IMG/VR virus record: IMGVR_UViG_3300002220_000288
Coordinates: 33,491 to 97,490 of that record
Reading direction: 5' to 3' (one strand)
From: a virus
Taxonomy: Duplodnaviria; Caudoviricetes
Length of the DNA stretch: 64,000 nucleotides
Both the position numbers and the translations under genes were made by a program. Below, piece by piece: positions 1-64,000 of this stretch (positions are counted from its first letter, which is position 1; the number at the start of each line of letters is the position of its first letter). The notes under the pieces were generated by a model that saw only the letters and a list, made by a program, of their open reading frames with translations, made no database searches and was not told the origin of the DNA.

Positions 1-107
1 GTACCCTCCAACCCGGTTACAGGAGGCACTGGGAACGGAGCCATAGAAGCAGCGGCTGGCTTGGTCAGGTACTCAGAAAACGGTCCTAGTTGATCTTGTT
101 GTGCCAT
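1..107 (-). CDS. 5' part of a hypothetical virion/ejection protein (runs off the window)
   Basis: ATG at 107 gives MAQQDQLGPFSEYLTKPAAASMAPFP..., open to position 1, and starts 12 nt after the upstream stop. Confidence 0.5.
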   Translation of the reverse strand, partial: MAQQDQLGPFSEYLTKPAAASMAPFPVPPVTGLEG

Positions 108-119
108 GGTATCTCTTAA

Positions 120-842
120 TTAAAAGCCAGGAGGCATTACGCTACCGCCAAACCCGGAAGGCGAACCGGGCATATAGCTTGGCAGTCTATACCCGCTCAA
201 AGAGGTCATAAACGGGTTGGCTGTAGATGTTGGAAGGTTGGCCATGGCCGGAGTAGCTGATCCGCCTCCCCTGTTAAACAAACCAGACAGTCCGCCGCCA
301 GTTGCGATATTTCCAGCCGCACCAGCAAGGCTGCCGATCAATCCAAGTTGAGATGCTTTCTGTTGTTGCTGCATCTGCATGATTTGCTGGTTAGTTGTTC
401 CAGCGCCCTCTACTCCACGATAGCCAGCACCAGCCGACTGAAGGCCCACGCTACCAGCCTCTGAAGCAAGACCCTGAAGGGCGGGAAAAGCGGACAGATA
501 AGCTTGGTTCAGCATCGACGACTGCTGACCTGCCGCCTCGCGGCCTAGTTGTCCAAGTGCGGCTGTACGCGCAGCGCCAGGAGCCATCTCCATGATATTG
601 CCACGAGCCTGCTGAGTCATCCTGGTTAGATTGGCTAGAGGAATAGCCGATGCCGACATGATCTTTGTCGGGTCGCCGGATGCTAACTGAGTATAGTAAT
701 CTACTGCCGGAGCCTGTAGTTTTTGCCGCTGAGCAAGTCCTTCTTTGGATTGCTCGATAAAGTACTTGCCAAGCTCTTCTTGCTGCTGGCTAAGTGCTTG
801 TTGCCGTTGCTGTGTTTCTTTACGCTGTTTGCCGCCGCCCAT
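120..842 (-). CDS. Gln/Gly/Ala-rich putative internal virion (ejection/pilot) protein
   Basis: MGGGK start, Q-rich helical body, GLIGSLAGAAG glycine-zipper-like C-terminal segment; lies downstream of the tail genes. Confidence 0.6.
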   Translation of the reverse strand: MGGGKQRKETQQRQQALSQQQEELGKYFIEQSKEGLAQRQKLQAPAVDYYTQLASGDPTKIMSASAIPLANLTRMTQQARGNIMEMAPGAARTAALGQLGREAAGQQSSMLNQAYLSAFPALQGLASEAGSVGLQSAGAGYRGVEGAGTTNQQIMQMQQQQKASQLGLIGSLAGAAGNIATGGGLSGLFNRGGGSATPAMANLPTSTANPFMTSLSGYRLPSYMPGSPSGFGGSVMPPGF

Positions 843-868
843 AGATAAAAGGAGACTCCTCTACCTAG

Positions 869-898
869 ATTGTAGGTTTTAGAGTCTCCCAATATCAA
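869..898 (-). promoter_or_regulatory. sigma70-like promoter TTGATA-N18-TACAAT, with an 8-bp inverted repeat flanking the -10
   Basis: Forward tatcaa 893-898 and attgta 869-874; inverted repeat GGAGACTC (851-858) / GAGTCTCC (882-889). Confidence 0.5.
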
Positions 899-907
899 AG
901 TAAAATG

Positions 908-1885
908 CTATCCGAGGGTTGCGATTACTTGCGCTTCCAGTTCAGAACAGTAAGCCGGGTTAGCCAATAAGTACTGAGTTGCCTTCTCTTTACCCTGTAT
1001 CCGCTCTCCGTTTATCGTATACCAAGCCCCGCTTCGTTCGATAAATCCCTTTTCTTGACCAAGATCAATCAGGTCGCTTTCTCGGCTAAACCCTTCACCG
1101 TATACGATCTCGGTTTCGCACTCACGGAAAGGCGGGGCCAGCTTATTCTTTACGACTTTCACTTTTACAGTATTACCGACAACTAGCTCTCCGTCTTTGT
1201 GAAGAGTAGAGCGGAATGTTTGCATACGGACTGAGGCGTAGAACTTCAGCGCCTTTCCTCCGCTGGTGACGGTGGGATCTCCATACGATATTCCGATGGT
1301 AGACCGAATCTGGTTAATCATTAAAACGGCTGTGTTGGCGTCAGATGCTAGGTCAGCAAAGAGCGGACAAGCCTTAGACATCAGCCTTGCCACTATGCCA
1401 ACATTGGCATCTGCCATGTCGCCCTCAAAGACTACTCGGGGAACCAGTGATGCTACTGAGTCAAGTACAATCATGCCAAAAGCCTTAGACTGCAAACCGA
1501 ACTTGATGATATCCAACGCCTGCTCTCCGTTGTCAGGCTGGCTTATAATCAACTCGTCCATGTCGATACCGAGGTTACGGGCGTACTTCGGGTCGAGGGC
1601 GTGCTCTACGTCAACAAACAGGACGCTATAGCCTGCTTTCTGGCAGTTCGCGGCAGCTTGCAGGGCAAGTGTAGTCTTGCCAGACGATTCCATTCCAAAG
1701 ACTTCCGTAATCCTTCCACGAGGGATTCCGCCGATTCCTGTGGCGATGTCTATCTTTACGGAGCCAGTTGATATGACATCTACGTTAGGCTTTTTGTCTT
1801 TGGCGGTAATTACCGATTCATCGCCAAATTCCTTACGAGCCGACTTCAGGAACGACTCGATATTCTTCTTTGTTTCTTCGCTCAA
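908..1885 (-). CDS. recA: RecA recombinase
   Basis: GGIPRGRITEVFGMESSGKTT Walker A, DSVA, NQIR, GGKALKFYASVR, KNKLAPPFR; TTG start with AAAGGAGG RBS. Confidence 0.97.
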   Translation of the reverse strand: MSEETKKNIESFLKSARKEFGDESVITAKDKKPNVDVISTGSVKIDIATGIGGIPRGRITEVFGMESSGKTTLALQAAANCQKAGYSVLFVDVEHALDPKYARNLGIDMDELIISQPDNGEQALDIIKFGLQSKAFGMIVLDSVASLVPRVVFEGDMADANVGIVARLMSKACPLFADLASDANTAVLMINQIRSTIGISYGDPTVTSGGKALKFYASVRMQTFRSTLHKDGELVVGNTVKVKVVKNKLAPPFRECETEIVYGEGFSRESDLIDLGQEKGFIERSGAWYTINGERIQGKEKATQYLLANPAYCSELEAQVIATLG

Positions 1886-2381
1886 TCCATGCCTCCTTTG
1901 ATATGGCTGAGGTTACGCAAGCGTCGATCTTGCCTTGGTAGGTACAAAAATTATCGACTGGCTCGTATTGCCTTAGCCCTAGTCTTTTGGCGTATGCGAG
2001 TGCGGCTTTATTCGATAAAGGAGTTGTACCAAACAGAAAGTCGATACCGTACACGTCAAAGGTATAGTCTAGCATGAGACGGCCAGCGTGTAAAGCCTCG
2101 AAGATATTACAGTTAGGCATAAAACCAAACCCTAGTTCTGCCTTGACTACGGGAGGATCGGAGCCGATGACAAGCAGGTTGTCTATCCATCCTGCGCCGA
2201 TCAACTCCTCTCCCCTGAACGCCCCATAGAAAGCAGTTGCGTTCATTGCCCAGTCAAGAGCAAATTTAAGGTCGTGCGGGAATGCGTAAAAGACCTGATT
2301 GGCCCGTCCCGAGTGGACCATATTCAGATACCACAACCCGATTAGGTTTGAGTTTTTGTTTATCGGCGTAATTGTTATCAT
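1833..2381 (-). CDS. GNAT-fold acetyltransferase-like virion-associated protein
   Basis: C-terminal GTTPLSNKAALAYAKRLG resembles the GNAT N..A...(Y)..LGF motif; position typical of podovirus internal-protein modules. Confidence 0.55.
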   Translation of the reverse strand: MITITPINKNSNLIGLWYLNMVHSGRANQVFYAFPHDLKFALDWAMNATAFYGAFRGEELIGAGWIDNLLVIGSDPPVVKAELGFGFMPNCNIFEALHAGRLMLDYTFDVYGIDFLFGTTPLSNKAALAYAKRLGLRQYEPVDNFCTYQGKIDACVTSAISKEAWIERRNKEEYRVVPEVGS

Positions 2382-2889
2382 TCTTTTCGTACCTGTATAC
2401 CATCACAAAAGACGGCTCCATGTGGATTGTAAGTCCTGTGTCGTTTAGCCATACGGCCATTTTCACCAGCAGCTTGTTGTCTGGTTGTAGTAGTCCGCCA
2501 TCGGAAACGTCGTAGTCAAAACCAGCCCTGCGGGGTCCGCCGCCAGTTGCATCTTGGATATAGAGCATCGTGTTGTCGGCACCCCAATCCATCTTCGTGC
2601 TCCCATCAGGGGCGGTTGTCTGCAAGCCTAAAAGCACGCCAGCAAACTTCCCTGGCTCAACTTTCCCGATAGGCCAAGCCAAGAAGTCACCGTACACGCG
2701 GAGAATCCGAACTCGATACCCAGGCGGAGGGTTAAACGTGATAGCCTTTACCGCGTATCCGGCAGTCCCCCATGTGTCCTGACGAAAATCAGGCTCGCCT
2801 TTGATATCAACGGATAGGTTAGTTGCGGCAGAGTAGGTCTGCGCTACTGAAGAAAGTGCAGTAAATAAGACCAAAATCAACTTAGTCAT
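2266..2889 (-). CDS. Exported hypothetical protein with signal peptide
   Basis: Likely start MTKLILVLFTALSSVAQ at 2889, ATGA-coupled to the upstream stop. Confidence 0.6.
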   Translation of the reverse strand: MTKLILVLFTALSSVAQTYSAATNLSVDIKGEPDFRQDTWGTAGYAVKAITFNPPPGYRVRILRVYGDFLAWPIGKVEPGKFAGVLLGLQTTAPDGSTKMDWGADNTMLYIQDATGGGPRRAGFDYDVSDGGLLQPDNKLLVKMAVWLNDTGLTIHMEPSFVMVYRYEKNDNNYADKQKLKPNRVVVSEYGPLGTGQSGLLRIPARP

Positions 2890-3212
2890 GCTGCTTCTAG
2901 CTCCTTCTTCAACGGGAGGACCCATTCCAAATCGTTAGGCGAAAAGTTATTGTGAGAGGAGAGTAGTTCTAGCAACCGCTTTCGCTCTTCCTTCTCTATC
3001 TCGAAAGTCTCTCTCCCGCTGGCATTAGCAGAGACTTCATCAATGATGATCTCGCCAGTCGGCAACGCTTGAAGGTACTGTTCTCGGTCCTTTACCTTAA
3101 TCTTGTTTCTGATATCGTAAAAGACTTCGATATCGGCCACTGATCCTCGCTGCTGTCCGAGAAGGACTTCTAGAAATATTCGCTGCTTAATGCTTAATTC
3201 AATTGATGCCAT
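2886..3212 (-). CDS. Hypothetical protein (possible tail-fibre chaperone), probably leaderless
   Basis: MASIELSIKQ start at 3212, 6 nt after TATAAT; follows the tail fibre gene. Confidence 0.6.
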   Translation of the reverse strand: MASIELSIKQRIFLEVLLGQQRGSVADIEVFYDIRNKIKVKDREQYLQALPTGEIIIDEVSANASGRETFEIEKEERKRLLELLSSHNNFSPNDLEWVLPLKKELEAA

Positions 3213-3219
3213 ATCGCCA

Positions 3220-6200
3220 TTATACAATACTGGTGATAATTCCGTTCGTTACCGTTACCGTCTTACTGTCTGCGGTGGTGAAGGTGCCGGATTTTCCGGT
3301 AGCGCCTCCAAATATATTAAAGCTAGTGGCCCCGCACCCAGCGTTCATATTGATCCCGCCGTTAGATATCCAGACTCCTCCATTGTCAATCAAGGACGCC
3401 CCTCTTAGTCGATAAGGCGCTCCACTACTGTTGTAGCTAGTGTCAAAGTAAGAGGTTGTCGATGAGCCGTTAAAGAACCCGCTGCTGGTTACGTTTGCAA
3501 AGGTGACGCTATTTCCAGTCCCGACTGCCTGACCGATTGCAATAGTGGCTGTCGTCGTCCCAGTGATAGAAATGCCAGTCCCGGCGCTTAGCCTGCTTGA
3601 TATGTTTTGCCACTGTATACTTGTTCCTGTACTAGCTAATAATTGGTTGCTGGAGCCAGCAGAGCCACCGGCAGTCAGTGCTCCGCCTATATCCATACCG
3701 TAAGTGTACATATTGCCGTACCTTAAGGATATGCCTCCTATACTCCCTAGTCCATCGAATCCTGGACGGAGTGCTCCGCTCATGGTATTAGTCGATCCAT
3801 TCAGCAAGACATTCCCTGTTATTGTCCCTGCTCCGCTGAAATCAAAATCCTTAAACCAAGCCTTTTCCCATCTTTGAGTGGTCGAGCCGAGGCTCGGATA
3901 GACGGTATCTGTGACAGCATCGCCGCCAGATACGCTCCTGAGCGCCGGTATGAAGTCGCTATAGCAAAACGTGTAATTTACAGCGGAGCCACCGGAGGCT
4001 CTCCAGCCAACTATTAGACGGCTCCCTGCATTGTCTTTGATAGTAAAATTGCTTGCACCTATCGTAGAGGCATTTGCAAAAGTATCCCAATACCCTGCCC
4101 CTCCGGCTAGGTCTACTATTCTGATTAGCCTTGACTTCACGTAGTCGCCAACGCTTCCGACTTGAGCCGTGTCTATGAACTTTGCATAAACCGATCTAAC
4201 CCTATTGCTGGATAATATCCCGATGTCATAGGTATCGCTTGCTGCCGGAATTAGCATCCCAGTGGAACCAATCGTCCACCTAGTAGTATTGTCCGTTCTG
4301 AGGTTAAGAGGCGCAGAGGTGGTCGGGCCAACGGTTCCTGTGGTTACGGCTGTAAAGGTTGGAGATGACGTAGTTGCGATATCTTGCGGCAGGCTTAGGG
4401 TCACTGATCCTGTCGATGCTGATACATTTACCTGATTAGTAGTTCCAGTCAGGGAAGTGACGCCACTATTAGTGATGGTTATTGTATTTGTGGCTGATGC
4501 AATCGAAATTCCAGTACTTGCTGCAATAGTTATTGATGGACCAGTCTGAGAGTTTATTGAGGTAATCGCGCCCACGCTTGAGACAGCCTGCCAGCTACCT
4601 ACGCCAGAAGCATCAGATGTCCAAATATACCCATTGCTTGCCCCGGTAGGGAACGTAATAGTGCCAGTGGCTGTCAAATTTGCGAATGACCCACCTCTGC
4701 TGGTGTCAATAGCAGTAACGTTATTGATCTTGATCGGGATTCCTTTGAAATCCGCTGCGTTGTTAGCCGGAGTGTTCCTGTCGGCCCATATCTGAAAGAA
4801 TGTATTCAATAAAGGATCCGCGAATCCTCTCACAATAGCTGCGCTACTGGTCCTATAGACTTCGCAGTATGGATACCAGTCGGAAGGATTATCACTTCTA
4901 GTAGTGAAGTAATTAGGACCCATGGCAGATAAGGACGATATAGACGAGCTGGAGACCTGAACAGCGCCGTAAAGATTCCCAGGCTTTATTGATACCGTTC
5001 CGCTATCAAATCCAGAGGTAGCTGTATTTGTAGCCTCTATGTTCATTCCAACTAATTCTAAAAGCCCAGCGGATGTGGCGTAAAGCCTTGGGGTAGCCGT
5101 CGTGCTGATAGATGGGGCTATGAGTAAATTCTTGAAATATCCACCCACAAAAGAAACAGGAGAAGTTATATCTCCGATAAAACCAATCACATTACTGCTG
5201 GAGTCTACCACCGTAAACCTAGTCGGCTTCCCGCCGCCCTGTCCAACGAGGATCTCCCCGGCGAAAAGTTCTGTCGTGCTAATTGCCCCGGCCGCAATCT
5301 TTCCGCCAGTGATTGAGTTGGCGACAATATCATCGCCGTCCGTGGCAACCGTCCAGATAGACCCAGTTGAACGATACAGCTTGTCGTCAGTGGTCAGGAA
5401 TACAACTGCTCCCTCTGGGTAGGAAGAAGAAGGCAGTGAGGGCAAGCTGTTTACGATTTCAACCGGCCTAATGGTAGATGCAAACGCTGCGGTTGTGATT
5501 GTAGCCGGTGCTATTTGAGTGATTCCACCACTAGAGGTTACTGAAATATTTGAAGTCGGAGGAGTTGTAGTGTTGACTACTTTCCGGTAGTTGACTGACT
5601 CAGATTTGAAAATCCAATACTCCGCGCTGCCAGGGAGAGGCCACCAATCTGCCTGAGAAGAAGGGTCTACCGTTTCAGCGACTACAGCGTAAGCGGTCTT
5701 CACTGTGCCGTTGCCTGTCCCTGTTCCTCCGGTCTTCATGAATATAACGCCGACTGTATTTGCAGAAGCGCCTATGGCAGTGAAATTAGTAGTGCCGACC
5801 GATGTTATCTCGAACATCGCGCCATTTTGGGCCGAAGTCAAAGCAGTCGCATTTGCAGTGATTGGATTATACCCTGAATCGGTTGCGATTCTTGATATTC
5901 TCGCGAAGTAGTAGTCTGGGTCGGCAGGCTTGGTGAAGTTAAACGCGAATCTACCACTCGGCACACCTGCTCTATTAGAAGTCTCGACCTGCACGCTGAA
6001 ATTTGTCACTTGGTCTGCTAGTCCCCATGCTGGAATCGTGAGAGTTTTATAGTAAGACGGTATGGTTTCGTCTGGCTGGTCGAGCCTGTAAGTGTTTTTA
6101 TTTGCTGCAATAGCAACGACGTAAGTAGCTCCTGCCGATGGCCATTCCTGCCAAGTGCCAGCGACTGCATCAGCGGCTATCTCGATCCACGCCCCAGACA

Positions 6201-7713
6201 CAGGCGTTGACATTCTTTGCCAGAAAAGAGAGTAGTAATCCGCGTCAGGCGCTGGAGTGGTTATTGTCGCGCTTACGAATATAGAAGAATTCCCTGCTTC
6301 GTCTATCGAGTATTGAAGTGCGTTAAGCAACCAAGCGCTGCTTCCGGGTTGTGTCGATGGGTTTAATGGAGTGATTCCGCCAGACGCAGGAACTGTTACG
6401 TTTACAGTTGGCGGAGTTGTGTTGTTTGCTATCTCTCTGTGGTTTACCGACCTGCATCTAAACTTCCAGTATTCAGCGTTTGTAGGAAGCGGCCAGTAGT
6501 CTACCTGCGTAAACGGGTTTATTTCACCGGCTATCCTTGTCCATTGTGCAAATACTTGCTCTGTACCTGCCGGGGGATTCGTCGTCAACTTCAACTGAGT
6601 ATTGCTGATAACTTCCGATACGATATAGGCGCTTGATTCTGGTAGATTAGGCCCGGCAGATATATATACGGTGTCGCCCGGTTGGACATGCGTGAAGTAC
6701 TGACCTCTAAATGTATCGCTATATATGCTTGATGTAGAGTTGTAAGTTGCCGTATTTCCGCTTACATCAACTATGGCAGTAGCTCCGATATTGCCAGTGA
6801 ATGTGTTACTTACGTACCAAAGTCTCTCGATGGAAGAATAGTAATACTCAGGGTCCAGTGGTTTGTCGAAATTTACGATATACCTTCCGCTTGGAATATC
6901 GGACTGAGCCTGTTTTTCTACAGAGACAAAAAAGTTCGTGACCTGCGGAGCGTCTGCCCAAGGCCCGAAAATAAGCCGCTTGTAATTTACGCCATCAGGA
7001 GGCTTGGCCGTTCTCTGTTCTTTTGTGCTTGCAGTCAGGCAGCATGGAACATTCCATCCTGTAGGCGGCCTCAGTTGCCAAGTGCCAGCCTCTGCGTCTG
7101 CTGCTATCTCCTCCCAGGCCCCATCAATCGGATTCAAATTGAAGGCAACGTTAGACTGGACACCGGCGCTAGTTGTAAGGACCAAAGACTCAAACGGAGC
7201 GGATGGATTGGCGGATATGACGTAGGTGACAGAGTTGATGTTCATCTCTTGCCCAGCTACACAGTTCTCAAACGTATTGCCAGCTTCCTTACTGGCCGAA
7301 GTAAGAGTTACCGCCGTGCCGTTTGTATCCACAAATCCAGATGCGTAATCCTGGATGAACATGGTGTAGTAGTCAACACTGGGAGGCTTGCTGCTAATGG
7401 AAGCGCTGGCAAATCCATACTGCAATCCGTCCTCTCCGGCTGAATAAACTACCGGATTAAGAGTCCAGTCTGAGGCTGCTGGCTGCGGGATTCCGCCTTC
7501 CGGCTGAGGCGGAGGAGGGTTGGTAGACTTGTCTCCGGCTGCTGATATCACGCCAGATCGCGTGAATTTCTTTGATGCAGCATCCGTCTCATCTCTCGCT
7601 GTGGTTATCTTTGAGTAAAGATCGTTGATTACCTGATTTAAGCGGTAAAGCTCTTGGTCATCCAGGTCTTCTTTTCTTACTGATAGTCTGCTATCTGGTT
7701 CTTTTGTTTCCAT
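3220..7713 (-). CDS. Large tail fibre / host-specificity protein (1497 aa)
   Basis: Ser/Thr/Gly-rich; IVANSITGGKIAAGAISTT fibre repeat; C-terminal GTFTTADSKTVTVTNGIIT motif common in phage fibres; internal duplication. Confidence 0.8.
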   Translation of the reverse strand: METKEPDSRLSVRKEDLDDQELYRLNQVINDLYSKITTARDETDAASKKFTRSGVISAAGDKSTNPPPPQPEGGIPQPAASDWTLNPVVYSAGEDGLQYGFASASISSKPPSVDYYTMFIQDYASGFVDTNGTAVTLTSASKEAGNTFENCVAGQEMNINSVTYVISANPSAPFESLVLTTSAGVQSNVAFNLNPIDGAWEEIAADAEAGTWQLRPPTGWNVPCCLTASTKEQRTAKPPDGVNYKRLIFGPWADAPQVTNFFVSVEKQAQSDIPSGRYIVNFDKPLDPEYYYSSIERLWYVSNTFTGNIGATAIVDVSGNTATYNSTSSIYSDTFRGQYFTHVQPGDTVYISAGPNLPESSAYIVSEVISNTQLKLTTNPPAGTEQVFAQWTRIAGEINPFTQVDYWPLPTNAEYWKFRCRSVNHREIANNTTPPTVNVTVPASGGITPLNPSTQPGSSAWLLNALQYSIDEAGNSSIFVSATITTPAPDADYYSLFWQRMSTPVSGAWIEIAADAVAGTWQEWPSAGATYVVAIAANKNTYRLDQPDETIPSYYKTLTIPAWGLADQVTNFSVQVETSNRAGVPSGRFAFNFTKPADPDYYFARISRIATDSGYNPITANATALTSAQNGAMFEITSVGTTNFTAIGASANTVGVIFMKTGGTGTGNGTVKTAYAVVAETVDPSSQADWWPLPGSAEYWIFKSESVNYRKVVNTTTPPTSNISVTSSGGITQIAPATITTAAFASTIRPVEIVNSLPSLPSSSYPEGAVVFLTTDDKLYRSTGSIWTVATDGDDIVANSITGGKIAAGAISTTELFAGEILVGQGGGKPTRFTVVDSSSNVIGFIGDITSPVSFVGGYFKNLLIAPSISTTATPRLYATSAGLLELVGMNIEATNTATSGFDSGTVSIKPGNLYGAVQVSSSSISSLSAMGPNYFTTRSDNPSDWYPYCEVYRTSSAAIVRGFADPLLNTFFQIWADRNTPANNAADFKGIPIKINNVTAIDTSRGGSFANLTATGTITFPTGASNGYIWTSDASGVGSWQAVSSVGAITSINSQTGPSITIAASTGISIASATNTITITNSGVTSLTGTTNQVNVSASTGSVTLSLPQDIATTSSPTFTAVTTGTVGPTTSAPLNLRTDNTTRWTIGSTGMLIPAASDTYDIGILSSNRVRSVYAKFIDTAQVGSVGDYVKSRLIRIVDLAGGAGYWDTFANASTIGASNFTIKDNAGSRLIVGWRASGGSAVNYTFCYSDFIPALRSVSGGDAVTDTVYPSLGSTTQRWEKAWFKDFDFSGAGTITGNVLLNGSTNTMSGALRPGFDGLGSIGGISLRYGNMYTYGMDIGGALTAGGSAGSSNQLLASTGTSIQWQNISSRLSAGTGISITGTTTATIAIGQAVGTGNSVTFANVTSSGFFNGSSTTSYFDTSYNSSGAPYRLRGASLIDNGGVWISNGGINMNAGCGATSFNIFGGATGKSGTFTTADSKTVTVTNGIITSIV

Positions 7714-7716
7714 GCT

Positions 7717-10700
7717 TTACACCGCAAGTTGCATATTGGTCCACGGGATGAACTGGTAGTAGCCTTGCCGCTGGTCTGCCGATAGGTTGATGTATTCCAG
7801 TCGAGAGGTGTCCCTGTACCATTTGAAAGGCTTTGATGGGTCTACAGCCTCTATTATAATACGGTGTTTCTTGCTCTTGTTTATTACGCTCCCGTTTTTA
7901 ACAGGCAAGTAAAACCGCTGCACTTCTCTTGCGGCATGAGGAGGCAGTGTCTTGGAGTAAAAAAGGACGTTATCTTCGTTGTAGAATTTAACAATGATAT
8001 CTCCGTCGCACTTGTAGTCCGCCCAGAACTGCTTTAGTACGGTATACCCGGCGCTGCCAAGACCTTGCTCGTAGCTGTCAAGAAACACGAATGGGCAAGA
8101 GTCCTTTACCGTGTTAAAGTTCGGCGCTCCAAACACTTGAGCTTTACCGCCTGCGCCTGGGTCAAAGGTCAAGCGGTACATTTTCCCGATTATCTCCGTG
8201 TTGTTTTGAGCGGTCAAAAACACTTGACGAGATTCGCTAGTTGTGTTGACCGTAAAGGTCTGTTTAGCCACGCCATCGACTTCAAGGGTAACAGTGCAAT
8301 TCACTCCCCCGGTGTCAATGGAAAGCCCTACGCCACGAAATATCTTATCGCAAGGATACTCAAGGTCGGTCCACTCGGAAAACTTCTGGATGTCTGGTGG
8401 GTAAGGGACGGTGTTTCCGAACCTGTATCCCCACATTTTGAAGTCTGGGTCAAGTCGATTAGACCTGCCCCCAGTAGAGAGCGCCCTGATTCTTACCATT
8501 TTGCAAATAGTCTCGTTTACAGGGAATGTCTTGTATCCACGACCAGTAGAGTTAAGCGTGAAAGTCTGAACTGCAAGATTTTCAGTATTTCCGTTAATGC
8601 CAGTGATCGTGTCAAGCGCTACAACTACGTCCTTGCCGTTAGTCTCAAACTCAATAGTTATCTCGCTGATCTTCTTGTCGTATGGGTGATCTAAGTTATC
8701 CCAGTCGAACGTATGGTAGACAGGGCCTTTGTCCGCTGGACGGAATACAGGCTTGTACTCCCAGAGCTGGAACCTTCCGCCAGAAGGAATCTGGTCTGGG
8801 TTTACTTGCAGCCTCATTGTTTGGAATGTGATCGCAGGGTTGAGAGTGCAGTTAAAGTTCCTATCTTGCTGCGTTCCCTCGACAACAACCCTTTGCTTCC
8901 AGACGCCATCACAATACACGTCAACAGGGATTTGATAGCCGTTGGTGTTAATATCGAATGTGATCTGCTCGGCATACTTCATGTAGTCGTAGCCAAAGTC
9001 AGTCCAAGGAGTAGAGAGGACAATTGGCTTCGGCAGATTCTCGAATTCAAACTTCTGGTCAAATAACTGGAACTTCCCGTTGGCGGGAATGCTGGTTACA
9101 TTAAGACGGACAAGTTTCGCTATGAGATCCTTCTTTAACGGGATCGGCTGCATCCTGTTGTTTGCGGTCCCGTTAATAGTGACTGTCTGAAGAACAGCAC
9201 CGTCACCCTCTACGTTCACCGTTACGTTTTGCCCATTAGTATCGCAGTTTACGTAGAGCTGATAGAATCTCTTTTCGTATTCATATCCAAGGTCAGACCA
9301 GTCGGTGAAGTTCACAATATCAGCAGGGTACTGAATGACATTGCTAAACTTGTACCCATACATCTTAAAAGATGCCGGAAGGACTGACGTGGTAGGTGAG
9401 CCGGAACCAATTGCTCGAATCCGAATCATCTTGCAGACGGTCTCAGGAATAGCAAACGTCTTGAACCCCCTAATGCCGCTGGTGTTCGGAAGTGTCAAGG
9501 TCTGGAACGCTAGGGTCTGAGTGGTTCCGTTTATTCCTGAAAGGGTGTCAAGGGCGATCTTTACATCGTCAGCCGCCCCCGTCTCGAATTCAATAGTTAC
9601 CTCAGTTAGCTTCTTGTCATACGGGTATTGGAGATCATCCCAGTCAAAGGTGTGGAATACTTCACCTTTGTCTGCCGGTCGGAATATAGGCCGGTAATCC
9701 CACAACTGGAACCTTCCGTTCGCAGGAACAGTTCCGACCTCTAATCGCATCGTTCGAAATGTCAACGCTGGATTTAGAGTTATGATCTGGTTGCGGTTTG
9801 CTTGAGTGCCTGTGACGTTGACGGTTTGCATTAAAACTCCGTCGCCATAGATGCTAACAGGTACTGATTGATTATTTGTGTTTACATCAAAACTGATCTG
9901 CTCTGCGTACTTCAGGTAGTCATATCCAAAATCATTCCAAGGGGTAGATAGAACGATTGGCTTAGGAAGGCTCTCGTAATCGAACTTGTAGTCAAAAAGT
10001 TGGAATTTCCCTCCAGCCGGAACGCTAACTACGTTCAACCTAATCAACTTGCTGATTATGTCCTTGTTGATCGGGATCGGCTGCATCCTGTTTGTAGCAG
10101 TGCCGTTGATCGTAACAGTCTGCAACACGGATCCATCGCCTTCGATATTAACGCTTACGTTCTGACCGTTGGTGTCACAATTGACGTACAACTGGTATAT
10201 GCGCTTCTCGTACTGGTAGCCTAAATCAGACCAATCGGTAAAGTTTACAATATCGGCAGGATACTGAACAACGTTGCTAATCTTGTATCCGTACATCTTA
10301 AACGAGGCTGGAAGGACCGAAGTGGTCGGAGATCCAGAGCCAATAGCTCGTATCCGAACCATCTTGCAAACTGTTTCATTTATCGGGAACGTCTTGAAGC
10401 CACGGACTCCCGAAGTGTTTGGCAGCGTAAGCGTTTGAAACGCCAGTGTCTGAGTAGCGCCATCCACTCCTGAGATAGTATCAATTGCAATCTTTACATC
10501 ATCAGAAGCCCCGGTCTCGAATTCGATGCTAATCTCTGTCAGCTTTTTATCGTAAGGGTATTGTAGATCATCCCAATCGAAAGTGTGATAGACCTCGCCT
10601 TTGTCGGCTGGCCGGAAGATCGGCCTATAATCCCAAAGCTGGAATCGACCACCAGCGGGGACAGTCCCGACCTCTAGCCGCATAGTGCGGAATGTCAGCG

Positions 10701-13700
10701 CTGGGTTTAGGGTGATGATTTGGTTTCTATTAGCCTGTGTCCCTGTGACATTTACAGTCTGCATTAAAACGCCGTCGCCATAAATACCTACAGGAACTAT
10801 TTGGTTGTTCGTATTCACATCAAAGCTTATCTGCTCGGCATACTTTAGATAGTCATACCCAAAATCAGACCAAGGCGTAGACAATACAATTGGCTTAGGA
10901 AGATTTTCGTAATCAAACTTGTAATCAAATAACTGGAATTTCCCGCCAGACGGTACGCTGACAACATTAAGCCGGATCAGCTTGCCAATCAAATCTTTAT
11001 TTAGAGGGATTGGCTGCATTCTGTTAGTCGCTGTACCGTTAATAGTGACGGTTTGAAGAACTGTCCCGTCAGCTTCTATGTTCACGCTAACGTTTTGACT
11101 GTTAGTGTCGCAGTTAATATACAACTGATACAGTCGTTTTTCGTACTGATATCCAAGATCTGACCAGTCAGTAAAATTGACTATATCTGCCGGGTATTGA
11201 ACTACGTTGCTGAACTTATAGCCATACATCTTAAACGTAGCAGGCAGAGAAGAGGTCGTGGGAGACCCAGAACCTATAGCCCTTATCCGAATCATCTTAC
11301 AAACTGTTTCGTTGATCGGGAACGTCTTATATCCGCGAGTGCCGGATGTGTTCGGAAGTGTCAGGGTTTGGAATGCTAGCGTTTGAGTAGAACCATCTAT
11401 GCCAGATATGGTGTCTATGGCAATCTTGACGTCATCAGATGTCCCAGTCTCGAACTCTATACTAACTTCAGTCAGCTTTTTATCGTAAGGATATTGCAGA
11501 TCGTCCCAGTCAAAAGTGTGGTAGACTTCTCCCTTGTCGGCAGGTCTGAAAATCGGTCGATAGTCCCATAGCTGAAACCTTCCATTGGCCGGAACTGTTC
11601 CAACTTCAAGCCTCATGGTCCTGAATGTTAAGGCCGGATTTAGGGTGACTATCTGGTTCCGGTTGGCTTGAGTGCCTGTCACGTTAATGGTCTGCATAAG
11701 CGTTCCATCTCCGTATATACTTACAGGGACAGACTGACCGTTTGTGTTTACGTCAAATGAAATCTGCTCAGCATACTTGAGATAGTCGTATCCAAAATCG
11801 CTCCAAGGCGTAGATAAGACGATTGGCTTGGGAAGACTTTCAAAATCGAACTTGTAATCAAAGAGCTGGAATTTACCACCAGCCGGAACGCTGACCACGT
11901 TCAGTCTAATCAGTTTCCCGATCAAGTCTTTATTGATTGGGATAGGCTGCATCCTGTTTGTGGCGGTCCCATTGATAGTAACCGTTTGCAGAACTGACCC
12001 ATCTGCTTCGATATTTACGCTTACGTTTTGGCCGTTTGTGTCGCAATTAACATATAGCTGATAGAGCCGCTTCTCGTACTGGTAGCCAAGATCAGACCAG
12101 TCGGTGAAGTTCACGATGTCTGCCGGGTATTGGACTACGTTACTAAACTTATACCCGTACATCTTAAATGAAGCCGGAAGGACGGAGGTTGTAGGAGATC
12201 CAGACCCGATTGCTCGGATTCGGATCATCTTGCAAACTGTTTCGTTAATCGGGAATGTCTTGAAGCCTCTAGCTCCGCTTGTATTAGGGAGGGTTAAAGT
12301 CTGGAAAGCCAGAGTCCGAGTGTTCCCGTCCACCCCGGATAAAATATCGAGAGCAATCTTTACGTCATCCGATGCGCCCGTCTCGAATTCTATGCTAACC
12401 TCAGTTAACTTCTTGTCGTATGGGTACTGTAGATCGTCCCAGTCGAACGTGTGAAATACTTCACCCTTATCTGCTGGCCGGAAAATAGGACGATAATCCC
12501 AGAGCTGGAATCTTCCACCAGCCGGAATAACACCGACCTCTAATCGCATAGTTCGGAAGGTTAGGGCCGGGTTAAGGGTTATGATCTGATTGCGGTTGGC
12601 TTGGGTTCCGGTAACGTTTACCGTCTGCATTAGCACGCCATCCCCGTAGATACTTACCGGAACTATCTGATTATTAGTGTTCACGTCAAAGCTGATCTGC
12701 TCGGCGTACTTGAGGTAGTCGTACCCAAAGTCAGACCAAGGGGTAGACAGTACGGTTGGCTGAGGTAGTTTCTCGTAATCAAACTTAAAGTCAAATAGCT
12801 GGAATTTGCCGCCGACAGGGATACTGCCCGATACCTTTAGCCGTATCAATTTCCCGATCAAGTCTTTGTTGATAGGGATTGTCTGCATACGGTTGGTCGC
12901 GCTTCCGTTTACAGTTACCGCCTGGAGAACAGCGCCGTCTGCTTCTATATCAACGCTTACGTTCTGGCTATTAGTGTCGCAGTTGATATATAGCTGGTAT
13001 AGGCGTTTCTCGTACGGATAGCCAAGGTCGGACCAGTCGGTATTGTTTACGATATCCCTTGGATAGTCTTCCTTCTGGAACGAGTAATTGAATATCTGGT
13101 AATCAGTTGTGGCTACCTGAGGTCGAAGCCTTACCATCTTGGCTATGATGTCAGCCGTGATAGGAATGCTGCTCTTGGCTCTGCCAACCTTGGCCGGAAG
13201 GGTGATGATCTGTGCGCTGAGAGCAGTGGTTGCGCTATTAAGTCCGCCAATGGTATCCAGCAGTAAGACTAAGTTCGTGTTGTTGTTGTCGTACTCGATG
13301 GTGACATTAAACAACCGTTTATCAAACGGATGCCCAAGGTCATCCCAGTCCGTAACTCTACCCTTGATTACGTCCGAAAGAGGAATAAACGTGTAGGCAA
13401 AGTTGTGGAATGTGTTGTATGCCTTAGATAGCCCATGCAGGCTAAATAGTGCCGCACGAGCCTCTCTTCCAGCGGACGCGCTGCTGATTTGCTGAAGTGG
13501 GAACTCTGCGATTTGACGGCCAGAAGATGCGTTTGATATAGCTCCAGCATCTACCTCGATCACAGAACCAGTTCCCGTACCGCCAGCGCCCGACTTAACA
13601 AATGTCAGTCCGACCGTGCTGCCTACCGCTCCAATGGTAGTAAAGTCAGTCGTCCCAGCAAACAATATCTCGTAGGTCTTGCCGTTGTCAGCCGCCGTCA

Positions 13701-16700
13701 GAGTGCTTGCGTTTATTGGATTAGATAGGTAATCGTAGTAAACACGGTAGAAAAATGAATTCCCAGCGTCAGTCCCAGTTCCTGAAGTGAACTCAAGCCC
13801 GATGTCGGTAAAGTTCTTCTTTGTGAGGGCAGCGCCCATATCGTAAAACTTGGTTTCTACTTGATAGTAGACTGACTCGCTGTTATCCGTGTAAGTGGAC
13901 ACGTCATCGTAATCAATGAGAGCCATACTGAAAGTGGGAGTTGGCCAAGCTCCAGTCGCTATTGTCTTAGAAGCGTATAGCTTTCCGCTTGCCTTCTCTG
14001 CCGCCATTGCAGTTATTGCGGCTGGCCTCAGGTTTATCCCGTTTCGGGTTGATTCTCCGTTTGGATATTGCAATTGGGAAGGGTCGTAAACTTCGTCTAG
14101 GCTCCACCTGTCGAACAAGAGGTTATAGCGAAGAATAAAGAACCATCCATCAGAGTTGATGTAGTTGAAAAAGACTTCGTTATTCTTCTGTTGGATATTG
14201 CATAGAGGATAGTAGGTTGAGTTGTTGCGATCAAAGAAAGCTATATCGTTAACTTTCTTCCGGTTGAAGATAAAGTCAATCGCAAAAGTTACTTTCCGTA
14301 CTGATCCGCCGCCCCAAGCGTAAATACCGTCATTACTCAGGAACCATATCTCGTTATCGACGTATCCCCATGCGTGTTTGAGAACCAGTCCCCTATTTGC
14401 CGGGGTCTTAAATGGCCCAACTAGCCTTCCATTGTCCAGTCTTACGGTGTAGATTCCGTTCTGACACAAGCAGACGATCTCCCCATTAAACTCAGCGATC
14501 CCGTTAATAGGGTTATCGGGAGAAGAAATAGAAAGGACGTGGGGGTTCCCGGTGACCTCGTTTATTACAGGGAAAGATTCCGGCCTACCAGTCTTTGATG
14601 AGTAAAGGATGTGCGGATTCTTGGGGTCTCCTGCTACCCACATTCGATTAAAGGCAGAGCAGATAGTATCGCAAGCCGCGCCAGCGTTTGTATCCCAGAT
14701 TACCAGCTCGTCATTTACGTGATCGTATTGAGTATAAGTAGTGAACGATGCGGTCCCGACAGAGAGAACAATACAGGACTCTTGCTTGCCTGTTGAATTT
14801 GTTGCGCTCGTCAGGCTTGATGCACCGCCGATATTTACTACCGTTCCGGGAGTTAATATCGAGCGAAGGTTTCCGCCAGAGGGGTAAGTGATGCCAGTAA
14901 GGGTGACCGTGGATAGTCCTCCCTTCGTCAAACTCCCGACAATCCTGGCCTTGTACTCGTTCCCAATATCAGACGTAACAGGGGCATCGTTATCAAACTC
15001 AGCAATCGGAGCGCCGACAATCGAAAGGTCGTCCGCTGTATCAACGAAATTAACTACCGCCCCGTCAATATTGTCAACAATACCCACTCTCCGATAGAAT
15101 CCGTCAGCAAAAGAACCGCCAGTTCTGTAAATGCAGATCCTGTTAACTTCAGAACTAAAGCTCTGCGTATCCGTCTGATCCGCCCCTAACATGCTGACAT
15201 TGATGCCTTGGCGAATCAAATTCAGCCCGTTCTCGGGAATCATCTCGATAGACGGGTTGCTCTCCGCCCCGGTAACACCGTTCTTGTATGTGTAAACGTA
15301 TCGGTACGGAGTTAGCTTAGCCCCATAGTTAGAGTTGACGCCCTTTCCGCCGTAAGCGAAGATGCTTCCCAGCTTAAAAGAGATAACGTCTGTCGTTGTA
15401 ATTGGTCGGACAATTACTTCAACAGAAGTTATATTCTTCCACCCCAGTCCGCCAGATCCGTCGTCAACAGTCCCTGCTCCTCCAGCCGCTAAAAATGACC
15501 TCTTTGAAATCTCAACTTGACTCCATGCTCCGGTTCCTGCTTTAGATGGGGTCAGATAGGCTGGGTTTAACCCGGCTTGAGTGGTGTCGTAGTTGATCTT
15601 CTCGCCGGTCGGAATAGTGTAGTTATTGGTGTCGAGATATACGCCAGTGTTGTATTCGTTAGGAGCTGACTCCGGCCCGTATGGATCAATCGTAGAGTTA
15701 GAGGTTGCCGCATTTTGAAGCCTTTGAACCTCCCCAGGAGAGATAGCCTTCTCATAATAAGCACTCGTAGAGCCGCCAGTATAGAGTCTCAGTCGTATGT
15801 CGTAGATATTTTCAGGAGTGGAAGTGAAAAACGAAAACGAAACAGTGTCATCACTGACGTATCCCTCGACATCGTTTTGGCCACTGAAAGACAGGTCTGC
15901 CGTCAAAGTAGCAGAGGTTATGGAATAAGCCTGCCCTGCCGTGGTTGTTATGGCTGTGCTTTCATAGGCTGTTACCGCGCCACTAGGGGCCGTAGCAAAA
16001 AACGCATAGATAGCACCAGCGGAGTCAACTTTCTCAATAATCGAAGACTGTGAGCCGCACACGATATACATCCCAGGGAGCCAAGCTGCTGATGTAGAAG
16101 TGAAAGTTATTTTATAGAAGCTAGAACCTGTCGGTTGTTCCGTGGCTGTGCTAATCGTGCCGGATACCCTGGTAGAACTAATAGCGATAGATCCAGATGT
16201 CCCAGAGGCGATAATCGGAACTATCGTTACCGTGCTAGGAGTGATTGTCGCTGGCTTAGCTGGCGGCAATATCCCCCAATACTTAGCCGTAGAAGAACTG
16301 TTGTTATTGCGGAGCATGCCACGGGTGTAATCCCCGCCTGGATAGTCATTGTACCCGGTGGCAAAATAAGTCATACCAGTTGATTCGGTCTGGTCTGTCT
16401 TATAGGTAGCTATCCCTACTCTCTTGTTAGAGGTGGAGACGCTGGTTGCCAGCGAAGAGTAGTTGCCAGATGTCCCTATCTTCCGATAGAGGTTGGTGCC
16501 TTCGGAAAGAAAGAAGGTCGGCGTGGAGGTAGCGCCAATCTGTGTGACATGAAGAGAGGCTGCATAAGCAGGAGTCCCGCTAGGCCAAGATCCAGTCAGA
16601 TTAGTATGTCCGTAACGAGGGGAGAGAGACCCTTCCTGTTCGGATACAGTATTCAAAAGAAGTGAATACTGACCATCTTGCAGTTGGTTAATGTCTATCT

Positions 16701-16755
16701 TTTGAACGACTCCTTTATTTGAAAAAGGAAATCGCTGTGTTACGTTTTGAGCCAT
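7717..16755 (-). CDS. Giant tail nozzle/stabilisation-like protein (3012 aa) with tandem 311-aa repeats
   Basis: N-terminal LQDGQYSLLLN..EGSLSPRYG, FNRMWVAG..LYSS propeller region and ETKFYDMG...K domain, as in P22 gp10/T7 gp12-like proteins; repetitive C-terminal portion. Confidence 0.7.
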   Translation of the reverse strand: MAQNVTQRFPFSNKGVVQKIDINQLQDGQYSLLLNTVSEQEGSLSPRYGHTNLTGSWPSGTPAYAASLHVTQIGATSTPTFFLSEGTNLYRKIGTSGNYSSLATSVSTSNKRVGIATYKTDQTESTGMTYFATGYNDYPGGDYTRGMLRNNNSSSTAKYWGILPPAKPATITPSTVTIVPIIASGTSGSIAISSTRVSGTISTATEQPTGSSFYKITFTSTSAAWLPGMYIVCGSQSSIIEKVDSAGAIYAFFATAPSGAVTAYESTAITTTAGQAYSITSATLTADLSFSGQNDVEGYVSDDTVSFSFFTSTPENIYDIRLRLYTGGSTSAYYEKAISPGEVQRLQNAATSNSTIDPYGPESAPNEYNTGVYLDTNNYTIPTGEKINYDTTQAGLNPAYLTPSKAGTGAWSQVEISKRSFLAAGGAGTVDDGSGGLGWKNITSVEVIVRPITTTDVISFKLGSIFAYGGKGVNSNYGAKLTPYRYVYTYKNGVTGAESNPSIEMIPENGLNLIRQGINVSMLGADQTDTQSFSSEVNRICIYRTGGSFADGFYRRVGIVDNIDGAVVNFVDTADDLSIVGAPIAEFDNDAPVTSDIGNEYKARIVGSLTKGGLSTVTLTGITYPSGGNLRSILTPGTVVNIGGASSLTSATNSTGKQESCIVLSVGTASFTTYTQYDHVNDELVIWDTNAGAACDTICSAFNRMWVAGDPKNPHILYSSKTGRPESFPVINEVTGNPHVLSISSPDNPINGIAEFNGEIVCLCQNGIYTVRLDNGRLVGPFKTPANRGLVLKHAWGYVDNEIWFLSNDGIYAWGGGSVRKVTFAIDFIFNRKKVNDIAFFDRNNSTYYPLCNIQQKNNEVFFNYINSDGWFFILRYNLLFDRWSLDEVYDPSQLQYPNGESTRNGINLRPAAITAMAAEKASGKLYASKTIATGAWPTPTFSMALIDYDDVSTYTDNSESVYYQVETKFYDMGAALTKKNFTDIGLEFTSGTGTDAGNSFFYRVYYDYLSNPINASTLTAADNGKTYEILFAGTTDFTTIGAVGSTVGLTFVKSGAGGTGTGSVIEVDAGAISNASSGRQIAEFPLQQISSASAGREARAALFSLHGLSKAYNTFHNFAYTFIPLSDVIKGRVTDWDDLGHPFDKRLFNVTIEYDNNNTNLVLLLDTIGGLNSATTALSAQIITLPAKVGRAKSSIPITADIIAKMVRLRPQVATTDYQIFNYSFQKEDYPRDIVNNTDWSDLGYPYEKRLYQLYINCDTNSQNVSVDIEADGAVLQAVTVNGSATNRMQTIPINKDLIGKLIRLKVSGSIPVGGKFQLFDFKFDYEKLPQPTVLSTPWSDFGYDYLKYAEQISFDVNTNNQIVPVSIYGDGVLMQTVNVTGTQANRNQIITLNPALTFRTMRLEVGVIPAGGRFQLWDYRPIFRPADKGEVFHTFDWDDLQYPYDKKLTEVSIEFETGASDDVKIALDILSGVDGNTRTLAFQTLTLPNTSGARGFKTFPINETVCKMIRIRAIGSGSPTTSVLPASFKMYGYKFSNVVQYPADIVNFTDWSDLGYQYEKRLYQLYVNCDTNGQNVSVNIEADGSVLQTVTINGTATNRMQPIPINKDLIGKLIRLNVVSVPAGGKFQLFDYKFDFESLPKPIVLSTPWSDFGYDYLKYAEQISFDVNTNGQSVPVSIYGDGTLMQTINVTGTQANRNQIVTLNPALTFRTMRLEVGTVPANGRFQLWDYRPIFRPADKGEVYHTFDWDDLQYPYDKKLTEVSIEFETGTSDDVKIAIDTISGIDGSTQTLAFQTLTLPNTSGTRGYKTFPINETVCKMIRIRAIGSGSPTTSSLPATFKMYGYKFSNVVQYPADIVNFTDWSDLGYQYEKRLYQLYINCDTNSQNVSVNIEADGTVLQTVTINGTATNRMQPIPLNKDLIGKLIRLNVVSVPSGGKFQLFDYKFDYENLPKPIVLSTPWSDFGYDYLKYAEQISFDVNTNNQIVPVGIYGDGVLMQTVNVTGTQANRNQIITLNPALTFRTMRLEVGTVPAGGRFQLWDYRPIFRPADKGEVYHTFDWDDLQYPYDKKLTEISIEFETGASDDVKIAIDTISGVDGATQTLAFQTLTLPNTSGVRGFKTFPINETVCKMVRIRAIGSGSPTTSVLPASFKMYGYKISNVVQYPADIVNFTDWSDLGYQYEKRIYQLYVNCDTNGQNVSVNIEGDGSVLQTVTINGTATNRMQPIPINKDIISKLIRLNVVSVPAGGKFQLFDYKFDYESLPKPIVLSTPWNDFGYDYLKYAEQISFDVNTNNQSVPVSIYGDGVLMQTVNVTGTQANRNQIITLNPALTFRTMRLEVGTVPANGRFQLWDYRPIFRPADKGEVFHTFDWDDLQYPYDKKLTEVTIEFETGAADDVKIALDTLSGINGTTQTLAFQTLTLPNTSGIRGFKTFAIPETVCKMIRIRAIGSGSPTTSVLPASFKMYGYKFSNVIQYPADIVNFTDWSDLGYEYEKRFYQLYVNCDTNGQNVTVNVEGDGAVLQTVTINGTANNRMQPIPLKKDLIAKLVRLNVTSIPANGKFQLFDQKFEFENLPKPIVLSTPWTDFGYDYMKYAEQITFDINTNGYQIPVDVYCDGVWKQRVVVEGTQQDRNFNCTLNPAITFQTMRLQVNPDQIPSGGRFQLWEYKPVFRPADKGPVYHTFDWDNLDHPYDKKISEITIEFETNGKDVVVALDTITGINGNTENLAVQTFTLNSTGRGYKTFPVNETICKMVRIRALSTGGRSNRLDPDFKMWGYRFGNTVPYPPDIQKFSEWTDLEYPCDKIFRGVGLSIDTGGVNCTVTLEVDGVAKQTFTVNTTSESRQVFLTAQNNTEIIGKMYRLTFDPGAGGKAQVFGAPNFNTVKDSCPFVFLDSYEQGLGSAGYTVLKQFWADYKCDGDIIVKFYNEDNVLFYSKTLPPHAAREVQRFYLPVKNGSVINKSKKHRIIIEAVDPSKPFKWYRDTSRLEYINLSADQRQGYYQFIPWTNMQLAV
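8400..13360 (-). repeat. Intragenic tandem repeat, period 933 nt (311 aa), ~5.3 copies
   Basis: DWDDL/DWDNL-encoding motif starts at 8699, 9638, 10571, 11504, 12437 and 13343 (spacings 939, 933, 933, 933, 906). Confidence 0.9.
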
Positions 16756-16756
16756 A

Positions 16757-17011
16757 TTAGGTCATCCGTGCTTTCAGCTTACTGGAAGTAGTATTGTAGT
16801 AAATCTCACCTACCGCAATACCAGCGGTTCCGGCTGCCGCATCATTAGCCGCCTGCGTGAATACAGAATAAAGAACTGCGTCGATTGGATTAAGAGCTAT
16901 CGTTCCGAGTCCTAATACTGTCTGGTTAGATGTAGACGCATTGGGGCTGGTGGTTAATTGCAAGTCTTCTTTGAATAGCTTGCGAGGAGTTACGGTGACC
17001 GAAGAAGGCAT
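16757..17011 (-). CDS. Small virion protein
   Basis: ANDAAAGTAGIAVGEIYY motif seen in phage fibre/decoration proteins; tightly packed. Confidence 0.55.
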   Translation of the reverse strand: MPSSVTVTPRKLFKEDLQLTTSPNASTSNQTVLGLGTIALNPIDAVLYSVFTQAANDAAAGTAGIAVGEIYYNTTSSKLKARMT

Positions 17012-17826
17012 TATGCGACCTCTAGTAGAATTTCTTGCGCGACAGCGCGGAGTAATCGAACGGCCTCTTGAGACCGATTAAGGTAGTATTTTTGGAGGGT
17101 CGTGTTCTTGACTTCGCCATCCATGCCAAAAATACGAGATAAAATCATGAACTTCACGTATGGCTTTAGGCTGTCTTGTATGTCGGGAATGTAATCATCG
17201 AGGCTGGTTATTTCCTTCTGGAAAGTGTAAGTCGTTATTTCCGTAAGGTTAGTCGCGCTGCATGTCATACCGGAAACAGTGCCAAAGAAAGGGTACGTAG
17301 CTTCCAGATAAACATCGCCAGTATAAGCAGATGCAATCGTCCCGTACAGCGGTGCTGTTGTCGTGATGTTAAAGTCAACCACTCCGCTAGTCGATGAGAT
17401 ATTTCCATATAAGCCAGCGGCGCAAGTGACTGTATTCCCGGACCATGAAGGAGCTGGCCTGATCTCGATCTGGTCTTCCTGTACTTGATCGTTCCTCCAC
17501 TCGGAAGGAATTCCATTGGGCTGCAACTGCCAGCGATAATCTGAGTTATCCCAGTAGTTTCCAGAGCTGCGGTACAGGTTTTCTTCGTCTGCGTATATAT
17601 TCGTCGGCTGGTTTACAAAGTAATCTTCATTGTAAACTCTTGTGCCAGCGACTATAGGGAGGTGGCAAATCTTCTTATAGCAATCAGAGACTTGAAGAAA
17701 ATCCCTCAAACAGTCATTCAAGATATCAAGGAAGTCGTCTTTAGATACAGTATCGCCTGTTAGCGCGCTAGGCTCTAGTAAAACGTCGCATACTTCCTGA
17801 TATAGCTTCCTGACACTTATAGCCAT
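17011..17826 (-). CDS. Head-tail adaptor/ring-like protein
   Basis: N-terminal helix ..LDILNDCLRDF and IEIRPAP motif like gp4/gp11-type adaptors. Confidence 0.55.
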   Translation of the reverse strand: MAISVRKLYQEVCDVLLEPSALTGDTVSKDDFLDILNDCLRDFLQVSDCYKKICHLPIVAGTRVYNEDYFVNQPTNIYADEENLYRSSGNYWDNSDYRWQLQPNGIPSEWRNDQVQEDQIEIRPAPSWSGNTVTCAAGLYGNISSTSGVVDFNITTTAPLYGTIASAYTGDVYLEATYPFFGTVSGMTCSATNLTEITTYTFQKEITSLDDYIPDIQDSLKPYVKFMILSRIFGMDGEVKNTTLQKYYLNRSQEAVRLLRAVAQEILLEVA

Positions 17827-17833
17827 TACCTTT

Positions 17834-17863
17834 ATTCTAGTCGTGGCGTTAAATCAATATCAA
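17834..17863 (-). promoter_or_regulatory. Promoter TTGATA-N18-TAGAAT, 7 nt before ATG (leaderless)
   Basis: tatcaa 17858-17863, attcta 17834-17839, ATG at 17826. Confidence 0.6.
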
Positions 17864-17871
17864 TGAAAAGG

Positions 17872-18564
17872 TTAGAACGGCTGTATGCGGATCATGCCAG
17901 CCAGCCGAAGAAGTATGATTTTAATCAGCTTCGCCTTTTCCCTCAGTGGACGAGTTGCGATATCGGTAGTCTTGGCTATCTCCGCCGTACTTCCAGTGAT
18001 TTCTTTCACGTTATTAGCTATCGCATATAGATCAGGGTTGCTTACCTGCTTGTCTATATCGACAATGACGCTATCTATGTGTTCTAGGGTCTGAAATACT
18101 CTGGGTGATCCATCACGGATTTGAACTTCCAATCCTTCAGTAAGTCTATCTAGCTTCCTGATAAGTTCTGCTGACGCCAGCAAAGCCTCCGACCCGCTTG
18201 CCGATAGATCGCTGATATCTTCTTTTAGGGAAACAGTTAGCGCCCTCAACTCCCGAACTGTCAGTGGCAACTCTGGCATTACCTCGGTCCTAATCTGCCT
18301 AGTAATCTCTGATATATCTCTCAAGATAACGGCAGTTGTTTCTACATTCGCCTTGGTTGTCCAGTAATTATCCTCCATCACGTCGTCTGCGTGCTTTAAG
18401 AGTTTCCTTACTTGTTCGTCTCTTGCCTCCAGCCTATCTACTAGTTGAGATATGCGAGGCTCCATCAACTTCGGCATGTAGATGGCCTGATAGGAGAGGC
18501 AAGAGAATAGTACTGCCGCCGAAAGGTACATAAACAGCCTAGTTATTTTGATAGCACGGTTCAC
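17872..18564 (-). CDS. Membrane-anchored coiled-coil protein (spanin-like or MCE-tail-like)
   Basis: N-terminal TM helix followed by a long heptad-rich helical region. Confidence 0.5.
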   Translation of the reverse strand: MNRAIKITRLFMYLSAAVLFSCLSYQAIYMPKLMEPRISQLVDRLEARDEQVRKLLKHADDVMEDNYWTTKANVETTAVILRDISEITRQIRTEVMPELPLTVRELRALTVSLKEDISDLSASGSEALLASAELIRKLDRLTEGLEVQIRDGSPRVFQTLEHIDSVIVDIDKQVSNPDLYAIANNVKEITGSTAEIAKTTDIATRPLREKAKLIKIILLRLAGMIRIQPF

Positions 18565-18926
18565 TTTGTCTTTTCGAGTAGGTAAGCAAGCTGAGTAGCT
18601 GTTCGGGCTACGGTCGTAGACGCTTCCGGGAACCGTAGTTCAACTAGGTCCGTGGCAATGCCGAGGGCGTACAGCTTGTTTAACTCCTTATCGACGGGCG
18701 AACCATCAAAAAGCCGTGGGTACTTTGACTTAATAAGAGCCCAAGCCGCGTCATCTACCGTGCCCGGAATAGCGCCAACGACGATATCTCCAGCGATCTT
18801 CACGAAAGGTCCGACCCTGGGGATTAGTTCTTCTACCTGTGTGAGGCTGTTGAAAAGCTTCTTATTGTCCCAGAACTTACTTAGTAGTCCAGAGAAGAAA
18901 TTGCGAACGCGAGCTAAATCAAACAT
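18561..18926 (-). CDS. Hypothetical protein
   Basis: 121-aa ORF, AAGGA RBS, coupled to the next gene. Confidence 0.6.
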   Translation of the reverse strand: MFDLARVRNFFSGLLSKFWDNKKLFNSLTQVEELIPRVGPFVKIAGDIVVGAIPGTVDDAAWALIKSKYPRLFDGSPVDKELNKLYALGIATDLVELRFPEASTTVARTATQLAYLLEKTK

Positions 18927-18935
18927 CTTTATTCC

Positions 18936-19592
18936 TTATTTACTTGGTGATTGTTCGTCGTAGTACAGGTTCGGCTGTCTGTAGCTGAGCCAGTACTTAT
19001 TCAGTTTCATTAGGGATTCGAAATTCCTATACATTCCAAGGGATTGCATAAATGGCATCCCTTGCATTTTGCATTGTACCGCATGGGCGGCGTAATCTAC
19101 AACTGCGGTTAAGCCTTCTTTCGGGATATAAGCAACGTCGGAATCGTTTACGAGGATATCCGGGTTGGTTATCCCTGTAACCTGGAGTGTAGCGCCGCCC
19201 AGCGAATCTGCTGGATGAATAGCGAACTTAGTGATTCCAATCGGAATCCAGCGAGAGGTTGGTGTTCCGGTATTATCGGAAGTCTCCTTCATCCAAGCAG
19301 GCCATTCGTTACTAGTCTGAGCCAATGGGGACTTCTCTAAAACCTTTCCTGCCCACACAACTCTTTGAGGGAATAAGATTTGCTCTGGGATATCGTAGAT
19401 AACTCTCCCGGCGACAGTGGTTCCTCCGCCTGGAACAGAGAAGGTTTTCTGATACCATCCGCACATCATGTTTAACGTGCGGAGTCCGTCGTTAATAGCG
19501 TCTGTTACCTCTTGCCCTGAATACATCAATGTATTGCTCTCTAGGCGAGAGTACACTTGGTCCTTCAGGTCGGCAAGAGTTAGTCGAGACAT
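18936..19592 (-). CDS. Head-tail adaptor/ring-like protein
   Basis: MSRLTLADLKDQVYSRL...TDAINDG pattern, FAIHPA motif. Confidence 0.6.
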   Translation of the reverse strand: MSRLTLADLKDQVYSRLESNTLMYSGQEVTDAINDGLRTLNMMCGWYQKTFSVPGGGTTVAGRVIYDIPEQILFPQRVVWAGKVLEKSPLAQTSNEWPAWMKETSDNTGTPTSRWIPIGITKFAIHPADSLGGATLQVTGITNPDILVNDSDVAYIPKEGLTAVVDYAAHAVQCKMQGMPFMQSLGMYRNFESLMKLNKYWLSYRQPNLYYDEQSPSK

Positions 19593-19597
19593 CTATC

Positions 19598-19825
19598 TTA
19601 CTTACTGCCCTTGATCCTGCTGTCGGCAACAATAAGTCCAGCGCCGTTACAAGGCTCTGGATATCCGTAATTGTCAACCGCCTTCTTGCTGAAGTCGAAA
19701 TTGGAATACCCGTTCATTACGTGATTTCCGCGAACCCAAGGGTCAGGGCTAGTGACAGGGTTGTAGGCGTCCACCTCAATAGCGGTCGATACAGGGTGTC
19801 GGTACTTTTCGTATTGGCGATCCAT
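19598..19825 (-). CDS. Hypothetical protein
   Basis: 75-aa ORF with AAAGGA RBS in the structural operon. Confidence 0.55.
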   Translation of the reverse strand: MDRQYEKYRHPVSTAIEVDAYNPVTSPDPWVRGNHVMNGYSNFDFSKKAVDNYGYPEPCNGAGLIVADSRIKGSK

Positions 19826-19835
19826 GTTTAATCCT

Positions 19836-20999
19836 TTAGTAGCTAGAGTACATCAGTGCGTCGATTGAGTGAGAGCGGTTCCAGTCAGCGCCTCCAGGCA
19901 TACCCGATCCGGCTCCGCGAGTCACAAACTGCTGCTGTAGCTTCTCATTGTCAGCTTGAGCCATATCGAGATAAGCTGCCTCGAACTTCTGCTCGTAATC
20001 ACGAGATGCCCGTGGGTCATAGAAAGCATCGTCTGGCCCGATTTTTATCCGATAAGCATCGGCCATCGCTCCGTAAAACAACACAGTCGGGTTCATGAAA
20101 GATGGGATTCTGTCCCCTTCGGTTGTCAGCTTGGGAGGTTGCTTGAAATAGAAAACCCTTAACTGGCGCTCTTCTTGAGGGGAAGGCCAAATCTCCCACT
20201 GCATATTCCCATTTGCGTTAGTGCCACGGTTTGCTAATATCTGAGGGTATCCAGTAGAAACTCGCTGAGGGTCGATTCGGTTGATCTCCGTGATAGGGAC
20301 ATCAATCCTTAAAGGAGGAATGCCTTGGGCTTGGTCCACCACGGCGCTTAACATCTTAATGTCGGGCGCAACCGTATAGTACATCTGCCGAATAGTGTAA
20401 GCTACTCCCGATTGTGCAGTAGCTTTCCATTCCATGTCGAGAATGGCTTGAGTACTGGATACTACCGCCTCGATAGTGAATATAGGAAATGTGTTTCCGC
20501 ATCGGACTTGACGGCCAGCCAGTGAACTTGAGGTAGCCGTACACCCGGCCGAGTGAGCGTAGTTAAATATAGCCGTAAATGAAGTAGGCCCAACGTAGAT
20601 CACGGACACGATCTCAGGGGTGCCGCCTGCATCCACATATAGGTAGGTATCTGCCGTGATACCTGTCATAGACGCCGGGGTTACGGTCTGAAATCCAGGC
20701 CGTAAAACCCCAGCGGGAATAGTTGTGTTTACTACGTCGCTTACAGGCCAAGTCATTCCGGTCCCGTTAATCACCTTACTGTTCTGGGTGAAGTCAATAG
20801 AACCGGCGTTATAGGGGGTCGGAACGTACAGGATAGTCTCTTCAAAATTACCAGACCAGCAAGGTTGGCGGTCCAGAATAAGCCTAATCCTGTCGTTAAT
20901 GAAATCCTGCGCCACGGTCGGCGGCAGGTTGGGCTTGATCGCTCTAATGCGCCCAACTAATTCACCTAATGATGTCGTGTACTGCTGTTGAATAGCCAT
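19836..20999 (-). CDS. Head-tail adaptor-like protein with inserted beta domains
   Basis: SLGELVGRIR..QDFINDRI N-terminus, WEIWPSP...YFKQPPKL..DRIP and C-terminal helix typical of adaptors. Confidence 0.6.
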   Translation of the reverse strand: MAIQQQYTTSLGELVGRIRAIKPNLPPTVAQDFINDRIRLILDRQPCWSGNFEETILYVPTPYNAGSIDFTQNSKVINGTGMTWPVSDVVNTTIPAGVLRPGFQTVTPASMTGITADTYLYVDAGGTPEIVSVIYVGPTSFTAIFNYAHSAGCTATSSSLAGRQVRCGNTFPIFTIEAVVSSTQAILDMEWKATAQSGVAYTIRQMYYTVAPDIKMLSAVVDQAQGIPPLRIDVPITEINRIDPQRVSTGYPQILANRGTNANGNMQWEIWPSPQEERQLRVFYFKQPPKLTTEGDRIPSFMNPTVLFYGAMADAYRIKIGPDDAFYDPRASRDYEQKFEAAYLDMAQADNEKLQQQFVTRGAGSGMPGGADWNRSHSIDALMYSSY

Positions 21000-21014
21000 A
21001 GTGATGTAGTTGGG

Positions 21015-21037
21015 CCGGGAGGGTTATGCCCTCCCGG
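21015..21037 (-). other. GC-rich intergenic hairpin (no U-tract)
   Basis: CCGGGAGGG-N5-CCCTCCCGG. Confidence 0.45.
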
Positions 21038-21040
21038 TTG

Positions 21041-21406
21041 TTAGAAGCTGTACCAAGTACCGGCAGTTGCGCTCGTTGCCTTGCTGATGAGCGTGGCGCA
21101 AGTGTTGGTCGTGGTAATATCAGCGGCATAGGTTCCGACAATCGTATCGCCAGAGGCGGCAGCGATCTTGACGGTCTGAGCAGCCAGATTCAGAATCCGA
21201 ATCTGCTGAGAGTCACCAATACCAAGTCCACCGTATTGCGGAACTGCGATAGAGGGAAGAGTGATCGTGGCCGTGCCAGAGGTGGAGACGGTCAGGAGAT
21301 CACAAGGGTAAATGTTGCCTGCGGCTGGATTGTACCCGAGAGTCCGAGTACCAGCAGCGCCCGTGACGTTAGTTACGCCAGCTTGAAGTGCGCGATTACC
21401 TAGCAT
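21041..21406 (-). CDS. Capsid decoration/cement-like protein
   Basis: Directly after the major capsid gene; TITLP...G..I.I.N beta-rich pattern. Confidence 0.5.
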   Translation of the reverse strand: MLGNRALQAGVTNVTGAAGTRTLGYNPAAGNIYPCDLLTVSTSGTATITLPSIAVPQYGGLGIGDSQQIRILNLAAQTVKIAAASGDTIVGTYAADITTTNTCATLISKATSATAGTWYSF

Positions 21407-21452
21407 GTTGAATTTTTCCTTTTCTTTTTCTTGAGTTCTTTTAGGCTTTTAG

Positions 21453-21479
21453 TGGGGCGGCCAAACTGCGGCCACCCCA
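21453..21479 (-). other. Hairpin downstream of the major capsid gene
   Basis: TGGGGCGGCC / GGCCACCCCA; the single mismatch is a G-U pair on the minus strand. Confidence 0.45.
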
Positions 21480-21499
21480 TCTAGCTGATTTCAAACCAC

Positions 21500-22573
21500 T
21501 TAGGCGATGCCAGTGCCCGTCAATTTGAATGATGTGCGAGGGCTAGGGACAACCAAGTTGCCTGCAAACATGAACTGGCCGCTCACGTCAATGGTGTTCT
21601 GTGCTTCCTTGAAGCCGGTGAATCCGAACTGGAACTTCTTGTTTGCGGAAACATAGAGTTCCATGTAGTTCGTGTTCAGACCGAGGATGACGCCGTAGGT
21701 GGAACCAGCCACATCGTTCAGGTACTTGGAGATGGTGACATCTGCCGCGTTGAACTGGAAGGACTGGATACCAACCTTAGCAAGGTCGCTATCGGCACGC
21801 ATGTAACGCTGGTTGGAGATGGTGCTGTTCCAAATCCGGTTGTAAGCGCCCTGGGTGCAAACCAGAAGATCGGGCTGGTCGGCACCGAACCATGCAAAGC
21901 CGTAGGCGTTGTTCAGAACGTTGAGGGTGAACGAATCGACGTACCGATTGGTATAGGCGTTGATACCGTTTACCTGAGCGTAGGTCGTTGCGTCACCGGA
22001 GCTGGGGCCAGCTACGATGTCGGAGCGGGTGATGCCACCAACAGTCGCGAAGGAACGACGAACGTCAGTTACGGTCGTGTAGTTCACGCCGCCAGTACCG
22101 CTGGTCACCGTGCTGCCGTCGTCAACCCAGGCCATGAGGCCGTCGAGAGACTTAGTGCCGGAGAGAACTCCCTGGCCGTCCTGATAAACAGTCGTGCCGA
22201 GAAGCTTCGCCATGGTGAGAGAAGCATTTGCCATCTTGCTCTCTACGATAGAGAAGGCAGCTTCCGGGCCACGGTTCAGAACGTCGTCGGTTCCGAGTAA
22301 GGTTACGTTGACGTAGCCAAACTTCATGTTCACCGAGAAAGCCGTATCGGTCTGGCGGTAGCCGGTGTCGAACTGATCGCCACGAGCGAAGAACCCGTTA
22401 GCTAGTTCTGCGAACATGATAGGACGCTGAATGAACAGACCGCCCTCGAAGTTGATCTTGTTCTTCGACATAAGCCGAACAAACAGTGGATCGTTCTTAA
22501 AGATCACGTCAGTCGTCTTGGGGACGATGTGCTGAGTAGTGATCGCATTGATATCGTTATAAGTAAGTGCCAT
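21500..22573 (-). CDS. Major capsid protein
   Basis: 357 aa after the scaffold; starts MALTYNDINAIT, ends GQFMFAGNLVVPSPR, typical of podovirus HK97-fold coats. Confidence 0.85.
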   Translation of the reverse strand: MALTYNDINAITTQHIVPKTTDVIFKNDPLFVRLMSKNKINFEGGLFIQRPIMFAELANGFFARGDQFDTGYRQTDTAFSVNMKFGYVNVTLLGTDDVLNRGPEAAFSIVESKMANASLTMAKLLGTTVYQDGQGVLSGTKSLDGLMAWVDDGSTVTSGTGGVNYTTVTDVRRSFATVGGITRSDIVAGPSSGDATTYAQVNGINAYTNRYVDSFTLNVLNNAYGFAWFGADQPDLLVCTQGAYNRIWNSTISNQRYMRADSDLAKVGIQSFQFNAADVTISKYLNDVAGSTYGVILGLNTNYMELYVSANKKFQFGFTGFKEAQNTIDVSGQFMFAGNLVVPSPRTSFKLTGTGIA

Positions 22574-22622
22574 GATTTCCTCTTTGAGAAATTACCGGGA
22601 ACCAAGAACACTCACTTGTGAG

Positions 22623-23471
22623 TTATTCCGTGATTCCAAGTTGTTGTTTCCTGTAAGCCTGTGCTGCGATTTGAGCTAAGGTTCCGTCACCCAGGTTGGC
22701 CTTCTCTGCCGCATCTGGCTGTCCCACCGAACGTACCCGAGCTTCAAAATGTCCCGTTGTTGGCTCACCCTGGTCAATCGGTAAACCACCCGAATTGGGA
22801 AGCTGAGCCAAAACCTCTTGCTTTGCCTTCTCGCGTTCTTCATTACGAATGCGCTCGATCTTTTCTTCCATCTGCCGCTCTTCGCGTGACTTCCGCTCTT
22901 CGGCAACGTAGCGGTCATACGCCGAATCAAGATCGTTCGTTCCGTATTCGCCTAGCTTCGAGATGAACTCCCGAACCTTCAGTGGCTTGCCAAATTCGTG
23001 AATATGTTCGGCTGTCTTTTCAGCAATTACCGCCGAGAAATAAGCAGAGCCTTGGAAGCCCTTGTCAATCTCTTGAGCTTTGCTATTGATGGCCGATTCC
23101 AAATCAGTCTTGGTCATCACACCACGTTCAGTCAGGAAGCCTTCGGTGAAGTTCTTGATCTCATCAAATGTCATGTCTGTATCCGTCCTTGATTCTAGTT
23201 CCTGTGCTTTATTGCGCCAGTAGATTTCCATCTTAGGAGCGTTGTTTTCCGCATCCCAGTTTTCTTCTGCCCACTTGTTCCACGCCTCCACTTTCTTCTC
23301 CGTATCACGGAAAGAATCCAGCTTGCGCGAATAATCGGACTGTCGAAGCCATCCATTTTTGATTTCTGGATACTTATTTGATAAAGTCTCAAGCGATTCA
23401 CGGTCATCTGCATCTGAAACTAAGCCATTCAAAATATCATCGAAGCTATTTACTGCCATTTTCCCTTTCAA
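22623..23471 (-). CDS. Capsid scaffolding protein
   Basis: GWLRQSDYSRK motif, acidic coiled coil, immediately upstream of the major capsid gene. Confidence 0.75.
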   Translation of the reverse strand: MKGKMAVNSFDDILNGLVSDADDRESLETLSNKYPEIKNGWLRQSDYSRKLDSFRDTEKKVEAWNKWAEENWDAENNAPKMEIYWRNKAQELESRTDTDMTFDEIKNFTEGFLTERGVMTKTDLESAINSKAQEIDKGFQGSAYFSAVIAEKTAEHIHEFGKPLKVREFISKLGEYGTNDLDSAYDRYVAEERKSREERQMEEKIERIRNEEREKAKQEVLAQLPNSGGLPIDQGEPTTGHFEARVRSVGQPDAAEKANLGDGTLAQIAAQAYRKQQLGITE

Positions 23472-23546
23472 CAGCTCCAGCTAACCTGTTCTTGTAACCT
23501 GTCTTTCGACGCCAGTTCAAGGTAGTTGCCTGCTGCTTGAGGTTGG

Positions 23547-23903
23547 TTAAGCGCCTAAGCCCATTCCGCCAGGGCCTTCTGCTTGAGGAGGCGTCTGAGC
23601 GGTTTGCTGCTGAGGCATTTGTGTCTGGATTTCATTGGAGAGCATAGAGCCAGCTTCAGCCATCTTTTGAACGATAGGCATAAGCTCTTTCTTGCTCTGT
23701 CCGACAACCTGCGCTACCTTCATCAGGCTAGAAGCAATGTCGTCGAGTAAAGTCTGTACAAATTTCATGGGGTCTTGCGACTCAGCAGCAGCGCCGCCGC
23801 CGCCAACCATGCCCCGAGCCTGATCTGCATAAGCAGCCATCGGAGGCATCTGTTGTGCCATGACATCTGGTGAAACCGGAGGTGTACCTGCTACTGGACC
23901 CAT
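23547..23903 (-). CDS. Hypothetical Pro/Gln/Met-rich head-associated protein
   Basis: ORF between portal and scaffold, AAGGA RBS. Confidence 0.55.
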   Translation of the reverse strand: MGPVAGTPPVSPDVMAQQMPPMAAYADQARGMVGGGGAAAESQDPMKFVQTLLDDIASSLMKVAQVVGQSKKELMPIVQKMAEAGSMLSNEIQTQMPQQQTAQTPPQAEGPGGMGLGA

Positions 23904-23912
23904 GATATATCC

Positions 23913-24188
23913 TTAGAAACCCTTCTTGCTGTCCACTGCCCGTTCGGACATCGGGGTGTTTGCCGACTGATAGCCAAGAACCGGGGCGTCACTCATCTTG
24001 ATTTGGTCCCCGATAACTTGAAACTTCCCACTGTGAGCGCCTGCCCCGTACTTGACGTTGGATGGCGTGGTCTGAAGAGGGACCGTCGTTCCAATAGTCT
24101 GAGCCTGCGGCTTACCGTGGTTTTCAGGCAGCACATTGCGTGGCTCGCTCTTTACGGGTTGAGTTGTGCCAATGATCTGTGCTTTCAT
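23913..24188 (-). CDS. Hypothetical protein with internal AQxIGTT repeat
   Basis: AQIIGTT / AQTIGTT / FQVIGDQ; AGGAGA RBS. Confidence 0.55.
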   Translation of the reverse strand: MKAQIIGTTQPVKSEPRNVLPENHGKPQAQTIGTTVPLQTTPSNVKYGAGAHSGKFQVIGDQIKMSDAPVLGYQSANTPMSERAVDSKKGF

Positions 24189-24276
24189 CTGATCTCCTAT
24201 AGCCTATAAGTCTTGTGACCTATTAAGGCTCTAATCTAATTCTTGAACATTGGGTTGACATAGTGCAAAGAAAAAG

Positions 24277-24972
24277 TTATAGTCCTAGCTTGTATCTGGC
24301 CAATAAGTAGCTTTTTACTAATCCAGATCGAACAATGTCATTGATATCAAACTCTACGAACCCAAATTCCATCATAGAGCAGATAATCTTTCCGAACCAC
24401 GGCATTCCAGATGCGCCCTTGCCGGTGACTAAATCATTCTGCCTAATATCGCCACAAAGTATAACGCGGCAACCAGGGCCGACTCGGGTAATGACAGTAT
24501 CAAGCTCCTGGGTGGTGCAGTTCTGGATTTCATCAACGATGATCGCCGCATTCTTGTAAGTAACGCCACGGAGATAACTGGTCGATACCATATTGACATA
24601 TCCCTTCTTGCGAAGGATTGACCATGCATCATCTCGACCGAATAGGTTGTTAACTAGTTGCCGGTAAGGGTCTTCGTAAACGGATAGCTTCTCTTGAAGA
24701 TTTCCCGGAAGGAATCCCATGTCCCGGCTAGGAACCGTACTCCTGACTATCTCGATACTGGATATCTTTCCTTCAATTAGATCCTTGAAGGCGAGGTACA
24801 AAGCGATAAACGTCTTGCCTGTTCCAGCCGTCCCGGTAAGCATTAGCTGCTTGCCTTGATAGTACTGGTCGAATACTTCCCTCTGACTGTCCGTTAAAGG
24901 CTTTACATCCCTTAGTTCAAACCCGTTCTCAAATGTCTTGGTCTTTGATTTATCTACTGTCTTTCTAGCCAA
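24277..24972 (-). CDS. phoH: PhoH-family ATPase
   Basis: GTAGTGKT, GFLPG, YLRGVT, DEIQN, TRVG, GDIRQND, DIVRSGLV. Confidence 0.95.
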   Translation of the reverse strand: MARKTVDKSKTKTFENGFELRDVKPLTDSQREVFDQYYQGKQLMLTGTAGTGKTFIALYLAFKDLIEGKISSIEIVRSTVPSRDMGFLPGNLQEKLSVYEDPYRQLVNNLFGRDDAWSILRKKGYVNMVSTSYLRGVTYKNAAIIVDEIQNCTTQELDTVITRVGPGCRVILCGDIRQNDLVTGKGASGMPWFGKIICSMMEFGFVEFDINDIVRSGLVKSYLLARYKLGL

Positions 24973-24984
24973 GCGATACCTTTC

Positions 24985-26874
24985 TTACCCAGGCATTGCG
25001 GCGGAAGGGCCACCCTGTTCAGCTACCGAACGAGGCGCTCTCCCTGATGTCTGTAGCGATGCCGTAGCCTGAGCCTCTTCCATGAGTTCTTGTAGTATTT
25101 GGTCGGCACGTTCCGGGTCGATCTCCAGCCTTCGATAAAGTTCCTTCCTGGAAATAAGGCCACGGGCAGCGAGACTAACTGCTTCCATCTTCTCACGATC
25201 CTTGGCCCCAGAGTGCAAAGAACCCGGCTTTACGGTCATAGAGAAAATAGACCAGAAGGTTTCCTTGCGCTGCTTGTCGAAATCACCATCAGAACCCGGA
25301 TAAAGATTGCCTGGGTCGTAGGTAAAGTCTTCCCAGCTTAGGCCGTTCTCCCCCAACATCTTCATGCGCTGGCGTGCTGTATAGAACTGAATGACGTTAG
25401 ATACAGCCTGAGTACCGCATCGCTGCAAGAACGACTCCAGATACCTCTCTTCCCTGCGAAGCGGGGTCTGTAGGGTATCTCGCATCTGGTCGATTGTCTC
25501 TCCAGATGGAAGCTGATTCTTACCGGCAAGCTTCGACATATCCATGATGCCGCTCATCTTGTCAAACTCAGGCATGATTACGCCCTGAAGCAAGGCAATG
25601 ACATACTGAGGAATCTGCGGGATCTGGCCGTATTGGATATCAGTGCCAATGTTGACGTTCGGATTTACCTTCAGCCTAGCACCGGGCATGTCGCTCAAGT
25701 ATTCGCGCCAAGCGGCTTCCGAGGCTACGTTGGTCTTTGCGATCAGCGTCGGGTTCAATACACGCTTCGACATATCCAGCATACCGGCAGGGATCTCGTT
25801 GATAGCGTCCTGCATCGGAACAAGGGAGCGGTATGTGCTTAATCCGTAAAAAGACCACGGGACCGGGTTGAGCCGCAAGTCTACGAACGGATACATGCCG
25901 TGCCAGAAAGGAGACGGACCATCGTAAAGAAGTCGGTCGCCAGCGAAGATGATAAGGCGCTTCCTCGGATAGAGTCGCTGCCCAGGCTTCACCTTATACC
26001 ACCAGTTGTGCATATCTGGTGGGAGAAATGGATCACGGACAATTACTTCTTTATTTGATTCATTGATGCTTAGATCATCTACGTAATACTCTTCGAGTTC
26101 AATAGCTCCGTACATCTTAGAGCCATAAGCACTGAAGTCGCCTGTCTGAACGCCAACCAGCTTACGGAAAGCGGGAGACATCTGGCTCCAGGTGTATTCG
26201 GGTACGTGCGCGGGACGGGAGTATTTGTCTTGTGGCTTTGCCTCCCAGTATTTAGCCTGATCCTCAATTCCCTGTGCGCTCATAGGGAATACTTTCTTGA
26301 AGTAAGAGATAGGCTTCCAGTTCCGATATAAGATAGCCGCAGAGTCCTGTAGGCTAGTCTTGCTGGGCTGAATTGGCATTACGTTATCAGGCCCAAGGGG
26401 AACAACCCGCATTGATCCAGGCGCGGAAGCTCCTATTCGCCAATAAGAGATCCCGTGAAGCATGGCGATATCAACAGCATCTACTAGTGCGTCACCCATG
26501 TTTTGACGCATCCATTCCGCCCTGATTACATTGGCGATTACTTGAGCTGGCTCTTCGTATGCTTCAACATTTGTAGAGACGTCGATCGACGGACGAGAAT
26601 CGGTAAGCAGAGAAAGCCGCTCCCTGCGAACTAGCTCCATCTTGTTGTCAACGAACCGGCTCTTATACTTAGGCCGCCGATTATCCCACTGAGCGCCCTC
26701 TAGGTATCGAATATACCTTTCGACATTCGGGAACTCAATGGAGTTACGGTAGGAAAGCATCGCTTGTTCGCGTGTTCCATCTCGCCACTCTTTAATCTTT
26801 CGGGTGTAGTTCGCCCTATACTCAGGGGTTTCTCCTGATTTAGTCAAAGATGGCGAATGTGGTAGTCTTTCCAT
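24985..26874 (-). CDS. Portal protein
   Basis: 629 aa near the terminase; YPFV..PVPWSFYG.S....L..Q..IN pattern of P22-like portals. Confidence 0.85.
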   Translation of the reverse strand: MERLPHSPSLTKSGETPEYRANYTRKIKEWRDGTREQAMLSYRNSIEFPNVERYIRYLEGAQWDNRRPKYKSRFVDNKMELVRRERLSLLTDSRPSIDVSTNVEAYEEPAQVIANVIRAEWMRQNMGDALVDAVDIAMLHGISYWRIGASAPGSMRVVPLGPDNVMPIQPSKTSLQDSAAILYRNWKPISYFKKVFPMSAQGIEDQAKYWEAKPQDKYSRPAHVPEYTWSQMSPAFRKLVGVQTGDFSAYGSKMYGAIELEEYYVDDLSINESNKEVIVRDPFLPPDMHNWWYKVKPGQRLYPRKRLIIFAGDRLLYDGPSPFWHGMYPFVDLRLNPVPWSFYGLSTYRSLVPMQDAINEIPAGMLDMSKRVLNPTLIAKTNVASEAAWREYLSDMPGARLKVNPNVNIGTDIQYGQIPQIPQYVIALLQGVIMPEFDKMSGIMDMSKLAGKNQLPSGETIDQMRDTLQTPLRREERYLESFLQRCGTQAVSNVIQFYTARQRMKMLGENGLSWEDFTYDPGNLYPGSDGDFDKQRKETFWSIFSMTVKPGSLHSGAKDREKMEAVSLAARGLISRKELYRRLEIDPERADQILQELMEEAQATASLQTSGRAPRSVAEQGGPSAAMPG

Positions 26875-26877
26875 ACG

Positions 26878-27264
26878 TTAAATCCACTGTCCCTTTTCTC
26901 CGCTAGTGTTCTTCTTGGTGATTCCGTTTTCATCGGCAGTGCAAGAAGATGGGAGTTCGTTTGGATCATAGTAGCCGTAACGATGGCAGAACTCTTTTTG
27001 GTCTTGCCTAGTACGGATAAAATGCTTTACTGGAGTACCATTCTCATCTCTGGCGTGCGCCCAATGGCCTTCGCTATTCTGTCCTAGGTATTGCCCTAAT
27101 TCCTTAGCCCAAACGATACTTGGGGCAGATACGTAGCGATGTACTTCTTGCTTGCAAGCAGGACATGCCGGATTCGGGCTATCCCAGCGGCGGACGAAGA
27201 ATTCAAACAAACTGCCCTGCTTGTCACAGGATTCATTCTTGCAAGTACCTTCGTAGGTAGGCAT
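26878..27264 (-). CDS. FmdB-like zinc-ribbon protein
   Basis: MPTYEGTC...C...CPAC...RYVSAP. Confidence 0.75.
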   Translation of the reverse strand: MPTYEGTCKNESCDKQGSLFEFFVRRWDSPNPACPACKQEVHRYVSAPSIVWAKELGQYLGQNSEGHWAHARDENGTPVKHFIRTRQDQKEFCHRYGYYDPNELPSSCTADENGITKKNTSGEKGQWI

Positions 27265-27810
27265 TTAGGCGGCAACTCCCGAATGTGCAGTAACTGCGGT
27301 CGTGATATCAGAAGAACTCTCAAGCTTCTTCCCAGCAGCCTCACTCATCTGTTTTAGCTGTTCGTTCGTGAACGGAACCCATCGAACATCACCGGAGACG
27401 CCGTACAGCCATCCGTTCGTGATGATGTGGCTCCAGCAGTTAGTAAGCCAGTGGTCGACTGTTACGCCTTGAACCCGCGCCGAGTCCTCGATATTCGGCT
27501 TCAGTGATGGGTCAACCACAACCTTGAACACCGAATCGCCGTCCTCTTCAGGTACGGAATTGATTACTGCGTTCACGATATCAGAAGAAGAGGTAACGTC
27601 CTCTCCCAGTGCCTCACTCATAGCTTGAATATCGTCACCTGATAGCATCAAGCCGCCATCGGCGTATGCTGACAAATAATTGGCAACACAAGTATTTAGG
27701 TAAGCCTGGACATTCTCGGGATCAACAGCCTCAAATACTTCATAGTCCTTAATCGGGATAGACAACTCAAGATTCACTTGAACATTCGTTGGTTTTGTGC
27801 TCTTTGCCAT
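27265..27810 (-). CDS. Hypothetical protein, probably leaderless
   Basis: Internal duplication (MSEALG..SSSDI / MSEAAG..SSSDI); TAAGAT 6 nt before ATG. Confidence 0.6.
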   Translation of the reverse strand: MAKSTKPTNVQVNLELSIPIKDYEVFEAVDPENVQAYLNTCVANYLSAYADGGLMLSGDDIQAMSEALGEDVTSSSDIVNAVINSVPEEDGDSVFKVVVDPSLKPNIEDSARVQGVTVDHWLTNCWSHIITNGWLYGVSGDVRWVPFTNEQLKQMSEAAGKKLESSSDITTAVTAHSGVAA

Positions 27811-27851
27811 GACTATATCTTACCGTTTCTGAAAGTCCAATAGATAACAAT

Positions 27852-30038
27852 TTACAACAATGCATAGTCCCTTACGCCCCAATCCTTCTCTTCTCCGTAG
27901 GAAGAATGATCGCCTTCCGGCTTTGGGTCAAAGTCTCGAAGGTCGTTTCTTGGGTCTTGTTGCTTGGATATCGGCACATGGAGATTCCTGCTTGCCAAGA
28001 CAAACATGGACTGACAGAATGGGCAATTACGTATTGTTCCAGGAGAGTCAGCCCCCCACACTTTATGGCATTTCCCGCAGCTCATCTTGTAATCGCACGT
28101 ATCTGGGGTTCTTTCAATCTTACTGGGAACAATTCCGTAGTTGTCTTCGTAATCTCCCTCGTGGGCGGTAAACAAACATATCATAGCTGCCATCACAACG
28201 TCGTCGTTAAATCCGCCCTGCGCCCCTGTCCTGAGGCTCCCGTCTATGCTAGTGAACACCTTTATTTCATCAAGAAAGCGAGGGTCTCTGGCTATGAAGA
28301 TACCTTCCTTGAGCCACCTGTCGGCTGTGACAATCAGTTTCGGCTTTGTGTTTTGAAGAGTCAGCCAGTGGGGAGCGCCAGTCGTTGTCTTCCTTCGATA
28401 GCAGTTCGGGTAAGACAGATTGTTTAACAACTGGTCGGCGGTTGAGTTTCCTGGCGTGTTGTACTCTACCGCTATCTGAGCCTCGTTATACCACTTCCCT
28501 AGCTTGGCTATCTCATAAGACAAGTCTAGGGGGTTGACGATATTGGTTCTTAGAGTAGCGACGTGGACATCCTCGCTCCCGGAGGTCCCGACTCGATTGA
28601 CCCAGGCAACCGAGAAGTCCTTGCCTTTGCCGTATCCAACGTCAACGCCAATTTGATACCGAGCGTTGGTGATCGGCTTTTCCCACACCCAGAGATGAAG
28701 GTCTTCGCCGTCGTGAAACATCGAGCAGCCTTCCAAGTGGCACTTGCGGCCTAAGTCATTATCGGAATAGCCATGAAAGTACCCATGTCGATCAAAGAAG
28801 CCTTTAAGAGGAGATGGCGCTCTTTCGGTGAAATACTCGACATTCTCAATTGCCTTCTCACTAAACACCTGTTCGCCTTTTGCGATAAAGGCTTCCTCGG
28901 CGGTAAGCGCAAGTTCCTGCTTGATCGACTTGGTATTACTGGCGTTTACTCGCTCATTCACAATGAAGTAAATCTGGTCGTCTCTTAATACGTAAGGCTC
29001 AAGAGTGCCGGAGTCGCATACTTGACAGGTGGTTCCGTCTAGGGTTCCGGTTGGCGTCTTTCTATTGAAGTACCTACCGCAGACTTTATTGCTGCATCTG
29101 CACCAATTAGACTCAACGACATCCCGCATCCGCTTTTCTTCTTCGCCAATGCGCCAGCCGGAAGGAGGAGCTAGAACTCTCTTTTTCTCAAAGAAGTAAG
29201 GCAAGAAGACAGCTTCCCAGTCGGCTTTATCTCCGAGGTTTACGCACTTCTTGTAGAAAGCATGGCTCTCCGTCCCAGCGCCCTTTGCGGTTGATTCTAA
29301 GATAGCTATCGTATCAGGGCTATTGACGAGAGCGTACTTCAAGTCTTCTTCTAGCGTTCCCTGAAGGTCAGACCAAGAGGTGAACTCTGAGCCGTGAAAA
29401 GCATTGAGGCGGTAGCCTTGGCCTAGCCCGCCTTTTCGATTCGCCCACTGTACGCGAATTAGGGAGTTCAACCCGAGTCCGCCGTCTTTAGCCGGTACGT
29501 CAAGAACAATGCCGGTGTCTAGCTTAAACGAACTACTCTTAGGCCGAAGCCACCAAGGTAACTGCCGGTAGATTGGCGACAAATAGCTATTGAACAAGTT
29601 TTGGGACTGGTCTTCGTCTTCCGATACGATCATCCCTCTACGGTTAGACCTGAACATGCAAACCCATGCCACGATACCGCAACCAAGAAGAGATAAGCCC
29701 AACTGTCGAGCCTTGATAAGACAGATTCGCTGCGGCTTCCCGCGCTTCTTCATGTCCTCTAGCTTCTGAAGGACTAACTCTTGGCCATCCCAAAGTTCAA
29801 ACAGTCGGTCGTTGCCTTCTTTATCTGATATCCAGAAGTAGTTACTAGCAGCGTACCGGAAGTCTTCCCGGCATCTTTGGAGTTCTGACGCCACAAGCAT
29901 CAACTCCTGATTGTTCAGTAACTTAAACCTGTCTTCTTCAGGCACTTTCTCGAACTTGCCAGTCTCAAAGTATTCAACGATATCCCAGACGTGAGAACTT
30001 CTTGTTCGGGACCTTAATTCTCTAGGGGGTATAATCAC
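27852..30038 (-). CDS. Terminase large subunit
   Basis: LIKARQLG Walker A, HGSE, ILESTAKG, IGVDVG..DFS nuclease, AVEYN, NDDVVMA. Confidence 0.93.
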   Translation of the reverse strand: MIIPPRELRSRTRSSHVWDIVEYFETGKFEKVPEEDRFKLLNNQELMLVASELQRCREDFRYAASNYFWISDKEGNDRLFELWDGQELVLQKLEDMKKRGKPQRICLIKARQLGLSLLGCGIVAWVCMFRSNRRGMIVSEDEDQSQNLFNSYLSPIYRQLPWWLRPKSSSFKLDTGIVLDVPAKDGGLGLNSLIRVQWANRKGGLGQGYRLNAFHGSEFTSWSDLQGTLEEDLKYALVNSPDTIAILESTAKGAGTESHAFYKKCVNLGDKADWEAVFLPYFFEKKRVLAPPSGWRIGEEEKRMRDVVESNWCRCSNKVCGRYFNRKTPTGTLDGTTCQVCDSGTLEPYVLRDDQIYFIVNERVNASNTKSIKQELALTAEEAFIAKGEQVFSEKAIENVEYFTERAPSPLKGFFDRHGYFHGYSDNDLGRKCHLEGCSMFHDGEDLHLWVWEKPITNARYQIGVDVGYGKGKDFSVAWVNRVGTSGSEDVHVATLRTNIVNPLDLSYEIAKLGKWYNEAQIAVEYNTPGNSTADQLLNNLSYPNCYRRKTTTGAPHWLTLQNTKPKLIVTADRWLKEGIFIARDPRFLDEIKVFTSIDGSLRTGAQGGFNDDVVMAAMICLFTAHEGDYEDNYGIVPSKIERTPDTCDYKMSCGKCHKVWGADSPGTIRNCPFCQSMFVLASRNLHVPISKQQDPRNDLRDFDPKPEGDHSSYGEEKDWGVRDYALL

Positions 30039-30208
30039 TTCTTCTTTTTCATTGCCATAGTCTTGCCGCCTTGCCGCTCTTCGCTCAGTGCGATTGCGAT
30101 TGCCTGCTTAGGATTCTTGACTACTGGCCCTTTCTTTGAACCTGAGCGCAGCTTTCCCTTTTTGAACTCTCGCATAACCTTGCTTATCTTGTCAGACTTT
30201 TTTGCCAT
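30035..30208 (-). CDS. Lys-rich microprotein (DUF6496-like)
   Basis: KISKVMREFKKGKLRSGSKKGPVVKNPKQAIAIALSE. Confidence 0.75.
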   Translation of the reverse strand: MAKKSDKISKVMREFKKGKLRSGSKKGPVVKNPKQAIAIALSEERQGGKTMAMKKKK

Positions 30209-30641
30209 CTCCGCCCTCCGGTGTGTCAATAAACTCTACGTCGATTACTTCTGCTTTTTGCTTGACAGAAGCATCACGAGCCTCCATCTGCTTAATCAGT
30301 GATTCAAGAGAAGCGCCGCTTCCGTTGTTCACGGTCGTATTCCCGTTTTGAGTTAGTATGTTCTGGGTGATATTGACTCCGCCTCCAGATTTCAAGCCTA
30401 GAATCTCCGCCGCTAGTTCCATCACCTTGATATTGGGGTTCTCGTTGTCTAAGTGCTTTACTATCGACTTCCGAAGCTTTTCGTAGTAATCTGGAGCATC
30501 CTCAATAAGCCGGTCTTTTATCCAGGTATCAAAGCTTGCCGCCGTAGGAGGCGCAATCTCACTCTTGTCCCGAACGATAATCTCAAGTGATTCTATATTC
30601 TTATCCGGCTTTTGTTTCATTGTGGTTGTATTTAGCTCCAA
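30192..30641 (-). CDS. Possible terminase small subunit
   Basis: Upstream of TerL; helical, with a C-terminal EVIDVE motif. Confidence 0.4.
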   Translation of the reverse strand: MELNTTTMKQKPDKNIESLEIIVRDKSEIAPPTAASFDTWIKDRLIEDAPDYYEKLRKSIVKHLDNENPNIKVMELAAEILGLKSGGGVNITQNILTQNGNTTVNNGSGASLESLIKQMEARDASVKQKAEVIDVEFIDTPEGGDGKKV

Positions 30642-30795
30642 TGGCGTTGATAGCTGAGATCATGAACTCTCGGCCTTCTTGGAGTTTCTGTATGGCTTCA
30701 TTCTGCTTTGAATCAAGAGACACGCCGCAGTCCTTCTTCTTGGAAAGCTTGCTGCTTGGCATACAAGACTCTAAGAAGTTAGTTATGCTCATCAT
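30601..30795 (-). CDS. Hypothetical protein
   Basis: Short ORF filling the operon. Confidence 0.35.
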   Translation of the reverse strand: MMSITNFLESCMPSSKLSKKKDCGVSLDSKQNEAIQKLQEGREFMISAINAIGAKYNHNETKAG

Positions 30796-31054
30796 CGTCT
30801 ACTACCTTTCTTTCAATTCGCTCAAGGGCTTGAACGATCTTCTCAGTAGACTCGAACATGGACCTGCTGGCAAGGATTGATTCTTTAATCAGTTCTTCTC
30901 TTTTGTCGCGTTCGTCCATTAGTTGATTGTCTTTGGAGATTACAAGCCCCCATAGTGTTTTTACCGCATACATTAAAGATACCGTAAGAGCAGTGCTCCC
31001 GCCCGTTTCAATCAAAGTCTTGATTGCGCCTATCTCTTGTCCAGTGGCCTGCAT
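30779..31054 (-). CDS. Holin-like membrane protein
   Basis: One TM helix followed by a charged coiled coil. Confidence 0.4.
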   Translation of the reverse strand: MQATGQEIGAIKTLIETGGSTALTVSLMYAVKTLWGLVISKDNQLMDERDKREELIKESILASRSMFESTEKIVQALERIERKVVDDDEHN

Positions 31055-31473
31055 GTTATTTTCGATGCCTCTTTGAAATGGACGCAGCCTTTTTTCGGCT
31101 GCTTAGAGAACTGCTTGCCCTTAGCTGTATCTTCACGCTTCTTTTTGGTTGTCGCAGCATAGTCTTTGGCCGACATAGCTTTGATTGCCTTTTTCGGAAG
31201 ATACCTCTCGCCAGTGGCTTTCGGCCCCTGAATGGACGGCTTACCGCTCTTAGTTGTCCATTCAGCCTTACTCCATTTAGATAGAGACTTCTGCGGCGCT
31301 GCCTTCTTACCTTTGTACCCTCCACCAGCCTCTTCGTATCGCTTAGCTACGATCTGACTCTTTCGGGCACTCCACTGGCCTGCTTTTCCGCCTTTAGCCC
31401 CGGCTTTTACCTCGGAAACGATCTTAGCGCGAAGAGCAGGCTTAGTGTAGTTCTTGGCAGCATTGACGGCCAT
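31030..31473 (-). CDS. Lys-rich protein (DUF5872-like)
   Basis: NYTKPALR..GGKAGQWSARK..Y..AGGGY..QKSLSKW...W.TKSG...GERYLP. Confidence 0.75.
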   Translation of the reverse strand: MAVNAAKNYTKPALRAKIVSEVKAGAKGGKAGQWSARKSQIVAKRYEEAGGGYKGKKAAPQKSLSKWSKAEWTTKSGKPSIQGPKATGERYLPKKAIKAMSAKDYAATTKKKREDTAKGKQFSKQPKKGCVHFKEASKITCRPLDKR

Positions 31474-31475
31474 TG

Positions 31476-31613
31476 CTACTTGCCTTTCTTGACAGCCTTC
31501 TTAACGGCCTTCTTCAACGCCTTCTTATCAGCGACAGGTTCCTTTTCGCTCTTGCCCTTCATGGCCTTCTTGAAAGGCAGACCCTTCTCTTCCATCTTTT
31601 TATCGTGTTTCAT
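31476..31613 (-). CDS. 45-aa Lys-rich microprotein (not in the ORF track)
   Basis: MKHDKKMEEKGLPFKKAMKGKSEKEPVADKKALKKAVKKAVKKGK; fills the gap between its neighbours. Confidence 0.6.
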   Translation of the reverse strand: MKHDKKMEEKGLPFKKAMKGKSEKEPVADKKALKKAVKKAVKKGK

Positions 31614-31614
31614 A

Positions 31615-31980
31615 CTAGTATTTCTTCACTTTCTGACTCTTGGGCGGAGCCTTTTTTGACCCTGAAGGGCCAGCCCATAAAACCTTGCGCGACCAGTAGT
31701 TGGCCGACAGCTTGGAATCTTTGCCTTTGATACCAGCACTACGGGCCATATAGCTCTTTCTGGCCGCTGCGCTGTAGTTGTGACCCATCTTGGCGTCACC
31801 AAAATGGACAAGCTTAACAGTGTCGCCTTCCTTGGCAAGAACCATCTTCTTCTTGCCGGGACGATCTGACTTTACTGGCTTATTGTATCCAGGAAACTTT
31901 TTCCCCCTGTATTCGATGCCGCTTCCGGTTCGCTTTGGCGCACCGGCCTTTTTTACTGGAGTTGCTTTCTTTTCAGCCAT
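31615..31980 (-). CDS. Lys-rich basic phage protein
   Basis: Start MAEKK at 31980 with AAGGA RBS; GYNKP..KK.VL..VHFG..RKSY.AR..SANYWS motif common in aquatic phages. Confidence 0.7.
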   Translation of the reverse strand: MAEKKATPVKKAGAPKRTGSGIEYRGKKFPGYNKPVKSDRPGKKKMVLAKEGDTVKLVHFGDAKMGHNYSAAARKSYMARSAGIKGKDSKLSANYWSRKVLWAGPSGSKKAPPKSQKVKKY

Positions 31981-31988
31981 ATAGATCC

Positions 31989-32957
31989 TTAATAACTTGG
32001 ATACCACTTCAAAGCGCCTGCGTCGTAACACATAGTCAACGCCTTGCTCACCACCGCAGTAGTCGCCAGGGCGATATTCCCGCTCGTGTCTGTTGACCAT
32101 AGGCCATCTGGAATCAAAGTCAAACACCCTCCCCGATTAGTGCCAGTAAATCCTACAGGTGGCGTGATAGTAGAAATCGTGGTTGTTCCGGTTACGTGAG
32201 TGATCGACTTAATTGGAGAAATCGTAGCCGTAGATGCGATTGCGGACCCCACTTCAAGGGCAGATCCTGCGCTCTGAACGTAGGTTATCATCTGAGCTGT
32301 CAAGATTACAGATGGGGTATCCGGTCGAGCTGGATCGGTCATCGTGTCCATGTGCTGAATGGACACGTCTATATCAGGAGAACTCCACATGAATTGGATA
32401 TAATCCCCCGACTCGACAGGAATGACAAAATTCCATGCCGCCACCAACTTCCCGTTGTTTCCGGTAATAGTTGCGACTGTATTCGTGTATGGAACATTTG
32501 TCCCGTTTTTCTTGATCCATACATTAACATCATCGTTATTGCTATCGGTCTTAACGAACTGAGCGGAGAACTGGATGTTATAGACACCAGCGCTAGCAAA
32601 CGTGAGCTTACTTCCGTCAACCATCGTTATTCCGCTATTAAGAGGATCGGCAGAATCAAACGTCATTACGTTAGCGGCTGTAGTTCCGCCGTTAGTCTGG
32701 TCCGTTGTGTCGTAGAAAGCGCCCCAATACCCAACAGAACCTGTAAGCGCCCCGATTGGTGCCCATGTTCCATCAGCACGCAAGAAATTTTCCGTGCCTC
32801 CCCCAGACTGAGGGACAACTCCAAGGCTAGTGGAGCCAAATTGAGCAGGAAAGCAGTCGAGCCTCTGCGTAAGCGGATTAAATACAAACCTAGCGCACTG
32901 GCCAAGCAGAGATAGGGAAAAGAAAAGCGATAAGAAAATAGCCTTAGTTGTAGGCAT
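31989..32957 (-). CDS. Exported fibre-like protein with a C1q/TNF-like domain
   Basis: Start MPTTKAIFLSLFFSLSLLGQ; FLRADGTW motif; AGVYNIQFSAQ..VWIKKNG domain. Confidence 0.6.
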   Translation of the reverse strand: MPTTKAIFLSLFFSLSLLGQCARFVFNPLTQRLDCFPAQFGSTSLGVVPQSGGGTENFLRADGTWAPIGALTGSVGYWGAFYDTTDQTNGGTTAANVMTFDSADPLNSGITMVDGSKLTFASAGVYNIQFSAQFVKTDSNNDDVNVWIKKNGTNVPYTNTVATITGNNGKLVAAWNFVIPVESGDYIQFMWSSPDIDVSIQHMDTMTDPARPDTPSVILTAQMITYVQSAGSALEVGSAIASTATISPIKSITHVTGTTTISTITPPVGFTGTNRGGCLTLIPDGLWSTDTSGNIALATTAVVSKALTMCYDAGALKWYPSY

Positions 32958-33522
32958 AACTCGCTCGGTCAGTGCATGACTTATTCGCAACGGTATTACC
33001 TTCGGCCCACGCGATCCTGTCCGTGTAGGTCGTAGTATAGAACATCTTCTCAATCGACCAAATCAATGCGTTTGCGCGAGGGGCATTGGTGGCCATTTGC
33101 ATCGCTACATCAGTAGTGCCGTCATACGTACCGTCAGTAACGCTGGCGGTAGTAATCGTGAACGTGGTGTCCGTAGGGGCAGTAACCACGACATAAATCC
33201 CATTCAAGTCCACGTCAGTAGTCACGCCTGTAATCTGAACTCGATTACCGATCGAAAGTCCGTGAGCCACAGCCGTTGTCACAGTAGCGGTGTTAGAGGA
33301 GTCAACAATCGAAGTCAATACAGGCGAGGATCCAGCGGCATACCAATTATAAGTAGACTGATTACTGAGAGCCTTGCAGATATACTCAGTGTTATTGGAT
33401 CCATCCCTAAAAAACAGAGACGTATAGGCCGTGTTTGGCGGAGAAATCGACTGAGTATATTCCGGGGAAGTTTGAGCCACAAGACTCAAAGAAATGGCGA
33501 TAAAAACAATTAGGGTGCGCAT
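32944..33522 (-). CDS. Exported beta-rich protein
   Basis: Signal peptide MRTLIVFIAISLSLVAQ; ATVTTAVAHGLSIGNRVQITG..NGIYVV motif of phage structural domains. Confidence 0.6.
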   Translation of the reverse strand: MRTLIVFIAISLSLVAQTSPEYTQSISPPNTAYTSLFFRDGSNNTEYICKALSNQSTYNWYAAGSSPVLTSIVDSSNTATVTTAVAHGLSIGNRVQITGVTTDVDLNGIYVVVTAPTDTTFTITTASVTDGTYDGTTDVAMQMATNAPRANALIWSIEKMFYTTTYTDRIAWAEGNTVANKSCTDRASYAYN

Positions 33523-33569
33523 CCTTATTCAATAATAAGCGAGTCGCACCCTTAATGGCTAAGTTTTTC

Positions 33570-34151
33570 TTAGACGCTTGCCGTGAATCCTGCCATGGAA
33601 GCAATGTCGGAAGGAATCGCTCGAAGAGGGATCGTTGAGTTAGGAACCGGCTTATCAACCCTCCGCAAGATATTATTCACGCTCTTCTTTACTTCGTCAA
33701 GCGCGTAATCTACATTGGCTTCTGGCTCGTCCACTGAGAAGAAGTAATTCATCTTGAATTCAGGGCTTTCAATCGCTTGAAAAATCACCCCGATACCCTT
33801 CATCCCGTTAGGATCCTTGACGAGTCCAGCCCGAAAGCCAATCTCTTTCTCCCAGCCATCAGGCTTCGTTGTGAATCCCATGTCGAACTTGCTTAAATGG
33901 TTAAACAGCTCGTCTGTCTTCCAGGCAGGTGCGTTCGGATTCTTCTTCACGGTCTTGTTTATGTCGATAGTCTTTGGCTTTGCGGCCTGCGGAATAGGCG
34001 GCGGAGGTGGAGGAGGCGCTTGCGACTGCATAGGCGAAACCCCGAGTTCGTTTGCGATCTCCATATACTCAAGCACTAAATCAGCCGCTTGCTCTGGACT
34101 TAAACTCAATTGATCGGCCTTAGTTAAAGCCTTTACGATTACATTCTTCAT
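33570..34151 (-). CDS. Hypothetical protein with poly-Pro linker
   Basis: 193-aa ORF containing PPPPPPP. Confidence 0.6.
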   Translation of the reverse strand: MKNVIVKALTKADQLSLSPEQAADLVLEYMEIANELGVSPMQSQAPPPPPPPIPQAAKPKTIDINKTVKKNPNAPAWKTDELFNHLSKFDMGFTTKPDGWEKEIGFRAGLVKDPNGMKGIGVIFQAIESPEFKMNYFFSVDEPEANVDYALDEVKKSVNNILRRVDKPVPNSTIPLRAIPSDIASMAGFTASV

Positions 34152-34160
34152 CTTTGCCTT

Positions 34161-34628
34161 TCAAAGTGACATGCTTATTTCTGACAGTTGGCCGCTAGAC
34201 AGGCGCTCAAGTTCATAGTCTGCGGCCTTATACTTAGCTAGTTCCGGGTCTACCCCTTGCTCGATCAGCTCTTTCTGGATACTCTCAAAAGAGTCCTGTA
34301 GAGTGAACATCGAAAGAGGCTGCGCGGCCTGCTCTTGCGCCGGAGGCATCATGATGGACTGGATTTCGGCCAACATTTCTTGCATTTGAATCGCGCTCTT
34401 AGCAATTGAGTTAGCAGCCTTGTCGTTGTCTGCCGCTGCGTTAGAATAAATCTCAAACATTCGCTCAAGCTTGGCAACGTCATGTTCAATCTTTTCTGAG
34501 GCATGACTCAGGACTGCAAAATTTGCAGTAATCGACATCAGCTTCTGATAGGCGGAGTAAGCCATGTAGACCACAGCGCAAGCCACAACCCCAAAAATAA
34601 ACCCAAAGACATTATTCTGGTCAAGCAT
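34161..34628 (-). CDS. Membrane-anchored coiled-coil protein
   Basis: N-terminal TM helix FGFIFGVVACAVVYMAY. Confidence 0.55.
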   Translation of the reverse strand: MLDQNNVFGFIFGVVACAVVYMAYSAYQKLMSITANFAVLSHASEKIEHDVAKLERMFEIYSNAAADNDKAANSIAKSAIQMQEMLAEIQSIMMPPAQEQAAQPLSMFTLQDSFESIQKELIEQGVDPELAKYKAADYELERLSSGQLSEISMSL

Positions 34629-34929
34629 CTTGACTCCGGTTTCCTGGGAAAGTGACCGATGTAGCAATAATATTCGGTCCTTTAGATCCAGAAGGCGCTA
34701 CTCTTCCCTGGACAACCACGGCCTTACCCTTGGTCAGATATTTATAGATAGTGCCAGGGCGAAGCATAGTTATTCGATGCTCTTCTCTTACTTTTGACTT
34801 TCTATCCTCAGTCTTTATCGACCGAAATGTGATTACGGAAAAGTCACAGTATTCAATCCCATCGGTTTCGTATAAAGTAGCTCCTGAGCTGATATTGCCG
34901 CTAACTACAGCTAAATTCAATGTCTCCAT
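34621..34929 (-). CDS. SSB-like OB-fold protein without an acidic tail
   Basis: LNLAVVSGNI...YLTKGKAVVVQGRV. Confidence 0.65.
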   Translation of the reverse strand: METLNLAVVSGNISSGATLYETDGIEYCDFSVITFRSIKTEDRKSKVREEHRITMLRPGTIYKYLTKGKAVVVQGRVAPSGSKGPNIIATSVTFPGNRSQDA

Positions 34930-35155
34930 TAACCTGTTCCTTGTTGTTCTTAAACTTGCTCCAGGTCCAGTTTGTCACGAAAGTCGGACAATGAGTTTCG
35001 ATCCTATAGCAAGAGTTGCAAGCCAATCCATCACTCCTCCCGTAAAGCCTTCCGCCGCAATCGCAGCGCAACACATCCCATCTACCGTCTCTCTGGTAAG
35101 TGTTAATCGACTTTTGTTGTTCGTCCGTAAAAGGAGCGGATGTAGTGAATCCCAT
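34901..35155 (-). CDS. Small zinc-ribbon protein
   Basis: APFT..Q..SIN.YQ, CDC...CNSC. Confidence 0.6.
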   Translation of the reverse strand: MGFTTSAPFTDEQQKSINTYQRDGRWDVLRCDCGGRLYGRSDGLACNSCYRIETHCPTFVTNWTWSKFKNNKEQVNGDIEFSCS

Positions 35156-35195
35156 GCAACTCTACTATAGGTTATCACGAAACGTTTATTATTGA

Positions 35196-35588
35196 TTAGA
35201 ATGGAGTGTCGTCGTCACCGAAAGGCGTGTTATCTACCGCCGACGACTGCTTTTGTCCGCCGCTGTTACCGCCAAGAAGAACAATATTGTCGCAAACAAC
35301 TTCAGATACGTACTTGCGATCTCCATTTTTATCCTGGTAAGAGCGAGTAGTGTATCGGCCCTCTACGCATACCTTAGCGCCTTTTACTAGGTATTGAGAG
35401 ACACCACTTTTGTTCCAGGCAACAACGTTGTGCCAGTCAGTCTCTTCGACCCACTCATCTCCCTTCTTGTAGCTGTATCCAGTAGCCATCGAGAACTTAG
35501 TCACCGAAGCATTGGCTGAGACTTGGGTTGTTTCCGCATCTCGTCCGATAACTCCAACGCCAATCCATTTATTGAGTGATTTTGCCAT
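35196..35588 (-). CDS. ssb: Single-stranded DNA-binding protein
   Basis: SLNKWIGVG.IGRD, ETDWHNVVAW, YLVKG..V.VEGR, C-terminal DDDTPF. Confidence 0.93.
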   Translation of the reverse strand: MAKSLNKWIGVGVIGRDAETTQVSANASVTKFSMATGYSYKKGDEWVEETDWHNVVAWNKSGVSQYLVKGAKVCVEGRYTTRSYQDKNGDRKYVSEVVCDNIVLLGGNSGGQKQSSAVDNTPFGDDDTPF

Positions 35589-35790
35589 TTTTCTCTTTCT
35601 CCATTCTTCGCCGCTTTTCTCTAGCGGCAATATCAGCCTTTTCGTTCCATTTTACGTCTTTCAGATGAGGAAAGGCCGCCTCAAGCTTTCTTACTGACTC
35701 AGAAATCGGTATCTTATCTTTTACATCATCAGCCTGAACGTACACTATCTGACTCCTTGGTAGGCAATTACTCCAGAATCGGTAGTCCAA
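35569..35790 (-). CDS. Hypothetical protein
   Basis: Short ORF overlapping its neighbours. Confidence 0.35.
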   Translation of the reverse strand: MDYRFWSNCLPRSQIVYVQADDVKDKIPISESVRKLEAAFPHLKDVKWNEKADIAAREKRRRMEKEKNGKITQ

Positions 35791-36152
35791 AAGACACCTT
35801 TAGGGGAGTAGTGGTAAATCAATCCCATGCACCCATCACACGGCTTAGCCAGCGCCGGAACTAATCTGCCATCTTGACCCTTCTTGACTCTCACTACGTA
35901 CATATAAGCATCGCTCAAGTCGTCGAGGATTTTAGTTGCCTTAACTAGCGCGTCCGTCTCTGCGTGAAGGAATATTCGATGGGGGTTAGAACTGAATCTC
36001 TTCTGGACCGGGTGGCTTTTAAGAGAGTTTACCCCCACCGAAACACACAAGCTACGAACCCAGATGGAAGCTGCAAGCTTACCAGCGCCGACTTTTTCAA
36101 CCCTAGCCGCCACCTTTAGCAGTTCTTTAATCCTGGATTCGTGCTTCCTCAC
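35745..36152 (-). CDS. Zinc-dependent cytidine/dCMP deaminase-like protein
   Basis: HAE and PCDGC motifs. Confidence 0.85.
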
Positions 36153-36640
36153 TTCTTCCGCGCCTTAGTCCCCGTCGAGCCAATACCGGCAACGCCACGG
36201 TCTGTATCTACGTCAACAGACTCGACCTCCTCAAACTCAACGTTCAATACGGGTTGAATGACAAGCTGAGCGACCCGGTCACCCGGTTCAAGCACAGTAT
36301 TCCCACACTGAACACACTTGTTCATATCTCCAGTCTGAAACGGCGGGATTCCAGTCAGTGAGCCAAGAATTACCATGATCTCACCACGATATCCAGAATC
36401 AATCGTACCGGGGGAATTGGCAACCACAATCCCCTTAGACGCAAGGCCAGACCGGGCTCGAACCTGAGCCTCATACCCAGGAGGCAGTGCGATCTTTAGG
36501 CCAGTATGAGCAATCACCGTAAAGTCCTTCTTTTCAAAAGAAACGGCAACTAGGTCAAAGGCTGCGTCGGACTCGTTCGCTTTTTCAGGCGGAACTGCGT
36601 CCGGGTGAATCATTTCAAAATCAATCTTCAGTGGGTTCAT
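36149..36640 (-). CDS. dut: Trimeric dUTPase
   Basis: [33 protein letters not shown]. Confidence 0.95.
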
Positions 36641-36965
36641 TCGCATCTCCTTCTTTAATCAATTCAAGGTCGTAAAGATCAAACCGCATCATGATGTACT
36701 CAAAAACGCGGTCGATCTTATAAATCACAACGCTCAACAGCGCCATCAACATCAAATTACCGGCGCTTTCCCTTTGCTCCTTTGAATCTGCTACTGCAAA
36801 AATTGCAGTAGACACAACAAACAAAGCAAGCGGAAGCAGTCCAGATAAGTAATAAAGGACCTCTCCCTTGACAGGAAACAGGCTTTCAATCTCATCTAAT
36901 CGCTTGCCCGTCTCTTCCAGCATTTCTTCTACGTCGCTCTCAGAGAGCCTTAAATCATCATTCAT
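36621..36965 (-). CDS. Membrane protein (2 TM helices)
   Basis: Two hydrophobic helices. Confidence 0.55.
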
Positions 36966-37179
36966 CGTCTTCTTCCTCTTCTTCATCATCTTCGCTATCC
37001 ATCCCCATTACGGAGAAGGCCGCGTGAACTATTGCTCCGCCTGCGTACAAAGCCGAATCAGGAGTACACCTAAAACCCATCATTGGTCCTTGATCGGTGT
37101 CAATGATGTCTGCGTTAGGAAACGCAACCTCGATCATTCCGTCTGGCTTTGCCTCAACTCTGATTCTTAGTTCGTCCAA
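36958..37179 (-). CDS. Small acidic protein
   Basis: C-terminal [11 protein letters not shown]. Confidence 0.5.
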   Translation of the reverse strand: MDELRIRVEAKPDGMIEVAFPNADIIDTDQGPMMGFRCTPDSALYAGGAIVHAAFSVMGMDSEDDEEEEEDDE

Positions 37180-37339
37180 AGTAGTCTTCCATTCTTTGAT
37201 AGATAGAGGCCGGTTCAGATGAGCCAGCCCAGTTCTTCGCCTCGATCATTACCCCGCCTTGGAGATAGTAGTCGTTTTGGCTAGGATCAGGAACGCCAAT
37301 CCTTGTGAATATGTATCCTTCGGGGTGCATGACATTCAC
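37154..37339 (-). CDS. Hypothetical protein
   Basis: Short ORF within the operon. Confidence 0.45.
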   Translation of the reverse strand: MNVMHPEGYIFTRIGVPDPSQNDYYLQGGVMIEAKNWAGSSEPASIYQRMEDYFGRTKNQS

Positions 37340-37343
37340 TATT

Positions 37344-38000
37344 TTACAAGCCTAGCCAAGCCTTGTCAATGACATCCCACGAAATATCGTACTTATCTTC
37401 ACGGAAATTTGCGTGAGTGCATATGCCTTTCCATTTAGCGTAGAAAGGGACATCGAACTCATTGCGAATCTTTTCGTCGGCTATCCTCTTCTCTATTCCG
37501 AAGCGAGAACACAGGTGGTCAACTAAGACGCCAAGACCGACTTTCTGCTGATCCGTAAACGCGGCGTAGTAACTGTAGCCTCGATAGAATGTCTCAACGT
37601 AAGCGTTCTCGTCTTTCATGTCGCAATACTTGTTGGCGAAATTGTTCGGCCATGAGTACAGTGAGTCCCCCTTCCTCTTTAGGGGTCCGTAGTTGCATAT
37701 CTCAATGCCAATACTGCGTCTGTCGTTAAAATTGATATTGTCTTGCTTCTTGATTCCTAAATGGAGGCTCCAGAGATTAGGGTCGTAAACCTCATAGATA
37801 GCGCCATCGGTATCAAGCAGGTAAGGGGTTGATACGCGATTCTCGTTCTTTTGCCACCAATTAAACGAAGTTCTTGCTCTTCCGCCAGCGGTGAAGTGTA
37901 ATACGATCAGGTCTTTTTCTCTTTGCTGGTTAAAATAGCATTTATTCGATAAACGAAGTGTTTCTTTGTCGATCATAGGCTTGAAGCGTTTAGCATCCAT
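37344..38000 (-). CDS. N-acetylmuramoyl-L-alanine amidase (Amidase_2) endolysin
   Basis: IVLHFTAG, SIGIEI, H....R.DK.D zinc ligands. Confidence 0.88.
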   Translation of the reverse strand: MDAKRFKPMIDKETLRLSNKCYFNQQREKDLIVLHFTAGGRARTSFNWWQKNENRVSTPYLLDTDGAIYEVYDPNLWSLHLGIKKQDNINFNDRRSIGIEICNYGPLKRKGDSLYSWPNNFANKYCDMKDENAYVETFYRGYSYYAAFTDQQKVGLGVLVDHLCSRFGIEKRIADEKIRNEFDVPFYAKWKGICTHANFREDKYDISWDVIDKAWLGL

Positions 38001-38467
38001 AGAAGTTTATCGAGTGCGCGAGTGATGTCAATGTACATATCAGAAGTCGCATAGTCGCCGTTGTCTTCCGCGTACTCAATCCCATCACGGCAAGACTTCG
38101 CCATGTAAGAGACGCTAGACAGTACGGCCTCCAGGCATTGACGATCTTTTACTATGCCGTCCGGGAATTTCGGGAGCGTTGAGTTCTTCGATGCGTCAGA
38201 AAGCCTTCCATTGACGTATCCGCCGATCTGAGCGCATCTCTCTGCTACGATATCAATAAACCCGTCCACTTCGTTAGCTATCTTATCGAATAGCTTGTGA
38301 TACGTGACGAAGTTCTCTCCCTGGACATTCCAGTGAGCTTGCTTGGCGTGCGTCTTTAAGTCTGTCAAGTCAGCAAGCGTCTGATTTAAGATCAGCACTA
38401 GATTTTCTCTGTGCGTAGATTTCATTTCTATCGCACTGGTAACTAACTTCGGTCTCTCTGGCTTCAT
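37973..38467 (-). CDS. dps: Dps / ferritin-like DNA-protection protein
   Basis: KQAHWNVQG.NF..YHKLFD...D.VAER...GG and DKLLWML ferroxidase signature. Confidence 0.92.
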   Translation of the reverse strand: MKPERPKLVTSAIEMKSTHRENLVLILNQTLADLTDLKTHAKQAHWNVQGENFVTYHKLFDKIANEVDGFIDIVAERCAQIGGYVNGRLSDASKNSTLPKFPDGIVKDRQCLEAVLSSVSYMAKSCRDGIEYAEDNGDYATSDMYIDITRALDKLLWMLNASSL

Positions 38468-38468
38468 G

Positions 38469-40385
38469 TCATATCCTTCTAGGGATGTAGATGGTCCTTG
38501 GATCATCTAAAACTTCAACCATTCTATCCTCTTCTTCTACGTATATCAACCTTGGGTCGTCAAGAACTTTAATCACGTTTCCTACTGGGTAGGAAAGAGC
38601 AAGATACGAGTCCGTGCTGTGTGAAGCGATAACGACAACCTTAAGCAAGGAGTCGGTCTGATGCGTTTTCTCGCTAGTCATCGAAAGCAGAGAATCCGTC
38701 GAATGGATCACGGACACTTGCTTTATCAGAAGAGAATCAGCCTGATGAACTCTCTCCTTGACTTCTTTAAGCAAAGAGTCGGTCAAGTGAGAGGCTTCTG
38801 CTTGCTTATACAGTAAAGAGTCAGTTGAATGAGATTTTACGACCTCTGCATAAGCCAGTGAGTCAGTGCTGTGGAGTCGGGATAGGGTTGCACGAACTAA
38901 CGAATCGGTAGTATGTGAGCGAGATTGCGTGACTCTTAGAAACGAATCGGTTAAATGAGCCGCTGTAGGAGTCTTGTACTTGAGAGAGTCAGTCTGGTGT
39001 GCTTTCTCTACAGCTAAATACAATAAACAGTCTGTAGTGTGCGACAGATCTTTCCTGAGAAGGATATAAGAGTCGGTCGAGTGCTGCTTTTCGGTAGATA
39101 GGTAGACCAGAGAGTCGGTCTGATACGATTTGTCAATAGACGCCCTAAGAAGAGAGTCTGTTAAATAATCTACCGATTGAACCTTCAGTAGTAGTGAATC
39201 CGTAGAGTGCTGCTTCTGGATCCTTGCATACAAAAAAGAATCAGATTGATGCGCCTTTTCAAATACCGCTTTAACTAGAGAATCAGTTACGTGACTTTCT
39301 AGTTGAGACTTTAACAGCAACGAGTCAGTCGAGTGGCTGACCGAGGCTACGCCAACCTGAATTAAGTAAGAGTCTGTTGAGTGAGTTGCTACCTGGCTTT
39401 TGAATAACAGGGAATCAGTAAGATGAGTCTCGAAGAACCTACTGATAGCCAAGGAGTCAGCGCTGTGAGCCTGTTCGGAAGTCCTATAAACTAAAGAGTC
39501 GGCAGAGTGGAAGAGATCTTCCGTGAGACTGACATAAGAATCAGTCTGGTGAGACTTTTCTACAGACGCGAAAAGAAAACTGTCTGTTAGATGATTCAAC
39601 GCGGAGGTCTTACTGAGTAGGCTATCTGTCGAGTGACTATTACTTATGCTGTAAACCAGATAGCTGTCAGTGAAAAAGACTTTTACGTAGCTCGCTGCAA
39701 CGATAGAGTCGGTAGAGTGTACTGGAGTAGTCCTATTAAGGAGGAAGCTGTCTGTTGAGTGATCCTTGCTGGCTACGAGAAGGAGATAGCTGTCGGTGGA
39801 AAACTGCTTAACTGCTGTCGCTTTAACAAAAGAGTCTGTTGAAAACTCCAGCACGGAACTCTTGAACAGAAGACTGTCTGTTGAATGAGATTCAGAAGAA
39901 GTCTTGTAGAGATAGCTGTCAACGGACTGAGAAACGGTCGAGGCTTTCCTGGCTAAAGAGTCTGTTGAATGCGATCTAGATAGCTCGGCCTTGAGGAGCG
40001 AGTTAGTTAAGTGCGATTTGGAGACCGTCGCTACTAACAGCGAGTCGGTTGAGTGGGACTTTGTAACTTGAACAGTAGAAACAGAAAGAAAAGAGTCTGA
40101 AGAGTGAACTACTGTTTCGGTATCCCTGAGAAGTGAATCAGTAGAGTGATTTCTAGATAAAGATGCCCTAAGTAGCGAATTAGTGTTGTGGGATAAAGTG
40201 GAGGTCTTTGATAGAAATGAACTCGTGCTGTGAGATCTATCGTAGGTAGCCCTAAGGAGGGAGTTGGTCGAATGAGACTTAGTTTCCTGTCCCTTGAGGA
40301 CAGAACTGGTTGTATGGGTCTTGGTAACCGTCGATGGTGCTGCGGTTCCGAACTGTACGATAATGCGATCCGAAAAAACGGCCAT
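38469..40385 (-). CDS. 14-aa tandem-repeat (HSTDSLL) fibre-like protein
   Basis: About 40 repeats of H-x-T-D-S-L/Y/F-L; C-terminal V..D.R repeats. Confidence 0.75.
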   Translation of the reverse strand: MAVFSDRIIVQFGTAAPSTVTKTHTTSSVLKGQETKSHSTNSLLRATYDRSHSTSSFLSKTSTLSHNTNSLLRASLSRNHSTDSLLRDTETVVHSSDSFLSVSTVQVTKSHSTDSLLVATVSKSHLTNSLLKAELSRSHSTDSLARKASTVSQSVDSYLYKTSSESHSTDSLLFKSSVLEFSTDSFVKATAVKQFSTDSYLLLVASKDHSTDSFLLNRTTPVHSTDSIVAASYVKVFFTDSYLVYSISNSHSTDSLLSKTSALNHLTDSFLFASVEKSHQTDSYVSLTEDLFHSADSLVYRTSEQAHSADSLAISRFFETHLTDSLLFKSQVATHSTDSYLIQVGVASVSHSTDSLLLKSQLESHVTDSLVKAVFEKAHQSDSFLYARIQKQHSTDSLLLKVQSVDYLTDSLLRASIDKSYQTDSLVYLSTEKQHSTDSYILLRKDLSHTTDCLLYLAVEKAHQTDSLKYKTPTAAHLTDSFLRVTQSRSHTTDSLVRATLSRLHSTDSLAYAEVVKSHSTDSLLYKQAEASHLTDSLLKEVKERVHQADSLLIKQVSVIHSTDSLLSMTSEKTHQTDSLLKVVVIASHSTDSYLALSYPVGNVIKVLDDPRLIYVEEEDRMVEVLDDPRTIYIPRRI

Positions 40386-40403
40386 TGTATTGACCCTCCA
40401 GTT

Positions 40404-42281
40404 TTATGCCGTTGTCACGTTGGCGTCGATAGTCGCCGAGCTTCCCGGCATCGTTAGAGCCGAGCTGCGTTGCCGATTCGCTCCGGTCACGCTGCTGCTG
40501 GCGATATCGGCAGGCGTGACGTTCGGGTTTGTTTGCAGTTTCACCGCCGAGCTTGCGCCGTCAGCGTTCGACTCGTGGAAGTAACTCACAGTGGACCCGG
40601 TCCAATCGGCGGGATCAAAAAGCGTGTCAAAGTCCTGAAGGCCGGTTGTGGTAATAGATTGATTGATCAACAGATATTGAGGCTCAAAATTAGATACTTC
40701 AGCGACTTGAATATCGTAAGCTGATAAAAGATCAAGGTCGGAGTCAACAAGAGCAATCCTAGATGAAGACATTGAAGAAATGTTATGTCCAAATGCTACT
40801 GGCGAAAGTGAAAGCCCGATTGATTCAACCCAACTAGACCCATTAAAGTCGTACACTCTAAGCCTTTCAAGAGTATCGTCTAAGAAGACAACCATTGAAG
40901 ATGACAACCCAGCAAGAGACGGTGATCCAGCTCCAGATACACTCAAAGAGCTACCTACTTGAGCCCATCTACTACTAGAGTAGTCGTAAGCCCTTAGTAG
41001 ATCATTTGTTGAGTCGATAGTTGCAATTCTAGTTGGCGACAAAGCCGCTATAGCCGGATCTCCTAAACTGGAAACATTTATGGATGAACCAGATGTTGTC
41101 CAGTTAGTTCCGTCAAAGCTATAGTTCCTCAAGATTCCGGTTGATGTTGCCCCGCTGTTAGCAAGAACCGCAATAATAGATGAATCCAGGTAAGCAATCG
41201 CTCCTCCTTGTGCCGAAACAGTAAGAGTATTGCCTGTTTTAGACCAATTAGTGCCGTCAAAATCGTAAACATTCAACAAAGATGAAGCGGCCCCGTTCCA
41301 AATAAAAACAGCAACTCTTGAGCTGGACATGGCGGTCATACTAAAACCTCTTCCAGAAGATACGCTTGAAACGAAAATACCATTACCTTGCTTTGACCAG
41401 TTAGTTCCATTAAAACTATAAGCTACCAAACTTTCAGTTGATGGAGAAGAAAGGTCTATGGCCGCAACCAAGGAAGATGTCATAGCAGCAACGCAGGACG
41501 AACGGGTTGTCGAAAACGAATTTCCAACCATAGCAATAGAAGACGATCCGCTTACCACGATCTTAGCAGCGTAAGTCACATGCCCACCGTTCATCGTGTC
41601 GGAGTCACGGGAGACGATTCGGTAGTTCCTATCATTTGTCGGCGCAAACGCCACTTTGTAATCGGTGGCCGTAGTGGTCGTAATCGAGCTTGCAATCGTA
41701 ACCTTATCAGCCCAGGAACCGAACGAACCGTTGTCCTCCTGTAGAACCCATGTCGAGTTAGACATCGTAGAAGTGTCGCGCTTGCCGACTACTTCAGCAA
41801 AAAACGAAAGCCCTGAACTCCATTTAGAAGAATCGTAATACCAATACTTCGGCGCTGTTAGTGGGATATTAGTAGTGCTGAGTTGTGTCTCTTGTCCGCC
41901 GATTTCAATCTGTGTTTCGGTAGCGTAGACAGGGCCTGATCCGGTATCTTGAAATACGATAATTCTGGCGGAGCGAATTTGTGGGCCAGTGCCGCCGCTG
42001 ATTGCCACACGGTATTCGGTCGCACCTTCTGGAGGAGTTAAAGTGGCGCGAGATCGAGTGTAAGCGGTAGCAGTCAGGCTTATAGTAGCGTCATTGGTAG
42101 TAGTTCCGTTCCTTTGACAGGTGACAGTCGCTGTGCCACTAGAAACCAGACCGACGATTTCAAATTGATACGTCACCGTGCCTGAATACTTTCCAGTGTC
42201 TAGCACAGCGAACCCTACGCTCGTCGCCGTGATCGTGGCGTTGAGAATGTTGATCTCCTGCCTGATCTTAGCCACTACCAA
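40404..42281 (-). CDS. Fibre/receptor-binding-like protein with an inserted beta-propeller
   Basis: Repeated Y(S/D)F(N/D)GTNW..G motifs about 45 aa apart. Confidence 0.65.
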   Translation of the reverse strand: MVVAKIRQEINILNATITATSVGFAVLDTGKYSGTVTYQFEIVGLVSSGTATVTCQRNGTTTNDATISLTATAYTRSRATLTPPEGATEYRVAISGGTGPQIRSARIIVFQDTGSGPVYATETQIEIGGQETQLSTTNIPLTAPKYWYYDSSKWSSGLSFFAEVVGKRDTSTMSNSTWVLQEDNGSFGSWADKVTIASSITTTTATDYKVAFAPTNDRNYRIVSRDSDTMNGGHVTYAAKIVVSGSSSIAMVGNSFSTTRSSCVAAMTSSLVAAIDLSSPSTESLVAYSFNGTNWSKQGNGIFVSSVSSGRGFSMTAMSSSRVAVFIWNGAASSLLNVYDFDGTNWSKTGNTLTVSAQGGAIAYLDSSIIAVLANSGATSTGILRNYSFDGTNWTTSGSSINVSSLGDPAIAALSPTRIATIDSTNDLLRAYDYSSSRWAQVGSSLSVSGAGSPSLAGLSSSMVVFLDDTLERLRVYDFNGSSWVESIGLSLSPVAFGHNISSMSSSRIALVDSDLDLLSAYDIQVAEVSNFEPQYLLINQSITTTGLQDFDTLFDPADWTGSTVSYFHESNADGASSAVKLQTNPNVTPADIASSSVTGANRQRSSALTMPGSSATIDANVTTA

Positions 42282-42696
42282 CCTCCTGAATCAGGCTTGC
42301 ATATTCTTCTCTAACCTTCACCTTCTCCTGATCTGTAAGTACTCGGTCAAAATGAAGCTCCACCTGATCGACTTCTCCGCCTGGAATGGATTGTGAATAG
42401 AAAATACGGTACGGGATACCTATAGCCTCAGCTATAGCCTCACGCTGGTTCCACACGTCTTTCACTAAAAACCGAGTAGGAGAAGATGGCGGGAATGTTG
42501 GCGAATTTTCAATCAATGCGTCAAGAGAAATCTTCTCACTTTCAGTCAACTGACGGTTGAACATTATGCAGGTATGCCACGTTTCGTCAACTTGGATATC
42601 GCTCGTCCCGGAAGGCGCGATGCCGACCTCCTGCTCGATCCTCTGGAGCATATTCCATCGGTAGCCGCCATTTACTTGCGGATACCTATACGTCAT
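42268..42696 (-). CDS. Hypothetical protein with internal duplication
   Basis: FNRQLTESEK / FDRVLTDQEK. Confidence 0.55.
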   Translation of the reverse strand: MTYRYPQVNGGYRWNMLQRIEQEVGIAPSGTSDIQVDETWHTCIMFNRQLTESEKISLDALIENSPTFPPSSPTRFLVKDVWNQREAIAEAIGIPYRIFYSQSIPGGEVDQVELHFDRVLTDQEKVKVREEYASLIQEVGSG

Positions 42697-43069
42697 TTTC
42701 AACCTCGCATGAAACCGGCACGACAGAATAAAACCACGGATGATCTTCTCTCCAAGCGCCAGCCATATGAACTTGCCCAGACTCAGTAACGTAGGCGATA
42801 GACTGAACGTTTACCCCGTTTACGGTCTTTTGCCAGCCTACCATGTACACAGCAAATGGGCTTTCGCCAGTTCGTTGCTCTACTCTCTTTCGGTAGATAA
42901 ACCTTTGGCCTTGATCCAGGTGAAGCTCGAACAAATGCCTGCCCTCATCTGAGTAAAGAGCAAATGATTCAAGCTTCGCCCTGTTGATATCTACGTACCT
43001 ATTCTCACTGCCGTCATCGTTGACCTGATGCAGTTCGGTTTTGTCGTTGTATCGAGCTAACCACTTCAT
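42686..43069 (-). CDS. Hypothetical protein
   Basis: MKWLARYND.., RFIYRKR, YMVGWQ. Confidence 0.6.
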   Translation of the reverse strand: MKWLARYNDKTELHQVNDDGSENRYVDINRAKLESFALYSDEGRHLFELHLDQGQRFIYRKRVEQRTGESPFAVYMVGWQKTVNGVNVQSIAYVTESGQVHMAGAWREDHPWFYSVVPVSCEVENDV

Positions 43070-43098
43070 GATAGATTCCTTTTGCTTTCTACTAATTC

Positions 43099-43641
43099 TC
43101 AAGTTTCGTCGTAGCGATAGCTGAATGTTTCCTGCCCGGTAGCGCCAGGGGAGGCCGTGGTGCCGATTTCAGTCTGATATACTACAAAGTTACCCAAGTC
43201 TCCGGTCGTGCTGGTAATGGTACCAGTCACAGAGAGCGGAGACGCACTTGTGTATGTAAAAGCGTCAACCGGAGTTCCAACGCCAGAGTAGTTTGCGTTG
43301 GTTAGCTGATTACCTGTAGTTCCAGCCGTTCCAGTTGCCTGAACGTAAGTGGAAGCACCAGCGCTTACTTTGCAAGTAACACCAGTCCCAAACGTATTGG
43401 ACCCATCAGTGAACCACTTGATATTGTTGATAGTTCCGCTTGGGGCAACATCCACACTCAGGCGAGTTGACACCCAGTACGAGTAGTTTGTTCCTGATGT
43501 AGGGATCTGAATCGGGTTGGTTGTACCTGCGGTAGAGTGAGCGTCTTCCGCGTTTGCGCGAGTGTTAATGCTGGTAATATCGGTTTTAGTAGGTGATCCA
43601 GAAGACCCCGTCCACCTCCGAATTGTTACTGTAGCTGGCAT
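43099..43641 (-). CDS. Virion structural protein (Thr/Gly-rich)
   Basis: NYSYWV..., ends FSYRYDET; GAGGA RBS. Confidence 0.65.
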   Translation of the reverse strand: MPATVTIRRWTGSSGSPTKTDITSINTRANAEDAHSTAGTTNPIQIPTSGTNYSYWVSTRLSVDVAPSGTINNIKWFTDGSNTFGTGVTCKVSAGASTYVQATGTAGTTGNQLTNANYSGVGTPVDAFTYTSASPLSVTGTITSTTGDLGNFVVYQTEIGTTASPGATGQETFSYRYDET

Positions 43642-43668
43642 GACTTGAAATCCTCTTTGTGTTTATTG

Positions 43669-43947
43669 TTACCTGTTCTGCACCGTCAACTGCAAACTTC
43701 GCCTGTCGATCTCTCCTAAGTTTGTCGTAATCTGGCAGGTGACAGTATAACTCGTCCCATCCACCCCGCCCGAGATGCGGCAAGTGGAAGTGTAACTAGT
43801 GTTAGACTCAGAAACTTTAGTAAGACCAGCCGGGACGGTCCAAGAAGTACTAGAGACTGTCTCATTCGCGCCGAGCCAATCCGTCCAATCAAACGAATAG
43901 TCTAGCGTAGCGCCTGGATCTTTAATGTAGACAAACTCTACCGGCAT
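43669..43947 (-). CDS. Fibre-attachment adaptor protein, probably leaderless
   Basis: KDP...DYSFDW..WL...ETV..S.W, SGG..G..Y.V...ITT..G...R pattern. Confidence 0.7.
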   Translation of the reverse strand: MPVEFVYIKDPGATLDYSFDWTDWLGANETVSSTSWTVPAGLTKVSESNTSYTSTCRISGGVDGTSYTVTCQITTNLGEIDRRSLQLTVQNR

Positions 43948-43954
43948 CAACTAA

Positions 43955-43984
43955 AGGTTATCAATACACTATAGGTAATATCAA
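43955..43984 (-). promoter_or_regulatory. Promoter TTGATA-N18-TAACCT (TGn-extended), 7 nt before ATG
   Basis: tatcaa 43979-43984, aggtta 43955-43960, ATG at 43947. Confidence 0.6.
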
Positions 43985-43987
43985 CAT

Positions 43988-44032
43988 AAATAAAAACGGG
44001 ACCGGCTAAAGGAGAAAAAGCCAGTCCCGTTT
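43988..44032 (-). terminator. Intrinsic terminator with anti-SD loop
   Basis: AAACGGGACTGGCT-N11-AGCCGGTCCCGTTT-TTATTT. Confidence 0.8.
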
Positions 44033-44055
44033 CGGCGCGTCGGCGACCTGTCTAT
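43988..44055 (-). ncRNA. Candidate anti-Shine-Dalgarno sRNA A
   Basis: TGCTATAAT promoter; 14-bp stem (one G-U pair on this strand) with an 11-nt loop UUUUCUCCUUU, then a U-tract; no ORF. Confidence 0.65.
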
Positions 44056-44061
44056 ACGTAC

Positions 44062-44070
44062 ATTATAGCA
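44062..44070 (-). promoter_or_regulatory. Extended -10 promoter TGCTATAAT
   Basis: Perfect TGnTATAAT in an intergenic region. Confidence 0.75.
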
Positions 44071-44075
44071 TCGGC

Positions 44076-44279
44076 TTACATCATGGTCAGTTTTTTCGAG
44101 GAAGGCTTGATAATTTTCCCCGGAAACTCCTCAAGGGCATTGATTTTAAGCAACTCTCCGACCTCAAGCGACAGCGAAAAGGGAGAAATCTTCAACTTCT
44201 TGGCGATTTCGTCGATTGAAATGCCATTTTCCGCGTTCTTATAGACCAGAGCTACTATTTTCTTCTGATGTTTATTCAT
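44076..44279 (-). CDS. Small winged-helix/HTH DNA-binding protein
   Basis: GISIDEIAKKLKISP..L...V..L. Confidence 0.6.
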   Translation of the reverse strand: MNKHQKKIVALVYKNAENGISIDEIAKKLKISPFSLSLEVGELLKINALEEFPGKIIKPSSKKLTMM

Positions 44280-44290
44280 TTGAACCTATT

Positions 44291-44512
44291 TTAGTCGGTT
44301 TTTGACGACTCCCAAGGGCGCTTTTCAGTCCCAAGAGTGAAATTTGCGTCTAGCCGGATGTCTTTATTCGATAAAGACCAACATTCTCCGCTTTCTTTCA
44401 TGAAAACAACCCAGATCAGGTCATGTTCTTGGCTGTAGTCGATCAAAAAATGAGCAAAACCACGTCCTTTTACGGTCGTGACTGGCAGCGGAGGGTTGAT
44501 CTGGATAATCAC
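44291..44512 (-). CDS. Conserved phage hypothetical protein
   Basis: QINPPLPV.T.KG.G.A..LIDY..EHDL.WV motif. Confidence 0.65.
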   Translation of the reverse strand: MIIQINPPLPVTTVKGRGFAHFLIDYSQEHDLIWVVFMKESGECWSLSNKDIRLDANFTLGTEKRPWESSKTD

Positions 44513-44688
44513 TTAGCCATTTCCGCTGTGTTTCCATAATCCTTATCCCAAATAGGGCACCAATCAGGGCATCCTTTGTCCGCTACCTCGATTGACTTCT
44601 CGTTTTTCGGCATACACATGAAATATGCTTCTGTGGCCGAGACGACTTTAACTGCAAATCCGCATTCATGGCAAGTAGGTGTCTGCAT
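44509..44688 (-). CDS. 59-aa Cys-rich protein, probably leaderless (not in the ORF track)
   Basis: MQTPTCHEC...CPDWCP...; TGGTAAGAT 6 nt before ATG; GTGA overlap with the next gene. Confidence 0.6.
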   Translation of the reverse strand: MQTPTCHECGFAVKVVSATEAYFMCMPKNEKSIEVADKGCPDWCPIWDKDYGNTAEMAK

Positions 44689-44713
44689 GAGTATATCTTA
44701 CCATCTTGAGAGT

Positions 44714-44752
44714 AAAAAGCAAAACCCCCGGCAAAGGAGGAAAGCCGGGGGT
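44714..44752 (-). terminator. Intrinsic terminator with anti-SD loop
   Basis: ACCCCCGGC-N11-GCCGGGGGT-TTTGCTTTTT. Confidence 0.8.
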
Positions 44753-44784
44753 CAAGCCGAAAGGAGGTGATCGAAACAACCTAC
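44714..44784 (-). ncRNA. Candidate anti-Shine-Dalgarno sRNA B (16S 3'-end mimic)
   Basis: TGCTATATT promoter; contains GATCACCTCCTTTC and a terminator with loop UUUCCUCCUUU. Confidence 0.7.
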
Positions 44785-44790
44785 AACTCA

Positions 44791-44799
44791 AATATAGCA
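44791..44799 (-). promoter_or_regulatory. Extended -10 promoter TGCTATATT
   Basis: TGn + TATATT, 11 nt downstream of the upstream gene's stop. Confidence 0.6.
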
Positions 44800-44810
44800 C
44801 AAAGAACTGG

Positions 44811-45416
44811 CTATTGGAGTAGGAACCAGAAATAAGTGTCGGGTCCGATTTCAAGCTCGATCTTCAACTCTCCATGATCTTCAATCTTGAATCCTGCTTT
44901 ATCGAACAGCGAAGCCCACATTCGTTTACCCATTACGCTGTAGTGATTGGGGTTAGATTCGTGATGGCACACTGTGTCGGGAGCCGGAACCTCGACATAC
45001 ATTCTTCCGCCGTTGACAAGCCGCTCTTTAAGGAGACAGAGATCAAGGAAGGGAGAGGTGAAATGCTCAAGAGAGTGCCGCGCCCAGATAAGGTCGTAGT
45101 GGTATCGGCCCTCGTACAACGAAGAGTCGTCCACCGTTAGCCCGATCCACGTCACGTCGCTATTAGCTTCTGCGTTATCTTGCTCGGTAGTATCTGGCGT
45201 GATAACGTGCAAGTGTTTTATATTGGGGAACGACTTGCGGAAAGAAGGCCAAGCCACGCCCATGCCGCAACCTACGTCTAAGACACTCACTACACTAGAG
45301 GCGTCAATACGCTCCGTAAGGCCAACTACCATTCCTTCAGTAATTGCCGTGTGCATCGGAGTGAGATGCTCGGTGTAGACAGTAGAGAGAGGTTTTTTCA
45401 TTGAGTCGATTTCCAT
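44811..45416 (-). CDS. Class I SAM-dependent methyltransferase
   Basis: VLDVGCGMG, YDLIWARHSLEH, GG.MYVEVP. Confidence 0.85.
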   Translation of the reverse strand: MEIDSMKKPLSTVYTEHLTPMHTAITEGMVVGLTERIDASSVVSVLDVGCGMGVAWPSFRKSFPNIKHLHVITPDTTEQDNAEANSDVTWIGLTVDDSSLYEGRYHYDLIWARHSLEHFTSPFLDLCLLKERLVNGGRMYVEVPAPDTVCHHESNPNHYSVMGKRMWASLFDKAGFKIEDHGELKIELEIGPDTYFWFLLQ

Positions 45417-46085
45417 TTAGAATCCTAAAACCTGTTGCTGTAGTCTTTTAGCTGCAATTTCACAGTATCGTTCGTCGATCTCTATTCCGATTGCGTTTCG
45501 CCCGAGAGATCGAGCAGCAGCCAGGGTCGTGCCGCTACCCATGTACGGATCCAATATACATTCACTTTCTTCCGAGAAGTCCTGCACCCACTTCTGAATC
45601 AGCTTGATTGGCTTCTCGGTGGGATGTTGGCCTCGGACAGTAGGAAAATTCCATACGGCGTGATGGCCTCCGCCATTCCAACGCTTCTTCCCAGGGCGAT
45701 GCATCACAGCAACATCCTCCCATCCTGTTCCCGGCCTGTCGCCTGTGAATTGAGGCGCACCGTTCGGCTTAATCCAAACGCCAAGACGGACAAGTAGACC
45801 CATGTCTTCGAGCCTTACAGCGTGACGCCATTCGCACGTCATAACTACCCACCTTTGGGCAAGTCCGACAAGAGCCCCGCACACATCAACGAACTCATCA
45901 TCGGTAATAGGCGCGAAGTCAATCTGAGACTTCGCTAGGTCTTTCATGCTTCTAGCGCCATTATGGGCTTTAGCTCCGTAAGGCGGATCGGTGATAACTA
46001 CATCTACGCCAGTAAGCGATGAGATAATCTCACGATTATCGCCGTGGTAGATCGTAATTCCCTTTTCTTCGTAATATGCTTTCAT
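45417..46085 (-). CDS. N6-adenine/N4-cytosine DNA methyltransferase (beta class)
   Basis: TDPPY motif IV, HPTEKP, LDPYMGSGTT, GIEI. Confidence 0.92.
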   Translation of the reverse strand: MKAYYEEKGITIYHGDNREIISSLTGVDVVITDPPYGAKAHNGARSMKDLAKSQIDFAPITDDEFVDVCGALVGLAQRWVVMTCEWRHAVRLEDMGLLVRLGVWIKPNGAPQFTGDRPGTGWEDVAVMHRPGKKRWNGGGHHAVWNFPTVRGQHPTEKPIKLIQKWVQDFSEESECILDPYMGSGTTLAAARSLGRNAIGIEIDERYCEIAAKRLQQQVLGF

Positions 46086-46100
46086 TGCAAGACCAGTCTA

Positions 46101-46304
46101 CTAGGTTTCTGTCGGCTGGTCAATTTCCCACGGGAAGCGACCCCCGTCGAGGTAGTCAGACTCAACCCATATGGCGCGATTACCGTATTCGTCATGGCTT
46201 AGAGAAACAACCTTACAATTGGTCTTGGTAAGAGTGTCAAGCACGAGATCGCCCGGCTTTATGGCGGCGTGGAAGGTAGCTAGTTTCTCTAGGTATTCAT
46301 CCAT
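46101..46304 (-). CDS. Hypothetical protein
   Basis: Coupled ORF. Confidence 0.55.
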   Translation of the reverse strand: MDEYLEKLATFHAAIKPGDLVLDTLTKTNCKVVSLSHDEYGNRAIWVESDYLDGGRFPWEIDQPTET

Positions 46305-46642
46305 TAGCTGCTTAGTCCAAACTTCTTTACTAACCGCTCATACTCTCTGCGTTCCATGTCTTCCAACTCCGACTTCTTCTTCTGCTTCCGGGCTTTCCTG
46401 GAAGCAGAACGCTTCTCATCGGCCAATCGCTCGGCCTCGTTCTTATCCCGCCAATATTCAAGAGCGAGATTGTCACCGTAATATCCATCGGCCTTGATTA
46501 TCGCATCTTCAGCATTGACCCCTTGGACAGCAATCAGGTCGTCCCTGAGAGCGGTGAGTTCGGCTACTACATGACTCAGACTTCTGCCATAAACCATATA
46601 GCTAACGTCAACCGTCTCGCGCTTCTTCCCTTTAATAGTCAT
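46304..46642 (-). CDS. Hypothetical protein
   Basis: AAAGGAGA RBS; ERREYERL..KFG C-terminus. Confidence 0.6.
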   Translation of the reverse strand: MTIKGKKRETVDVSYMVYGRSLSHVVAELTALRDDLIAVQGVNAEDAIIKADGYYGDNLALEYWRDKNEAERLADEKRSASRKARKQKKKSELEDMERREYERLVKKFGLSS

Positions 46643-46654
46643 TCCATTCTCCTT

Positions 46655-46849
46655 TCATAGATTCCTAAATTGACCTTCTTTCTCCCAGGGAGGAAGAAGG
46701 TATTGGCTGTACGACTGCGCTTCTTTTCCGCGAGGAGATAATTCAATCTGGATGTACCATCCAAGCATCATTCGTATTAGCTCCCACCAATTCAAGCGAA
46801 CTACAATCATTCTTGACCATCCTTTCAGTGATTCTACTTCATAAATCAT
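46655..46849 (-). CDS. Hypothetical protein
   Basis: Likely start MIYEVES after the peptidase stop. Confidence 0.35.
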   Translation of the reverse strand: MIYEVESLKGWSRMIVVRLNWWELIRMMLGWYIQIELSPRGKEAQSYSQYLLPPWEKEGQFRNL

Positions 46850-46856
46850 AGCTGAG

Positions 46857-47279
46857 TCAATCCAAGCTACTCCACTCGCCGTTCCAAGGCAAGGTCTTTC
46901 CGGTAGAGGAGTAGCACCAACGCGCCTTACCCTGTCTGGTATCGCAATGAATGAACTTTCTAGCGACAGACACACCGACGCCCTGGAAGCGGCCAAACTC
47001 CTCGATCTTAGAGTAGAGCTGTTCCAGGGTAAGCGACGGTGCAAAAAGATCGACTGCTACGCCGAGGGTATGGCGACCGATGGAGCCGGGTTTCTTAGAT
47101 GCCTCGACGGGGTGATTCTTACAACGGTATCCGCTGGTGATAACAAGCGGGACACCGATAAAGTCTCGAAACTCCTGCAAGAGATCGACAAACTCCGGCT
47201 TAATCCCTTGCTCCTTACAGTGCTTACACCAGAACTCGGAAGCCTTGAAGTGTTTAGTTAGCTGCTTGTCTTCGGCCAT
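46857..47279 (-). CDS. Peptidase M15A (D-Ala-D-Ala carboxypeptidase-like) lysin, probably leaderless
   Basis: HF...EF.C, ITSGYRC, H..G.AVD, FIHCD.R; TTGATG-N18-TACCAT-N6-ATG upstream. Confidence 0.88.
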   Translation of the reverse strand: MAEDKQLTKHFKASEFWCKHCKEQGIKPEFVDLLQEFRDFIGVPLVITSGYRCKNHPVEASKKPGSIGRHTLGVAVDLFAPSLTLEQLYSKIEEFGRFQGVGVSVARKFIHCDTRQGKARWCYSSTGKTLPWNGEWSSLD

Positions 47280-47315
47280 GGAAAGATGGTAGCGCGGCGC
47301 GGCGCTAGACATCAA

Positions 47316-47672
47316 TCAATAAAACTGTAGCTGATAACATGGCTCACACAGTCCGTTGCACATAAGACAACTCACGCAGATTTTCCGACTGCAACATTTA
47401 CAGTTAAGAATCCCGCTTCCAGGATTTCCACAGCCGGAGCAGTCAGGGAACTTCTTTTGCGGAGCAGGCTCGCTCTTCTTGCTCATCTGCCGGTCAATGG
47501 CCGCATCGAAGTCCTTCCGCAAATCGAACGGACCCTGCGCATACATGCTGTAGGAATCTATGTAAGCGAGCGACCAACTGCCGCAATATCCGCCGTCGTA
47601 GTCATGGTGAGAGGCTTGGCTTTTAAGCCACTGATATCGCTTAGCATCGGCAATTAGTTGTTCAAGATCCAT
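47316..47672 (-). CDS. Hypothetical protein with a C-terminal zinc finger
   Basis: DAKRYQWL..DAAID motif and Cys-rich tail. Confidence 0.6.
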   Translation of the reverse strand: MDLEQLIADAKRYQWLKSQASHHDYDGGYCGSWSLAYIDSYSMYAQGPFDLRKDFDAAIDRQMSKKSEPAPQKKFPDCSGCGNPGSGILNCKCCSRKICVSCLMCNGLCEPCYQLQFY

Positions 47673-47878
47673 TACTTCCGCAACTCCCTTACGATTGCAA
47701 CAAAGACAACTACTAGGAAGATAGTAGTAAAGAACGCAAACGGAATCCAGATCGGGGCAAGCACCCAGACCCAAGACCAGCCGATATAGCCGGTTAGTTT
47801 GAGTCCGATAAACAAAATCGTAAGCAGGCTAAAGAACGGGGTGGTATTGACTACGGTGGTTTTATCTTGGTTATTCAT
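47672..47878 (-). CDS. Small membrane protein
   Basis: LLTILFIGLKLTGYIGWSWVWVLAPIW. Confidence 0.7.
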   Translation of the reverse strand: MNNQDKTTVVNTTPFFSLLTILFIGLKLTGYIGWSWVWVLAPIWIPFAFFTTIFLVVVFVAIVRELRK

Positions 47879-48080
47879 ATCCTTCTCCATCACTCCATGC
47901 GTTATTAGCAGTAGCCCAAAGGTCAATAAAGTCCATTGGCACTAGATCGTCGCTCCAAGTTCCTTCTCTTTTCATGAAAGCCTTCCACGGTTCCCAGTAC
48001 TTACTAATGATCTCATCGTCGGACATGGTGACAAAAGTCTGCTCATCTCCGCTTTTCACTAAACGAGTCCAGTATCGCAT
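47871..48080 (-). CDS. Hypothetical protein
   Basis: EII..YW..W...M, W...NAW pattern. Confidence 0.6.
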   Translation of the reverse strand: MRYWTRLVKSGDEQTFVTMSDDEIISKYWEPWKAFMKREGTWSDDLVPMDFIDLWATANNAWSDGEGYE

Positions 48081-48087
48081 CGCCGAC

Positions 48088-48450
48088 TTATCCCCAAGAA
48101 GTATCCCAATAAACGAAAGAGGGTTTGTTTTTCATCATGCGAATCATGGCCTCGGTACCGCGACTCTTCCCGTCCCAGAGAGCAATTAGTGCGTCAGCAG
48201 CATCGGCCATTTGCTGATTACGGATCATTCCGGCAGATTTGCCGAACTCATTCCACTGAGCAGGAAACCGTTCACAGGGAATGCCTTTCGACTTAGCCCA
48301 CCACTCACCTGCTAAGTCAGCGCCTTTCGCAACTCCCGAAATAACAGTCGTTACAGTAAACCCGGAGTCACGAATGGCTGATTCAATTCCGAGAACCCCG
48401 CCCCTATATCCTCTTGATCCAGCAATGATAATTCTCATCGCTACTCCCAC
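48088..48450 (-). CDS. SLOG (YspA/DUF2493-like) protein
   Basis: IIIAGSR, VISG.AKGAD, W...GKSAG..RN..M, WDGKSRGT. Confidence 0.85.
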   Translation of the reverse strand: MGVAMRIIIAGSRGYRGGVLGIESAIRDSGFTVTTVISGVAKGADLAGEWWAKSKGIPCERFPAQWNEFGKSAGMIRNQQMADAADALIALWDGKSRGTEAMIRMMKNKPSFVYWDTSWG

Positions 48451-48839
48451 ACATAAGACTTAACCATCTTATAGACGCGGTAATCGCTGTATTGATTAAA
48501 CACATGAGAGTTGTTGTCCAGCATGACGGATCCATCCCACCCCCACTCACCGGCCTTCAAAGGGCGTTTTTCGCCAGTCTCGGTAAAGCTATAAACAGCT
48601 CTCTTAACTAAGGGCTTCAGGATAAAGCGAGGAGAATGTTGAGTGACCGGCGCATCATCACTAGCTGTTTTGACAAGCCCAAAAGTGTCGATGAATTTAT
48701 CGCCTGTCGAGGGTGGCCGAAACCCATCAATCTTATACCCTTCCGGGGTCCCTCTATCCAGGATGACTTGCGAGTAGATATCCGTTACAGAGACTTTTAC
48801 CTGAAACGACAATTCATTTAAGTTGACTGATTCATTCAT
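48441..48839 (-). CDS. Hypothetical protein, probably leaderless
   Basis: TTGACT-N17-CATAAT-N6-ATG (MNESVNL). Confidence 0.6.
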   Translation of the reverse strand: MNESVNLNELSFQVKVSVTDIYSQVILDRGTPEGYKIDGFRPPSTGDKFIDTFGLVKTASDDAPVTQHSPRFILKPLVKRAVYSFTETGEKRPLKAGEWGWDGSVMLDNNSHVFNQYSDYRVYKMVKSYVWE

Positions 48840-48870
48840 TGTTCTATTATGGGGGAGGAGTGTGGTTAAG

Positions 48871-49248
48871 TCAAGACTCCTCATCCGCACTATACTGAAA
48901 ACCATCCGGGCCAATGAAGAACTTGATATAGTCGCCGCCGCTCAACAGGAACTGGATATAGGTCCGCCTGCTCTCTTCGAACTCATCCCGGTCATGCTGC
49001 GTAATATCTTCAATCGTCCTACCGATGAAATGACCAATGCACTCCCTGATGTTTATGTAATCTGGCGGACACACACTACTAGACGGATCAGAAGCCGCTA
49101 TCTCGGCGGCCTCGGCTAATTCATCAGCAAACAGCTTAATTGAATGAACCGCGCCGATCCCGTCCGGCCCGGAAACCCCGTCCGTCACTGTAATCAATAA
49201 AGCCTTCCTGCCTTCAATATCGCTATGCGCAAAAGAAACACTTCTCAT
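48871..49248 (-). CDS. Hypothetical protein
   Basis: 125-aa ORF, GGAG RBS. Confidence 0.55.
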   Translation of the reverse strand: MRSVSFAHSDIEGRKALLITVTDGVSGPDGIGAVHSIKLFADELAEAAEIAASDPSSSVCPPDYINIRECIGHFIGRTIEDITQHDRDEFEESRRTYIQFLLSGGDYIKFFIGPDGFQYSADEES

Positions 49249-49376
49249 TCACAATTCTCCACGTTCAGGCGATTATTAAATGCCCCGTGATTAAATGGCT
49301 CAAAGTAAACCGGATCGTGAATCCGGGGGGCGGAAGCCTCATCCATTCCATGTAAGGAATGGAGCAACCTGCGCAT
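49245..49376 (-). CDS. 43-aa leaderless microprotein candidate
   Basis: TATAAT-N7-ATG (MRRLLHSLHG...); stop overlaps the next start (ATGA). Confidence 0.4.
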   Translation of the reverse strand: MRRLLHSLHGMDEASAPRIHDPVYFEPFNHGAFNNRLNVENCE

Positions 49377-49587
49377 TAGCTTCATTATACAACACCCCAA
49401 TTATCCAGCGATTCTCAACCATGGCAATAAGCAAAGGCGTGTCATGTCAAACCTACGCCAATTTGCAGTTTTCCCGATGTCGCCGAAGCCGACTTCGGGA
49501 ACATCCCGCTTTCTTATGTATCAAAACTACAGACATAGCATACATAAAAGGGTTTAAGTATGGAGGGAGGGACTAGCGCCAATGTCG

Positions 49588-49836
49588 TTATTTACGGATA
49601 AGCTTCGGATGCCGACCAACCTCATCTTTATCGTAATACCGCTTACCGTCCTTAGGTCCGTCCCACTTGTTCACTACCTCATCCACTACCGGCAGAACCG
49701 TACACTCATCATCAAATCGCAGCATCGCCTCGCTGATCGCCATCCGCAACTTCCGGTTACACATCCGCTTCCACAACTTCTCAGATCGAGAGGTAGTATT
49801 GCCGCCAATGGGATGCTTCTTAAATGATCCACTCAT
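49588..49836 (-). CDS. Small basic protein, probably leaderless
   Basis: MS.S.KKHP....S.K.WKR..NRK.R..W..PKDGK motif; TGATACCAT-N6-ATG. Confidence 0.7.
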   Translation of the reverse strand: MSGSFKKHPIGGNTTSRSEKLWKRMCNRKLRMAISEAMLRFDDECTVLPVVDEVVNKWDGPKDGKRYYDKDEVGRHPKLIRK

Positions 49837-49849
49837 ATACGGATGGTAT

Positions 49850-50548
49850 CACCGAACCGAATATTGACAGATAAGGTTGATAATTAAGCCCGATGATTGA
49901 CAATCTTCTTAGGCAAGGTTGACAAGTGCGGTTTTGACCCCCGGCAGGCAATGGTACTAAGGAGAGGGAAGTACTATGGATACAGCTCGAAAATCTGAGT
50001 CAGTTACTGTCAGATTTTTGGCAATATATAGTACCGGGAAGGTCAAAGTACTACGAAATGGCCGGTTCTTTGGCCTAAAACATCCGCTACTCCATAAGCA
50101 GGGTTTATACAACAGCACATAACATATTCTATGCCCATGCCACATAAGTATCGTTTTGCTAGCTAGGGGGGATAGGGTTTGTATAAGTTTGGTTTATGTT
50201 GGGGGATTTTTTCTATAAAAAATTGAAAATATGGTTGTGGAGGCTGCCACCCCCATGCCCGTCCGTCCCTGGCTCACCCCCACCCGCTGCGCCTAAGCCG
50301 CTCGTTTATCGCTGCGCCGGTGTCAACTTCCGTTGTCTTGAGTCTCAGTCTGCGCCGGTTGTCGCTGCTGTCAACTTCCGTTGCCTGGCTTCCCCTGGAG
50401 TGCTGCCGTTTCCCTGGAAGGGCGGCTTCCCCGGCTTCCCCGGCTTCCCATGACGGGCTAATCTTCCCTTCCCCATACGTCGCGCATATACAAGAGATAG
50501 GCTAGGGGGGCATGAAGGATGTTTAATTGTTCTATGCCTAATTAGCTA
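49850..50548. other. Non-coding strand-switch region (candidate terminus, packaging site or origin)
   Basis: Genes diverge here; no credible ORF; short direct repeats and G/C runs. Confidence 0.55.
50287..50449 (+). repeat. Short direct repeats
   Basis: TGTCAACTTCCGTTG at 50321 and 50369; CTGCGCC x3; GGCTTCCC(C) in tandem x3 at 50424-50449, plus one at 50387. Confidence 0.7.
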
Positions 50549-50576
50549 TTGCAATCCCATTCGGTCATGATATTCT
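50549..50576 (+). promoter_or_regulatory. Promoter TTGCAA-N16-TATTCT (TGn-extended)
   Basis: Upstream of the first plus-strand gene. Confidence 0.5.
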
Positions 50577-50596
50577 ATGATGGAAAGGAGTTGCTA

Positions 50597-50776
50597 ATGA
50601 GCAAGCGAATGAGCGACAAGTTCCTGTTGGTGGAATACTCCACCACGATAGGCGGACGTAAAGAGACCTGTATTGATATCGTCAATCCCGGTGATAAGCC
50701 AGAAAAGGGCGGATTCGTTCTGTCAGAACACAACACCATCAAAGAAGCAGAAGAAGCGTATGATGATTGGTTCTAA
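50597..50776 (+). CDS. Hypothetical early protein
   Basis: GAAAGGAG RBS, ATG at 50597. Confidence 0.6.
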   Translation: MSKRMSDKFLLVEYSTTIGGRKETCIDIVNPGDKPEKGGFVLSEHNTIKEAEEAYDDWF

Positions 50777-50789
50777 AGGGAGCGTTAGC

Positions 50790-51002
50790 ATGAAGACGAC
50801 ACGCGAAATGCTACCCGCCTTGGGTGCAAGGGTCCTAATCCATGTTGGCGTGGGTGACCTACTCATGGAGTGCGTCGTACAAGACTACATACAGAGCTGG
50901 GGGAACATCCGTCTGCTGGTTTCGCACGTGGCTACTAGTGGCGCAACGTGGATCGAGCTATCCCGCCTACGTCAATCATCTAATCAATTAGCCTGCCGAT
51001 GA
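50790..51002 (+). CDS. Hypothetical early protein
   Basis: AAGGGAG RBS, start MKTTREM. Confidence 0.55.
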   Translation: MKTTREMLPALGARVLIHVGVGDLLMECVVQDYIQSWGNIRLLVSHVATSGATWIELSRLRQSSNQLACR

Positions 51003-51056
51003 CTAGTCAGACTAGTCTACCGCAATACCAACCAACCAACCATAAAGGAGTCCACA

Positions 51057-51284
51057 ATGGAAGCAAAGAACATGGAACTACTGACACAAGCGGCCAACGA
51101 GGGTATCGCATGGGCAAGATCCCTGAAAATGGGTGATCTGTTTATCGGCGCAATGCCGGAGGCGGAAAAGCACGGATACGCAAAGGATACAAGTGCTTAC
51201 CGTGTCTTCGTTGCTACCGCTGCCGATTTCATGCCTGCCGCTATCACTGTAGACCGGGCTGGTAGGATCATCAAACTTGGATAA
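51057..51284 (+). CDS. Hypothetical early protein (paralog of 58947-59177)
   Basis: TAAAGGAG RBS; shared G..WA..L..GD.F.G..P.AE pattern. Confidence 0.65.
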   Translation: MEAKNMELLTQAANEGIAWARSLKMGDLFIGAMPEAEKHGYAKDTSAYRVFVATAADFMPAAITVDRAGRIIKLG

Positions 51285-51299
51285 AGGAGAATCGAACCC

Positions 51300-51389
51300 A
51301 TGAAGCGCTACCACCTTACCAACCTGCTATTCGATGCTGCCGCGATTGCGTTCTTTGTCGCCTGCCTCATGGCGATTGCAGTGGACTAA
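51300..51389 (+). CDS. 29-aa hydrophobic microprotein
   Basis: TAAAGGAGAA RBS; MKRYHLTNLLFDAAAIAFFVACLMAIAVD. Confidence 0.55.
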   Translation: MKRYHLTNLLFDAAAIAFFVACLMAIAVD

Positions 51390-51438
51390 TCCTGTCAGGT
51401 TAGCCTGTTAGCGGATAGCAGGCTAGAATGATCGGATT
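51388..51438 (+). other. Long intergenic RNA hairpin (RNase III-site-like)
   Basis: TAGCCTGTTA/TAGCAGGCTA upper stem, internal loops, AATCC/GGATT lower stem. Confidence 0.45.
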
Positions 51439-51469
51439 GCCAATTAAGGATTAAAGGAGAATTGCAAAA

Positions 51470-52684
51470 ATGAGACCTGGATCAATCGTCACTACAGACA
51501 CGCCATGCGCCTACAGCGGATATCCCCATGGGGGGATCATCTCCGCTAATACCCCTGGTGTTTGGTCCCCTCGTTATGGAGCGGTAAAGTTCCATCCCGA
51601 GTGCTTAGACCTACGGAAAGGCGAGACCCCGGAAGCCGACAATCCCGCGCCTGTCCCTGGTGAAGATGTTCCCGCCATTCCCGCCGTCCCCGCTCCCGTT
51701 CCAGCTAAGACCGCCGTTAATGCTAATGGCGATGCTGCCAGCCGATTAGCCGCTGCGATCGCGGAGCTAGCCCAATCTGGCACTAAACCCATTGATCGGG
51801 ATGAGGTAGCGGCAATCGTTCGTTCTGAGATCGAAGCCGTAAAGGATACCATCGGCATACGTCGATACGAAGTAACCCGCAAGGATCACCCTGCCGTTGA
51901 TTGCGGCATACAGCACCATTGTTTCCCTCAGGTCCTTGATCTTGTCTGCAATCAAGCCGATTCCTACCTGTGGGGTCCTGCTGGAACGGGCAAAACGCAA
52001 ATGGCGATCAATGCCGCTAAAACCCTAGGGCTATCCGTTGCCGTGCTATCAATGTCACCTCAAACAACAGCAACCAAGCTAGAGGGCTATATGTCGGCCA
52101 ACGGCGAGTATGTCCCAACGGATTTCTACCGGATGTTTAGCAGCGGCGGGGTCTTCATTGTGGACGAACTAGACAACATGAGCGCCAGCGTAGCAACTAC
52201 GCTAAACTCCGCACTCGCCAACAGCTTAGCTAGCTTCCCTTGCGGCACAATCGAACGGCATCCCGATTTCATCTTTGTAGGAACGGGTAACACCGATGGG
52301 CGCGGACCTACTCACCAGTACCCGGAACGGCGAAAGCTCGATTCCGCTACCCTGTCCCGGTTGCGTTTTCTCCGCATCCTGCCCGATACCCAACTCGAAT
52401 TTGCGCTTGCCGTTGCTCACGCTGGCGGTAAAGACGACCAAGCTAAAAAATGGGCTAAGTGGGTGCAGGACGTTCGGGACCATTGGGCTAAGCCGGGTTG
52501 CGGCATAACGGGCACGCTCTACGCCGATATGCGCGCCATTATCACGGGTGCAAAAGAGATCGCAGCACCCTACACTTGGTCATCAATCGAGGGGTTAGCG
52601 GAATCGACGGTCTTCAAGGGACTACCCGCCGATCAATCTAGCCGTGTACTGTCTGCCGTACCGCTACCTCAGGGGGTGCTGTAA
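51470..52684 (+). CDS. MoxR/CobS-like AAA+ ATPase
   Basis: GPAGTGKT, IVDELD, HPDF....GNT.G.G...Y..R..LD.ATL.R. Confidence 0.88.
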   Translation: MRPGSIVTTDTPCAYSGYPHGGIISANTPGVWSPRYGAVKFHPECLDLRKGETPEADNPAPVPGEDVPAIPAVPAPVPAKTAVNANGDAASRLAAAIAELAQSGTKPIDRDEVAAIVRSEIEAVKDTIGIRRYEVTRKDHPAVDCGIQHHCFPQVLDLVCNQADSYLWGPAGTGKTQMAINAAKTLGLSVAVLSMSPQTTATKLEGYMSANGEYVPTDFYRMFSSGGVFIVDELDNMSASVATTLNSALANSLASFPCGTIERHPDFIFVGTGNTDGRGPTHQYPERRKLDSATLSRLRFLRILPDTQLEFALAVAHAGGKDDQAKKWAKWVQDVRDHWAKPGCGITGTLYADMRAIITGAKEIAAPYTWSSIEGLAESTVFKGLPADQSSRVLSAVPLPQGVL

Positions 52685-53559
52685 TGGCCACCAGACCAGA
52701 TAATCGGGTGATCCGCTACGGATCATGGCGACACGTCGCGGACACGCTACAATCCCCTGATCCGGCCTATTACGGCAACGGCAAACAACCTTCAGCCACA
52801 AACAAACCCGCATCGCACGATTGGGACTATAACGCCGGATGGAACGGTACTCTCAAAATGGCGGGTGCGGAGGGATGGCCCGAAGGGTCAGAACGGATCA
52901 AGCGCTACACCGATCGCTACATCGCGCAACTTGCCAGCAAAGTCAAGCTACCAACCTATTACCCGGAGGTAGTAGGGGATTTCTACGACGTGGGGTTGCT
53001 CATGTCTGGTGAACCGGAACACTGGTTACAGCGGGAGGATTCAGACCAATCAACGGCAGCGGCAGGGCGGGTTTACAGGGTAGTGCTAAATATATCTGCA
53101 TCGTGGAACGTTCCACCAGAAACAATCGAACGTAGGGGAGCAGCAGCGGCCGCCCTGGTGCAACTCCTCGAATTAGCAGGACTCACTACCGAATTAACAG
53201 TAGTCTTCGCCGTCAAAAAAGATCAAGCCCGTATGACGGCGGAGATCAATCTCAAGTCTGCCAGCGAACCATTAGATCTGGATCGCCTTGCCCTGGTTGC
53301 CATTCACCCCGCTGGCTTGCGTAGGATCGGTTTCCGGCTAATGGAGATCGACGCTACAGACAACGAACGAGACTACTACGAATACTACAGCAGCGGTCTT
53401 TACGGCTACCCCTGTAACGTGGGGGAGGACGAGCAGGGGGATGTTTACTCGCCGTCCATTAGCAGCGCTTCCCCTACTCCGTTCTCAGCGGACAAAACAA
53501 CCCTAGCATGGATTAAAGAGCAACTCACCCGGCTAGGGGCGATGGGGGAGGGAGCATGA
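52684..53559 (+). CDS. vWA-like partner of the AAA+ ATPase
   Basis: Coupled to the ATPase; DVG..MSGEPE, VVLNISAS (degenerate MIDAS), HP..LRR.GF. Confidence 0.65.
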   Translation: MATRPDNRVIRYGSWRHVADTLQSPDPAYYGNGKQPSATNKPASHDWDYNAGWNGTLKMAGAEGWPEGSERIKRYTDRYIAQLASKVKLPTYYPEVVGDFYDVGLLMSGEPEHWLQREDSDQSTAAAGRVYRVVLNISASWNVPPETIERRGAAAAALVQLLELAGLTTELTVVFAVKKDQARMTAEINLKSASEPLDLDRLALVAIHPAGLRRIGFRLMEIDATDNERDYYEYYSSGLYGYPCNVGEDEQGDVYSPSISSASPTPFSADKTTLAWIKEQLTRLGAMGEGA

Positions 53560-53789
53560 GACGGCGCAACAGCCAATGGAACAAAGGAGGGAGGGTGCAC
53601 ACCCCTCCTCCTGGAGTGAACGCTAACACCCCGCCGCGTGTCCTAGAATCCCGCTACCCCGGCAAGTGTGTATCATGCAAGCGGACGTTTAACGCTGGTG
53701 AAACCATCGCCTATTTTGACCTAATCGGGAAAGCACTCTGCCCACTCTGCACCCGCGTATGGCAGGAGCTAGAAGAAGTAGAGGATTAA
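53556..53789 (+). CDS. Small zinc-finger protein
   Basis: SRYPGKCVSC...GE.I...CPLC. Confidence 0.6.
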   Translation: MRRRNSQWNKGGRVHTPPPGVNANTPPRVLESRYPGKCVSCKRTFNAGETIAYFDLIGKALCPLCTRVWQELEEVED

Positions 53790-53792
53790 CCA

Positions 53793-53981
53793 ATGGGGCT
53801 AGAAAAGAAACCAGACCTTTACGCTATCGACCTGGGAGCAGGGGAAACGGTAGAATCCATGTTCTTTCCCTGCCGGGGGCCGGAGGAGGCGCAAAACGCC
53901 TTTAACGCCTATCTGACCCGCTGCAACCCAATCGAGCGAAGATCCGCCCGTCTGATTTACTGGCAGGGCGGGAACCTTTAA
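53793..53981 (+). CDS. Hypothetical protein
   Basis: GAGGA RBS. Confidence 0.5.
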   Translation: MGLEKKPDLYAIDLGAGETVESMFFPCRGPEEAQNAFNAYLTRCNPIERRSARLIYWQGGNL

Positions 53982-54002
53982 CCGTTAACCAGCAGAAACC
54001 GA

Positions 54003-54031
54003 TTGACAACACGCCCTAACCATCCCATACT
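54003..54031 (+). promoter_or_regulatory. sigma70 promoter TTGACA-N17-CATACT
   Basis: Consensus -35 with 17-nt spacer. Confidence 0.7.
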
Positions 54032-54057
54032 GTAACCAATTAAAGGATAACTAACCA

Positions 54058-54351
54058 ATGTTTCAGACAATCGAGCAAATAAAAGACGCCAATCAAGCGG
54101 CAGGCTACAAGTTTTTCGAGCCTGATACGCTTCGCTTCTTCGACTCCCGCGTCTCAAGCGAGGTATACGGAGGCCGCTACTTCATCACTTCCGAAAAGAG
54201 CGGTTTCAGCTCCACCATCCGCGCCTATACCGTTCGGCGTGCCAATGATGACGGCACGATAACCACGGTCTCCGGCTTCCTGCAATTCCCCACAGCGGCC
54301 AAGGCGCGGACGTTTGCGCGGCGGCTGGCGGATGGCAGCGAGGAGGTCTAA
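54058..54351 (+). CDS. Conserved phage early protein
   Basis: I...N...G..FF...T.RFF.S....YFITSE...R.YTVR pattern. Confidence 0.7.
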   Translation: MFQTIEQIKDANQAAGYKFFEPDTLRFFDSRVSSEVYGGRYFITSEKSGFSSTIRAYTVRRANDDGTITTVSGFLQFPTAAKARTFARRLADGSEEV

Positions 54352-54354
54352 CCA

Positions 54355-54552
54355 ATGGCGACAATTCCTAACCAGTGCTTCATCTCAGTTGGGACAAAGG
54401 GTACAGTGTGGCGCGGCTCCGATGCGGCGCTTGCCGAATCCATGTACGCAGACCTGTGCCGAGCTAACGAGGATAACGGCGTGACCGTAACACTAACCGT
54501 CCGGCGTGGCGAAGCTATCAGCGTTTTTACCAACGCAAAGAAAGTAGCGTGA
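54355..54552 (+). CDS. Hypothetical protein
   Basis: GAGGAGG RBS. Confidence 0.55.
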   Translation: MATIPNQCFISVGTKGTVWRGSDAALAESMYADLCRANEDNGVTVTLTVRRGEAISVFTNAKKVA

Positions 54553-54606
54553 AAGTTTACTGCAATTTTAACAGTAACTTCCGCGAGTAGATTAACCGTT
54601 AACCAC

Positions 54607-54635
54607 TTGACACGAGAAAAGTTCTGCTGTAGCAT
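54607..54635 (+). promoter_or_regulatory. sigma70 promoter TTGACA-N17-TAGCAT
   Basis: Consensus -35 with 17-nt spacer; heads the DUF6948-like / Gly-rich / amidoligase operon. Confidence 0.7.
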
Positions 54636-54695
54636 AGAAGAATAAAGACGGTCCTGGCCGTAACCAGGAAGAAAAGAAAAGGAAAACTACTACTC

Positions 54696-54983
54696 ATGAA
54701 TAACAAGTATGTGATCGTTCGCACCTACAGCGCCGGAGTCTTTGCCGGAACGCTCGTCTCCCGCGAGGGCCGCGAGGTGACGCTAGCCGATGCGCGGCGG
54801 ATCTGGTATTGGGACGGAGCTGCGTCTCTCTCCCAGCTCGCCATGGAAGGGACCAAGAAACCCGGCAACTGTAAGTTCCCCTGCCCGGTTAGCGAGGTCC
54901 TCCTGACAGAAGCGGTCGAGATCATCCCCTGCACGGATGCGGCACGCGCCAGCATTGAATCGGTTCCCGTCTGGTCGGCCTAG
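54696..54983 (+). CDS. DUF6948-like small beta-barrel protein
   Basis: YVIVRTYSAGVFAG.L...G.EV.L.DARRIW.W.GA.SLSQLA..G...EIIPC (family recalled, not searched). Confidence 0.7.
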   Translation: MNNKYVIVRTYSAGVFAGTLVSREGREVTLADARRIWYWDGAASLSQLAMEGTKKPGNCKFPCPVSEVLLTEAVEIIPCTDAARASIESVPVWSA

Positions 54984-55036
54984 TCTCTCTCTCCCGCATA
55001 TTAGCTCAGGCTAGTGTGCGGGGATAGCGGGATTAG
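54980..55036 (+). other. Long intergenic RNA hairpin (RNase III-site-like)
   Basis: 14-bp stem 54992-55005/55010-55023 with 3 G-U pairs, plus lower stem CTAGTCTC/GGGATTAG. Confidence 0.5.
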
Positions 55037-55062
55037 AGTTAACCAGTGGGGGGGGAAAAGCA

Positions 55063-55218
55063 ATGAGCAATAGCGATGAAATCTGTGATTTCAACGCAGA
55101 CGGCTACGGCAATAGCGACGGCTCCGGCAGTGGCGACGGCTACGGCTCCGGCAATGGCTACGGTTACGGCGACGGCGACGGCTCCGGCCTTCAAGACAAA
55201 GGAGGATCTAATGACTAA
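55063..55218 (+). CDS. Gly-rich (GxG) microprotein 1, 51 aa (not in the ORF track)
   Basis: MSNSDEICDFNADGYGNSDGSGSGDGYGSGNGYGYGDGDGSGLQDKGGSND. Confidence 0.6.
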   Translation: MSNSDEICDFNADGYGNSDGSGSGDGYGSGNGYGYGDGDGSGLQDKGGSND

Positions 55219-55468
55219 CGAAGAACACGGCAGCGGCAGCGGCGGCAGCGGTTACGGCCGGGGCTATGGCGACGGCTACGGCAACAGCTCAGGCTTTAAC
55301 AATGGCTCCGGCAGCGGAGGAGGCAGGGGCTACAATAGCGGCTACGGCGACGGCGACGGCGGCGGCCACGGCAGCGGCTTGGGTTTCAGTAACGGCAGCG
55401 GAAGCGTTGACGGAAGCGGTGAGGGCTTAGGTAATAGCAGCGGCAGCGAAGACGGTTGCGGCTACTAA
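55211..55468 (+). CDS. Gly-rich (GxG) microprotein 2, 85 aa
   Basis: AAAGGAGGA RBS; MTNEEHGSGSGG... Confidence 0.7.
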   Translation: MTNEEHGSGSGGSGYGRGYGDGYGNSSGFNNGSGSGGGRGYNSGYGDGDGGGHGSGLGFSNGSGSVDGSGEGLGNSSGSEDGCGY

Positions 55469-55486
55469 GGTAAAGGAGAAAAGCGA

Positions 55487-55744
55487 ATGAATAACGAAGA
55501 ACGCGGCAGAGGTAGCGGGTATAGCGACGGCGACGGCTGCGGCTGGGGATACGGCGACGATATCACCGCTGGCGACGGCTACAGATCCGGCGACGGCTCC
55601 GGCAAAGGCTACGGCACGGCCTACGGCGACGGCGGAGGATGCGACAGCGGCACAGGACACGGCAGCGGCTGGAGCGACGGCTACGGCAAAAACAGAGGAT
55701 ACGGCAACGGCTGGGGCTTCAGCGATGGCGACGGGAAAAGCTAA
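55487..55744 (+). CDS. Gly-rich (GxG) microprotein 3, 85 aa
   Basis: TAAAGGAGAAAAG RBS; MNNEERGRGSGY... Confidence 0.7.
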   Translation: MNNEERGRGSGYSDGDGCGWGYGDDITAGDGYRSGDGSGKGYGTAYGDGGGCDSGTGHGSGWSDGYGKNRGYGNGWGFSDGDGKS

Positions 55745-55762
55745 TACAAAGGAGAAAAGCGA

Positions 55763-56416
55763 ATGTGTTTAATCATTGCATCTAAGACGGGCGAACTACC
55801 CAACAAAGACATTCTAACCCGCGCATGGGACGGGAACCCCCACGGATGGGGCCTCATGACGATGAAGGAGGACCAGCTAACAATCACCAAGGGACTAGCC
55901 AAAGACTCGCTAGAGAAGACCATCAAACAGCAGATAGTCCCCGGCACTCCCTACGTTCTTCATTACCGATGGGCGACTCACGGGCCGAAGACGCGGGATA
56001 ACTGCCACCCGTTTGAAGTAACGCCGTATCTCTACATGGCGCATAACGGAGTCATTAGCGGAATCGACATAACCGATGAGTCCCGATCCGACTCCTACCA
56101 CTTTGCGGCCAAATTAGCGGAGATCGGTCTAGATGAGGACACGCTACAGGAAAAGGAGGTACAGGACTGCATCGCCGATTGGGTAGGCTGGGGAAACAAG
56201 CTTGTCTTTATGGACTCCCAAGGCCGCATAACCATCATTAACGAGGATATGGGCGAGACCGTGGGCAATATCTGGTACAGCAACAACCTTGCCATTGACG
56301 AAGCGGCCTATTGGCGCGAAGAAGCGGCCTACCTCCAGCGACAGCTAGACTGGGTAACGAACGAGTATCAAACATTCCGCGCTATCGACACAGCGATCAG
56401 CGGCGGCGGCAATTAA
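55763..56416 (+). CDS. Class II (Ntn) glutamine amidotransferase 1
   Basis: N-terminal Cys (MCLII), NPHGWG, HYRWATHG, NCHPF, AHNG, SDS. Confidence 0.88.
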   Translation: MCLIIASKTGELPNKDILTRAWDGNPHGWGLMTMKEDQLTITKGLAKDSLEKTIKQQIVPGTPYVLHYRWATHGPKTRDNCHPFEVTPYLYMAHNGVISGIDITDESRSDSYHFAAKLAEIGLDEDTLQEKEVQDCIADWVGWGNKLVFMDSQGRITIINEDMGETVGNIWYSNNLAIDEAAYWREEAAYLQRQLDWVTNEYQTFRAIDTAISGGGN

Positions 56417-56445
56417 CCGATTAACGATTAAAGGAGGATAGCCCC

Positions 56446-57651
56446 ATGCCATGTGACCGTTGTGATGCAGTATCGACAACCCACCGCATCCACGCCGATA
56501 ACGGCGATCCGGTAATGCTGAACGAGGATGAAGAACTAGTTGTTTGTACGCTAGTTTGCGAGGAGTGCCGCGACCGCTTTAACGGAGGGTCTGAGTTGGC
56601 TAATTGCCCGGTTTGCGGGATACTAGTACGGGAGAACGACCTGAGCGATACTCCGGCGACAGCACACCATGAGAGTATCATGTGTTCCCGCTGTGTTAAC
56701 CACCATCTTTTCGTCTGTGTAGCCTGCGATGAGTTGCAGAACAATAGCGAACGCTGGGGGGAATCGGATAACGGGCCTATCTGCATGGGCTGCTCTGATG
56801 ATTACGGAGTCTGTGATTCCTGCGGCTGCGTGAGACCGACAGATGATCTCAGTTATTCCGACCGAAACGGAGAATACTATTGCAGCGGTTGCGACAGGCC
56901 GGAGTCGGAACACGTTCACGATTACTGCTACAAGCCTGCTCCCGTATTCCATGGCTCTCCTAACGGACGGGCTGAAAAAGGCAAGCTGTACTATGGTTGT
57001 GAGCTGGAAGTGGAGCTAAACAACTCAGACATGGACGAAAAAGCGGAGGAGGTTCTTGACAAGCTGGGCGAGGATCACGTTTACCTGAAAGAGGACGGCA
57101 GCATTAACCACGGCTTCGAGATCGTAACCCATCCGCACACCTGGGAGGCTATCACGAAGCTATGGAAAGAGGACTGGTACGACGGCGTAAAGGGCCTAAA
57201 AAGCCACGATACAGACACTTGCGGATTCCATATCCACGTTTCCCGCAAGGAGCTAACCCGGCTGCACATACAAAAAATCGTTGTCTTCATCAATGCGCCG
57301 GAAAACTGGGGGTTTGTGAAGCGGATAGCCCAGCGGGACGCTTCACAATGGGCGGCGCTTAAAACGGGTAAGACGATAGGCAAGTGCGGGACTAGTTACG
57401 ACCGATACGAAGCGGTTAATATCTGTAACGATCACACCATCGAGTTCCGTATCTTTAAGGGAAATCTGAAGCGCGACCGCATACTGAAGAATCTCCAGTT
57501 TGTAAAGGCGACAATCGACTTTACCCGCGACCGAAGCTATCGGGAATTGTCCTCTGATAAGTTCGTCGAATTCGTATCAACCAACCGTAAGGCTTACCCC
57601 GAGCTGCACGCTTTCATAAAGGAGACTGAGAACAATGAGCGAAACAGTTAA
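56446..57651 (+). CDS. COOH-NH2 ligase-type amidoligase 1 with N-terminal CxxC zinc fingers
   Basis: GCELEV, KEDGSI, GFEIVTHP, CGFHIHVS, RYEAVN, TIEFRIFKG. Confidence 0.85.
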   Translation: MPCDRCDAVSTTHRIHADNGDPVMLNEDEELVVCTLVCEECRDRFNGGSELANCPVCGILVRENDLSDTPATAHHESIMCSRCVNHHLFVCVACDELQNNSERWGESDNGPICMGCSDDYGVCDSCGCVRPTDDLSYSDRNGEYYCSGCDRPESEHVHDYCYKPAPVFHGSPNGRAEKGKLYYGCELEVELNNSDMDEKAEEVLDKLGEDHVYLKEDGSINHGFEIVTHPHTWEAITKLWKEDWYDGVKGLKSHDTDTCGFHIHVSRKELTRLHIQKIVVFINAPENWGFVKRIAQRDASQWAALKTGKTIGKCGTSYDRYEAVNICNDHTIEFRIFKGNLKRDRILKNLQFVKATIDFTRDRSYRELSSDKFVEFVSTNRKAYPELHAFIKETENNERNS

Positions 57652-57772
57652 GGGCGACGGCGACGGCTACGGCGACGGCTACGGATATAACGACAGTTCT
57701 GGTCACGGGTTTGGCTGCGGAAATGCAAACGACGACGGCAGCGGGTTTATCGACGGAAGCGGCAACGGATGA
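57635..57772 (+). CDS. Gly-rich (GxG) microprotein 4, 45 aa (not in the ORF track)
   Basis: TAAAGGAGA RBS; MSETVKGDGDGYGDGYGYNDSSGHGFGCG... Confidence 0.6.
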   Translation: MSETVKGDGDGYGDGYGYNDSSGHGFGCGNANDDGSGFIDGSGNG

Positions 57773-57787
57773 GAGAAGGAGCGACTA

Positions 57788-58057
57788 ATGGATAACCTAG
57801 CAAAAGGAACAGCGGAAGGGTTCGGTAATGCCGACTGCTATGGCAGAGGCTCCGGTAATGGCCATGGCTCCGGCTGTACTCACGGAGACGGTTTTGGATG
57901 CGGCCATGGCAAAGGCGGCTCCGGCAGAAGGACTATTTGCGACACAGAGGAGGAGATCTATTCGACGCGAGGATACGGCGGCGGCTGGGCCTTCGGCAAG
58001 GGCGGATCTTCTCATGGAGATGGCCTGTCCCATGAAAGCACTGCCGGTGAGGGGTAA
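57788..58057 (+). CDS. Gly-rich microprotein 5, 89 aa
   Basis: AAGGAG RBS; GRGSGNGHGSGC..GDGFGCGHG. Confidence 0.6.
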   Translation: MDNLAKGTAEGFGNADCYGRGSGNGHGSGCTHGDGFGCGHGKGGSGRRTICDTEEEIYSTRGYGGGWAFGKGGSSHGDGLSHESTAGEG

Positions 58058-58061
58058 CCAC

Positions 58062-58262
58062 ATGGAAAGCAAACCCAGGATCGAGCTAACGGTAAGCGAA
58101 GGACCTAGTGATGCTTACTACACCGGAACAGTTCTAACCATCTACCTAAGCACTATCCCATGGAGTCCTGTATACAGCGAGGACCAAGAGGTAATCGCTA
58201 AGAGGCTCCAGAAGCTAATTGACCAACACATTAGCGAGTTAACCGAAGGACTGGGGCGATGA
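58062..58262 (+). CDS. Hypothetical protein
   Basis: GAGGGG RBS, start MESKPRI. Confidence 0.5.
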   Translation: MESKPRIELTVSEGPSDAYYTGTVLTIYLSTIPWSPVYSEDQEVIAKRLQKLIDQHISELTEGLGR

Positions 58263-58465
58263 GCTTTCACTATCGGCTATGCTGTAACCGCCATCCATGC
58301 GTCATTGACGGGGAAACGATGTTCATGTGCCAGCACACGGTCCCCGCTAGACCGATGGACCTGTGGGGCAATTGGGCCTTCGAGGTAGGAGCGCGGCTCA
58401 AAGAGATCGCCCCAGTCTACACAAAAAAATGGGGATTCATCCCCGCATACGAGAGGACAAGATGA
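58259..58465 (+). CDS. Hypothetical protein
   Basis: ATGA-coupled. Confidence 0.5.
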   Translation: MSFHYRLCCNRHPCVIDGETMFMCQHTVPARPMDLWGNWAFEVGARLKEIAPVYTKKWGFIPAYERTR

Positions 58466-58620
58466 CAGAAAAGCAGGTTTGCGCCATCGCTGCCGTAATC
58501 ATTGTAGCCATGGCCGTAATTTTCAAAGGCGTAATAACCGGAGATCGAGACTTAACCAGAATCGGCATACTCGCCGTTGTCTTAGTGTCTGGATTCGTCG
58601 CTTGGACGGTAAGAGACTAA
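58462..58620 (+). CDS. Small membrane protein (2 TM helices)
   Basis: MTEKQVCAIAAVIIVAMAVIF... Confidence 0.55.
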   Translation: MTEKQVCAIAAVIIVAMAVIFKGVITGDRDLTRIGILAVVLVSGFVAWTVRD

Positions 58621-58648
58621 CCGATTAACCAATAAAAGGAGAACAATC

Positions 58649-58891
58649 ATGGAATCAATCAACGTCAGAACCGCAGACCGCAAGCTCAGAGGCAAGCTGA
58701 AATGGATCGCCGTGTACGTTAACGGCGTACAGTGGTACAGGATCACGGCTTACAAGGGATTGAATAAAGACGCCAATCACGACTTCGCGGCAGCGGAGAC
58801 GGCTAAGGCGATGGGGTGGAGCCAGTGGGCGATTGAGTTAACCCACAAGACACGCTCTGACAGGGAGTGGTTACTGCACAAAGTTCAGTAA
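58649..58891 (+). CDS. Hypothetical protein
   Basis: AAAGGAGAA RBS. Confidence 0.6.
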   Translation: MESINVRTADRKLRGKLKWIAVYVNGVQWYRITAYKGLNKDANHDFAAAETAKAMGWSQWAIELTHKTRSDREWLLHKVQ

Positions 58892-58896
58892 CGGCA

Positions 58897-58926
58897 TTGA
58901 CACAACAGTTTAACCAGTGATAAGAT
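58897..58926 (+). promoter_or_regulatory. Promoter TTGACA-N18-TAAGAT (TGn-extended)
   Basis: Consensus -35 and extended -10. Confidence 0.7.
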
Positions 58927-58946
58927 TCTACATATAGGAGGAATAA

Positions 58947-59177
58947 ATGAACAATCAAGCGGACAACCTGCATGAAGCAATGGTAAGCGGTAAACTCTGG
59001 GCGGCTACCCTGTGCGCCGGGGACCACTTCCCCGGATGTAGGCCCAAGGCGGAAGCCCTCTACCCAAGCAGCAAAGCAAAGGCGGATATGTTTATCACTG
59101 GTGCGCTGGACGTACTCGACCGGACCAACCTCTACGTTAGCGATAACGGAATCATTACCAAGATCGAAAGGACCTAA
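58947..59177 (+). CDS. Hypothetical protein (paralog of 51057-51284)
   Basis: AGGAGG RBS; shared motif. Confidence 0.65.
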   Translation: MNNQADNLHEAMVSGKLWAATLCAGDHFPGCRPKAEALYPSSKAKADMFITGALDVLDRTNLYVSDNGIITKIERT

Positions 59178-59179
59178 TC

Positions 59180-59317
59180 ATGAATGACGCCTATGAATTT
59201 CTTTTTTGCCCGGTGCATGGAGTTTTCTCTGCCCGGAACTGGCCGACACTTGCGCCGATCATGGCGACTAGTGTATCCTATGTTCTACTCTGCTGGAGAA
59301 TGAAGAGAGGAGAATAG
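59180..59317 (+). CDS. 45-aa microprotein
   Basis: AAAGGA RBS; MNDAYEFLFCPVHG...; fills the intergenic gap. Confidence 0.45.
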   Translation: MNDAYEFLFCPVHGVFSARNWPTLAPIMATSVSYVLLCWRMKRGE

Positions 59318-59318
59318 T

Positions 59319-60620
59319 ATGCCTTTTGAATACAACTGCGGTGCGTGCGGGACAGCTTGCAGTGTGAGAGATAGAGATTGGGCATGGACAATAGCTGGCA
59401 ACTACGGGTGGCCAGTAGTTGCCAGCGAAGACGGCAGCCTTAGACCGTTGTCTGGGGATAGCCGTATAGTGTGCCGCCCATGCTGCGATGCTTACTACAG
59501 CAGCATGGGGGAGCGAGTAACCTGCCCGTGCTGCGATAGAAACGTGCGGATTAACGAACTAAGCCATATGCGGCGAGATGTCAGGCCAAGCACCCGCCCA
59601 AGAATTCAGGTCGGCTGCAACCACTGCATTCACGAAGCAACATTTAGCTGCCAGCATTGCGGTGAATACGTAAGCCGGGAGAACAACGAGGGCAGACAAA
59701 CCTCCGGCAACTTCGGGCTTGCTTGCGAAGAGTGCTATCAGAGCTTTTACTCGGAATGTCACAACTGCGGGAACGCTTGCAGGAGCACATACGTCCAGAA
59801 CTGGTACGGAAATCCTTACTGCGAGGAGTGCTATGGGGCCGCAACCGGAGACAAGCCTATCTTTAACTACAGCTTCAAGCCTAAGCCTAAGTTTTTTGGC
59901 TCAAAGCGGCATAACGAAAAAGCCCTTTACTTCGGCTGCGAGCTAGAGGTAGCGGTGGATGGCGACGATGACGACATTGAAGAGAAAGCCGTAGAAGTCG
60001 CGGCGCTAATGAAGGAACGGGCCTATCTAAAGAAGGACTCCAGTATTGGCCGGGGCTTCGAGGTCGTAACCCACCCGCATACCTGGGAAGAGATTCGCAA
60101 GCTATGGCAGGAACAGTGGCACGAAGACATTCTTGGCCTATCCTCCCACACTTCGGGCACCTGCGGGTTTCACGTCCATGTTTCCCGCGCACCACTAACG
60201 AAGATGCATATCCAGAAGATCGTTGTCTTCATTAACGCGCCAGAGAACCATGATCTAGTGAAGACGGTAGCGCAACGGGCTTGCAACAAGTGGGGGATAC
60301 TGAAGGCGGACAAAAAGATCGGCCATTGCAGCCATAGCCAAGAACGCTATGAGGCCGTCAACCTGGAAAACAAGCACACGATTGAGTTTCGCATCTTTCG
60401 CGGCAATATGCGAAAAGACCGGATACTGAAGAACCTGGAGTTCGTCAAAGCCACAATCGACTTCACCCGTGACCGAAGCTACAGGGAACTTTCAGCCGGA
60501 AGATTCCTAGAGTTCGTTAAGGCCAACCAAAAAGAGTTCCCTAACCTCGACGAGTATCTCTCAAGCAGAGCATTTCACCCTAACCCCCGCTATGTCGGGA
60601 CAAGAACCACAGAGAAATAG
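59319..60620 (+). CDS. COOH-NH2 ligase-type amidoligase 2 with N-terminal CxxC zinc fingers
   Basis: GCELEV, KKDSSI, GFEVVTHP, CGFHVHVS, RYEAVN, TIEFRIFRG. Confidence 0.85.
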   Translation: MPFEYNCGACGTACSVRDRDWAWTIAGNYGWPVVASEDGSLRPLSGDSRIVCRPCCDAYYSSMGERVTCPCCDRNVRINELSHMRRDVRPSTRPRIQVGCNHCIHEATFSCQHCGEYVSRENNEGRQTSGNFGLACEECYQSFYSECHNCGNACRSTYVQNWYGNPYCEECYGAATGDKPIFNYSFKPKPKFFGSKRHNEKALYFGCELEVAVDGDDDDIEEKAVEVAALMKERAYLKKDSSIGRGFEVVTHPHTWEEIRKLWQEQWHEDILGLSSHTSGTCGFHVHVSRAPLTKMHIQKIVVFINAPENHDLVKTVAQRACNKWGILKADKKIGHCSHSQERYEAVNLENKHTIEFRIFRGNMRKDRILKNLEFVKATIDFTRDRSYRELSAGRFLEFVKANQKEFPNLDEYLSSRAFHPNPRYVGTRTTEK

Positions 60621-60632
60621 AGGAGAAAAGAA

Positions 60633-61602
60633 TATGTGCTTAATCATTGCATCGCCTACCGGAGAAGTCCCCACTTGCGGGGTAATCGAGCGCGGCTGGA
60701 ACGATAACCCGCATGGATGGGGACTCATGCAGTCAGACGGCTCCGAACTAATCGTCAACAAAGGCATGAAGTTCAACGAACTACAGCCGCTACTTGAAAA
60801 AGCGAAGGGCAACCCCTACGTCCTGCACTACCGCTTCGCCACCCACGGCACCAAGAACCTCGACAACTGCCACCCGTTTCGCGTTACTAAGCGGCTTTAC
60901 ATGGCACACAACGGCATCATTGCAATCGAGCAGAAGAATAAGCTAATGTCGGACACTTGGCATTACGCCCAAGAGTTGCGACAGCTTGGGATCGACCACG
61001 ATAATGTCAGCGACGAAGAGATTATCTCCATGCTGGGCACCTGGGTAGGCAACTACAACAAGCTAGCCTTCCTTTCCGACTCCGGCAATATCACGCTGGT
61101 TAACGAGAAGTCAGGCACCTGGAAAGATGGCATCTGGTACAGCAATACGCACTCGTTCTACGAACAGGTTGAATACACCCGGTACAGCAGGTATTACTCC
61201 CACCACTACCAGCAGCGGCAGGCGAGTTGGGACTGGGACAAGTACAACGAACCGGATCAGGCTTGGGTTCGCGGCTGGGATATCCCTACCCAGAACAGCG
61301 GGAAGATGACCAAAGGCGACATCATTACCGCTCAAGACCTGAAAACCTGGGAGGACGGCTCCGACATCTGGGCGCATTGCGAGTATTGCAACGAGCTTGA
61401 CTGGTTAGATATCGTTCCAGAGTGCGACGACATGACGCTCTGTGTCCCATGCCGCAAGGTGCTAACCCCACTGTTCCAGACCGATCAGCCGGAGGGCCTC
61501 AACGCCGGGGTCTTCTATGACAGCAACGGAGTTCCCTATTCTTGGGACGACGTGGACGAGAGCATCGCCGTTGTACGCCAAGCCTACGAATGGCGGAGCT
61601 AA
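60633..61602 (+). CDS. Class II (Ntn) glutamine amidotransferase 2 with a C-terminal extension
   Basis: True start MCLIIASP at 60633 (AGGAGAAAA RBS); HYRFATHG, NCHPF, AHNG; C-terminal CxxC..CxxC. Confidence 0.87.
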
Positions 61603-61607
61603 CAGTC

Positions 61608-62024
61608 ATGTCATATCGGGTAACGGTAATCGCAGACTTCAACGGCAATATGTATGTAGGGGCGGACAAGCGGCCAATCGCGCTTGCCGCCGCCTCCCCT
61701 ATCGCAGAGGTAAAGCTGTACAGCAGCCAGCTACGCTTCGCTGTATCAGCTAAAGACGAAAGCGGCAGGGTATTCGTAACGACACGAAGGAAGGCCGCTA
61801 AGAACGGCTGGACCCTTCTTCGAGATGCCGATAACAAGGACATCAGCGAATACGAACAGCAAGACCCGAAGCCAGTAGTCGCATCCCTCGCTGCCGTGCA
61901 AAAGATCAGACACTCAGCAATGGCAGATGGCATCGAGTGGTGCGCCATGCAACTTCCTGACACTCTCAAGCTAGTCAGAGATGAATGGGTGAAGGAGGCT
62001 GGCAAGCTAAGGGGCGATTCGTGA
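61608..62024 (+). CDS. Hypothetical protein
   Basis: GGAG RBS, start MSYRV. Confidence 0.55.
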   Translation: MSYRVTVIADFNGNMYVGADKRPIALAAASPIAEVKLYSSQLRFAVSAKDESGRVFVTTRRKAAKNGWTLLRDADNKDISEYEQQDPKPVVASLAAVQKIRHSAMADGIEWCAMQLPDTLKLVRDEWVKEAGKLRGDS

Positions 62025-62323
62025 CAAGAAAAGAACTTGTCGAATGGGCAAAGAGGCGCGGCTGGAAGAGTGAGCGCGTGGGATTGGGGAGCGGCAAGTC
62101 TAAGCTAATAGTTAGCTGCTACATAAAACTCTCTCTTCACAACCACAGGATGAGGGCTTACAACAAAGTCGTTATCTTCGAGACCGAAAAGGAAGGCCGC
62201 TGGAAAGAGATAAAGACTTGGGAGCTAGGCAGGCTCAGGGTGGCGGCTAACGGAAACATCATAGAGGTAAAGAGAGATGAGCATCAGGGATCGACTGTTA
62301 AACCTTCAGTTCAATTCAATTGA
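62021..62323 (+). CDS. Hypothetical basic protein
   Basis: GTGA-coupled start. Confidence 0.5.
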   Translation: MTRKELVEWAKRRGWKSERVGLGSGKSKLIVSCYIKLSLHNHRMRAYNKVVIFETEKEGRWKEIKTWELGRLRVAANGNIIEVKRDEHQGSTVKPSVQFN

Positions 62324-62510
62324 CAGTTTCCCGTGGCGCGATGATTCGGTCCCGGCAGGCGTCGTATTATTATTCCCTAATGGTGAGCCAATCTTAATCG
62401 GTCACGACTTACAAGGGTCTGTATCCACGCACTTCACCGGGGGGCTTCCCTGGAAAGATCAACTAACCCCAGACTCAGGGATAAAGTGGGCCTGGGTGAT
62501 TAACGAATAA
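62277..62510 (+). CDS. Hypothetical protein
   Basis: GAGG RBS. Confidence 0.5.
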   Translation: MSIRDRLLNLQFNSIDSFPWRDDSVPAGVVLLFPNGEPILIGHDLQGSVSTHFTGGLPWKDQLTPDSGIKWAWVINE

Positions 62511-62522
62511 AAGGAGACCAAT

Positions 62523-62900
62523 ATGAAATACGCACAAGCAGCAAAGCACTTTCCCAAAGCTATCGAAGCAATGCTCGAATTGGACAGCAAGGAGGAAGTG
62601 ACAAGAGAAAAGGCGCTGGGCAGATGGAACAAGATCGACTTGGAGATTCAGCGGGAATTCATGTCTAACCCTGAAGCAATGACCCAGATTGCGCTAATGG
62701 CAGACGGGTTCATGATGTCACTTACGGAAACAGTAGAAAAGATCAACTCACTGCCGCAAGACGACGACACTTACAAGTCAGCTTCCCTTCTCTACTTGGA
62801 ATTGATAACCTCCGCTATTGTTCGTTCGTTTGCGATCGGCGTTCACTGCCAGCGAGAAGTCTCTGAAGTCGAACTTCTGAACTCTCTTGTGGAGAAGTAG
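62523..62900 (+). CDS. Hypothetical helical protein
   Basis: AAAGGAGA RBS. Confidence 0.6.
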   Translation: MKYAQAAKHFPKAIEAMLELDSKEEVTREKALGRWNKIDLEIQREFMSNPEAMTQIALMADGFMMSLTETVEKINSLPQDDDTYKSASLLYLELITSAIVRSFAIGVHCQREVSEVELLNSLVEK

Positions 62901-63147
62901 CGCCGGAGCCTCCGAAGCGTTTCATGGCGGCGAGAGAGGCGACGATCTTTTCCAGGTTCTTAACCCTAGCCTCAAGGCTTTTTAGCTTGGGGTTTCCGGC
63001 AGGCTCTAGTCCACTGCGTAGTTTTTCTTCCTCGATAACTCTATAGCCATAAGTAAAATGGCATCCCACAGTAGAGATGATCTCTTTGGACGAGAGTCCG
63101 GCCTTCATCAATTCAATGATTCGCTCTTTATGGGTAATCCTTTTCAT
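62815..63147 (-). CDS. Putative HTH regulator with coiled coil
   Basis: RIIELMKAGLSSKEI...VGC...Y.Y; divergent from the parB-like gene. Confidence 0.55.
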   Translation of the reverse strand: MKRITHKERIIELMKAGLSSKEIISTVGCHFTYGYRVIEEEKLRSGLEPAGNPKLKSLEARVKNLEKIVASLAAMKRFGGSGATSPQESSEVRLQRLLAGSERRSQTNEQ

Positions 63148-63165
63148 GCTTCCTCAAATTTGGGG

Positions 63166-63194
63166 TTGCAAACTCTTCCACACTATAGTAGCAT
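63166..63194 (+). promoter_or_regulatory. Promoter TTGCAA-N17-TAGCAT
   Basis: Upstream of the parB-like gene. Confidence 0.55.
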
Positions 63195-63230
63195 TGTCTT
63201 GTCGCTGTTGCGGCAAAAGGAGAAAACAGA

Positions 63231-64000
63231 ATGTCTTTGAAATTCCAGAGTACCGTCAAGCCTGAGCGCGGCACCGAGTACCTTGTCGATATCGACGATA
63301 TCGCCGTCGATCACGAATCCAACAATCGCTTCAGCCAGTCCGATATCGGCATCCTGGTTCAGTCTATCAGCCAGTACGGGCAGCTTGAGGCCGTTGGCGC
63401 GGTGCGCGAAAAGCCCAACAACACCCTTCGTCTAGCCTACGGGTTTGGCCGCTATGAAGCGATTAAGCGGATCAACGCTGGCGTACAGGAAGACCAGCGC
63501 ATGAAGATTAAGGTTGTCGTGTTTGACGGCAACGAGCGCGACGTGTTCTTTCGCAACTTGGCCGAGAACGCCCACCGGAACAGCCTCTCCCACATGGACT
63601 ATGCCCTCTCTATCCGGCGCATGAGCGAGAACTACGGCCAGACAGACTCTCAGATCGCCAGCTTCTTCGGACGCACGGGTGGATGGGTTAGCCAGCACCG
63701 GAGCCTCCTGAGCCTCGATTACAACATCCAACAGAAGGTCCATAACGGCGAGATCAACTTTACCGATGCCCTCTCTATCGCCAAGATGAGCACGGACAAG
63801 CAGAAGGTTGCGGCCAAGGAGATTGCGTCTGTTGTCACGGCCCCGGCACCCGCTGAGTTCGACAACAACGAAGACGACAACACCGATACCGTCATCGTCG
63901 CCAAGAGCGAAGGAGATCAGCCGGAAGAATCCACTCCGGCCAAGAAGAAGCGTGCCGTCAAAGAGATCATCCGCAAGCTATCCGACACGCCCAAGAACAA
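63231..64000 (+). CDS. ParB/Spo0J-family protein (truncated by the window end; not in the ORF track)
   Basis: SISQYGQLEAV, L.YGFGRYEA, NLAENAHRNSL, HTH TDSQIASFFGRTGGWVSQ; AAAGGAGAAAA RBS. Confidence 0.85.
   Translation, partial: MSLKFQSTVKPERGTEYLVDIDDIAVDHESNNRFSQSDIGILVQSISQYGQLEAVGAVREKPNNTLRLAYGFGRYEAIKRINAGVQEDQRMKIKVVVFDGNERDVFFRNLAENAHRNSLSHMDYALSIRRMSENYGQTDSQIASFFGRTGGWVSQHRSLLSLDYNIQQKVHNGEINFTDALSIAKMSTDKQKVAAKEIASVVTAPAPAEFDNNEDDNTDTVIVAKSEGDQPEESTPAKKKRAVKEIIRKLSDTPKN

Follow-up and report, generated by a model that had tools for sequence, protein, structure and literature searches.

Conserved -10-like boxes six to seven nucleotides before the start codon mark candidate leaderless genes on one arm of an uncultured phage genome

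Do phage genes that carry a -10-like hexamer almost directly before their start codon give rise to mRNAs without a leader? The question is raised by an uncultured phage known from a 97-kb record (49% G+C) whose transcription units lie on two arms. In the 64,000 nucleotides of this record analysed here ("the window"), the original prediction had listed nine minus-arm genes with a hexamer, 6 or 7 nt and then an ATG, and all nine arrangements are present on the minus strand (Table 1; sites are named by the position of their ATG). The hexamers are loose and match TATAAT at three to six of six positions (TAACCT at three, TAAGAT and TACCAT at four), counted against the consensus of model bacteria, which may not fit the host. 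The statement that none of the nine has a usable Shine–Dalgarno (SD) site agrees with their anti-SD duplex energies of +1.9 to -6.0 kcal/mol, which lie near the background median of about -2.8 kcal/mol; the SD-bearing minus-arm gene at 46642 gives -11.5 kcal/mol. "TA-led" leaderless genes are known across bacteria (Zheng et al, 2011, PMC3160421), and experiments in Deinococcus have validated TANNNT placed 6–7 bp ahead of ORFs as a leaderless promoter, with positions 1, 2 and 6 critical and no ribosome-binding site; this -10 can work by itself and is strengthened by a -35 at 17 bp (PMC12340547).

Table 1. Features at the nine sites, in window coordinates.
Site	Feature	Coordinates	Strand	Remarks
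3212	TATAAT (3219-3224), 6 nt, ATG 3212	3212..3224	-	-35 absent (2/6)
17826	271-aa virion protein gene, leaderless candidate, best supported	17011..17826	-	ATG 17826 is first start codon of ORF
17826	Promoter (candidate) TTGATA (17858-17863)-18 nt-TAGAAT (17834-17839)-7 nt-ATG	17834..17863	-	
27810	181-aa gene between terminase and portal, leaderless candidate	27265..27810	-	ATG 27810 is first start codon of ORF
27810	-10-like TAAGAT, 6 nt before ATG, without canonical -35	27817..27822	-	
43947	92-aa fibre-tail adaptor gene (PF23148 Gp77), leaderless candidate	43669..43947	-	Pfam E=3.4e-27
43947	Promoter (candidate) TTGATA (43979-43984)-18 nt-TAACCT (43955-43960)-7 nt-ATG, TGn before -10	43955..43984	-	directly after terminator hairpin
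44688	59-aa Cys-rich gene, leaderless candidate	44509..44688	-	ATG 44688 is first start codon of ORF
44688	-10-like TAAGAT with TGn, 6 nt before ATG	44695..44700	-	directly after terminator
47279	Endolysin gene (Peptidase_M15_3, PF08291), leaderless candidate, start ambiguous	46857..47279	-	ATG 47279
47279	Candidate promoter TTGATG (47310-47315)-18 nt-TACCAT (47286-47291)-6 nt-ATG	47286..47315	-	
48839	132-aa gene, leaderless candidate	48441..48839	-	ATG 48839
48839	Promoter (candidate) TTGACT (48869-48874)-17 nt-CATAAT (48846-48851)-6 nt-ATG	48846..48874	-	10/12 positions in consensus scan
49376	TATAAT (49384-49389), then 77-nt structured RNA and intrinsic terminator	49300..49389	-	
49836	82-aa basic protein gene, first of the minus arm, leaderless candidate	49588..49836	-	ATG 49836 is first start codon of ORF
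49836	Promoter (candidate) CTGTCA (49865-49870)-16 nt-TACCAT (49843-49848) with TGn-6 nt-ATG	49843..49870	-	in divergent control region

Within the single genome the enrichment is modest, with 7 of 84 minus-arm ORF-first ATGs carrying the motif against 2.45% of all sense ATGs (P = 0.005), and a generic sigma-70 consensus scan of 42–52 kb showed no enrichment (15 sites, 11.3 ± 3.2 expected). For footprinting we took as reference the relative G002, which is about 70% identical to the phage, and counted TAnnnT hexamers present in both genomes at equal distance from a conserved ORF-first ATG. Five such hexamers lie at 6 nt, two at 7 nt and only two in total over the other 24 spacings (P about 5e-7), and no conserved TAnnnT was found at 6–7 nt either before 152 internal ATGs or on the plus arm. 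Across seven sites, A2 and T6 of the hexamer keep their distance from the ATG in all 17 site–relative pairs, while spacer identity is 0.24–0.56 at six of the seven; it is 0.76 at 48839, for which there is a single, close relative. The start codon is ATG throughout the close clade, and the commonest gap is 6 nt, which would place +1 on the A of the ATG. At 17826, 27810, 43947, 44688, 48839 and 49836 relatives share the N-terminus, and the ATG either is the only start available or precedes all others. Locating N-termini by tblastn of stop-to-stop ORFs was abandoned because alignments between close relatives continue into non-coding DNA.

The supported sites lie behind terminators or in intergenic gaps and head their units. 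A -35 or TGn extension had been claimed for several of the nine: a -35-like box with four to five of six matches and a spacer of 16–18 nt is conserved in relatives at 17826, 43947, 47279, 48839 and 49836, and TGn occurs at 43947, 44688 and 49836, but 27810 and 3212 have no -35 and that of 44688 is weak, TGn standing there instead. The 18-nt spacer of three of these promoters is suboptimal. That the sites head units whose downstream genes are coupled is borne out at 17826, 27810, 44688 and 48839; 3212 lies at an intra-operon junction. Elsewhere, the -10-like hexamers 8 nt before the ATGs at 44279 and 35155 are not conserved in relatives, and the starts 20999, 107, 37976 and 18564, which lack an SD, are not preceded by a conserved -10 at constant distance; these six were discarded. 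Structure at the 5' end does not differ between the candidates and other genes (P = 0.45), 49376 being the exception.

The gene at 17826 illustrates the pattern best. Its N-terminus M[AP]ISVR is shared by 38 homologues, synonymous switches of Ser and Arg codon family occur within codons 2–6 and, as read from the aligned sequences, protein-level constraint shows from codon 2 onwards. TTGATA-18-TA[GC]AAT-7-ATG is kept in five genomes: identity is 1.0 for the -35 and 0.93 for the -10, and the spacers are unrelated in sequence (0.41) yet exactly alike in length. The 18-nt distance between the boxes also holds in two distant relatives, L018 and L019, in which 10 and 8 nt, respectively, separate the -10 from the ATG. 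At 27810, where the N-terminus MAKS is conserved in six genomes, TAAGAT, TAATAT or CATAAT stands 6 nt before the ATG in all six, including one (G005) with 38% amino acid identity and an otherwise different intergenic sequence.

Terminator hairpins directly precede the promoters of 43947 and 44688 in three genomes. The adaptor protein encoded at 43947 has a conserved N-terminus (MPVEF/MPVDF) in G002, where a terminator is followed by TTGAGA-18-TAATAT-7-ATG with a spacer identity of 0.44. Homologues of the Cys-rich protein at 44688 are 94% (G001) and 49% (G002) identical, and the latter genome has a different terminator and then TAGAAT-6-ATG, identity being 0.78 for the -10 and 0.38 for the spacer. 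Putative small RNAs with a terminator and CCUCC/CUCCUUU loops lie immediately upstream of both promoters. The homologue of 48839 in G001 (54% amino acid identity) has a different upstream context and the same promoter: both hexamers are identical, changes are confined to the spacer and discriminator, and there is no in-frame start 3' of the homology breakpoint in G001. The 82-aa protein at 49836 is 94% identical in G002, and its promoter has counterparts in TTGTCA-17-TACCAT-6-ATG (G002) and TACAAT-6-ATG (G001), with a spacer identity of 0.24.

The endolysin start at 47279 is more equivocal because it is not the first in-frame start: ATG 47312 and TTG 47315 lie 11 and 12 codons upstream. The 12-codon extension appears protein-like in three genomes, with similar versions in G002 and P0040. 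In G002 the layout TTGCCA-18-TACCAT-6-ATG is present around a spacer of unrelated sequence, and a separate freshwater clade has TTGnnn-17/18-TAnnAT-5-ATG ahead of its endolysin. Some annotated N-terminal extensions in Deinococcus are artefacts that contain the -10 (PMC12340547) and, by analogy, the endolysin extension may be one as well. The leaderless reading of the original prediction gains support from footprinting at six sites and is plausible for this seventh, but the two remaining sites are better explained otherwise. The hexamer at 3212 is made up of TA from a GTA (Val) codon, TAA, which is the stop codon of the 1497-aa gene upstream, and one T, and the ATG follows that stop by 7 nt; G002 preserves the hexamer and also the C-terminal peptide of the upstream gene. 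A promoter at 3212 was rejected as probably not real, given the overlap with the stop codon and the missing -35. The ORF at 49376 is conserved for only 18 aa in G001 and has a second in-frame ATG at 49385, and its putative transcript folds into a 5' hairpin followed by a terminator at 49310–49326 (-29.5 kcal/mol, z = -3.35). We therefore rejected it as a leaderless gene; the ATG is better explained as the beginning of a small structured RNA or attenuated leader.

The restriction of the leaderless candidates to the minus arm is real. Every candidate falls on the arm of the virion, lysis and small genes and the replication arm has none, in line with the earlier remark that the plus arm has no such starts: both the motif search and the conserved-spacing test give zero there. 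A comparison of SD energies between the arms, which had been proposed as a check, also separates them, with a median of -9.2 kcal/mol on the plus arm against -6.0 kcal/mol on the minus arm, and this asymmetry is conserved in G001 and G002.

Hexamers that are not promoters at all could produce part of this picture. Translation without SD would then proceed from longer polycistronic mRNAs, by termination-reinitiation, 70S scanning or S1 binding to an A/U-rich stretch, and TAnnnT would be a by-product at the RNA or coding level. This would suit 3212 and a site at genome position 29891, both 7–15 nt past an upstream stop, the stop codon within the hexamer at 3212, the location of 27810 behind the terminase gene without terminator or -35, and the weak SDs general among minus-arm genes. 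We nevertheless regard it as unlikely, as it leaves unexplained why TTGnnn (CTGTCA at 49836) lies exactly 16–18 nt upstream at five sites across a freely changing spacer, why the distances peak at the canonical 6–7 nt, and why 43947 and 44688 sit directly behind terminator hairpins in three genomes. Chance resemblance, that is loose TAnnnT words near hand-picked ATGs, might be suspected from the loose hexamer definition and the 2.45% of sense ATGs with a match, from the generic scan and from the three of nine ATGs that are not the first start of their ORF. The conserved-spacing result and its clean internal-ATG and plus-arm controls make it very improbable: chance is rejected for the set as a whole and is possible for single sites such as 3212.

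Real promoters could also have less meaning than the arrangement suggests, if they gave short-leadered mRNAs or reflected the normal style of a leaderless-rich host resembling Deinococcota or Actinobacteria, with nothing specific to the phage. A purine just before the ATG at the 7-nt sites makes a 1-nt leader possible, the distant relatives have their -10 at 8–10 nt, and about a third of D. radiodurans genes carry TANNNT 6–7 bp before the ORF (PMC12340547). Leaders of 0–3 nt, however, are functionally leaderless too, and the plus arm, which has no such sites and uses strong SDs, differs from the minus arm in G001 and G002 as well; a host habit alone would not sort genes by arm within one phage. 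This possibility appears rather unlikely.

The reading that we favour is that six, perhaps seven, minus-arm genes are probably headed by a sigma-70-type promoter with its -10 6–7 nt from the ATG, giving leaderless mRNAs; where transcription starts, how the mRNAs are translated and that a host sigma factor is used are what we infer. In this scheme a -10 hexamer (TAnnnT or CATAAT) ending 6–7 nt before the ATG would form a promoter at each unit head, joined in five of the seven by a TTGnnn-like -35 (CTGTCA at 49836) at 16–18 nt and acting alone or with TGn in the other two. Host RNA polymerase would start at the A of the ATG or one nucleotide earlier, so that the mRNA would have no leader or SD site and would be translated by recognition of its 5'-terminal AUG (70S/IF2 pathway), and the later genes of each unit would rely on weak SDs or stop/start coupling. 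A search of the 97-kb record for Sigma70_r2 and Sigma70_r4 domains gave no match, which fits use of the host holoenzyme, with the reservation that small, very divergent sigmas could escape such a search.

As to the host, a tRNA search of the window found none, the cultured phages searched contained no near match to this phage, and the portal and terminase match only distant phages of assorted Gram-negative hosts (24–26% identity). The 271-aa family had no match among genome contigs, an ESM Atlas search returned viral clusters only, and, when IMG/VR was scanned with the 82-aa protein and the endolysin, G001, G002 and one distant locus were the only matches. The sequencing runs carrying the phage are all DNA, from hydrocarbon, freshwater and subsurface metagenomes, and none is RNA.

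Several known systems resemble the arrangement in part. T4-type late promoters consist of a -10-only TATAAATA read by the phage sigma gp55. The sites at 27810 and 44688 are similar in having a -10-like box without a convincing -35 ahead of late-type genes, but most sites here have a -35-like box, the hexamers fit the host TATAAT and not a phage-specific word, and a sigma-like gene was not found in the 97-kb record, within the limits for divergent small sigmas given above. The lambda cI mRNA from PRM is reportedly leaderless and starts at the AUG (Shean and Gottesman, 1992, cited in PMC12340547). Like cI, the gene at 49836 is the first on one side of a divergent control region with repeated operator-like sites; unlike cI, its 82-aa product has no recognisable repressor domain, and nothing indicates a temperate phage. 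The "-10 motif adjacent to ORF" of Deinococcus-Thermus shares TANNNT 6–7 bp from the start and the lack of a ribosome-binding site, but here it belongs to a phage of 49% G+C with few such genes, which head units on one arm, and most of its sites have a recognisable -35, three with an 18-nt spacer. In the Thermus phage phiYS40, as reported in PMC3594737, transcript starts were mapped and most middle and late transcripts are leaderless (Sevostyanova et al, 2007), and changes in host IF2 and IF3 are described by the same source. The phage here would resemble phiYS40 in having a leaderless class of genes beside leadered ones and class-specific initiation as part of its programme, with the class recognised by its position in the genome; unlike in phiYS40, only six to seven unit heads are concerned, as candidates, and an IF3_C domain search found none encoded by the phage.

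Leaderless expression is a known route, and its candidates here are confined to one genome arm. The pattern of leaderless heads and weak SDs on one arm against strong SDs on the other, kept in two relatives, suggests that the phage, like phiYS40, uses translation initiation to set its gene classes apart. A further step would be that the two modes, strong SDs on the replication arm and weak SDs with leaderless unit heads on the other, underlie a translational early-to-late switch, possibly driven by the putative small RNAs ahead of 44688 and 43947, which would mask the strong SDs of host and early phage mRNAs and spare leaderless late mRNAs. We hold this extended proposal to be quite improbable, and the escape of leaderless mRNAs from anti-SD RNAs is speculation; if true, the arm-wise split in initiation would connect to the putative anti-SD RNAs nearby. 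For annotation, programs that find genes by their ribosome-binding sites will put such starts in the wrong place or overlook them, and the endolysin has been called in public data with an extension of 11–12 residues. For the phage lineage, which is uncultured and has no cultured relative, the candidate promoters would delimit transcription units and provide concrete and cheap targets for start-site mapping.

The 97,490-bp IMG/VR phage contig whose final 64 kb form the window is circularly permuted relative to the 94-kb genome of a relative (G001), and its genes fall into two arms of opposite strand (table below). Sequence comparisons with cultured phages found no close one. We compared the phage with four related records (G001-G004) plus the distant G005 and G006, of which G002 (102.7 kb) has roughly 70% protein identity to it; a further set of 14 loci covered the family of the 271-aa virion protein encoded from 17826.

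Genome arms and the putative RNA unit at 49376
Feature	Position	Strand	Content
Plus-strand arm	~83.7 kb across contig ends to 24 kb (contig coordinates)	+	replication, accessory genes
Minus-strand arm	83.3 kb down to 24 kb (contig coordinates)	-	small genes, endolysin, terminase, portal, major head protein, tail proteins, giant proteins
TTGTATAAT then 77-nt RNA	49300-49389 (window)	-	strong 5' hairpin + intrinsic terminator

All nine predicted arrangements of a -10 hexamer, 6-7 nt and an ATG are present, all on the minus strand, and the predicted absence of a usable Shine-Dalgarno (SD) sequence holds at every one of them, with duplex energies to the 16S 3' end of +1.9 to -6.0 kcal/mol against -11.5 at the SD-bearing neighbour 46642. 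The hexamers are loose and their enrichment within this genome alone is modest: TAnnnT lies 6-7 nt before 7 of 84 minus-arm ORF-first ATGs, against a rate of 2.45% for sense ATGs as a whole (P=0.005), and a generic -35/-10 scan gave no enrichment.

Comparison with G002 is far more discriminating. We scanned the 47 minus-arm ORF-first ATGs that are conserved in G002 for TAnnnT present in both genomes at equal spacing, from 0 to 25 nt. Five shared matches lie at 6 nt and two at 7 nt, with only two across all remaining spacings (P about 5e-7), and none of 152 internal ATGs has a shared TAnnnT at 6-7 nt. Other -10-like boxes, 8 nt from ATGs, are not kept in relatives, which shows that the test is specific. 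On the plus arm, hexamers are conserved only at 20 and 23 nt before the ATG, the kind of distance expected of leadered promoters.

The original prediction of nine leaderless genes is well supported for the starts kept in relatives, namely 17826, 27810, 43947, 44688, 48839 and 49836. At 17826, TTGATA, an 18-nt spacer, TA[GC]AAT, 7 nt and ATG are common to five genomes; the spacer sequences are unrelated (identity 0.41), against 1.0 in the -35 and 0.93 in the -10. In homologues of 39-40% identity the order is a terminator, TTGnTT, 18 nt and a -10, with the ATG 8-10 nt further on. Codons 2-6 carry codon-family switches at Ser and Arg, which places the start of translation at this ATG. TAAGAT, TAATAT or CATAAT precedes 27810 by 6 nt in six genomes, G005 included. 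A terminator precedes both TTGATA-18-TAACCT-7 at 43947 and its G002 counterpart, TTGAGA-18-TAATAT-7, and at 44688 a terminator followed by TAAGAT-6 corresponds in G002 to a different terminator followed by TAGAAT-6. G001 retains TTGACT-17-CATAAT-6 at 48839 despite a different upstream context, and CTGTCA-16-TACCAT-6 at 49836 reads TTGTCA-17-TACCAT-6 in G002. The G001 homologue of 49836 (locus L008, ~15452-15470) has an extra G in the G-run right after the ATG; the shifted frame ends at a stop codon five codons on, through either an assembly error or a real frameshift.

The remaining sites of the prediction fared differently. At 3212, TATAAT consists of GTA, the TAA stop of a 1497-aa gene and a T; the ATG lies 7 nt past that stop, there is no -35, and the hexamer is conserved in G002 because the C-terminal peptide is; it is probably not a promoter. 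A comparable intra-operon junction occurs beyond the window, at position 29891 of the genome (window -3599, minus strand), where TAAACT, kept in G002, stands 6 nt before the ATG of a 1778-aa ejected-protein gene and 15 nt past the upstream stop. We rejected 49376 as a leaderless gene: its ORF is conserved over only 18 residues and has a second in-frame ATG at 49385. Since the 77 nt from the ATG are predicted to fold as a hairpin and terminator (-29.5 kcal/mol, z=-3.35) and the ORF is poorly conserved, its TATAAT probably drives a small RNA or the attenuated leader of the SD-bearing gene 49248. The unit, which looks like a third small RNA or an attenuator ahead of 49248, resembles in architecture two putative sRNA units at 43988-44799.

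The endolysin start, 47279, is ambiguous. Its TTGnnn-18-TACCAT-6-ATG geometry is conserved, and a promoter abutting the endolysin start recurs, as a separate freshwater clade has the ORF 5 nt after TAnnAT with a TTGnnn box 17-18 nt upstream. The frame is also opened by TTG 47315 and ATG 47312, directly past the upstream stop codon, and the resulting 12-codon N-terminal extension is similar in G002 and the endolysin homologue P0040. On balance we lean modestly towards a leaderless start. A 64-codon ORF with Trp-rich, hydrophobic stretches (46655-46849, minus strand), starting 8 nt past the endolysin stop codon, could be a holin or spanin.

In G000 (this phage), G001 and G002, CU-rich, anti-SD-like sequence (CUCCUUU, CCUCC) makes up loops or flanks of the terminator hairpins (in this phage 43988-44010 and 44714-44760, minus strand) that immediately precede the 43947 and 44688 leaderless promoters; the 48839 promoter spacer also reads CTCCTCCCC. 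The 92-aa product of 43669-43947 matches PF23148 (podophage GP4 fibre-tail adaptor gp77; E=3e-27), and this leaderless unit is probably the start of the virion module. Upstream of a 387-aa gene with an SD-less start at 20999, a hairpin conserved in five genomes (21000-21040, minus strand), with the 5' arm GGGAGGG, is followed by CCCAACTAnAnC; no fitting -10 was found at this start. In the divergent region between the arms (49850-49930), TTGACA, which reads TGTCAA on the minus strand, occurs three times at intervals of 33 and 21 nt with no matching -10. These boxes are partly conserved in G002, one of them overlaps the 49836 promoter -35, and they look like operator sites.

The arms, called by an identical start-calling procedure (minus, window 1-49900; plus, window 50200-64000 and genome 1-24000), also differ in SD strength. 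Median SD energy is -9.2 kcal/mol on the plus arm, where 73% of genes lie at or below -8, and -6.0 kcal/mol on the minus arm, where 17% do (Mann-Whitney P=9e-8). G001 (P=5e-6) and G002 (P=0.002) show this contrast as well, but the distant G005 does not. Among called ATG starts, those that have TAnnnT 6-7 nt ahead are nearly confined to the virion arm in each genome compared (virion to other arm, 4:0 in G000, 4:0 in G001, 4:1 in G002 and 2:0 in G005), and the predicted lack of such starts on the plus arm of G000 is borne out, with none called and none shared with G002.

We infer transcription start, translation mode and timing throughout. A 6-nt gap would make the ATG's first base the canonical +1, and with a 7-nt gap, where a purine precedes the ATG, transcription could start at -1 or +1. 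Domain searches of the 97-kb record found no Sigma70_r2, Sigma70_r4 or IF3_C match, so transcription by the host holoenzyme and translation through the general 5'-AUG pathway would be the simplest reading.

Lambda cI is the classic leaderless case. The candidate leaderless promoters of this phage belong to an already known kind of expression. In Deinococcus-Thermus, experiments have validated TANNNT lying 6-7 bp ahead of ORFs as a leaderless promoter (PMC12340547), and in phiYS40 most middle and late mRNAs are reported to be leaderless (PMC3594737). Only the putative partition between whole arms, with the link it may have to the nearby CU-rich-loop RNAs, could be new.

Follow-up and report, generated by a model that had tools for sequence, protein, structure and literature searches.

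Candidate anti-Shine-Dalgarno small RNA genes beside leaderless-type genes in a freshwater-type podophage

Two short minus-strand units in the genome of a 97-kb, freshwater-type podophage may be conserved phage sRNA genes, each with its own promoter and terminator and with an anti-Shine-Dalgarno (anti-SD) seed that would pair with ribosome binding sites (RBSs). From the sequence comparisons described here we give this reading a probability of about one half. The window analysed is a stretch of 64,000 nt, positions 33,491 to 97,490 of the 97,490-bp Caudoviricetes record IMGVR_UViG_3300002220_000288, and the feature lists use its numbering. Unit 1 is referred to as sRNA B and unit 2 as sRNA A.

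Architecture of the two units

The original prediction described two intergenic units sharing one architecture, and direct reading of the minus strand finds their features in place.

Unit 1 (sRNA B)
44791..44799, minus strand: extended -10, TGCTATATT (direct reading; predicted transcription start near 44784)
44759..44772, minus strand: predicted single-stranded anti-SD motif of 14 nt, GATCACCTCCTTTC (RNA GAUCACCUCCUUUC; direct reading)
44723..44753, minus strand: terminator hairpin with a 10-bp GC-rich stem (folding and hairpin scan)
44743-44733, minus strand: 11-nt loop, TTTCCTCCTTT (RNA UUUCCUCCUUU; direct reading)
44714..44724, minus strand: U-run, UUUUGCUUUUU (direct reading and hairpin scan; predicted 3' end)

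Unit 2 (sRNA A)
44062..44090, minus strand: promoter, CTGACC, 17 nt, TGCTATAAT (promoter scan; predicted transcription start near 44055)
43993..44033, minus strand: terminator hairpin with a 15-bp stem including one G.U pair (folding)
44018-44008, minus strand: 11-nt loop, TTTTCTCCTTT (RNA UUUUCUCCUUU; direct reading)
43988..43996, minus strand: U-run, UUUUUAUUU (direct reading and hairpin scan; predicted 3' end)

Each unit consists of an extended -10, about 70 nt without a conserved ORF (none was found on either strand) and a strong terminator with the 11-nt loop UUUYCUCCUUU. As had been noticed, the two loops are nearly identical, differing by one nucleotide, and sit on unrelated stems. The GC-rich stems of 10 and 15 bp are each followed directly by a U-run, as in intrinsic terminators, and the folding energies are -25.7 kcal/mol for unit 1 (z = -5.1 versus shuffles) and -25.6 kcal/mol for unit 2 (z = -8.3). 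Terminator loops usually have 3-8 nt; at 11 nt both loops are longer, and a consensus terminator scan restricted to loops of 3-8 nt misses unit 2 and mis-draws unit 1. The promoter of unit 2 has 10 of 12 matches plus the TG in the promoter scan, and the U-run of unit 1 overlaps the -35 of the next promoter (TTGCTT, 44722-44717). Judged by sequence, both units have the properties of stand-alone sRNA genes, i.e. an own promoter and terminator, no conserved ORF, and retention in relatives.

In the centroid fold the 14-nt motif of unit 1 (44759-44772) is predicted to be unpaired, and in the minimum-energy fold mostly so. We take it to be identical to the common bacterial 16S 3' tail; as the record contains no rRNA, this identity comes from general knowledge. 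The Gp77-type podophage and its relatives from fresh water suggest a freshwater proteobacterium as host.

The sequence TGnTATAWT occurs at two sites on the two strands of the 97,490-bp genome, where about six would be expected from uniform base frequencies. Both sites belong to the units and lie 29-38 nt upstream of the hairpins. Exact copies of the 11-mer loop on the minus strand of the ~50-kb region of minus-strand genes are limited to the two units, and the remaining exact copies in the window are complements of plus-strand SDs. The rarity of TGnTATAWT, the uniqueness of the 11-mer, the 14-mer of unit 1 and the paired SD-less genes downstream together exclude chance as the origin of the units.

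When the plus strand is read, both loops and the 14-mer look like ideal SDs (AAAGGAGGAAA, AAAGGAGGTGATC), and they could be real ones serving small plus-strand genes. In the related contig L045 the ATG after the second motif opens a 10-codon ORF. However, neither loop is followed by a start codon at usable spacing, only the minus strand accommodates the U-runs and the G.U pair, and the neighbouring genes are all on the minus strand across about 50 kb. Moreover, the window has TGA and TCG in place of the micro-ORF start of L045, the micro-ORF is therefore not conserved, and we rejected plus-strand coding, which is almost certainly not the role of these motifs.

Leaderless-type genes downstream and conservation in relatives

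The genes that follow the units, and those between them, are listed here.

44686..44703, minus strand: promoter and start, TGgTAAGAT, 6 nt, ATG (44688-44686), SD absent
44509-44688, minus strand: 59-aa zinc-ribbon gene, directly after unit 1
44291-44512, minus strand: 73-aa gene between the units, with a GTG start overlapping the upstream stop
44076-44279, minus strand: 67-aa gene between the units, with weak helix-turn-helix (HTH) matches below the Pfam cut-offs
43945..43984, minus strand: promoter and start, TTGATA, 18 nt, TGaTAACCT, 7 nt, ATG (43947-43945), SD absent
43669-43947, minus strand: Gp77-like fibre-tail adaptor gene (Pfam PF23148, 3.4e-27)

The expectation that a leaderless-type promoter follows each unit is borne out: both genes start with an SD-less ATG, the -10 is exactly 6 or 7 nt upstream, and this spacing is invariant in relatives. 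For the zinc-ribbon gene, L045, L189, L190 and L191 retain both the TGn and the 6-nt distance (TAGAAT-N6-ATG in the last three), and the start region in L184 is TGGTAGAAT-N7-ATG. For the adaptor, eight relatives have TTGAGA, then about 18 nt of spacer (the count is from L190), TGnTAnTAT, N7 and ATG, with an invariant 7-nt spacing. Roughly 40 relatives are Gp77-positive, and homologues of the 92-aa protein cover it to 100% from residue 1. These start regions suggest that the zinc-ribbon and Gp77-like genes are leaderless.

The Gp77-like adaptor is the first structural gene, and unit 2 immediately precedes it. A promoter, a short predicted transcript and a terminator directly upstream of structural genes are also the layout of a late-operon leader of the lambda PR'-tR' (6S RNA) type, in which the promoter would be constitutive, a phage antiterminator would override the terminator and the C/U-rich motif would be the recognition site of that factor; small regulatory-looking genes (zinc ribbon, weak HTH) are present just upstream, as this model would have it. 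We consider it very unlikely. The genes after the terminators are SD-less and have their own conserved -35 and extended -10, the latter at exactly 6-7 nt from the ATG, and a read-through transcript would bury a start that seems built for leaderless initiation. Further, no Q-like protein was found among the neighbouring genes, and the motif shifts relative to both promoter and terminator among the relatives.

Unit 2 is found at matching places in 10 related phage contigs, and its family comprises the window, L045, L185/186 and L189-195. In the alignment of these sequences (A3) (U)CUCCUUU is invariant, as are the T, G, T, A and last T of TGnTAnnnT, while 6 of 10 pairs of the terminator stem have changed on both sides, i.e. 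by compensation. In L045 a G-C pair has become A-T, a U.G pair has become U-A, and the loop has become UUUCCUCCUUU. Only the window and L045 have the motif inside the terminator loop; eight relatives have it 5' of the terminator instead, in a stretch predicted to be single-stranded. It has thus moved and is nevertheless always predicted to be unpaired, so that its predicted accessibility in RNA is conserved and not its position in DNA. A covariance model of the form of sRNA A with the seed at the 5' side (R1) finds the known members and L184 only, and does not recover the rearranged form of the window. One weak R1 match (genome positions 6192-6291) overlaps the complement of an SD and seems to be a false positive.

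The unit 1 family comprises the window, L045 and three further lineages, L189, L190 and L191. The extended -10 of L045 is identical to TGCTATATT; L189 and L191 have TGaTAGATT in its place and L190 has TGcTATCTT. L045 retains the core CACCUCCUUUCGG of the 14-nt motif and L190 retains CCCUCCUUUCGG. In L189, L191 and L190 unrelated stems carry C/U-rich loops with CCUCC or CUCCC (UCCCCACCUCCG, UCCCCUCCCUCCG, CCUCUCCCA) at the same place before the zinc-ribbon gene. The sRNA seed variants are UCUCCUUU, CCUCC and CUCCCCUCCC.

These comparisons modify one earlier claim and one expectation. Selection on an exposed loop stands in so far as the C/U-rich motif is conserved and predicted to be unpaired, whereas in most relatives it is outside any loop. 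Conservation of the loop with covarying stems likewise stands for the stems, which are replaced or compensated while the motif is kept; the motif itself is usually 5' of the terminator. The alignments thus support the anti-SD C/U-rich motif, and not the loop as such, as the element under selection.

At greater distance the picture changes. L184-186 have no equivalent of unit 1, which shows that the wider group can do without the units. At the corresponding place, more distant relatives (50-71% identity in a 180-aa protein) have either an ordinary terminator with a tetraloop or nothing. No hairpin with an anti-SD loop was found in 44 loci collected via the 180-aa protein or in four large related records, where the motif matches are SD complements or coding sequence, and no DNA match to the two-unit locus was found in the phage GenBank collection. 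The missing unit 1 and the distant relatives count against an anti-SD sRNA, and the plain tetraloops at a comparable place would fit units that are module-boundary terminators or insulators only, with a motif and upstream -10-like hexamers lacking a function of their own. The two hairpins are also among the very few convincing terminators of the genome. Even so, we regard pure terminators as distinctly improbable, given that 10 relatives have the motif unchanged, including those with the motif outside the terminator, and that the extended -10, of which the genome has no further copies, keeps a fixed place.

The same loop was searched for in unrelated viral contigs, where about 30 unique hairpins with an anti-SD loop were found; a control loop of equal composition gave 3. 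Terminators disfavour loops of 11 nt, but this sequence is about ten times as frequent as the control, again not what insulation alone would give. An extra upstream motif of the CCUCC type accompanies 12 of the 30 (2.8 expected) and an extended -10 accompanies 4 of the 30 (0.6 expected). About 21 of the 30 have an upstream ORF on their own strand, as plain terminators predict. None of 29 unrelated hairpins of this loop class has a leaderless-type start downstream, and only in the present phage lineage are the units linked to leaderless-type genes. The recurrence in about 30 unrelated viral contigs suggests that the device itself is not limited to the lineage.

The motif is short and pyrimidine-rich, and instead of a seed it could be a protein-binding site, either for an RNA-binding factor (S1, Hfq, a phage protein) or as a DNA operator for the adjacent HTH protein. 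The small HTH-like gene adjoins unit 2 in the window, and a 68-aa homologue is directly upstream of unit 2 in five of the eight relatives fetched via the Gp77-like protein (L189-L196), namely L189-L192 and L194; the contigs L193 and L196 end before its place, and no such gene is called there in L195. In addition, E. coli sRNA terminator loops can regulate without base pairing (PMC11979758). A DNA operator should keep its position relative to the promoters, while this motif is displaced by about 26 nt and enters a hairpin loop. In the relatives of unit 1 the sequence varies (CCUCC, CUCCC) but remains complementary to GGAGG-type sites, and extra CCUCC motifs recur in unrelated phages that do not have this HTH gene. 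With this evidence on both sides, we judge a protein site to be unlikely, if worth keeping in mind.

Shine-Dalgarno strength and the proposed mechanism

The two gene classes of the phage differ in SD strength. For the window genome, SD duplex energies average -9.5 kcal/mol in the plus arm versus -6.9 kcal/mol in the minus arm (p = 5.6e-5), and in G006, the IMG/VR record behind L191, the values are -8.65 versus -6.68 (p = 2.4e-5); in both genomes the SDs of non-structural genes are stronger than those of structural genes. Predicted loop targets at or below -10 kcal/mol are 16 of 62 in the plus arm versus 4 of 71 in the minus arm, and three genes, at 55487, 55763 and 63231, have as their SD an exact complement of all 11 nt of loop A; because SDs of the AAAGGAG type followed by A's are generic, such matches follow from SD strength and are no proof of targeting.

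A search for specific targets found no significant co-variation of seed and target. Three candidates were set aside: the amidoligase start region, a 15/17 complement of the G006 seed, is not significant (about 0.2 estimated by chance); the best G006 target of loop B has no homologue in the window genome; and a 73-aa gene (genome 11195-11416), which ranks high for sRNA B in both genomes, owes this to a very long SD.

According to the anti-SD sRNA reading, RNAs of about 68 and 73 nt would each be transcribed from a sigma-70-type extended -10 and ended by their own intrinsic terminator. The functional element of sRNA A would be UUUUCUCCUUU exposed in the terminator loop; sRNA B would have two, the loop UUUCCUCCUUU and CACCUCCUUUC in the single-stranded body. 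Most likely these would base pair with purine-rich RBSs (AAAGGAG[A/G]AA) and reduce the translation, and perhaps the stability, of messages with strong SDs, like the bacterial sRNAs with C-rich seeds. The best-matching sites are in the non-structural arm of the phage itself; host messages may also be targets. Each terminator would in addition shield the promoter of the next gene, and that gene, apparently leaderless, would escape occlusion by an anti-SD RNA. The pairing could in this way influence the timetable of infection. Two further points weigh against the reading: an 11-nt loop permits a kissing contact of only about 7-9 bp, and strong-SD genes of the phage itself would be hit without clear benefit.

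A more far-reaching version, close to the translational switch first proposed, is that two abundant mimics of the 16S tail titrate SDs generally, both those of the host and the strong ones of the phage non-structural genes. Ribosomes would then shift to the leaderless or weak-SD structural genes, giving an RNA-only early-to-late switch, and many unrelated phages would use the same device. We think it quite unlikely that all of this holds.

Comparison with known systems

In Alpha- and other Proteobacteria, Cuckoo or CcsR (RSs0680, alpha-r14) is a family of sRNAs (Rfam RF02344; PMC4615179). Like the units described here, Cuckoo RNAs are short and run from promoter to terminator, their sole conserved sequence is an anti-SD-like C/U-rich motif (in Cuckoo in the loop), and their stems vary with compensation; the two also share the question of whether RBS occlusion is global or specific (PMC4615179). 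Cuckoo, however, is chromosomal and has 2-4 adjacent hairpins each with CCUCCUCCC (PMC4615179). The phage units have one hairpin each with (U)CUCCUUU or CACCUCCUUUC, mostly outside loops in the relatives. They are phage-borne, adjoin leaderless-type genes and do not match RF02344.

The best Rfam match over 43000-46000 is the COG2827 RNA, at 24 bits versus a gathering score of 49. The models of RF02344, RsaE/RoxS, LhrC, 6C and c4 give no match at E<=10 over the same region and none at E<=0.1 in nine related loci; RsaE/RoxS, LhrC, 6C and c4 give none at the gathering score in 12 unrelated loci.

RNAIII of S. aureus has a C-rich motif in its terminator hairpin also. In RNAIII, RsaE/RoxS, Listeria LhrC and actinobacterial 6C, as proposed here, exposed C-rich loop motifs pair with SDs and block initiation (general knowledge and PMC4615179). 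The seeds of these RNAs are UCCC or CCCC, and the phage units have no sequence or structure similarity to them; they are also phage-encoded, and one has a 14-nt copy of what we take to be the common 16S tail.

Small transcripts encoded by phages are well represented by c4 of P1/P7, OOP and 6S of lambda, and the prophage RNAs DicF, IsrK and AsxR (PMC12197685). Some act at RBSs through loop sequences, c4 on ant and DicF on ftsZ, but all are gene-specific antisense or trans regulators (PMC12197685). The same review (PMC12197685) has no generic class of anti-SD or 16S-mimic RNAs, and the terms '16S' and 'leaderless' have zero occurrences in it. In E. coli SdsR, RseX and ArrS the regulatory element is, as here, the loop of the sRNA's own intrinsic terminator, but it apparently acts without base pairing, on one 5' UTR structure (PMC11979758). 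The loops of the phage units are instead perfect SD complements.

Bacterial sRNAs with anti-SD seeds and phage sRNAs are thus both already known. The literature searched describes neither phage-encoded anti-SD RNAs nor their pairing with leaderless genes, nor a phage with a systematic difference in SD strength between its gene classes. The family is a clean test system, with two short RNAs, a defined seed, natural variants in loops and single-stranded stretches, and SD-led and leaderless genes side by side.

A comparable outcome is known from the T4 endoribonuclease RegB, which turns off a class of the phage's own early messages via the SD (GGAG). Under the proposed sRNA mechanism the result would be alike, whereas the means differ: RegB is a protein nuclease that cleaves the message, while the phage RNAs would pair with it. 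If true, the phage times or biases translation by competing with the recognition sequence of the ribosome, and the units would be an RNA counterpart of RegB.

Genome layout and the two units

The virus record totals 97,490 bp, of which the window takes bases 33491-97490. The minus-strand arm comprises about 50 kb of genes running downwards from about 50145, with small genes, a SLOG protein, an M15 peptidase and two methyltransferases, then the structural genes. The plus-strand arm starts at about 50196, wraps to genome positions 1-23917 and is non-structural (AAA ATPase, GATase/amidoligase pairs, ParB-HTH, replication genes). Both units sit on the minus arm, flanked by a methyltransferase gene (44811-45416) and the first structural gene (43669-43947), a homologue of the podophage GP4 fibre-tail adaptor Gp77 (PF23148, 3.4e-27).

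Features of the two units and the genes that follow them
44799-44791, minus: unit 1 extended -10, TGCTATATT
44772-44759, minus: unit 1 body, GAUCACCUCCUUUC, about 25 nt between -10 and motif
44753-44723, minus: unit 1 hairpin, 10 bp, loop UUUCCUCCUUU, then UUUUGCUUUUU
44688, minus: zinc-ribbon gene start, 6 nt after TGgTAAGAT
44090-44062, minus: unit 2 promoter, CTGACC-17-TGCTATAAT, about 28 nt to the hairpin
44033-43993, minus: unit 2 hairpin, 15 bp, loop UUUUCUCCUUU, then UUUUUAUUU
43947, minus: Gp77-like gene start, 7 nt after TGaTAACCT

Reading the minus strand, folding it and counting TGnTATAWT genome-wide confirmed the predicted architecture of two units, each with a promoter, a body and a terminator with a C/U-rich loop. 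Each hairpin has a fold energy of about -25.6 kcal/mol, far under shuffled sequence. TGnTATAWT occurs twice in the whole genome, both strands included (about 6 expected from base frequencies), and both copies are at the units, 29-38 nt ahead of two of the genome's few convincing terminators; this placement cannot be chance. The remaining exact copies of the 11-nt loop sequence within the window are complements of plus-strand Shine-Dalgarno (SD) sequences. No Rfam family matches the units of the window or those of its relatives.

Elsewhere in the genome, a bidirectional terminator, AAAGGGGGC-TTAG-GCCCCCTTT, lies where the two gene arms converge (L048:3947-3968, genome 23947-23968); it is the structural arm's only other strong terminator and has an ordinary tetraloop. 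A 391-aa gene beyond the window (genome 9392-10567) contains four to five copies of AACCCTCCTCCGG(T/C)AAAGGAGGG (L046:707-889, genome 9506-9688), spaced 66, 33, 33 and 22 nt apart, each a multiple of 11. The arrangement resembles an origin of replication whose iterons lie within the gene for the initiator, cf. lambda O.

Conservation in relatives and in unrelated viruses

Closer relatives, gathered independently of the RNA through the methyltransferase and the Gp77-like protein, retain both units, except that unit 1 is absent from three of them (L184-186). In distant relatives, found through a 180-aa structural protein that is 50-71% identical, the terminators are of the ordinary tetraloop type, or nothing similar is present. 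An alignment of ten unit 2 sequences shows no change in the T, G, T, A and final T of the extended -10 or in (U)CUCCUUU. The terminator stems vary with compensatory changes, six of the ten pairs being altered on both sides; in the close relative L045, for example, G-C becomes A-T and U.G becomes U-A. The original inference was selection on the exposed loop. The motif is indeed invariant, but only in the window and L045 is it within the loop. Eight relatives have it in GUUCUCCUUUyGUUUGGU, a stretch predicted to be single-stranded on the 5' side of the terminator, whose own loop has an unrelated sequence. Judged from the alignment, what is conserved is therefore the promoter, a predicted-accessible CUCCUUU and the terminator, not the loop as such or the DNA position. 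This pattern fits an RNA seed and agrees poorly with a DNA operator or with a terminator loop that arose by chance.

The unit 1 layout recurs at the same place in L189, L191 and L190, with their own versions of the extended -10 (TGaTAGATT, TGcTATCTT), unrelated stems (AGCCCUCGAC, AGCCCCGGA) and loops UCCCCACCUCCG, UCCCCUCCCUCCG and CCUCUCCCA. L190 has an extra single-stranded CCCUCCUUUCGG, resembling the window's CACCUCCUUUCGG.

Scanning IMG/VR with CCCC-N0-9-TTTYCTCCTTT-N0-9-GGGG gave 82 stretches, about 30 of them unique with a perfect 6-16 bp stem and an 11-17 nt loop, against 29 stretches and hairpins in only 3 for a composition-matched control loop. The UUUYCUCCUUU hairpins (L075-L151) come from unrelated viral contigs of 35% to 65% GC. 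Read in the pyrimidine orientation, most have their upstream ORF on the same strand, an extra CCUCC-type motif lies just upstream in 12 of 30 (2.8 expected), and an extended -10 is found in 4 of 30 (0.6 expected). One 30.8-kb viral contig (L066), whose phage shares no protein similarity with the window's genome, has a near-exact repeat of the unit 1 layout, intergenic on the sense strand (9842-9965, plus): CAUCACCUCCUUU, 6 nt, a 13-bp stem, loop UUUUCUCCUUU and a U-rich tail. Several hairpins of the set have TGGTATAAT upstream and sit between divergent genes (L087, L093); these look like separate small RNA genes.

Leaderless-type starts and SD strength

The proposal that an apparently leaderless gene follows each unit held up. 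Neither the zinc-ribbon nor the Gp77-like gene has an SD. Relatives retain TA(G/A)(A/G)AT-N6-ATG at the former; at the latter, eight have TTGAGA, a spacer of about 18 nt (counted in L190), TGnTAnTAT, N7 and ATG, the 7-nt spacing being invariant. Genome-wide, an extended -10 stands at leaderless distance from only three ORF starts, two of them those of these genes. The sequence thus supports predicted leaderless messages. A leader of the lambda PR'-tR' type is disfavoured because read-through would bury a start that looks built for 5'-terminal initiation. Among the unrelated hairpins no leaderless-type start follows, so the leaderless link is specific to the window's lineage.

The third such start is TGATACCAT-N6-ATG (49836-49851, minus), of an 82-aa gene (49588-49836). 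TAAGATATA-N3-ATG is found again at two more SD-less ORF starts, where GGTAAGATATAgtcATG (27810-27824, minus) and GGTAAACTATAtacATG (L048:9891-9905, minus; genome 29891-29905) repeat the zinc-ribbon promoter-plus-start motif, GGTAAGATATActcATG (44702-44686); these starts belong to a 181-aa and a 1778-aa gene, which may be further leaderless genes.

With one start-picking rule applied across all genes and pairing scored against a 16S-type tail, mean SD pairing is -9.5 kcal/mol in the plus arm and -6.9 in the minus arm (p = 5.6e-5). In the 102.7-kb relative G006 (record of L191) it is -8.65 for non-structural and -6.68 for structural genes (p = 2.4e-5). Loop targets at or below -10 kcal/mol are predicted for 16 of 62 plus-arm and 4 of 71 minus-arm genes, and AAAGGAGAAAA, the exact complement of the unit 2 loop, serves as SD of three plus-arm genes; these counts and matches reflect how strong the SDs are and are no proof of targeting. 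A search for a specific target or seed/target co-variation gave nothing significant.

A 73-aa plus-arm gene (genome 11195-11416; L047:11173-11197) has an unusually long SD, GAAAGGGGGCGGUC, which pairs with the 16S-type tail at 13 of 14 positions and therefore also with unit 1's single-stranded motif. The G006 orthologue of this gene is in the top three predicted targets of the G006 unit 1 loop. The G006 amidoligase start region, ACAAACCAAAGGAGAACgagaAUG (L216:1495-1520, minus), matches the extended seed of G006's own unit 2 RNA at 15 of 17 positions, not significant alone.

Overall reading and known systems

The best-supported reading is that the units are two conserved candidate phage sRNA genes carrying an anti-SD seed; we put the probability that they are independently transcribed RNAs at roughly 0.8. 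The rivals are plain terminators, the PR'-type leader, a protein-binding motif and plus-strand coding. Whether the motif of these putative sRNAs works through pairing with SD-type sites is an even bet, and the global SD-versus-leaderless switch originally proposed is improbable. Our literature search found no account of a phage system of comparable form. The predicted way of working resembles that of the bacterial sRNAs cuckoo/CcsR, RsaE/RoxS and LhrC, yet by membership test the units fall outside each of these three families.

Follow-up and report, generated by a model that had tools for sequence, protein, structure and literature searches.

The minus strand of this virus very probably carries a clade-conserved small-RNA gene, which we call unit A. 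Its predicted transcript, sRNA A, exposes a CU-rich seed complementary to SD sequences, and the relatives have kept this seed independently of the hairpin that surrounds it here.

The window, the stretch of 64,000 nucleotides that we analyzed, makes up the final 64 kb of a virus record 97.5 kb long. From ~49.8 kb downwards, the minus strand encodes virion proteins, among them terminase, portal and major head protein. The plus strand, from ~50.5 kb and running on into the start of the record, carries small genes and amidoligase/GATase, ParB-like, Erf, helicase, primase and ribonucleotide reductase genes. We refer to these as the late arm (minus) and the early arm (plus); the labels rest on strand and gene content, and the gene calls were made in this analysis. 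Where the two arms diverge, window positions 50150-50500 are non-coding, partly GC-rich and contain short repeats; this region may be the junction of the genome ends. Elsewhere, at genome positions 9572-9700 (L087:9572-9700), inverted and direct repeats of AACCCTCCT / AGGAGGGTT followed by a TATATA run lie inside a 469-aa ORF, beside primase and helicase genes, and possibly mark a replication origin. On the early arm, window positions 53580-53612 form a hairpin that buries a AAAGGAGGGAGG stretch on the plus strand and resembles a terminator on the minus strand. The cultured phages searched yielded no DNA or protein relative of the unit A locus, and their matches were limited to ~25% capsid similarity. 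Scans of genome_contigs for a host gave no match, and the matches in the atlas and plasmid collections were uninformative.

Anatomy and conservation of unit A

The features of unit A and its immediate neighbors are as follows.

44090-44062, minus strand: sigma70-type promoter of sRNA A, CTGACC-17-TGcTATAAT
44085-44090, minus strand: -35 hexamer CTGACC, within the last codons of the wHTH gene
44062-44070, minus strand: extended -10, TGc-TATAAT (TGCTATAAT), 17 nt from the -35
43988-44055, minus strand: predicted sRNA A, ~66 nt, with its start deduced from the -10
44034-44048, minus strand: small 5' hairpin of sRNA A, present in this lineage only
43994-44032, minus strand: intrinsic-terminator stem-loop of 14-15 bp (arms 43994-44007 and 44019-44032)
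44008-44018, minus strand: 11-nt open loop UUUUCUCCUUU, the anti-SD seed, with a predicted unpaired probability of 1.0
43988-43996, minus strand: terminator U-tract
44076-44279, minus strand: wHTH-like gene of 67 aa (weak HTH hits below cut-off), always directly upstream of unit A
43947-43984, minus strand: promoter TTGATA-18-TAACCT-7-ATG of the downstream Gp77-like gene, with its leaderless ATG; outside the sRNA

The first-pass annotation had proposed a minus-strand RNA whose promoter and terminator enclose no ORF. Both parts of this proposal hold. No ORF of at least 50 aa lies between the -10 (44070-44062, minus) and the terminator, the ~66-nt body contains no SD-led start codon, and TGnTATAAT occurs a single time in the 97.5-kb genome, in this promoter. 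As for orientation, the stem's wobble is a U-G pair on the minus strand versus a C-A mismatch on the plus strand, the hairpin folds at -23.7 kcal/mol on minus versus -19.3 on plus, and the U-tract is on the minus strand. The predicted fold of the whole RNA, comprising the small 5' hairpin and the terminator, has a z of -4.7. At the sequence level, unit A thus has the features of the anti-SD sRNA class: a promoter, an intrinsic terminator, no ORF and an unpaired CU-rich motif.

A search of the window against Rfam returned no family match for unit A at the gathering score. The best weak match was COG2827 RNA (24 bits against a cut-off of 49), and the LhrC, RsaE, RepG, cuckoo, 6C, csRNA and C4 models did not match in the window. 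The exact hairpin was not found in viral_contigs, and the variants listed for DNA contigs aligned to the locus include no change in the loop.

We fetched contigs of relatives through the neighboring proteins. Unit A lies between the wHTH gene and the next gene in every fetched contig that covers the interval, giving 11 distinct sequences. All share one layout: a -35 near the wHTH stop, 17 nt, TAnnnT, a body of 62-73 nt and a terminator. Among the 12 orthologous loci listed, TTGACN occupies the -35 place in 9, the -10 reads TG-n-TAnnnT in 11, and TAnnnT is present in all 12. Promoters, flanks and stems diverge among the orthologs. CUCCUU is invariant (11/11 distinct sequences), with U at each of the two positions before it in 10 of 11 and U as the next base in 10 of 11; the family core of the seed is UUCUCCUUU. 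At the distant loci reached through the 180-aa gene (44) or through Gp77 (69), no unit A was found outside clade members.

The position of the seed depends on the lineage. It is the terminator loop in the window, in L047/L048 and in G001 (L045), the nearest relative. In L050, L052, L089/G002, L091, L093, L177, L179, L183 and L184 it is found near the predicted 5' end, at a distance of 7-12 nt; a GUUGG-like stretch and then an unrelated terminator come after it. The seed's predicted unpaired probability is 0.52-0.90 in these 5'-arm relatives and 0.52-1.0 across all. The terminator-loop seed of the first-pass annotation is accordingly a trait of this lineage and not of the family, since most relatives retain just the 8-9-nt core of the seed and carry it outside the loop. 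Because the seed sits in the loop or in the 5' arm by lineage, the motif has been kept independently of the hairpin. This independence is the strongest evidence that the CU-rich motif is a functional element, as the data suggest. The conserved, unpaired seed also supports the earlier proposal of a stand-alone minus-strand sRNA with an exposed anti-SD seed. The stem itself says less: the G001 stem has one compensatory change from G-C to A-U and one change from U-G to U-A, which are not significant alone.

The neighboring genes differ in how closely they accompany unit A. The wHTH protein belongs to a clade-restricted family (3 clusters at 50% identity; identity to relatives from 93% down to 34%) and is a possible regulator of unit A. 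Downstream, the promoter and leaderless layout of the Gp77-like gene is the same in L050, L089, L177 and L184; the next operon thus has a start of its own. Unit A is kept in G001 even though the downstream gene block is replaced there. This block, from Gp77 to a 638-aa gene (window 38469-43950), is absent in G001, where a ferritin-like gene directly follows the sRNA terminator, and it is a variable module in other relatives too.

Seed and ribosome-binding sites

Three early-arm sites match the complement of the loop over its whole length.

55472-55482, plus strand: candidate target RBS of the 85-aa gene at 55487
55748-55758, plus strand: candidate target RBS of the GATase-like gene at 55763; duplicates the 55472 site over 18 nt
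63216-63226, plus strand: candidate target RBS of the ParB-like gene at 63231

These matches, pointed out in the first-pass annotation, are real: AAAGGAGAAAA has 4 copies in the whole genome, all on the plus strand, at the loop and at 55472, 55748 and 63216. The reported 9-nt matches also exist, at 51283, 51453 and 58635 (first 9 nt) and at 60621 (last 9 nt). Of the gene names, ParB is reached via its ortholog and GATase is weak (GATase_6, E=1.2e-5, below the Pfam cut-off).

We then asked how special the 11-nt match is. The count of AAAGGAGAAAA is well above dinucleotide shuffles (0.04 expected), a null that ignores the SD-richness of RBSs, and falls within what RBS composition allows. The first seven bases of the loop complement are a plain SD that pairs with the canonical bacterial 16S tail, which may not be the host's tail; only the last four bases, AAAA, are specific. 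Among the 17 AAAGGAG RBSs, column shuffling leads one to expect 1.2 with AAAA next, and P(>=3) = 0.07. Moreover, 55472-55489 and 55748-55765 are an identical 18-nt RBS-to-ATG block before two adjacent, unrelated early genes, so that these two sites are probably one event. The 4-mer that most often follows AAAGGAG in a set of 146 unrelated phage loci is likewise AAAA (5/53; Fisher P = 0.39 versus 3/17), and AAAGGAGAAAA ranks first among the RBSs of unrelated phages too. RBS composition, the shared duplicate block and this commonness elsewhere mean that a private 11-nt address is not established, and the description of the complement as "not a generic SD" was overstated. Nor does the match behave as a private signature of three early genes: in G001 the loop is altered to UUUCCUCCUUU and the ParB RBS is still AAAGGAGAAAA.

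A shorter match is more informative. Relative to the canonical 16S complement AAAGGAGGU, the complement of the seed, AAAGGAGAA, is shifted towards AAGGAG-AA, which is the most frequent RBS form on the early arm; in this respect the first-pass annotation is supported. Leaving out the loop itself, the genome has 8 copies of the AAAGGAGAA 9-mer; every one is an RBS, and 7 belong to the early arm. The 16S-type AAAGGAGGT is found at 1 RBS. In three genomes AA follows AAGGAG at 9/26, 10/22 and 5/17 RBSs, versus 1, 0 and 1 for the 16S-type GT. Compared with unrelated phages (22/142), AA is in excess for 9/26 (P=0.03) and 10/22 (P=0.003), and not in G001. When the 256 possible extensions of the seed were ranked by their fit to a genome's own RBSs, the window's AAAA came joint first, the AACT of G002 third and the extension of G001 75th. 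The ParB RBS likewise matches the seed extension in the window and in G002 and is mismatched in G001. In G002 the seed is lengthened to GUUCUCCUUU; in the early RBSs of this genome, the ParB one among them, AGGAG is most often followed by AAC. Against shuffles, the 5' flank of the G002 seed gave P = 0.045 (early) and 0.01 (late) in its own genome versus 0.15 and 0.30 in other genomes. The conserved GUUGG flank, located on the 3' side of the seed in relatives, might pair with a CCAAC motif further upstream; this idea was rejected, since pairing with upstream RBS regions does not exceed that of shuffles (P=0.48). A TAAC spacer motif is rare. The evidence for tuning of the seed to RBSs is mixed.

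Calculated duplex energies of the loop are -12.5 to -12.8 kcal/mol at the three 11-nt sites and -10.9 at the 9-nt sites, versus about -8.9 for the canonical 16S tail; these energies are for free strands with loop topology left out, and the tail may not be the host's. The arms themselves differ in SD strength. SDs of -8 kcal/mol or stronger precede 58 vs 13%, 42 vs 16% and 51 vs 7% of the early-strand versus sRNA-strand genes in three genomes, and the stronger early-strand SDs are significant in the window's genome (P = 9e-8), in G002 (7e-5) and in G001 (1e-9). One gene caller was used for both strands alike, and the three genomes are relatives and not independent tests. Leaderless-like starts make up 16% of late versus 1-2% of early genes in the three genomes; examples of leaderless-looking virion-arm genes on the window's minus strand are 43947, 44688, 27810, 17826, 3212 and 49836, with TAnnnT 6-7 nt before the ATG. 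Pairing with loop A at -9 kcal/mol or stronger is predicted for 23/57 early versus 8/70 late starts (P=3e-4). The best predicted target in G002 is a gene on the sRNA's own strand, and in the window, too, there is such a site, at 46655. When duplexes were scanned across the whole G002 genome without anchoring, RBSs did not come to the top and G-U-rich noise dominated. On sequence grounds, a repressor of SDs as a broad class accounts for these data better than a regulator of three genes.

A sibling unit lies upstream on the same strand.

44714-44799, minus strand: unit B, with TGcTATATT, anti-SD ACCUCCUUUC in the body and terminator loop UUUCCUCCUUU

Unit B has the promoter type of unit A and two anti-SD stretches. 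It is kept in G001, L050 and L052, with ACCUCCUUUCGG or CCCUCCUUUCGG retained; only its C-rich loop is found in G002 and L184, and it was not found in L177. The 14 nt that it shares with the canonical 16S 3' end are found in this lineage only. A scan with the unit-B pattern gave 29 matches, among which G001 was the one recognized as a relative. Unit A is predicted to pair best with AAGGAG-A sites and unit B with AAGGAG-G sites, so that together they would cover both RBS forms. In L179:4255-4275 (unit A) and in L045:9335-9352 and L050:9530-9548 (unit B), the RNA sequence exactly complements an SD, spacer and AUG, with CAU just 5' of the anti-SD, as if directed at one start region. No phage gene matching these complements was seen in the phage DNA examined.

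Proposed action and alternatives

With a probability of roughly 0.55, unit A is an LhrC/RepG-like anti-SD sRNA that would broadly damp SD-led translation, favoring late over early. A host sigma70-type polymerase would read a trans-acting sRNA of ~65 nt from the promoter where the wHTH gene ends and would stop at the RNA's own terminator. The unpaired CU-rich seed would pair in vivo with AAGGAG-AA SD regions more strongly than the canonical 16S tail does, and this pairing would block 30S loading. Early-arm translation would be damped as a class, with its targets presumably under selection, and the weak-SD or leaderless virion-arm mRNAs would continue; host mRNAs with an AAGGAG-AA RBS would probably be damped too. 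With strong AAGGAG RBSs on the early arm and a weak-SD or leaderless virion arm, the net effect would favor late translation. A near-consensus promoter should fire once DNA is available, so that any delay must come from accumulation, from the order of DNA entry or from the wHTH protein.

It is also conceivable, if rather unlikely, that an anti-SD sRNA was selected on host mRNAs, be it a defense or regulatory gene or a general shut-off, and that its fit to phage RBSs follows incidentally from a strong-RBS consensus that both share. Unrelated phages, too, often use AAGGAG-AA and AAAGGAGAAAA as RBSs, the loop of G001 fails to follow that genome's own ParB RBS, and the GUUGG flank has no demonstrable phage partner. 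The complements of a whole SD-spacer-AUG in L179 (A) and L045/L050 (B), unmatched in the phage DNA examined, point the same way. The clade-wide preference for AA after AAGGAG (G001 excepted) and some genome-specific tuning in G002 argue for the phage's own mRNAs as targets, and these early mRNAs could hardly evade such a seed in any case. We regard as improbable that unit A is an attenuated leader of the virion operon in the style of lambda pR'-6S-tR', its short RNA being a by-product until antitermination. A promoter and strong terminator directly upstream of a long same-strand virion operon, beside a small wHTH gene, would suit such a leader. However, the next gene has its own conserved promoter and a leaderless start just past the U-tract, a layout on which we rejected the pR'/tR' type at the sequence level. 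In addition, G001 keeps the unit although its downstream block has been replaced, the orthologs show no conserved antiterminator pairing, and a leader leaves unexplained why CUCCUU is invariant at two different positions.

No more probable is a role of the motif as a protein-binding site, either an RNA decoy for an RNA-binding protein or nuclease or a DNA operator for the wHTH protein. The motif is short, invariant and adjacent to a conserved DNA-binding-like gene, and the opposite strand would show GGA in a loop, the type of site seen in Csr/Rsm systems. Yet the motif is non-palindromic, shifts by ~35 nt relative to the promoter between lineages and lies outside loops in most relatives, and promoter, U-tract and wobble all indicate the CU-rich strand. 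A protein-binding role has also been raised for LhrC (PMC4132741). Slightly less probable still, the hairpin would simply terminate the three-gene operon upstream, its pyrimidine loop being a coincidence, or the RNA would be antisense to a very small ORF on the plus strand, as in type I toxin-antitoxin systems. The hairpin would indeed also end transcripts from 44688-44076, and on the opposite strand of L179 the SD-like copy is followed, 5 nt on, by an ATG. Against this, a promoter between stop codon and terminator is conserved in all orthologs, and the other conserved intergenic terminators of the clade genomes have no CUCCU loop. A type I antisense was rejected since 10 of the 11 distinct sequences, the window's included, have no start codon after the opposite-strand SD.

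Relation to known systems

The mechanism class, CU-rich anti-SD sRNAs, is already well known in bacteria. Unit A is proposed to work like LhrC1-5 of Listeria monocytogenes, RNAIII, RsaE, SprD and FsrA, all CU-rich sRNAs (PMC4132741). These RNAs are host-encoded and stress-regulated and carry UCCC motifs, three per RNA in LhrC (PMC4132741); unit A, in contrast, is phage-encoded and has one UUCUCCUUU seed and no Rfam match. In RepG of Helicobacter pylori the terminator loop is the pairing site and targets a G-repeat in one leader (PMC8295292). The likeness to RepG, a seed in the terminator loop, holds for the window's lineage only; the seed of unit A is SD-shaped and lies outside the terminator loop in most relatives. 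The cuckoo RNAs of Alphaproteobacteria, with 2-4 hairpins each bearing CCUCCUCCC (PMC4615179), also combine a conserved anti-SD-like loop motif with variable stems. We rejected identity with them because unit A has one seed per RNA and a different motif.

Among phage systems, the C4 RNA of P1 and P7 is a three-stem, RNase P-processed RNA that is specific for ant mRNA and maintains lysogeny (PMC12197685, PMC5320573). Like unit A as proposed, it is phage-encoded and uses loops to act in trans on its own phage's mRNA at the RBS region; unit A differs in being a predicted primary transcript of ~65 nt with a class-wide SD seed, and it does not match the C4 Rfam model. RegB of T4, an endoribonuclease that needs S1, cuts early mRNAs at GGAG that is followed by an A-rich stretch (PMC1702504). 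The proposed outcome, inactivation of early mRNA, is the same, which makes RegB a functional analogue only: RegB is a protein, and unit A would be an RNA that masks the site. The phage antisense RNAs that we found described have one or a few targets each (PMC12197685), and the literature searched, whose coverage is incomplete, described no sRNA of a phage for which masking of a whole class of that phage's RBSs had been demonstrated.

More tentatively, one or two RNAs of ~65 nt may be an RNA-only counterpart of T4 RegB, their seed tuned to early RBSs and serving as an early-to-late translational switch. Such a switch would silence an entire temporal class of the phage's mRNAs, along with SD-led mRNAs of the host, and would spare the weak-SD and leaderless mRNAs of the virion arm. 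If this is true, a 65-nt RNA together with the split into strong-SD early and weak-SD or leaderless late genes would make a simple timing device. The family would also offer a natural case of a seed that shifted from the 5' arm into the terminator loop.

Follow-up and report, generated by a model that had tools for sequence, protein, structure and literature searches.

Why would a phage carry, in a short gap between two of its genes, an exact copy of the 3' end of bacterial 16S rRNA? The question is raised by a 14-nt word, GATCACCTCCTTTC, for which we observed one exact copy on the minus strand (44759-44772), the only one both in the 64 000-nt stretch of DNA analyzed here (the window) and in the 97.5-kb virus record to which it belongs; by a uniform-base estimate about 5e-4 exact 14-mer matches would be expected in the window by chance. 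A sequence-only reading of this locus had described the word as an exact match to the common 16S terminus, had placed it in a minus-strand small RNA together with a second anti-Shine–Dalgarno (anti-SD) element, and had proposed that this RNA binds ribosome binding sites (RBSs) in a bivalent manner. The sequence is as it was described there, and the same word forms the mature 16S 3' tail that Table 1 of PMC6288834 gives for many bacteria, among them Listeria, Streptococcus, Lactococcus, Campylobacter, Neisseria and Deinococcus.

The locus and its surroundings

The virus is an uncultured freshwater phage of lytic type, and the window covers bases 33491-97490 of its linear IMG/VR record, which is estimated to be 78% complete. 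Among cultured phages we found no near relatives, only distant matches at the level of the terminase. As a clue to the host, one of the neighbouring genes has its sole genomic match in a distant prophage-like locus of a Methylococcales MAG. A search of the whole record revealed no tRNA genes, and the SSU model RF00177 found no rRNA gene anywhere in the 97 kb, while all control genomes matched. The flanks of the 14-mer, moreover, differ from helix 45. With neither an SSU match in the record nor an Rfam match we rejected an rrn fragment as the origin of the word, in line with the earlier claim.

The word lies in a unit, referred to as unit B, that fills the 122-nt gap between two minus-strand genes (Table 1). 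The stop of the methyltransferase-like gene is located 10 nt ahead of the promoter box of the unit. The syntenic block runs in the order methyltransferase, unit B, 59-aa gene, 73-aa gene, small HTH gene, a sister unit (unit A), gp77-like tail adaptor and late genes, and the Gp77-matching gene marks the start of the structural module.

Table 1. Positions of the features discussed in the text (window coordinates)
Feature	Position	Strand	Sequence or basis
Class I SAM methyltransferase-like gene, 201 aa	44811..45416	-	Pfam Methyltransf_23, E = 2.7e-10
Extended -10 box of unit B	44791..44801	-	TGTGCTATATT (TGTG-C-TATATT); sequence and conservation
Predicted non-coding RNA 'sRNA B', ~71 nt	44714..44784	-	inferred start to end of U-tract
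16S-tail-like single-stranded word	44759..44772 (44772-44759)	-	GAUCACCUCCUUUC
Intrinsic terminator hairpin of unit B, 9-10 bp GC stem	44724..44752	-	ACCCCCGGC / loop UUUCCUCCUUU / GCCGGGGGU
U-tract of unit-B terminator	44714..44723	-	UUUGCUUUUU
-10-like element, 6 nt, ATG of 59-aa CxxC gene	44686..44703	-	TGG-TAAGAT; leaderless geometry directly after terminator
59-aa CxxC gene, 3' neighbour of unit B	44509-44688	-	
Candidate sister unit 'sRNA A', ~65-nt body	43988..44070	-	promoter CTGACC-17-TGCTATAAT and terminator
First gene after unit A	43669-43950	-	Pfam Gp77, podophage GP4 fibre-tail adaptor, E = 3.5e-27

Unit B reads as a candidate small RNA gene

The predicted RNA, sRNA B, was given its 5' end at G 44784, a start inferred 7 nt past the -10 box. 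The -35 element of the promoter is weak in the window (CTCCAA) but good in relatives, namely TTGCAA in L004 and TAGACA in L102. At the other end the terminator hairpin has a loop of 11 nt (44733-44743) that carries a CCUCC, which is the second anti-SD element of the earlier claim. The predicted fold of sRNA B reaches -27.4 kcal/mol (z = -3.6), and not one of 200 shuffled sequences folded as well. According to the same kind of prediction the 5' word has a mean probability of being unpaired of 0.67 and the terminator loop one of 0.92, with all CU motifs lying between 0.67 and 0.92; both anti-SD elements are thus predicted to be mostly single-stranded, as had been supposed. Unit B thereby contains two exposed pyrimidine-rich motifs, one of them in the terminator loop, and the relatives show the same redundancy.

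We also searched for other contents of the gap. On the plus strand neither GGAGG is followed by an ATG, GTG or TTG at a usable spacing, in agreement with the sequence-only reading, and an SD serving a micro-ORF was rejected on this ground. An open reading frame across the unit was rejected as well, because unit B and its counterpart in L002 differ in length by 7 nt, which would frameshift any spanning frame; from this indel we regard the unit as non-coding. Rfam returned no match for unit B at the gathering score, and at relaxed thresholds the best matches scored 18-24 bits compared to thresholds of 49-55, so that nothing rose above chance. No covariance model matched the unit, be it that of LhrC, RsaE, 6C, alpha-r14 or any other family. 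Taken together, the promoter-to-terminator architecture of unit B reads as a candidate small RNA gene of the type-I 3'-UTR kind.

Conservation points to a short exposed motif

Using a pattern search and protein-anchored searches we found this syntenic block again in relatives among uncultured freshwater viruses: L002 (protein identity to the window ~93%), L004 and L102 (~80%), and L103 and L104-106 (~68%). Of these, L002, L004 and L102 share unit B with the window, whereas L103 and L104-106 lack it; the units as a whole are carried by only about five independent genomes. In all four copies of unit B the element TGTG.TA.ATT is invariant, though the upstream gene differs between lineages, and the alignment also keeps part of the 5' segment and the terminator, after which a -10-like hexamer stands at 6 nt from the ATG. 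The stems, on the other hand, differ by lineage (ACCCCCGGC versus AGCCCUCGAC or GCCCUCG), while the loops of all four genomes are 11-16 nt long, rich in C and U and equipped with CCUCC (in L004 stem AGCCCUCGAC bears the loop UCCCCUCCCUCCG; the loop of L102 is CCCCCCUCCUUCCGGU). A block of 58 nt is 100% identical between the window and L002, but as evidence of selection this identity is weakened by two further 58-nt bins that are also 100% identical. With its recurrence in three relatives the gene looks real, which supports, at the level of sequence from which its transcription and function are predicted, the claim of an independent, non-coding minus-strand unit reaching from promoter to terminator.

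The 14-nt identity behaves differently from the rest of the unit. The 16S-like word sits in a 17-nt insertion that occurs only in the lineage of the window and L002. In L002 the word is AUAGCACCUCCUUUC, which matches over 11 nt, the portion common to the window being CACCUCCUUUC; in the alignment of the four unit-B copies, L004 and L102 have no anti-SD word at this position. The full 14-nt identity is therefore private to this phage and not a conserved trait; most likely an anti-SD word of 11 nt was extended in one lineage, rather than a copy of rRNA being selected. What selection is keeping, as judged from the aligned copies, is the exposed CUCC(UUU) motif and not a copy of the 16S end. Here we had to part from the sequence-only reading: its orientation, its unit, its two exposed anti-SD elements and its non-coding character stand, but the 16S copy as the selected feature does not. 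This calls for caution, as the most striking trait of the locus, the 14-nt identity with 16S rRNA, is not what evolution retains; the short exposed CUCCUUU core is. Perhaps by coincidence, the private part of the 14-mer (44759-44772) also gives rise to a GATC site, and two methyltransferase genes lie immediately upstream of it.

For comparison we analyzed about 100 other phage loci that share the 73-aa gene. None of the ~70 terminator-like hairpins found there has a CTCC loop, and most of them have tetraloops. Likewise, no unit of promoter plus CU motif was found outside the clade among these 100 loci, where ordinary terminators occur instead. A wider family was consequently rejected, and the element is confined to a small clade. 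In L104 (positions 170-200; also in L105 and L106), where unit B is missing, the sequence UUUCUCCCCUU stands shortly before the next gene in the small space that follows the methyltransferase stop; the CU motif may persist here as a remnant or in minimal form.

A sister unit retains the motif in changing positions

Unit A lies 730 nt downstream of unit B, and nowhere in the genome is there a better sigma70-type match than its promoter. Its terminator loop reads UUUUUCUCCUUUA (44007-44019). In L002 the stem of unit A shows compensatory changes, and the loop there has CCUCC in place of UCUCC, a shift that the early RBSs do not follow. Unit A was also found in L004, L102, L103 and L104-106, each time with a near-consensus promoter (TTGACG or TTGACA, 17 nt, TG.TA...T). 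In the window and L002 the terminator loop carries the motif of the unit, UUCUCCUUU, whereas L004, L102, L103 and L104-106 have it in the 5' single strand (as UCUCUCCUUUU in L104) and their terminator loop is without it. Since the motif occupies either the loop or the 5' single strand depending on the lineage, it has been retained while its structural position turned over. We counted eight sense-strand copies of CTCCTTT in the 59.7-kb minus arm, three of which fall in units A and B, although these comprise only about 140 nt together. The motif is therefore more frequent in the units than expected by chance.

Shine–Dalgarno use differs between the genome arms

On the plus-strand arms (G000 1-23917 and window 50190-64000) lie a glutamine-amidotransferase/amidoligase cluster and the genes for replication, one of them initiator-like. 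Small genes, methylases and units A and B come first in the minus-strand arm (window -9520 to 50145), and the structural genes follow. We refer to these arms as early and late, labels that are inferred from gene content. With gene starts taken from crude longest-ORF or best-SD calls, the median predicted SD pairing in G000 was -7.5 and -8.4 kcal/mol for plus compared to -5.8 and -4.75 kcal/mol for minus (Mann–Whitney p = 9e-5), and in the relative G001 it was -7.3 compared to -5.85 kcal/mol (p = 0.012). The hexamer AAGGAG was counted 37 times per 37.7 kb on plus and 14 times per 59.7 kb on minus in G000, 29 times per 42.8 kb and 20 times per 60 kb in G001, and 37 times per 44.9 kb and 13 times per 48.5 kb in G002, so that its density is 2- to 4-fold higher in the early arms of all three genomes. 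The replication and amidoligase arms thus use strong AAAGGAG sites whereas the structural arm is near background, and the same contrast is seen in two relatives, G001 and G002.

Of the extended SD forms of G000 and G001 the commonest is AAAGGAGAA, which complements UUCUCCUUU exactly. Early TIRs of the phage are of the types AAAGGAGAA and AAAGGAGGU, and the CU motifs of the units complement early RBSs of the class AAAGGAG(A/G)A. This complementarity is weak evidence, because any anti-SD motif pairs with any SD.

At three operon starts on the minus strand, two of which follow the units (44686-44703 and 43947-43976) while the third is at 37341 (~37334-37370), we observed a -10-like hexamer 5-7 nt before the ATG and no SD, a geometry that would suit leaderless messages. 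Ahead of the 59-aa gene it takes the form TGCTAAGAT-6-ATG in L002, TAGAAT-6-ATG in L004 and L102 and TAGAAT-7-ATG in L103. The leaderless-start geometry is conserved in L002, L004, L102 and L103, and for the gp77-like gene also in L104-106; the start of this gene is composed of a -35 (TTGAGA/TTGATA), 18 nt, a -10, 7 nt and the ATG.

Two further elements were recognized in the arms. At their convergence lies a bidirectional tetraloop terminator, AAAGGGGGC-CTAA-GCCCCCTTT (G000:C1:23947-23968, window -9543 to -9522), which is identical in three genomes (also G001:79189-79210 and G002:65398). The other is found upstream of the window (L124:707-900 = G000:C1:9506-9699) and comprises four iteron-like copies of the inverted repeat AACCCTCCTCCGGYAAAGGAGGG with TATATATATA / an A-rich tract behind them. 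The repeats lie within the linker of a 469-aa winged-helix-like gene, and since iterons in a gene linker correspond to the O/ori arrangement of lambda, this is probably a replication origin. The G001 orthologue of the 469-aa gene has different iterons, CCTCACCTCCAGCAGAGGTGA, in the equivalent place.

A possible RBS-masking RNA

Our best explanation, which we hold with some reserve as a little short of probable, is that sRNA B, like sRNA A of the sister unit, is a trans-acting small RNA that masks RBSs in the manner of LhrC and the C-rich-loop RNAs. Transcription would start from an extended -10 promoter of host type, which overlaps the upstream gene at its end, and would yield an RNA of ~70 nt that ends at the strong intrinsic terminator. 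The RNA would display CUCC(UUU) unpaired, both in its 5' single strand and in its unusually large terminator loop. These CU motifs would pair with the SD regions (AAAGGAG...) of mRNAs and would in this way block binding of the 30S subunit. As the likeliest targets we consider the phage's own SD-rich early-arm genes and/or host mRNAs, and the SD-poor, leaderless-start arm that carries the units would be spared. The reading builds on features that we observed directly, i.e. the anatomy of the unit, the exposure of its motifs in the predicted folds, the conservation of the motif through replacement of stems and repositioning, and the SD contrast between the arms. Transcription, action in trans and the targets of sRNA B are what we infer.

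By a duplex scan within the phage we found no distinct target: the best non-self duplexes of the 5' word, at -27.7 kcal/mol, head a continuum that extends to about -24 kcal/mol. A unique mRNA target inside the phage was rejected, as nothing stood out from this background. The explanation could also be taken further, to abundant RNAs which imitate the 16S tail, mask SDs generally in the host and in the phage's replication arm, and redirect ribosomes to the SD-poor structural arm. This would amount to an RNA-based, genome-wide switch from early to late translation, which follows the logic of RegB by base pairing, and we consider it distinctly unlikely.

Comparison with known systems

The closest parallel is found in LhrC1-5 of Listeria monocytogenes, which have CUCCC...UUUU motifs in loop A, in a single strand and in the terminator loop, each of which binds the SD region of lapB (PMC4132741). 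Like these RNAs, sRNA B would be a short RNA with redundant CU-rich motifs in a single strand and in the terminator loop, an arrangement that blocks translation of the target in LhrC. With this direct precedent the bivalent RBS binding proposed in the sequence-only reading is plausible for candidate sRNA B. Unlike LhrC, however, it shows no relationship in sequence or in Rfam, its motif is CCUCCUUU or UCUCCUUU instead of UCCC, it is encoded by a phage, and it has one hairpin rather than two. Exposed loop motifs also act as anti-SD seeds in the C-rich-loop sRNAs of Firmicutes, among them RsaE/RoxS, the RNAIII hairpins, SprD and FsrA (PMC4132741), but those are chromosomal or located on pathogenicity islands and have defined regulons, whereas here the candidate targets would be phage early genes.

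The cuckoo RNAs or alpha-r14 family (CcsR1-4, NfeR1) are described as multicopy RNAs with variable stems and conserved CCUCCUCCC loops (PMC4615179). The units are similar in their variable stems, in their CCUCC-type anti-SD loop and in being multicopy, and the loops of L004 and L102, CCCCUCCCUCC and CCCCCCUCCUUCC, look similar as well. They differ in that the exact CCUCCUCCC is absent from the window, that no Rfam match was obtained and that each unit has one hairpin. While the cuckoo family is defined by CCUCCUCCC in the loops of at least two hairpins, the loops in the window are UUUCCUCCUUU and UUUUUCUCCUUUA. Unit B is no homologue of LhrC, RsaE, 6C or the cuckoo RNAs, yet by analogy it would work as they do. 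A more distant parallel is the RegB endoribonuclease of T4, which cuts GGAG in early messages (PMC1702504). Because RegB recognizes the stereotyped GGAG-type SD of these messages, early mRNAs are inactivated. Only the logic is shared, RegB being a protein nuclease that needs S1 and the element proposed here an RNA that would act by base pairing.

Alternative explanations

The unit might instead act in cis. In this case the unit-B promoter would serve the module of the 59-aa gene, the terminator would be a promoter-proximal checkpoint with conditional or antiterminator-dependent read-through, and the CU-rich motif would be an element recognized in cis by a protein or an RNA. Several observations fit such a leader or attenuator: the promoter stands 60-70 nt ahead of a strong terminator and right before a gene module, unit B and the 59-aa gene travel together in two genomic contexts, and in L103 the promoter and CU motif of unit A are followed by an ORF with no detectable terminator in between, for which reason this stretch resembles a 5' UTR. 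A similar arrangement is the PR'-6S RNA-tR' region of phage lambda, in which a constitutive promoter is followed by a terminator tens to hundreds of nucleotides on, before the late genes, and a short terminated RNA results. Unit B shares this promoter-plus-terminator layout; unlike in lambda, however, the late operon has its own promoter past the terminator, which argues against a Q-type antitermination cassette. In five of the six genomes a -10-like hexamer follows each terminator at a fixed distance of 6-7 nt from the ATG, suggesting that the downstream genes have a leaderless start of their own. No alternative antiterminator pairing outcompetes the terminator in the predicted folds, and a Q-like or N-like gene, a Q-binding element or a pause signal was not identified, albeit without a systematic search. 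We consider action in cis a minor possibility. It is unlikely, too, that both units are plain intrinsic terminators which close the upstream operons and whose pyrimidine loops and promoter-like boxes are incidental or serve the efficiency of termination. Units A and B do belong to the only about three strong intrinsic terminators of the 97-kb genome, they are placed at operon borders, and the situation in G001 is the same. But a loop of 11-16 nt is not typical of a terminator, tetraloops being used in relatives outside the clade; CCUCC was kept while the stems were replaced; and the motif of unit A lies outside the hairpin in four lineages. Immediately upstream, moreover, near-consensus promoters (TTGACG-17-TGCTATATT) have been conserved although their spacers vary.

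The identity that drew attention to the locus would be most directly explained by a true mimic of the 16S 3' tail. Such an RNA would compete with the 30S subunit for all SDs or act as a decoy for a factor that recognizes the tail (S1, S21, IF3, a tail-processing RNase or an rRNA-targeting toxin), and translation would be shifted towards leaderless, SD-independent phage messages. The match of 14 out of 14 nt to a widespread 16S tail is in accordance with this, as is the finding that the arm bearing the units is poor in SDs and that its operons start with leaderless geometry. We nevertheless regard a mimic as quite improbable, given that the full 14-mer is private to one phage and shrinks to 11 nt in L002 and to nothing in L004 and L102, that the conserved core CUCCUUU is shorter than recognition specific to the tail would need, and that titration of all cellular SDs demands very high RNA levels. 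A role of the plus strand or of the DNA itself, be it as the SD of a micro-ORF, as a CsrA-type GGA decoy or as a site related to the CCTCC/GGAGG iterons of the origin, appears highly improbable. The loops do read AAAGGAGGAAA on the plus strand, and 13 nt of unit B, CCGGCAAAGGAGG, are also found in an origin-like iteron, but for this 13-mer a match is expected at E ~0.8. Moreover, neither of the plus-strand SDs has a start codon after it, and the neighbouring genes, the U-tract and a G-U pair all favour the minus strand. The iterons of G001 have changed to CCTCACCTCCAGCAGAGGTGA and the loops of its units did not follow, which led us to reject a mimic of the origin-like repeats.

Implications

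Small RNAs of lytic phages whose function is known are, to our knowledge, few. If sRNA B acts as an RBS-masking RNA, this phage would employ such RNAs either for the timing of its own programme or for switching off translation of the host. The combination of SD-rich arms with an SD-poor, leaderless-start arm in one phage would offer a compact system for studying SD-dependent versus SD-independent initiation.
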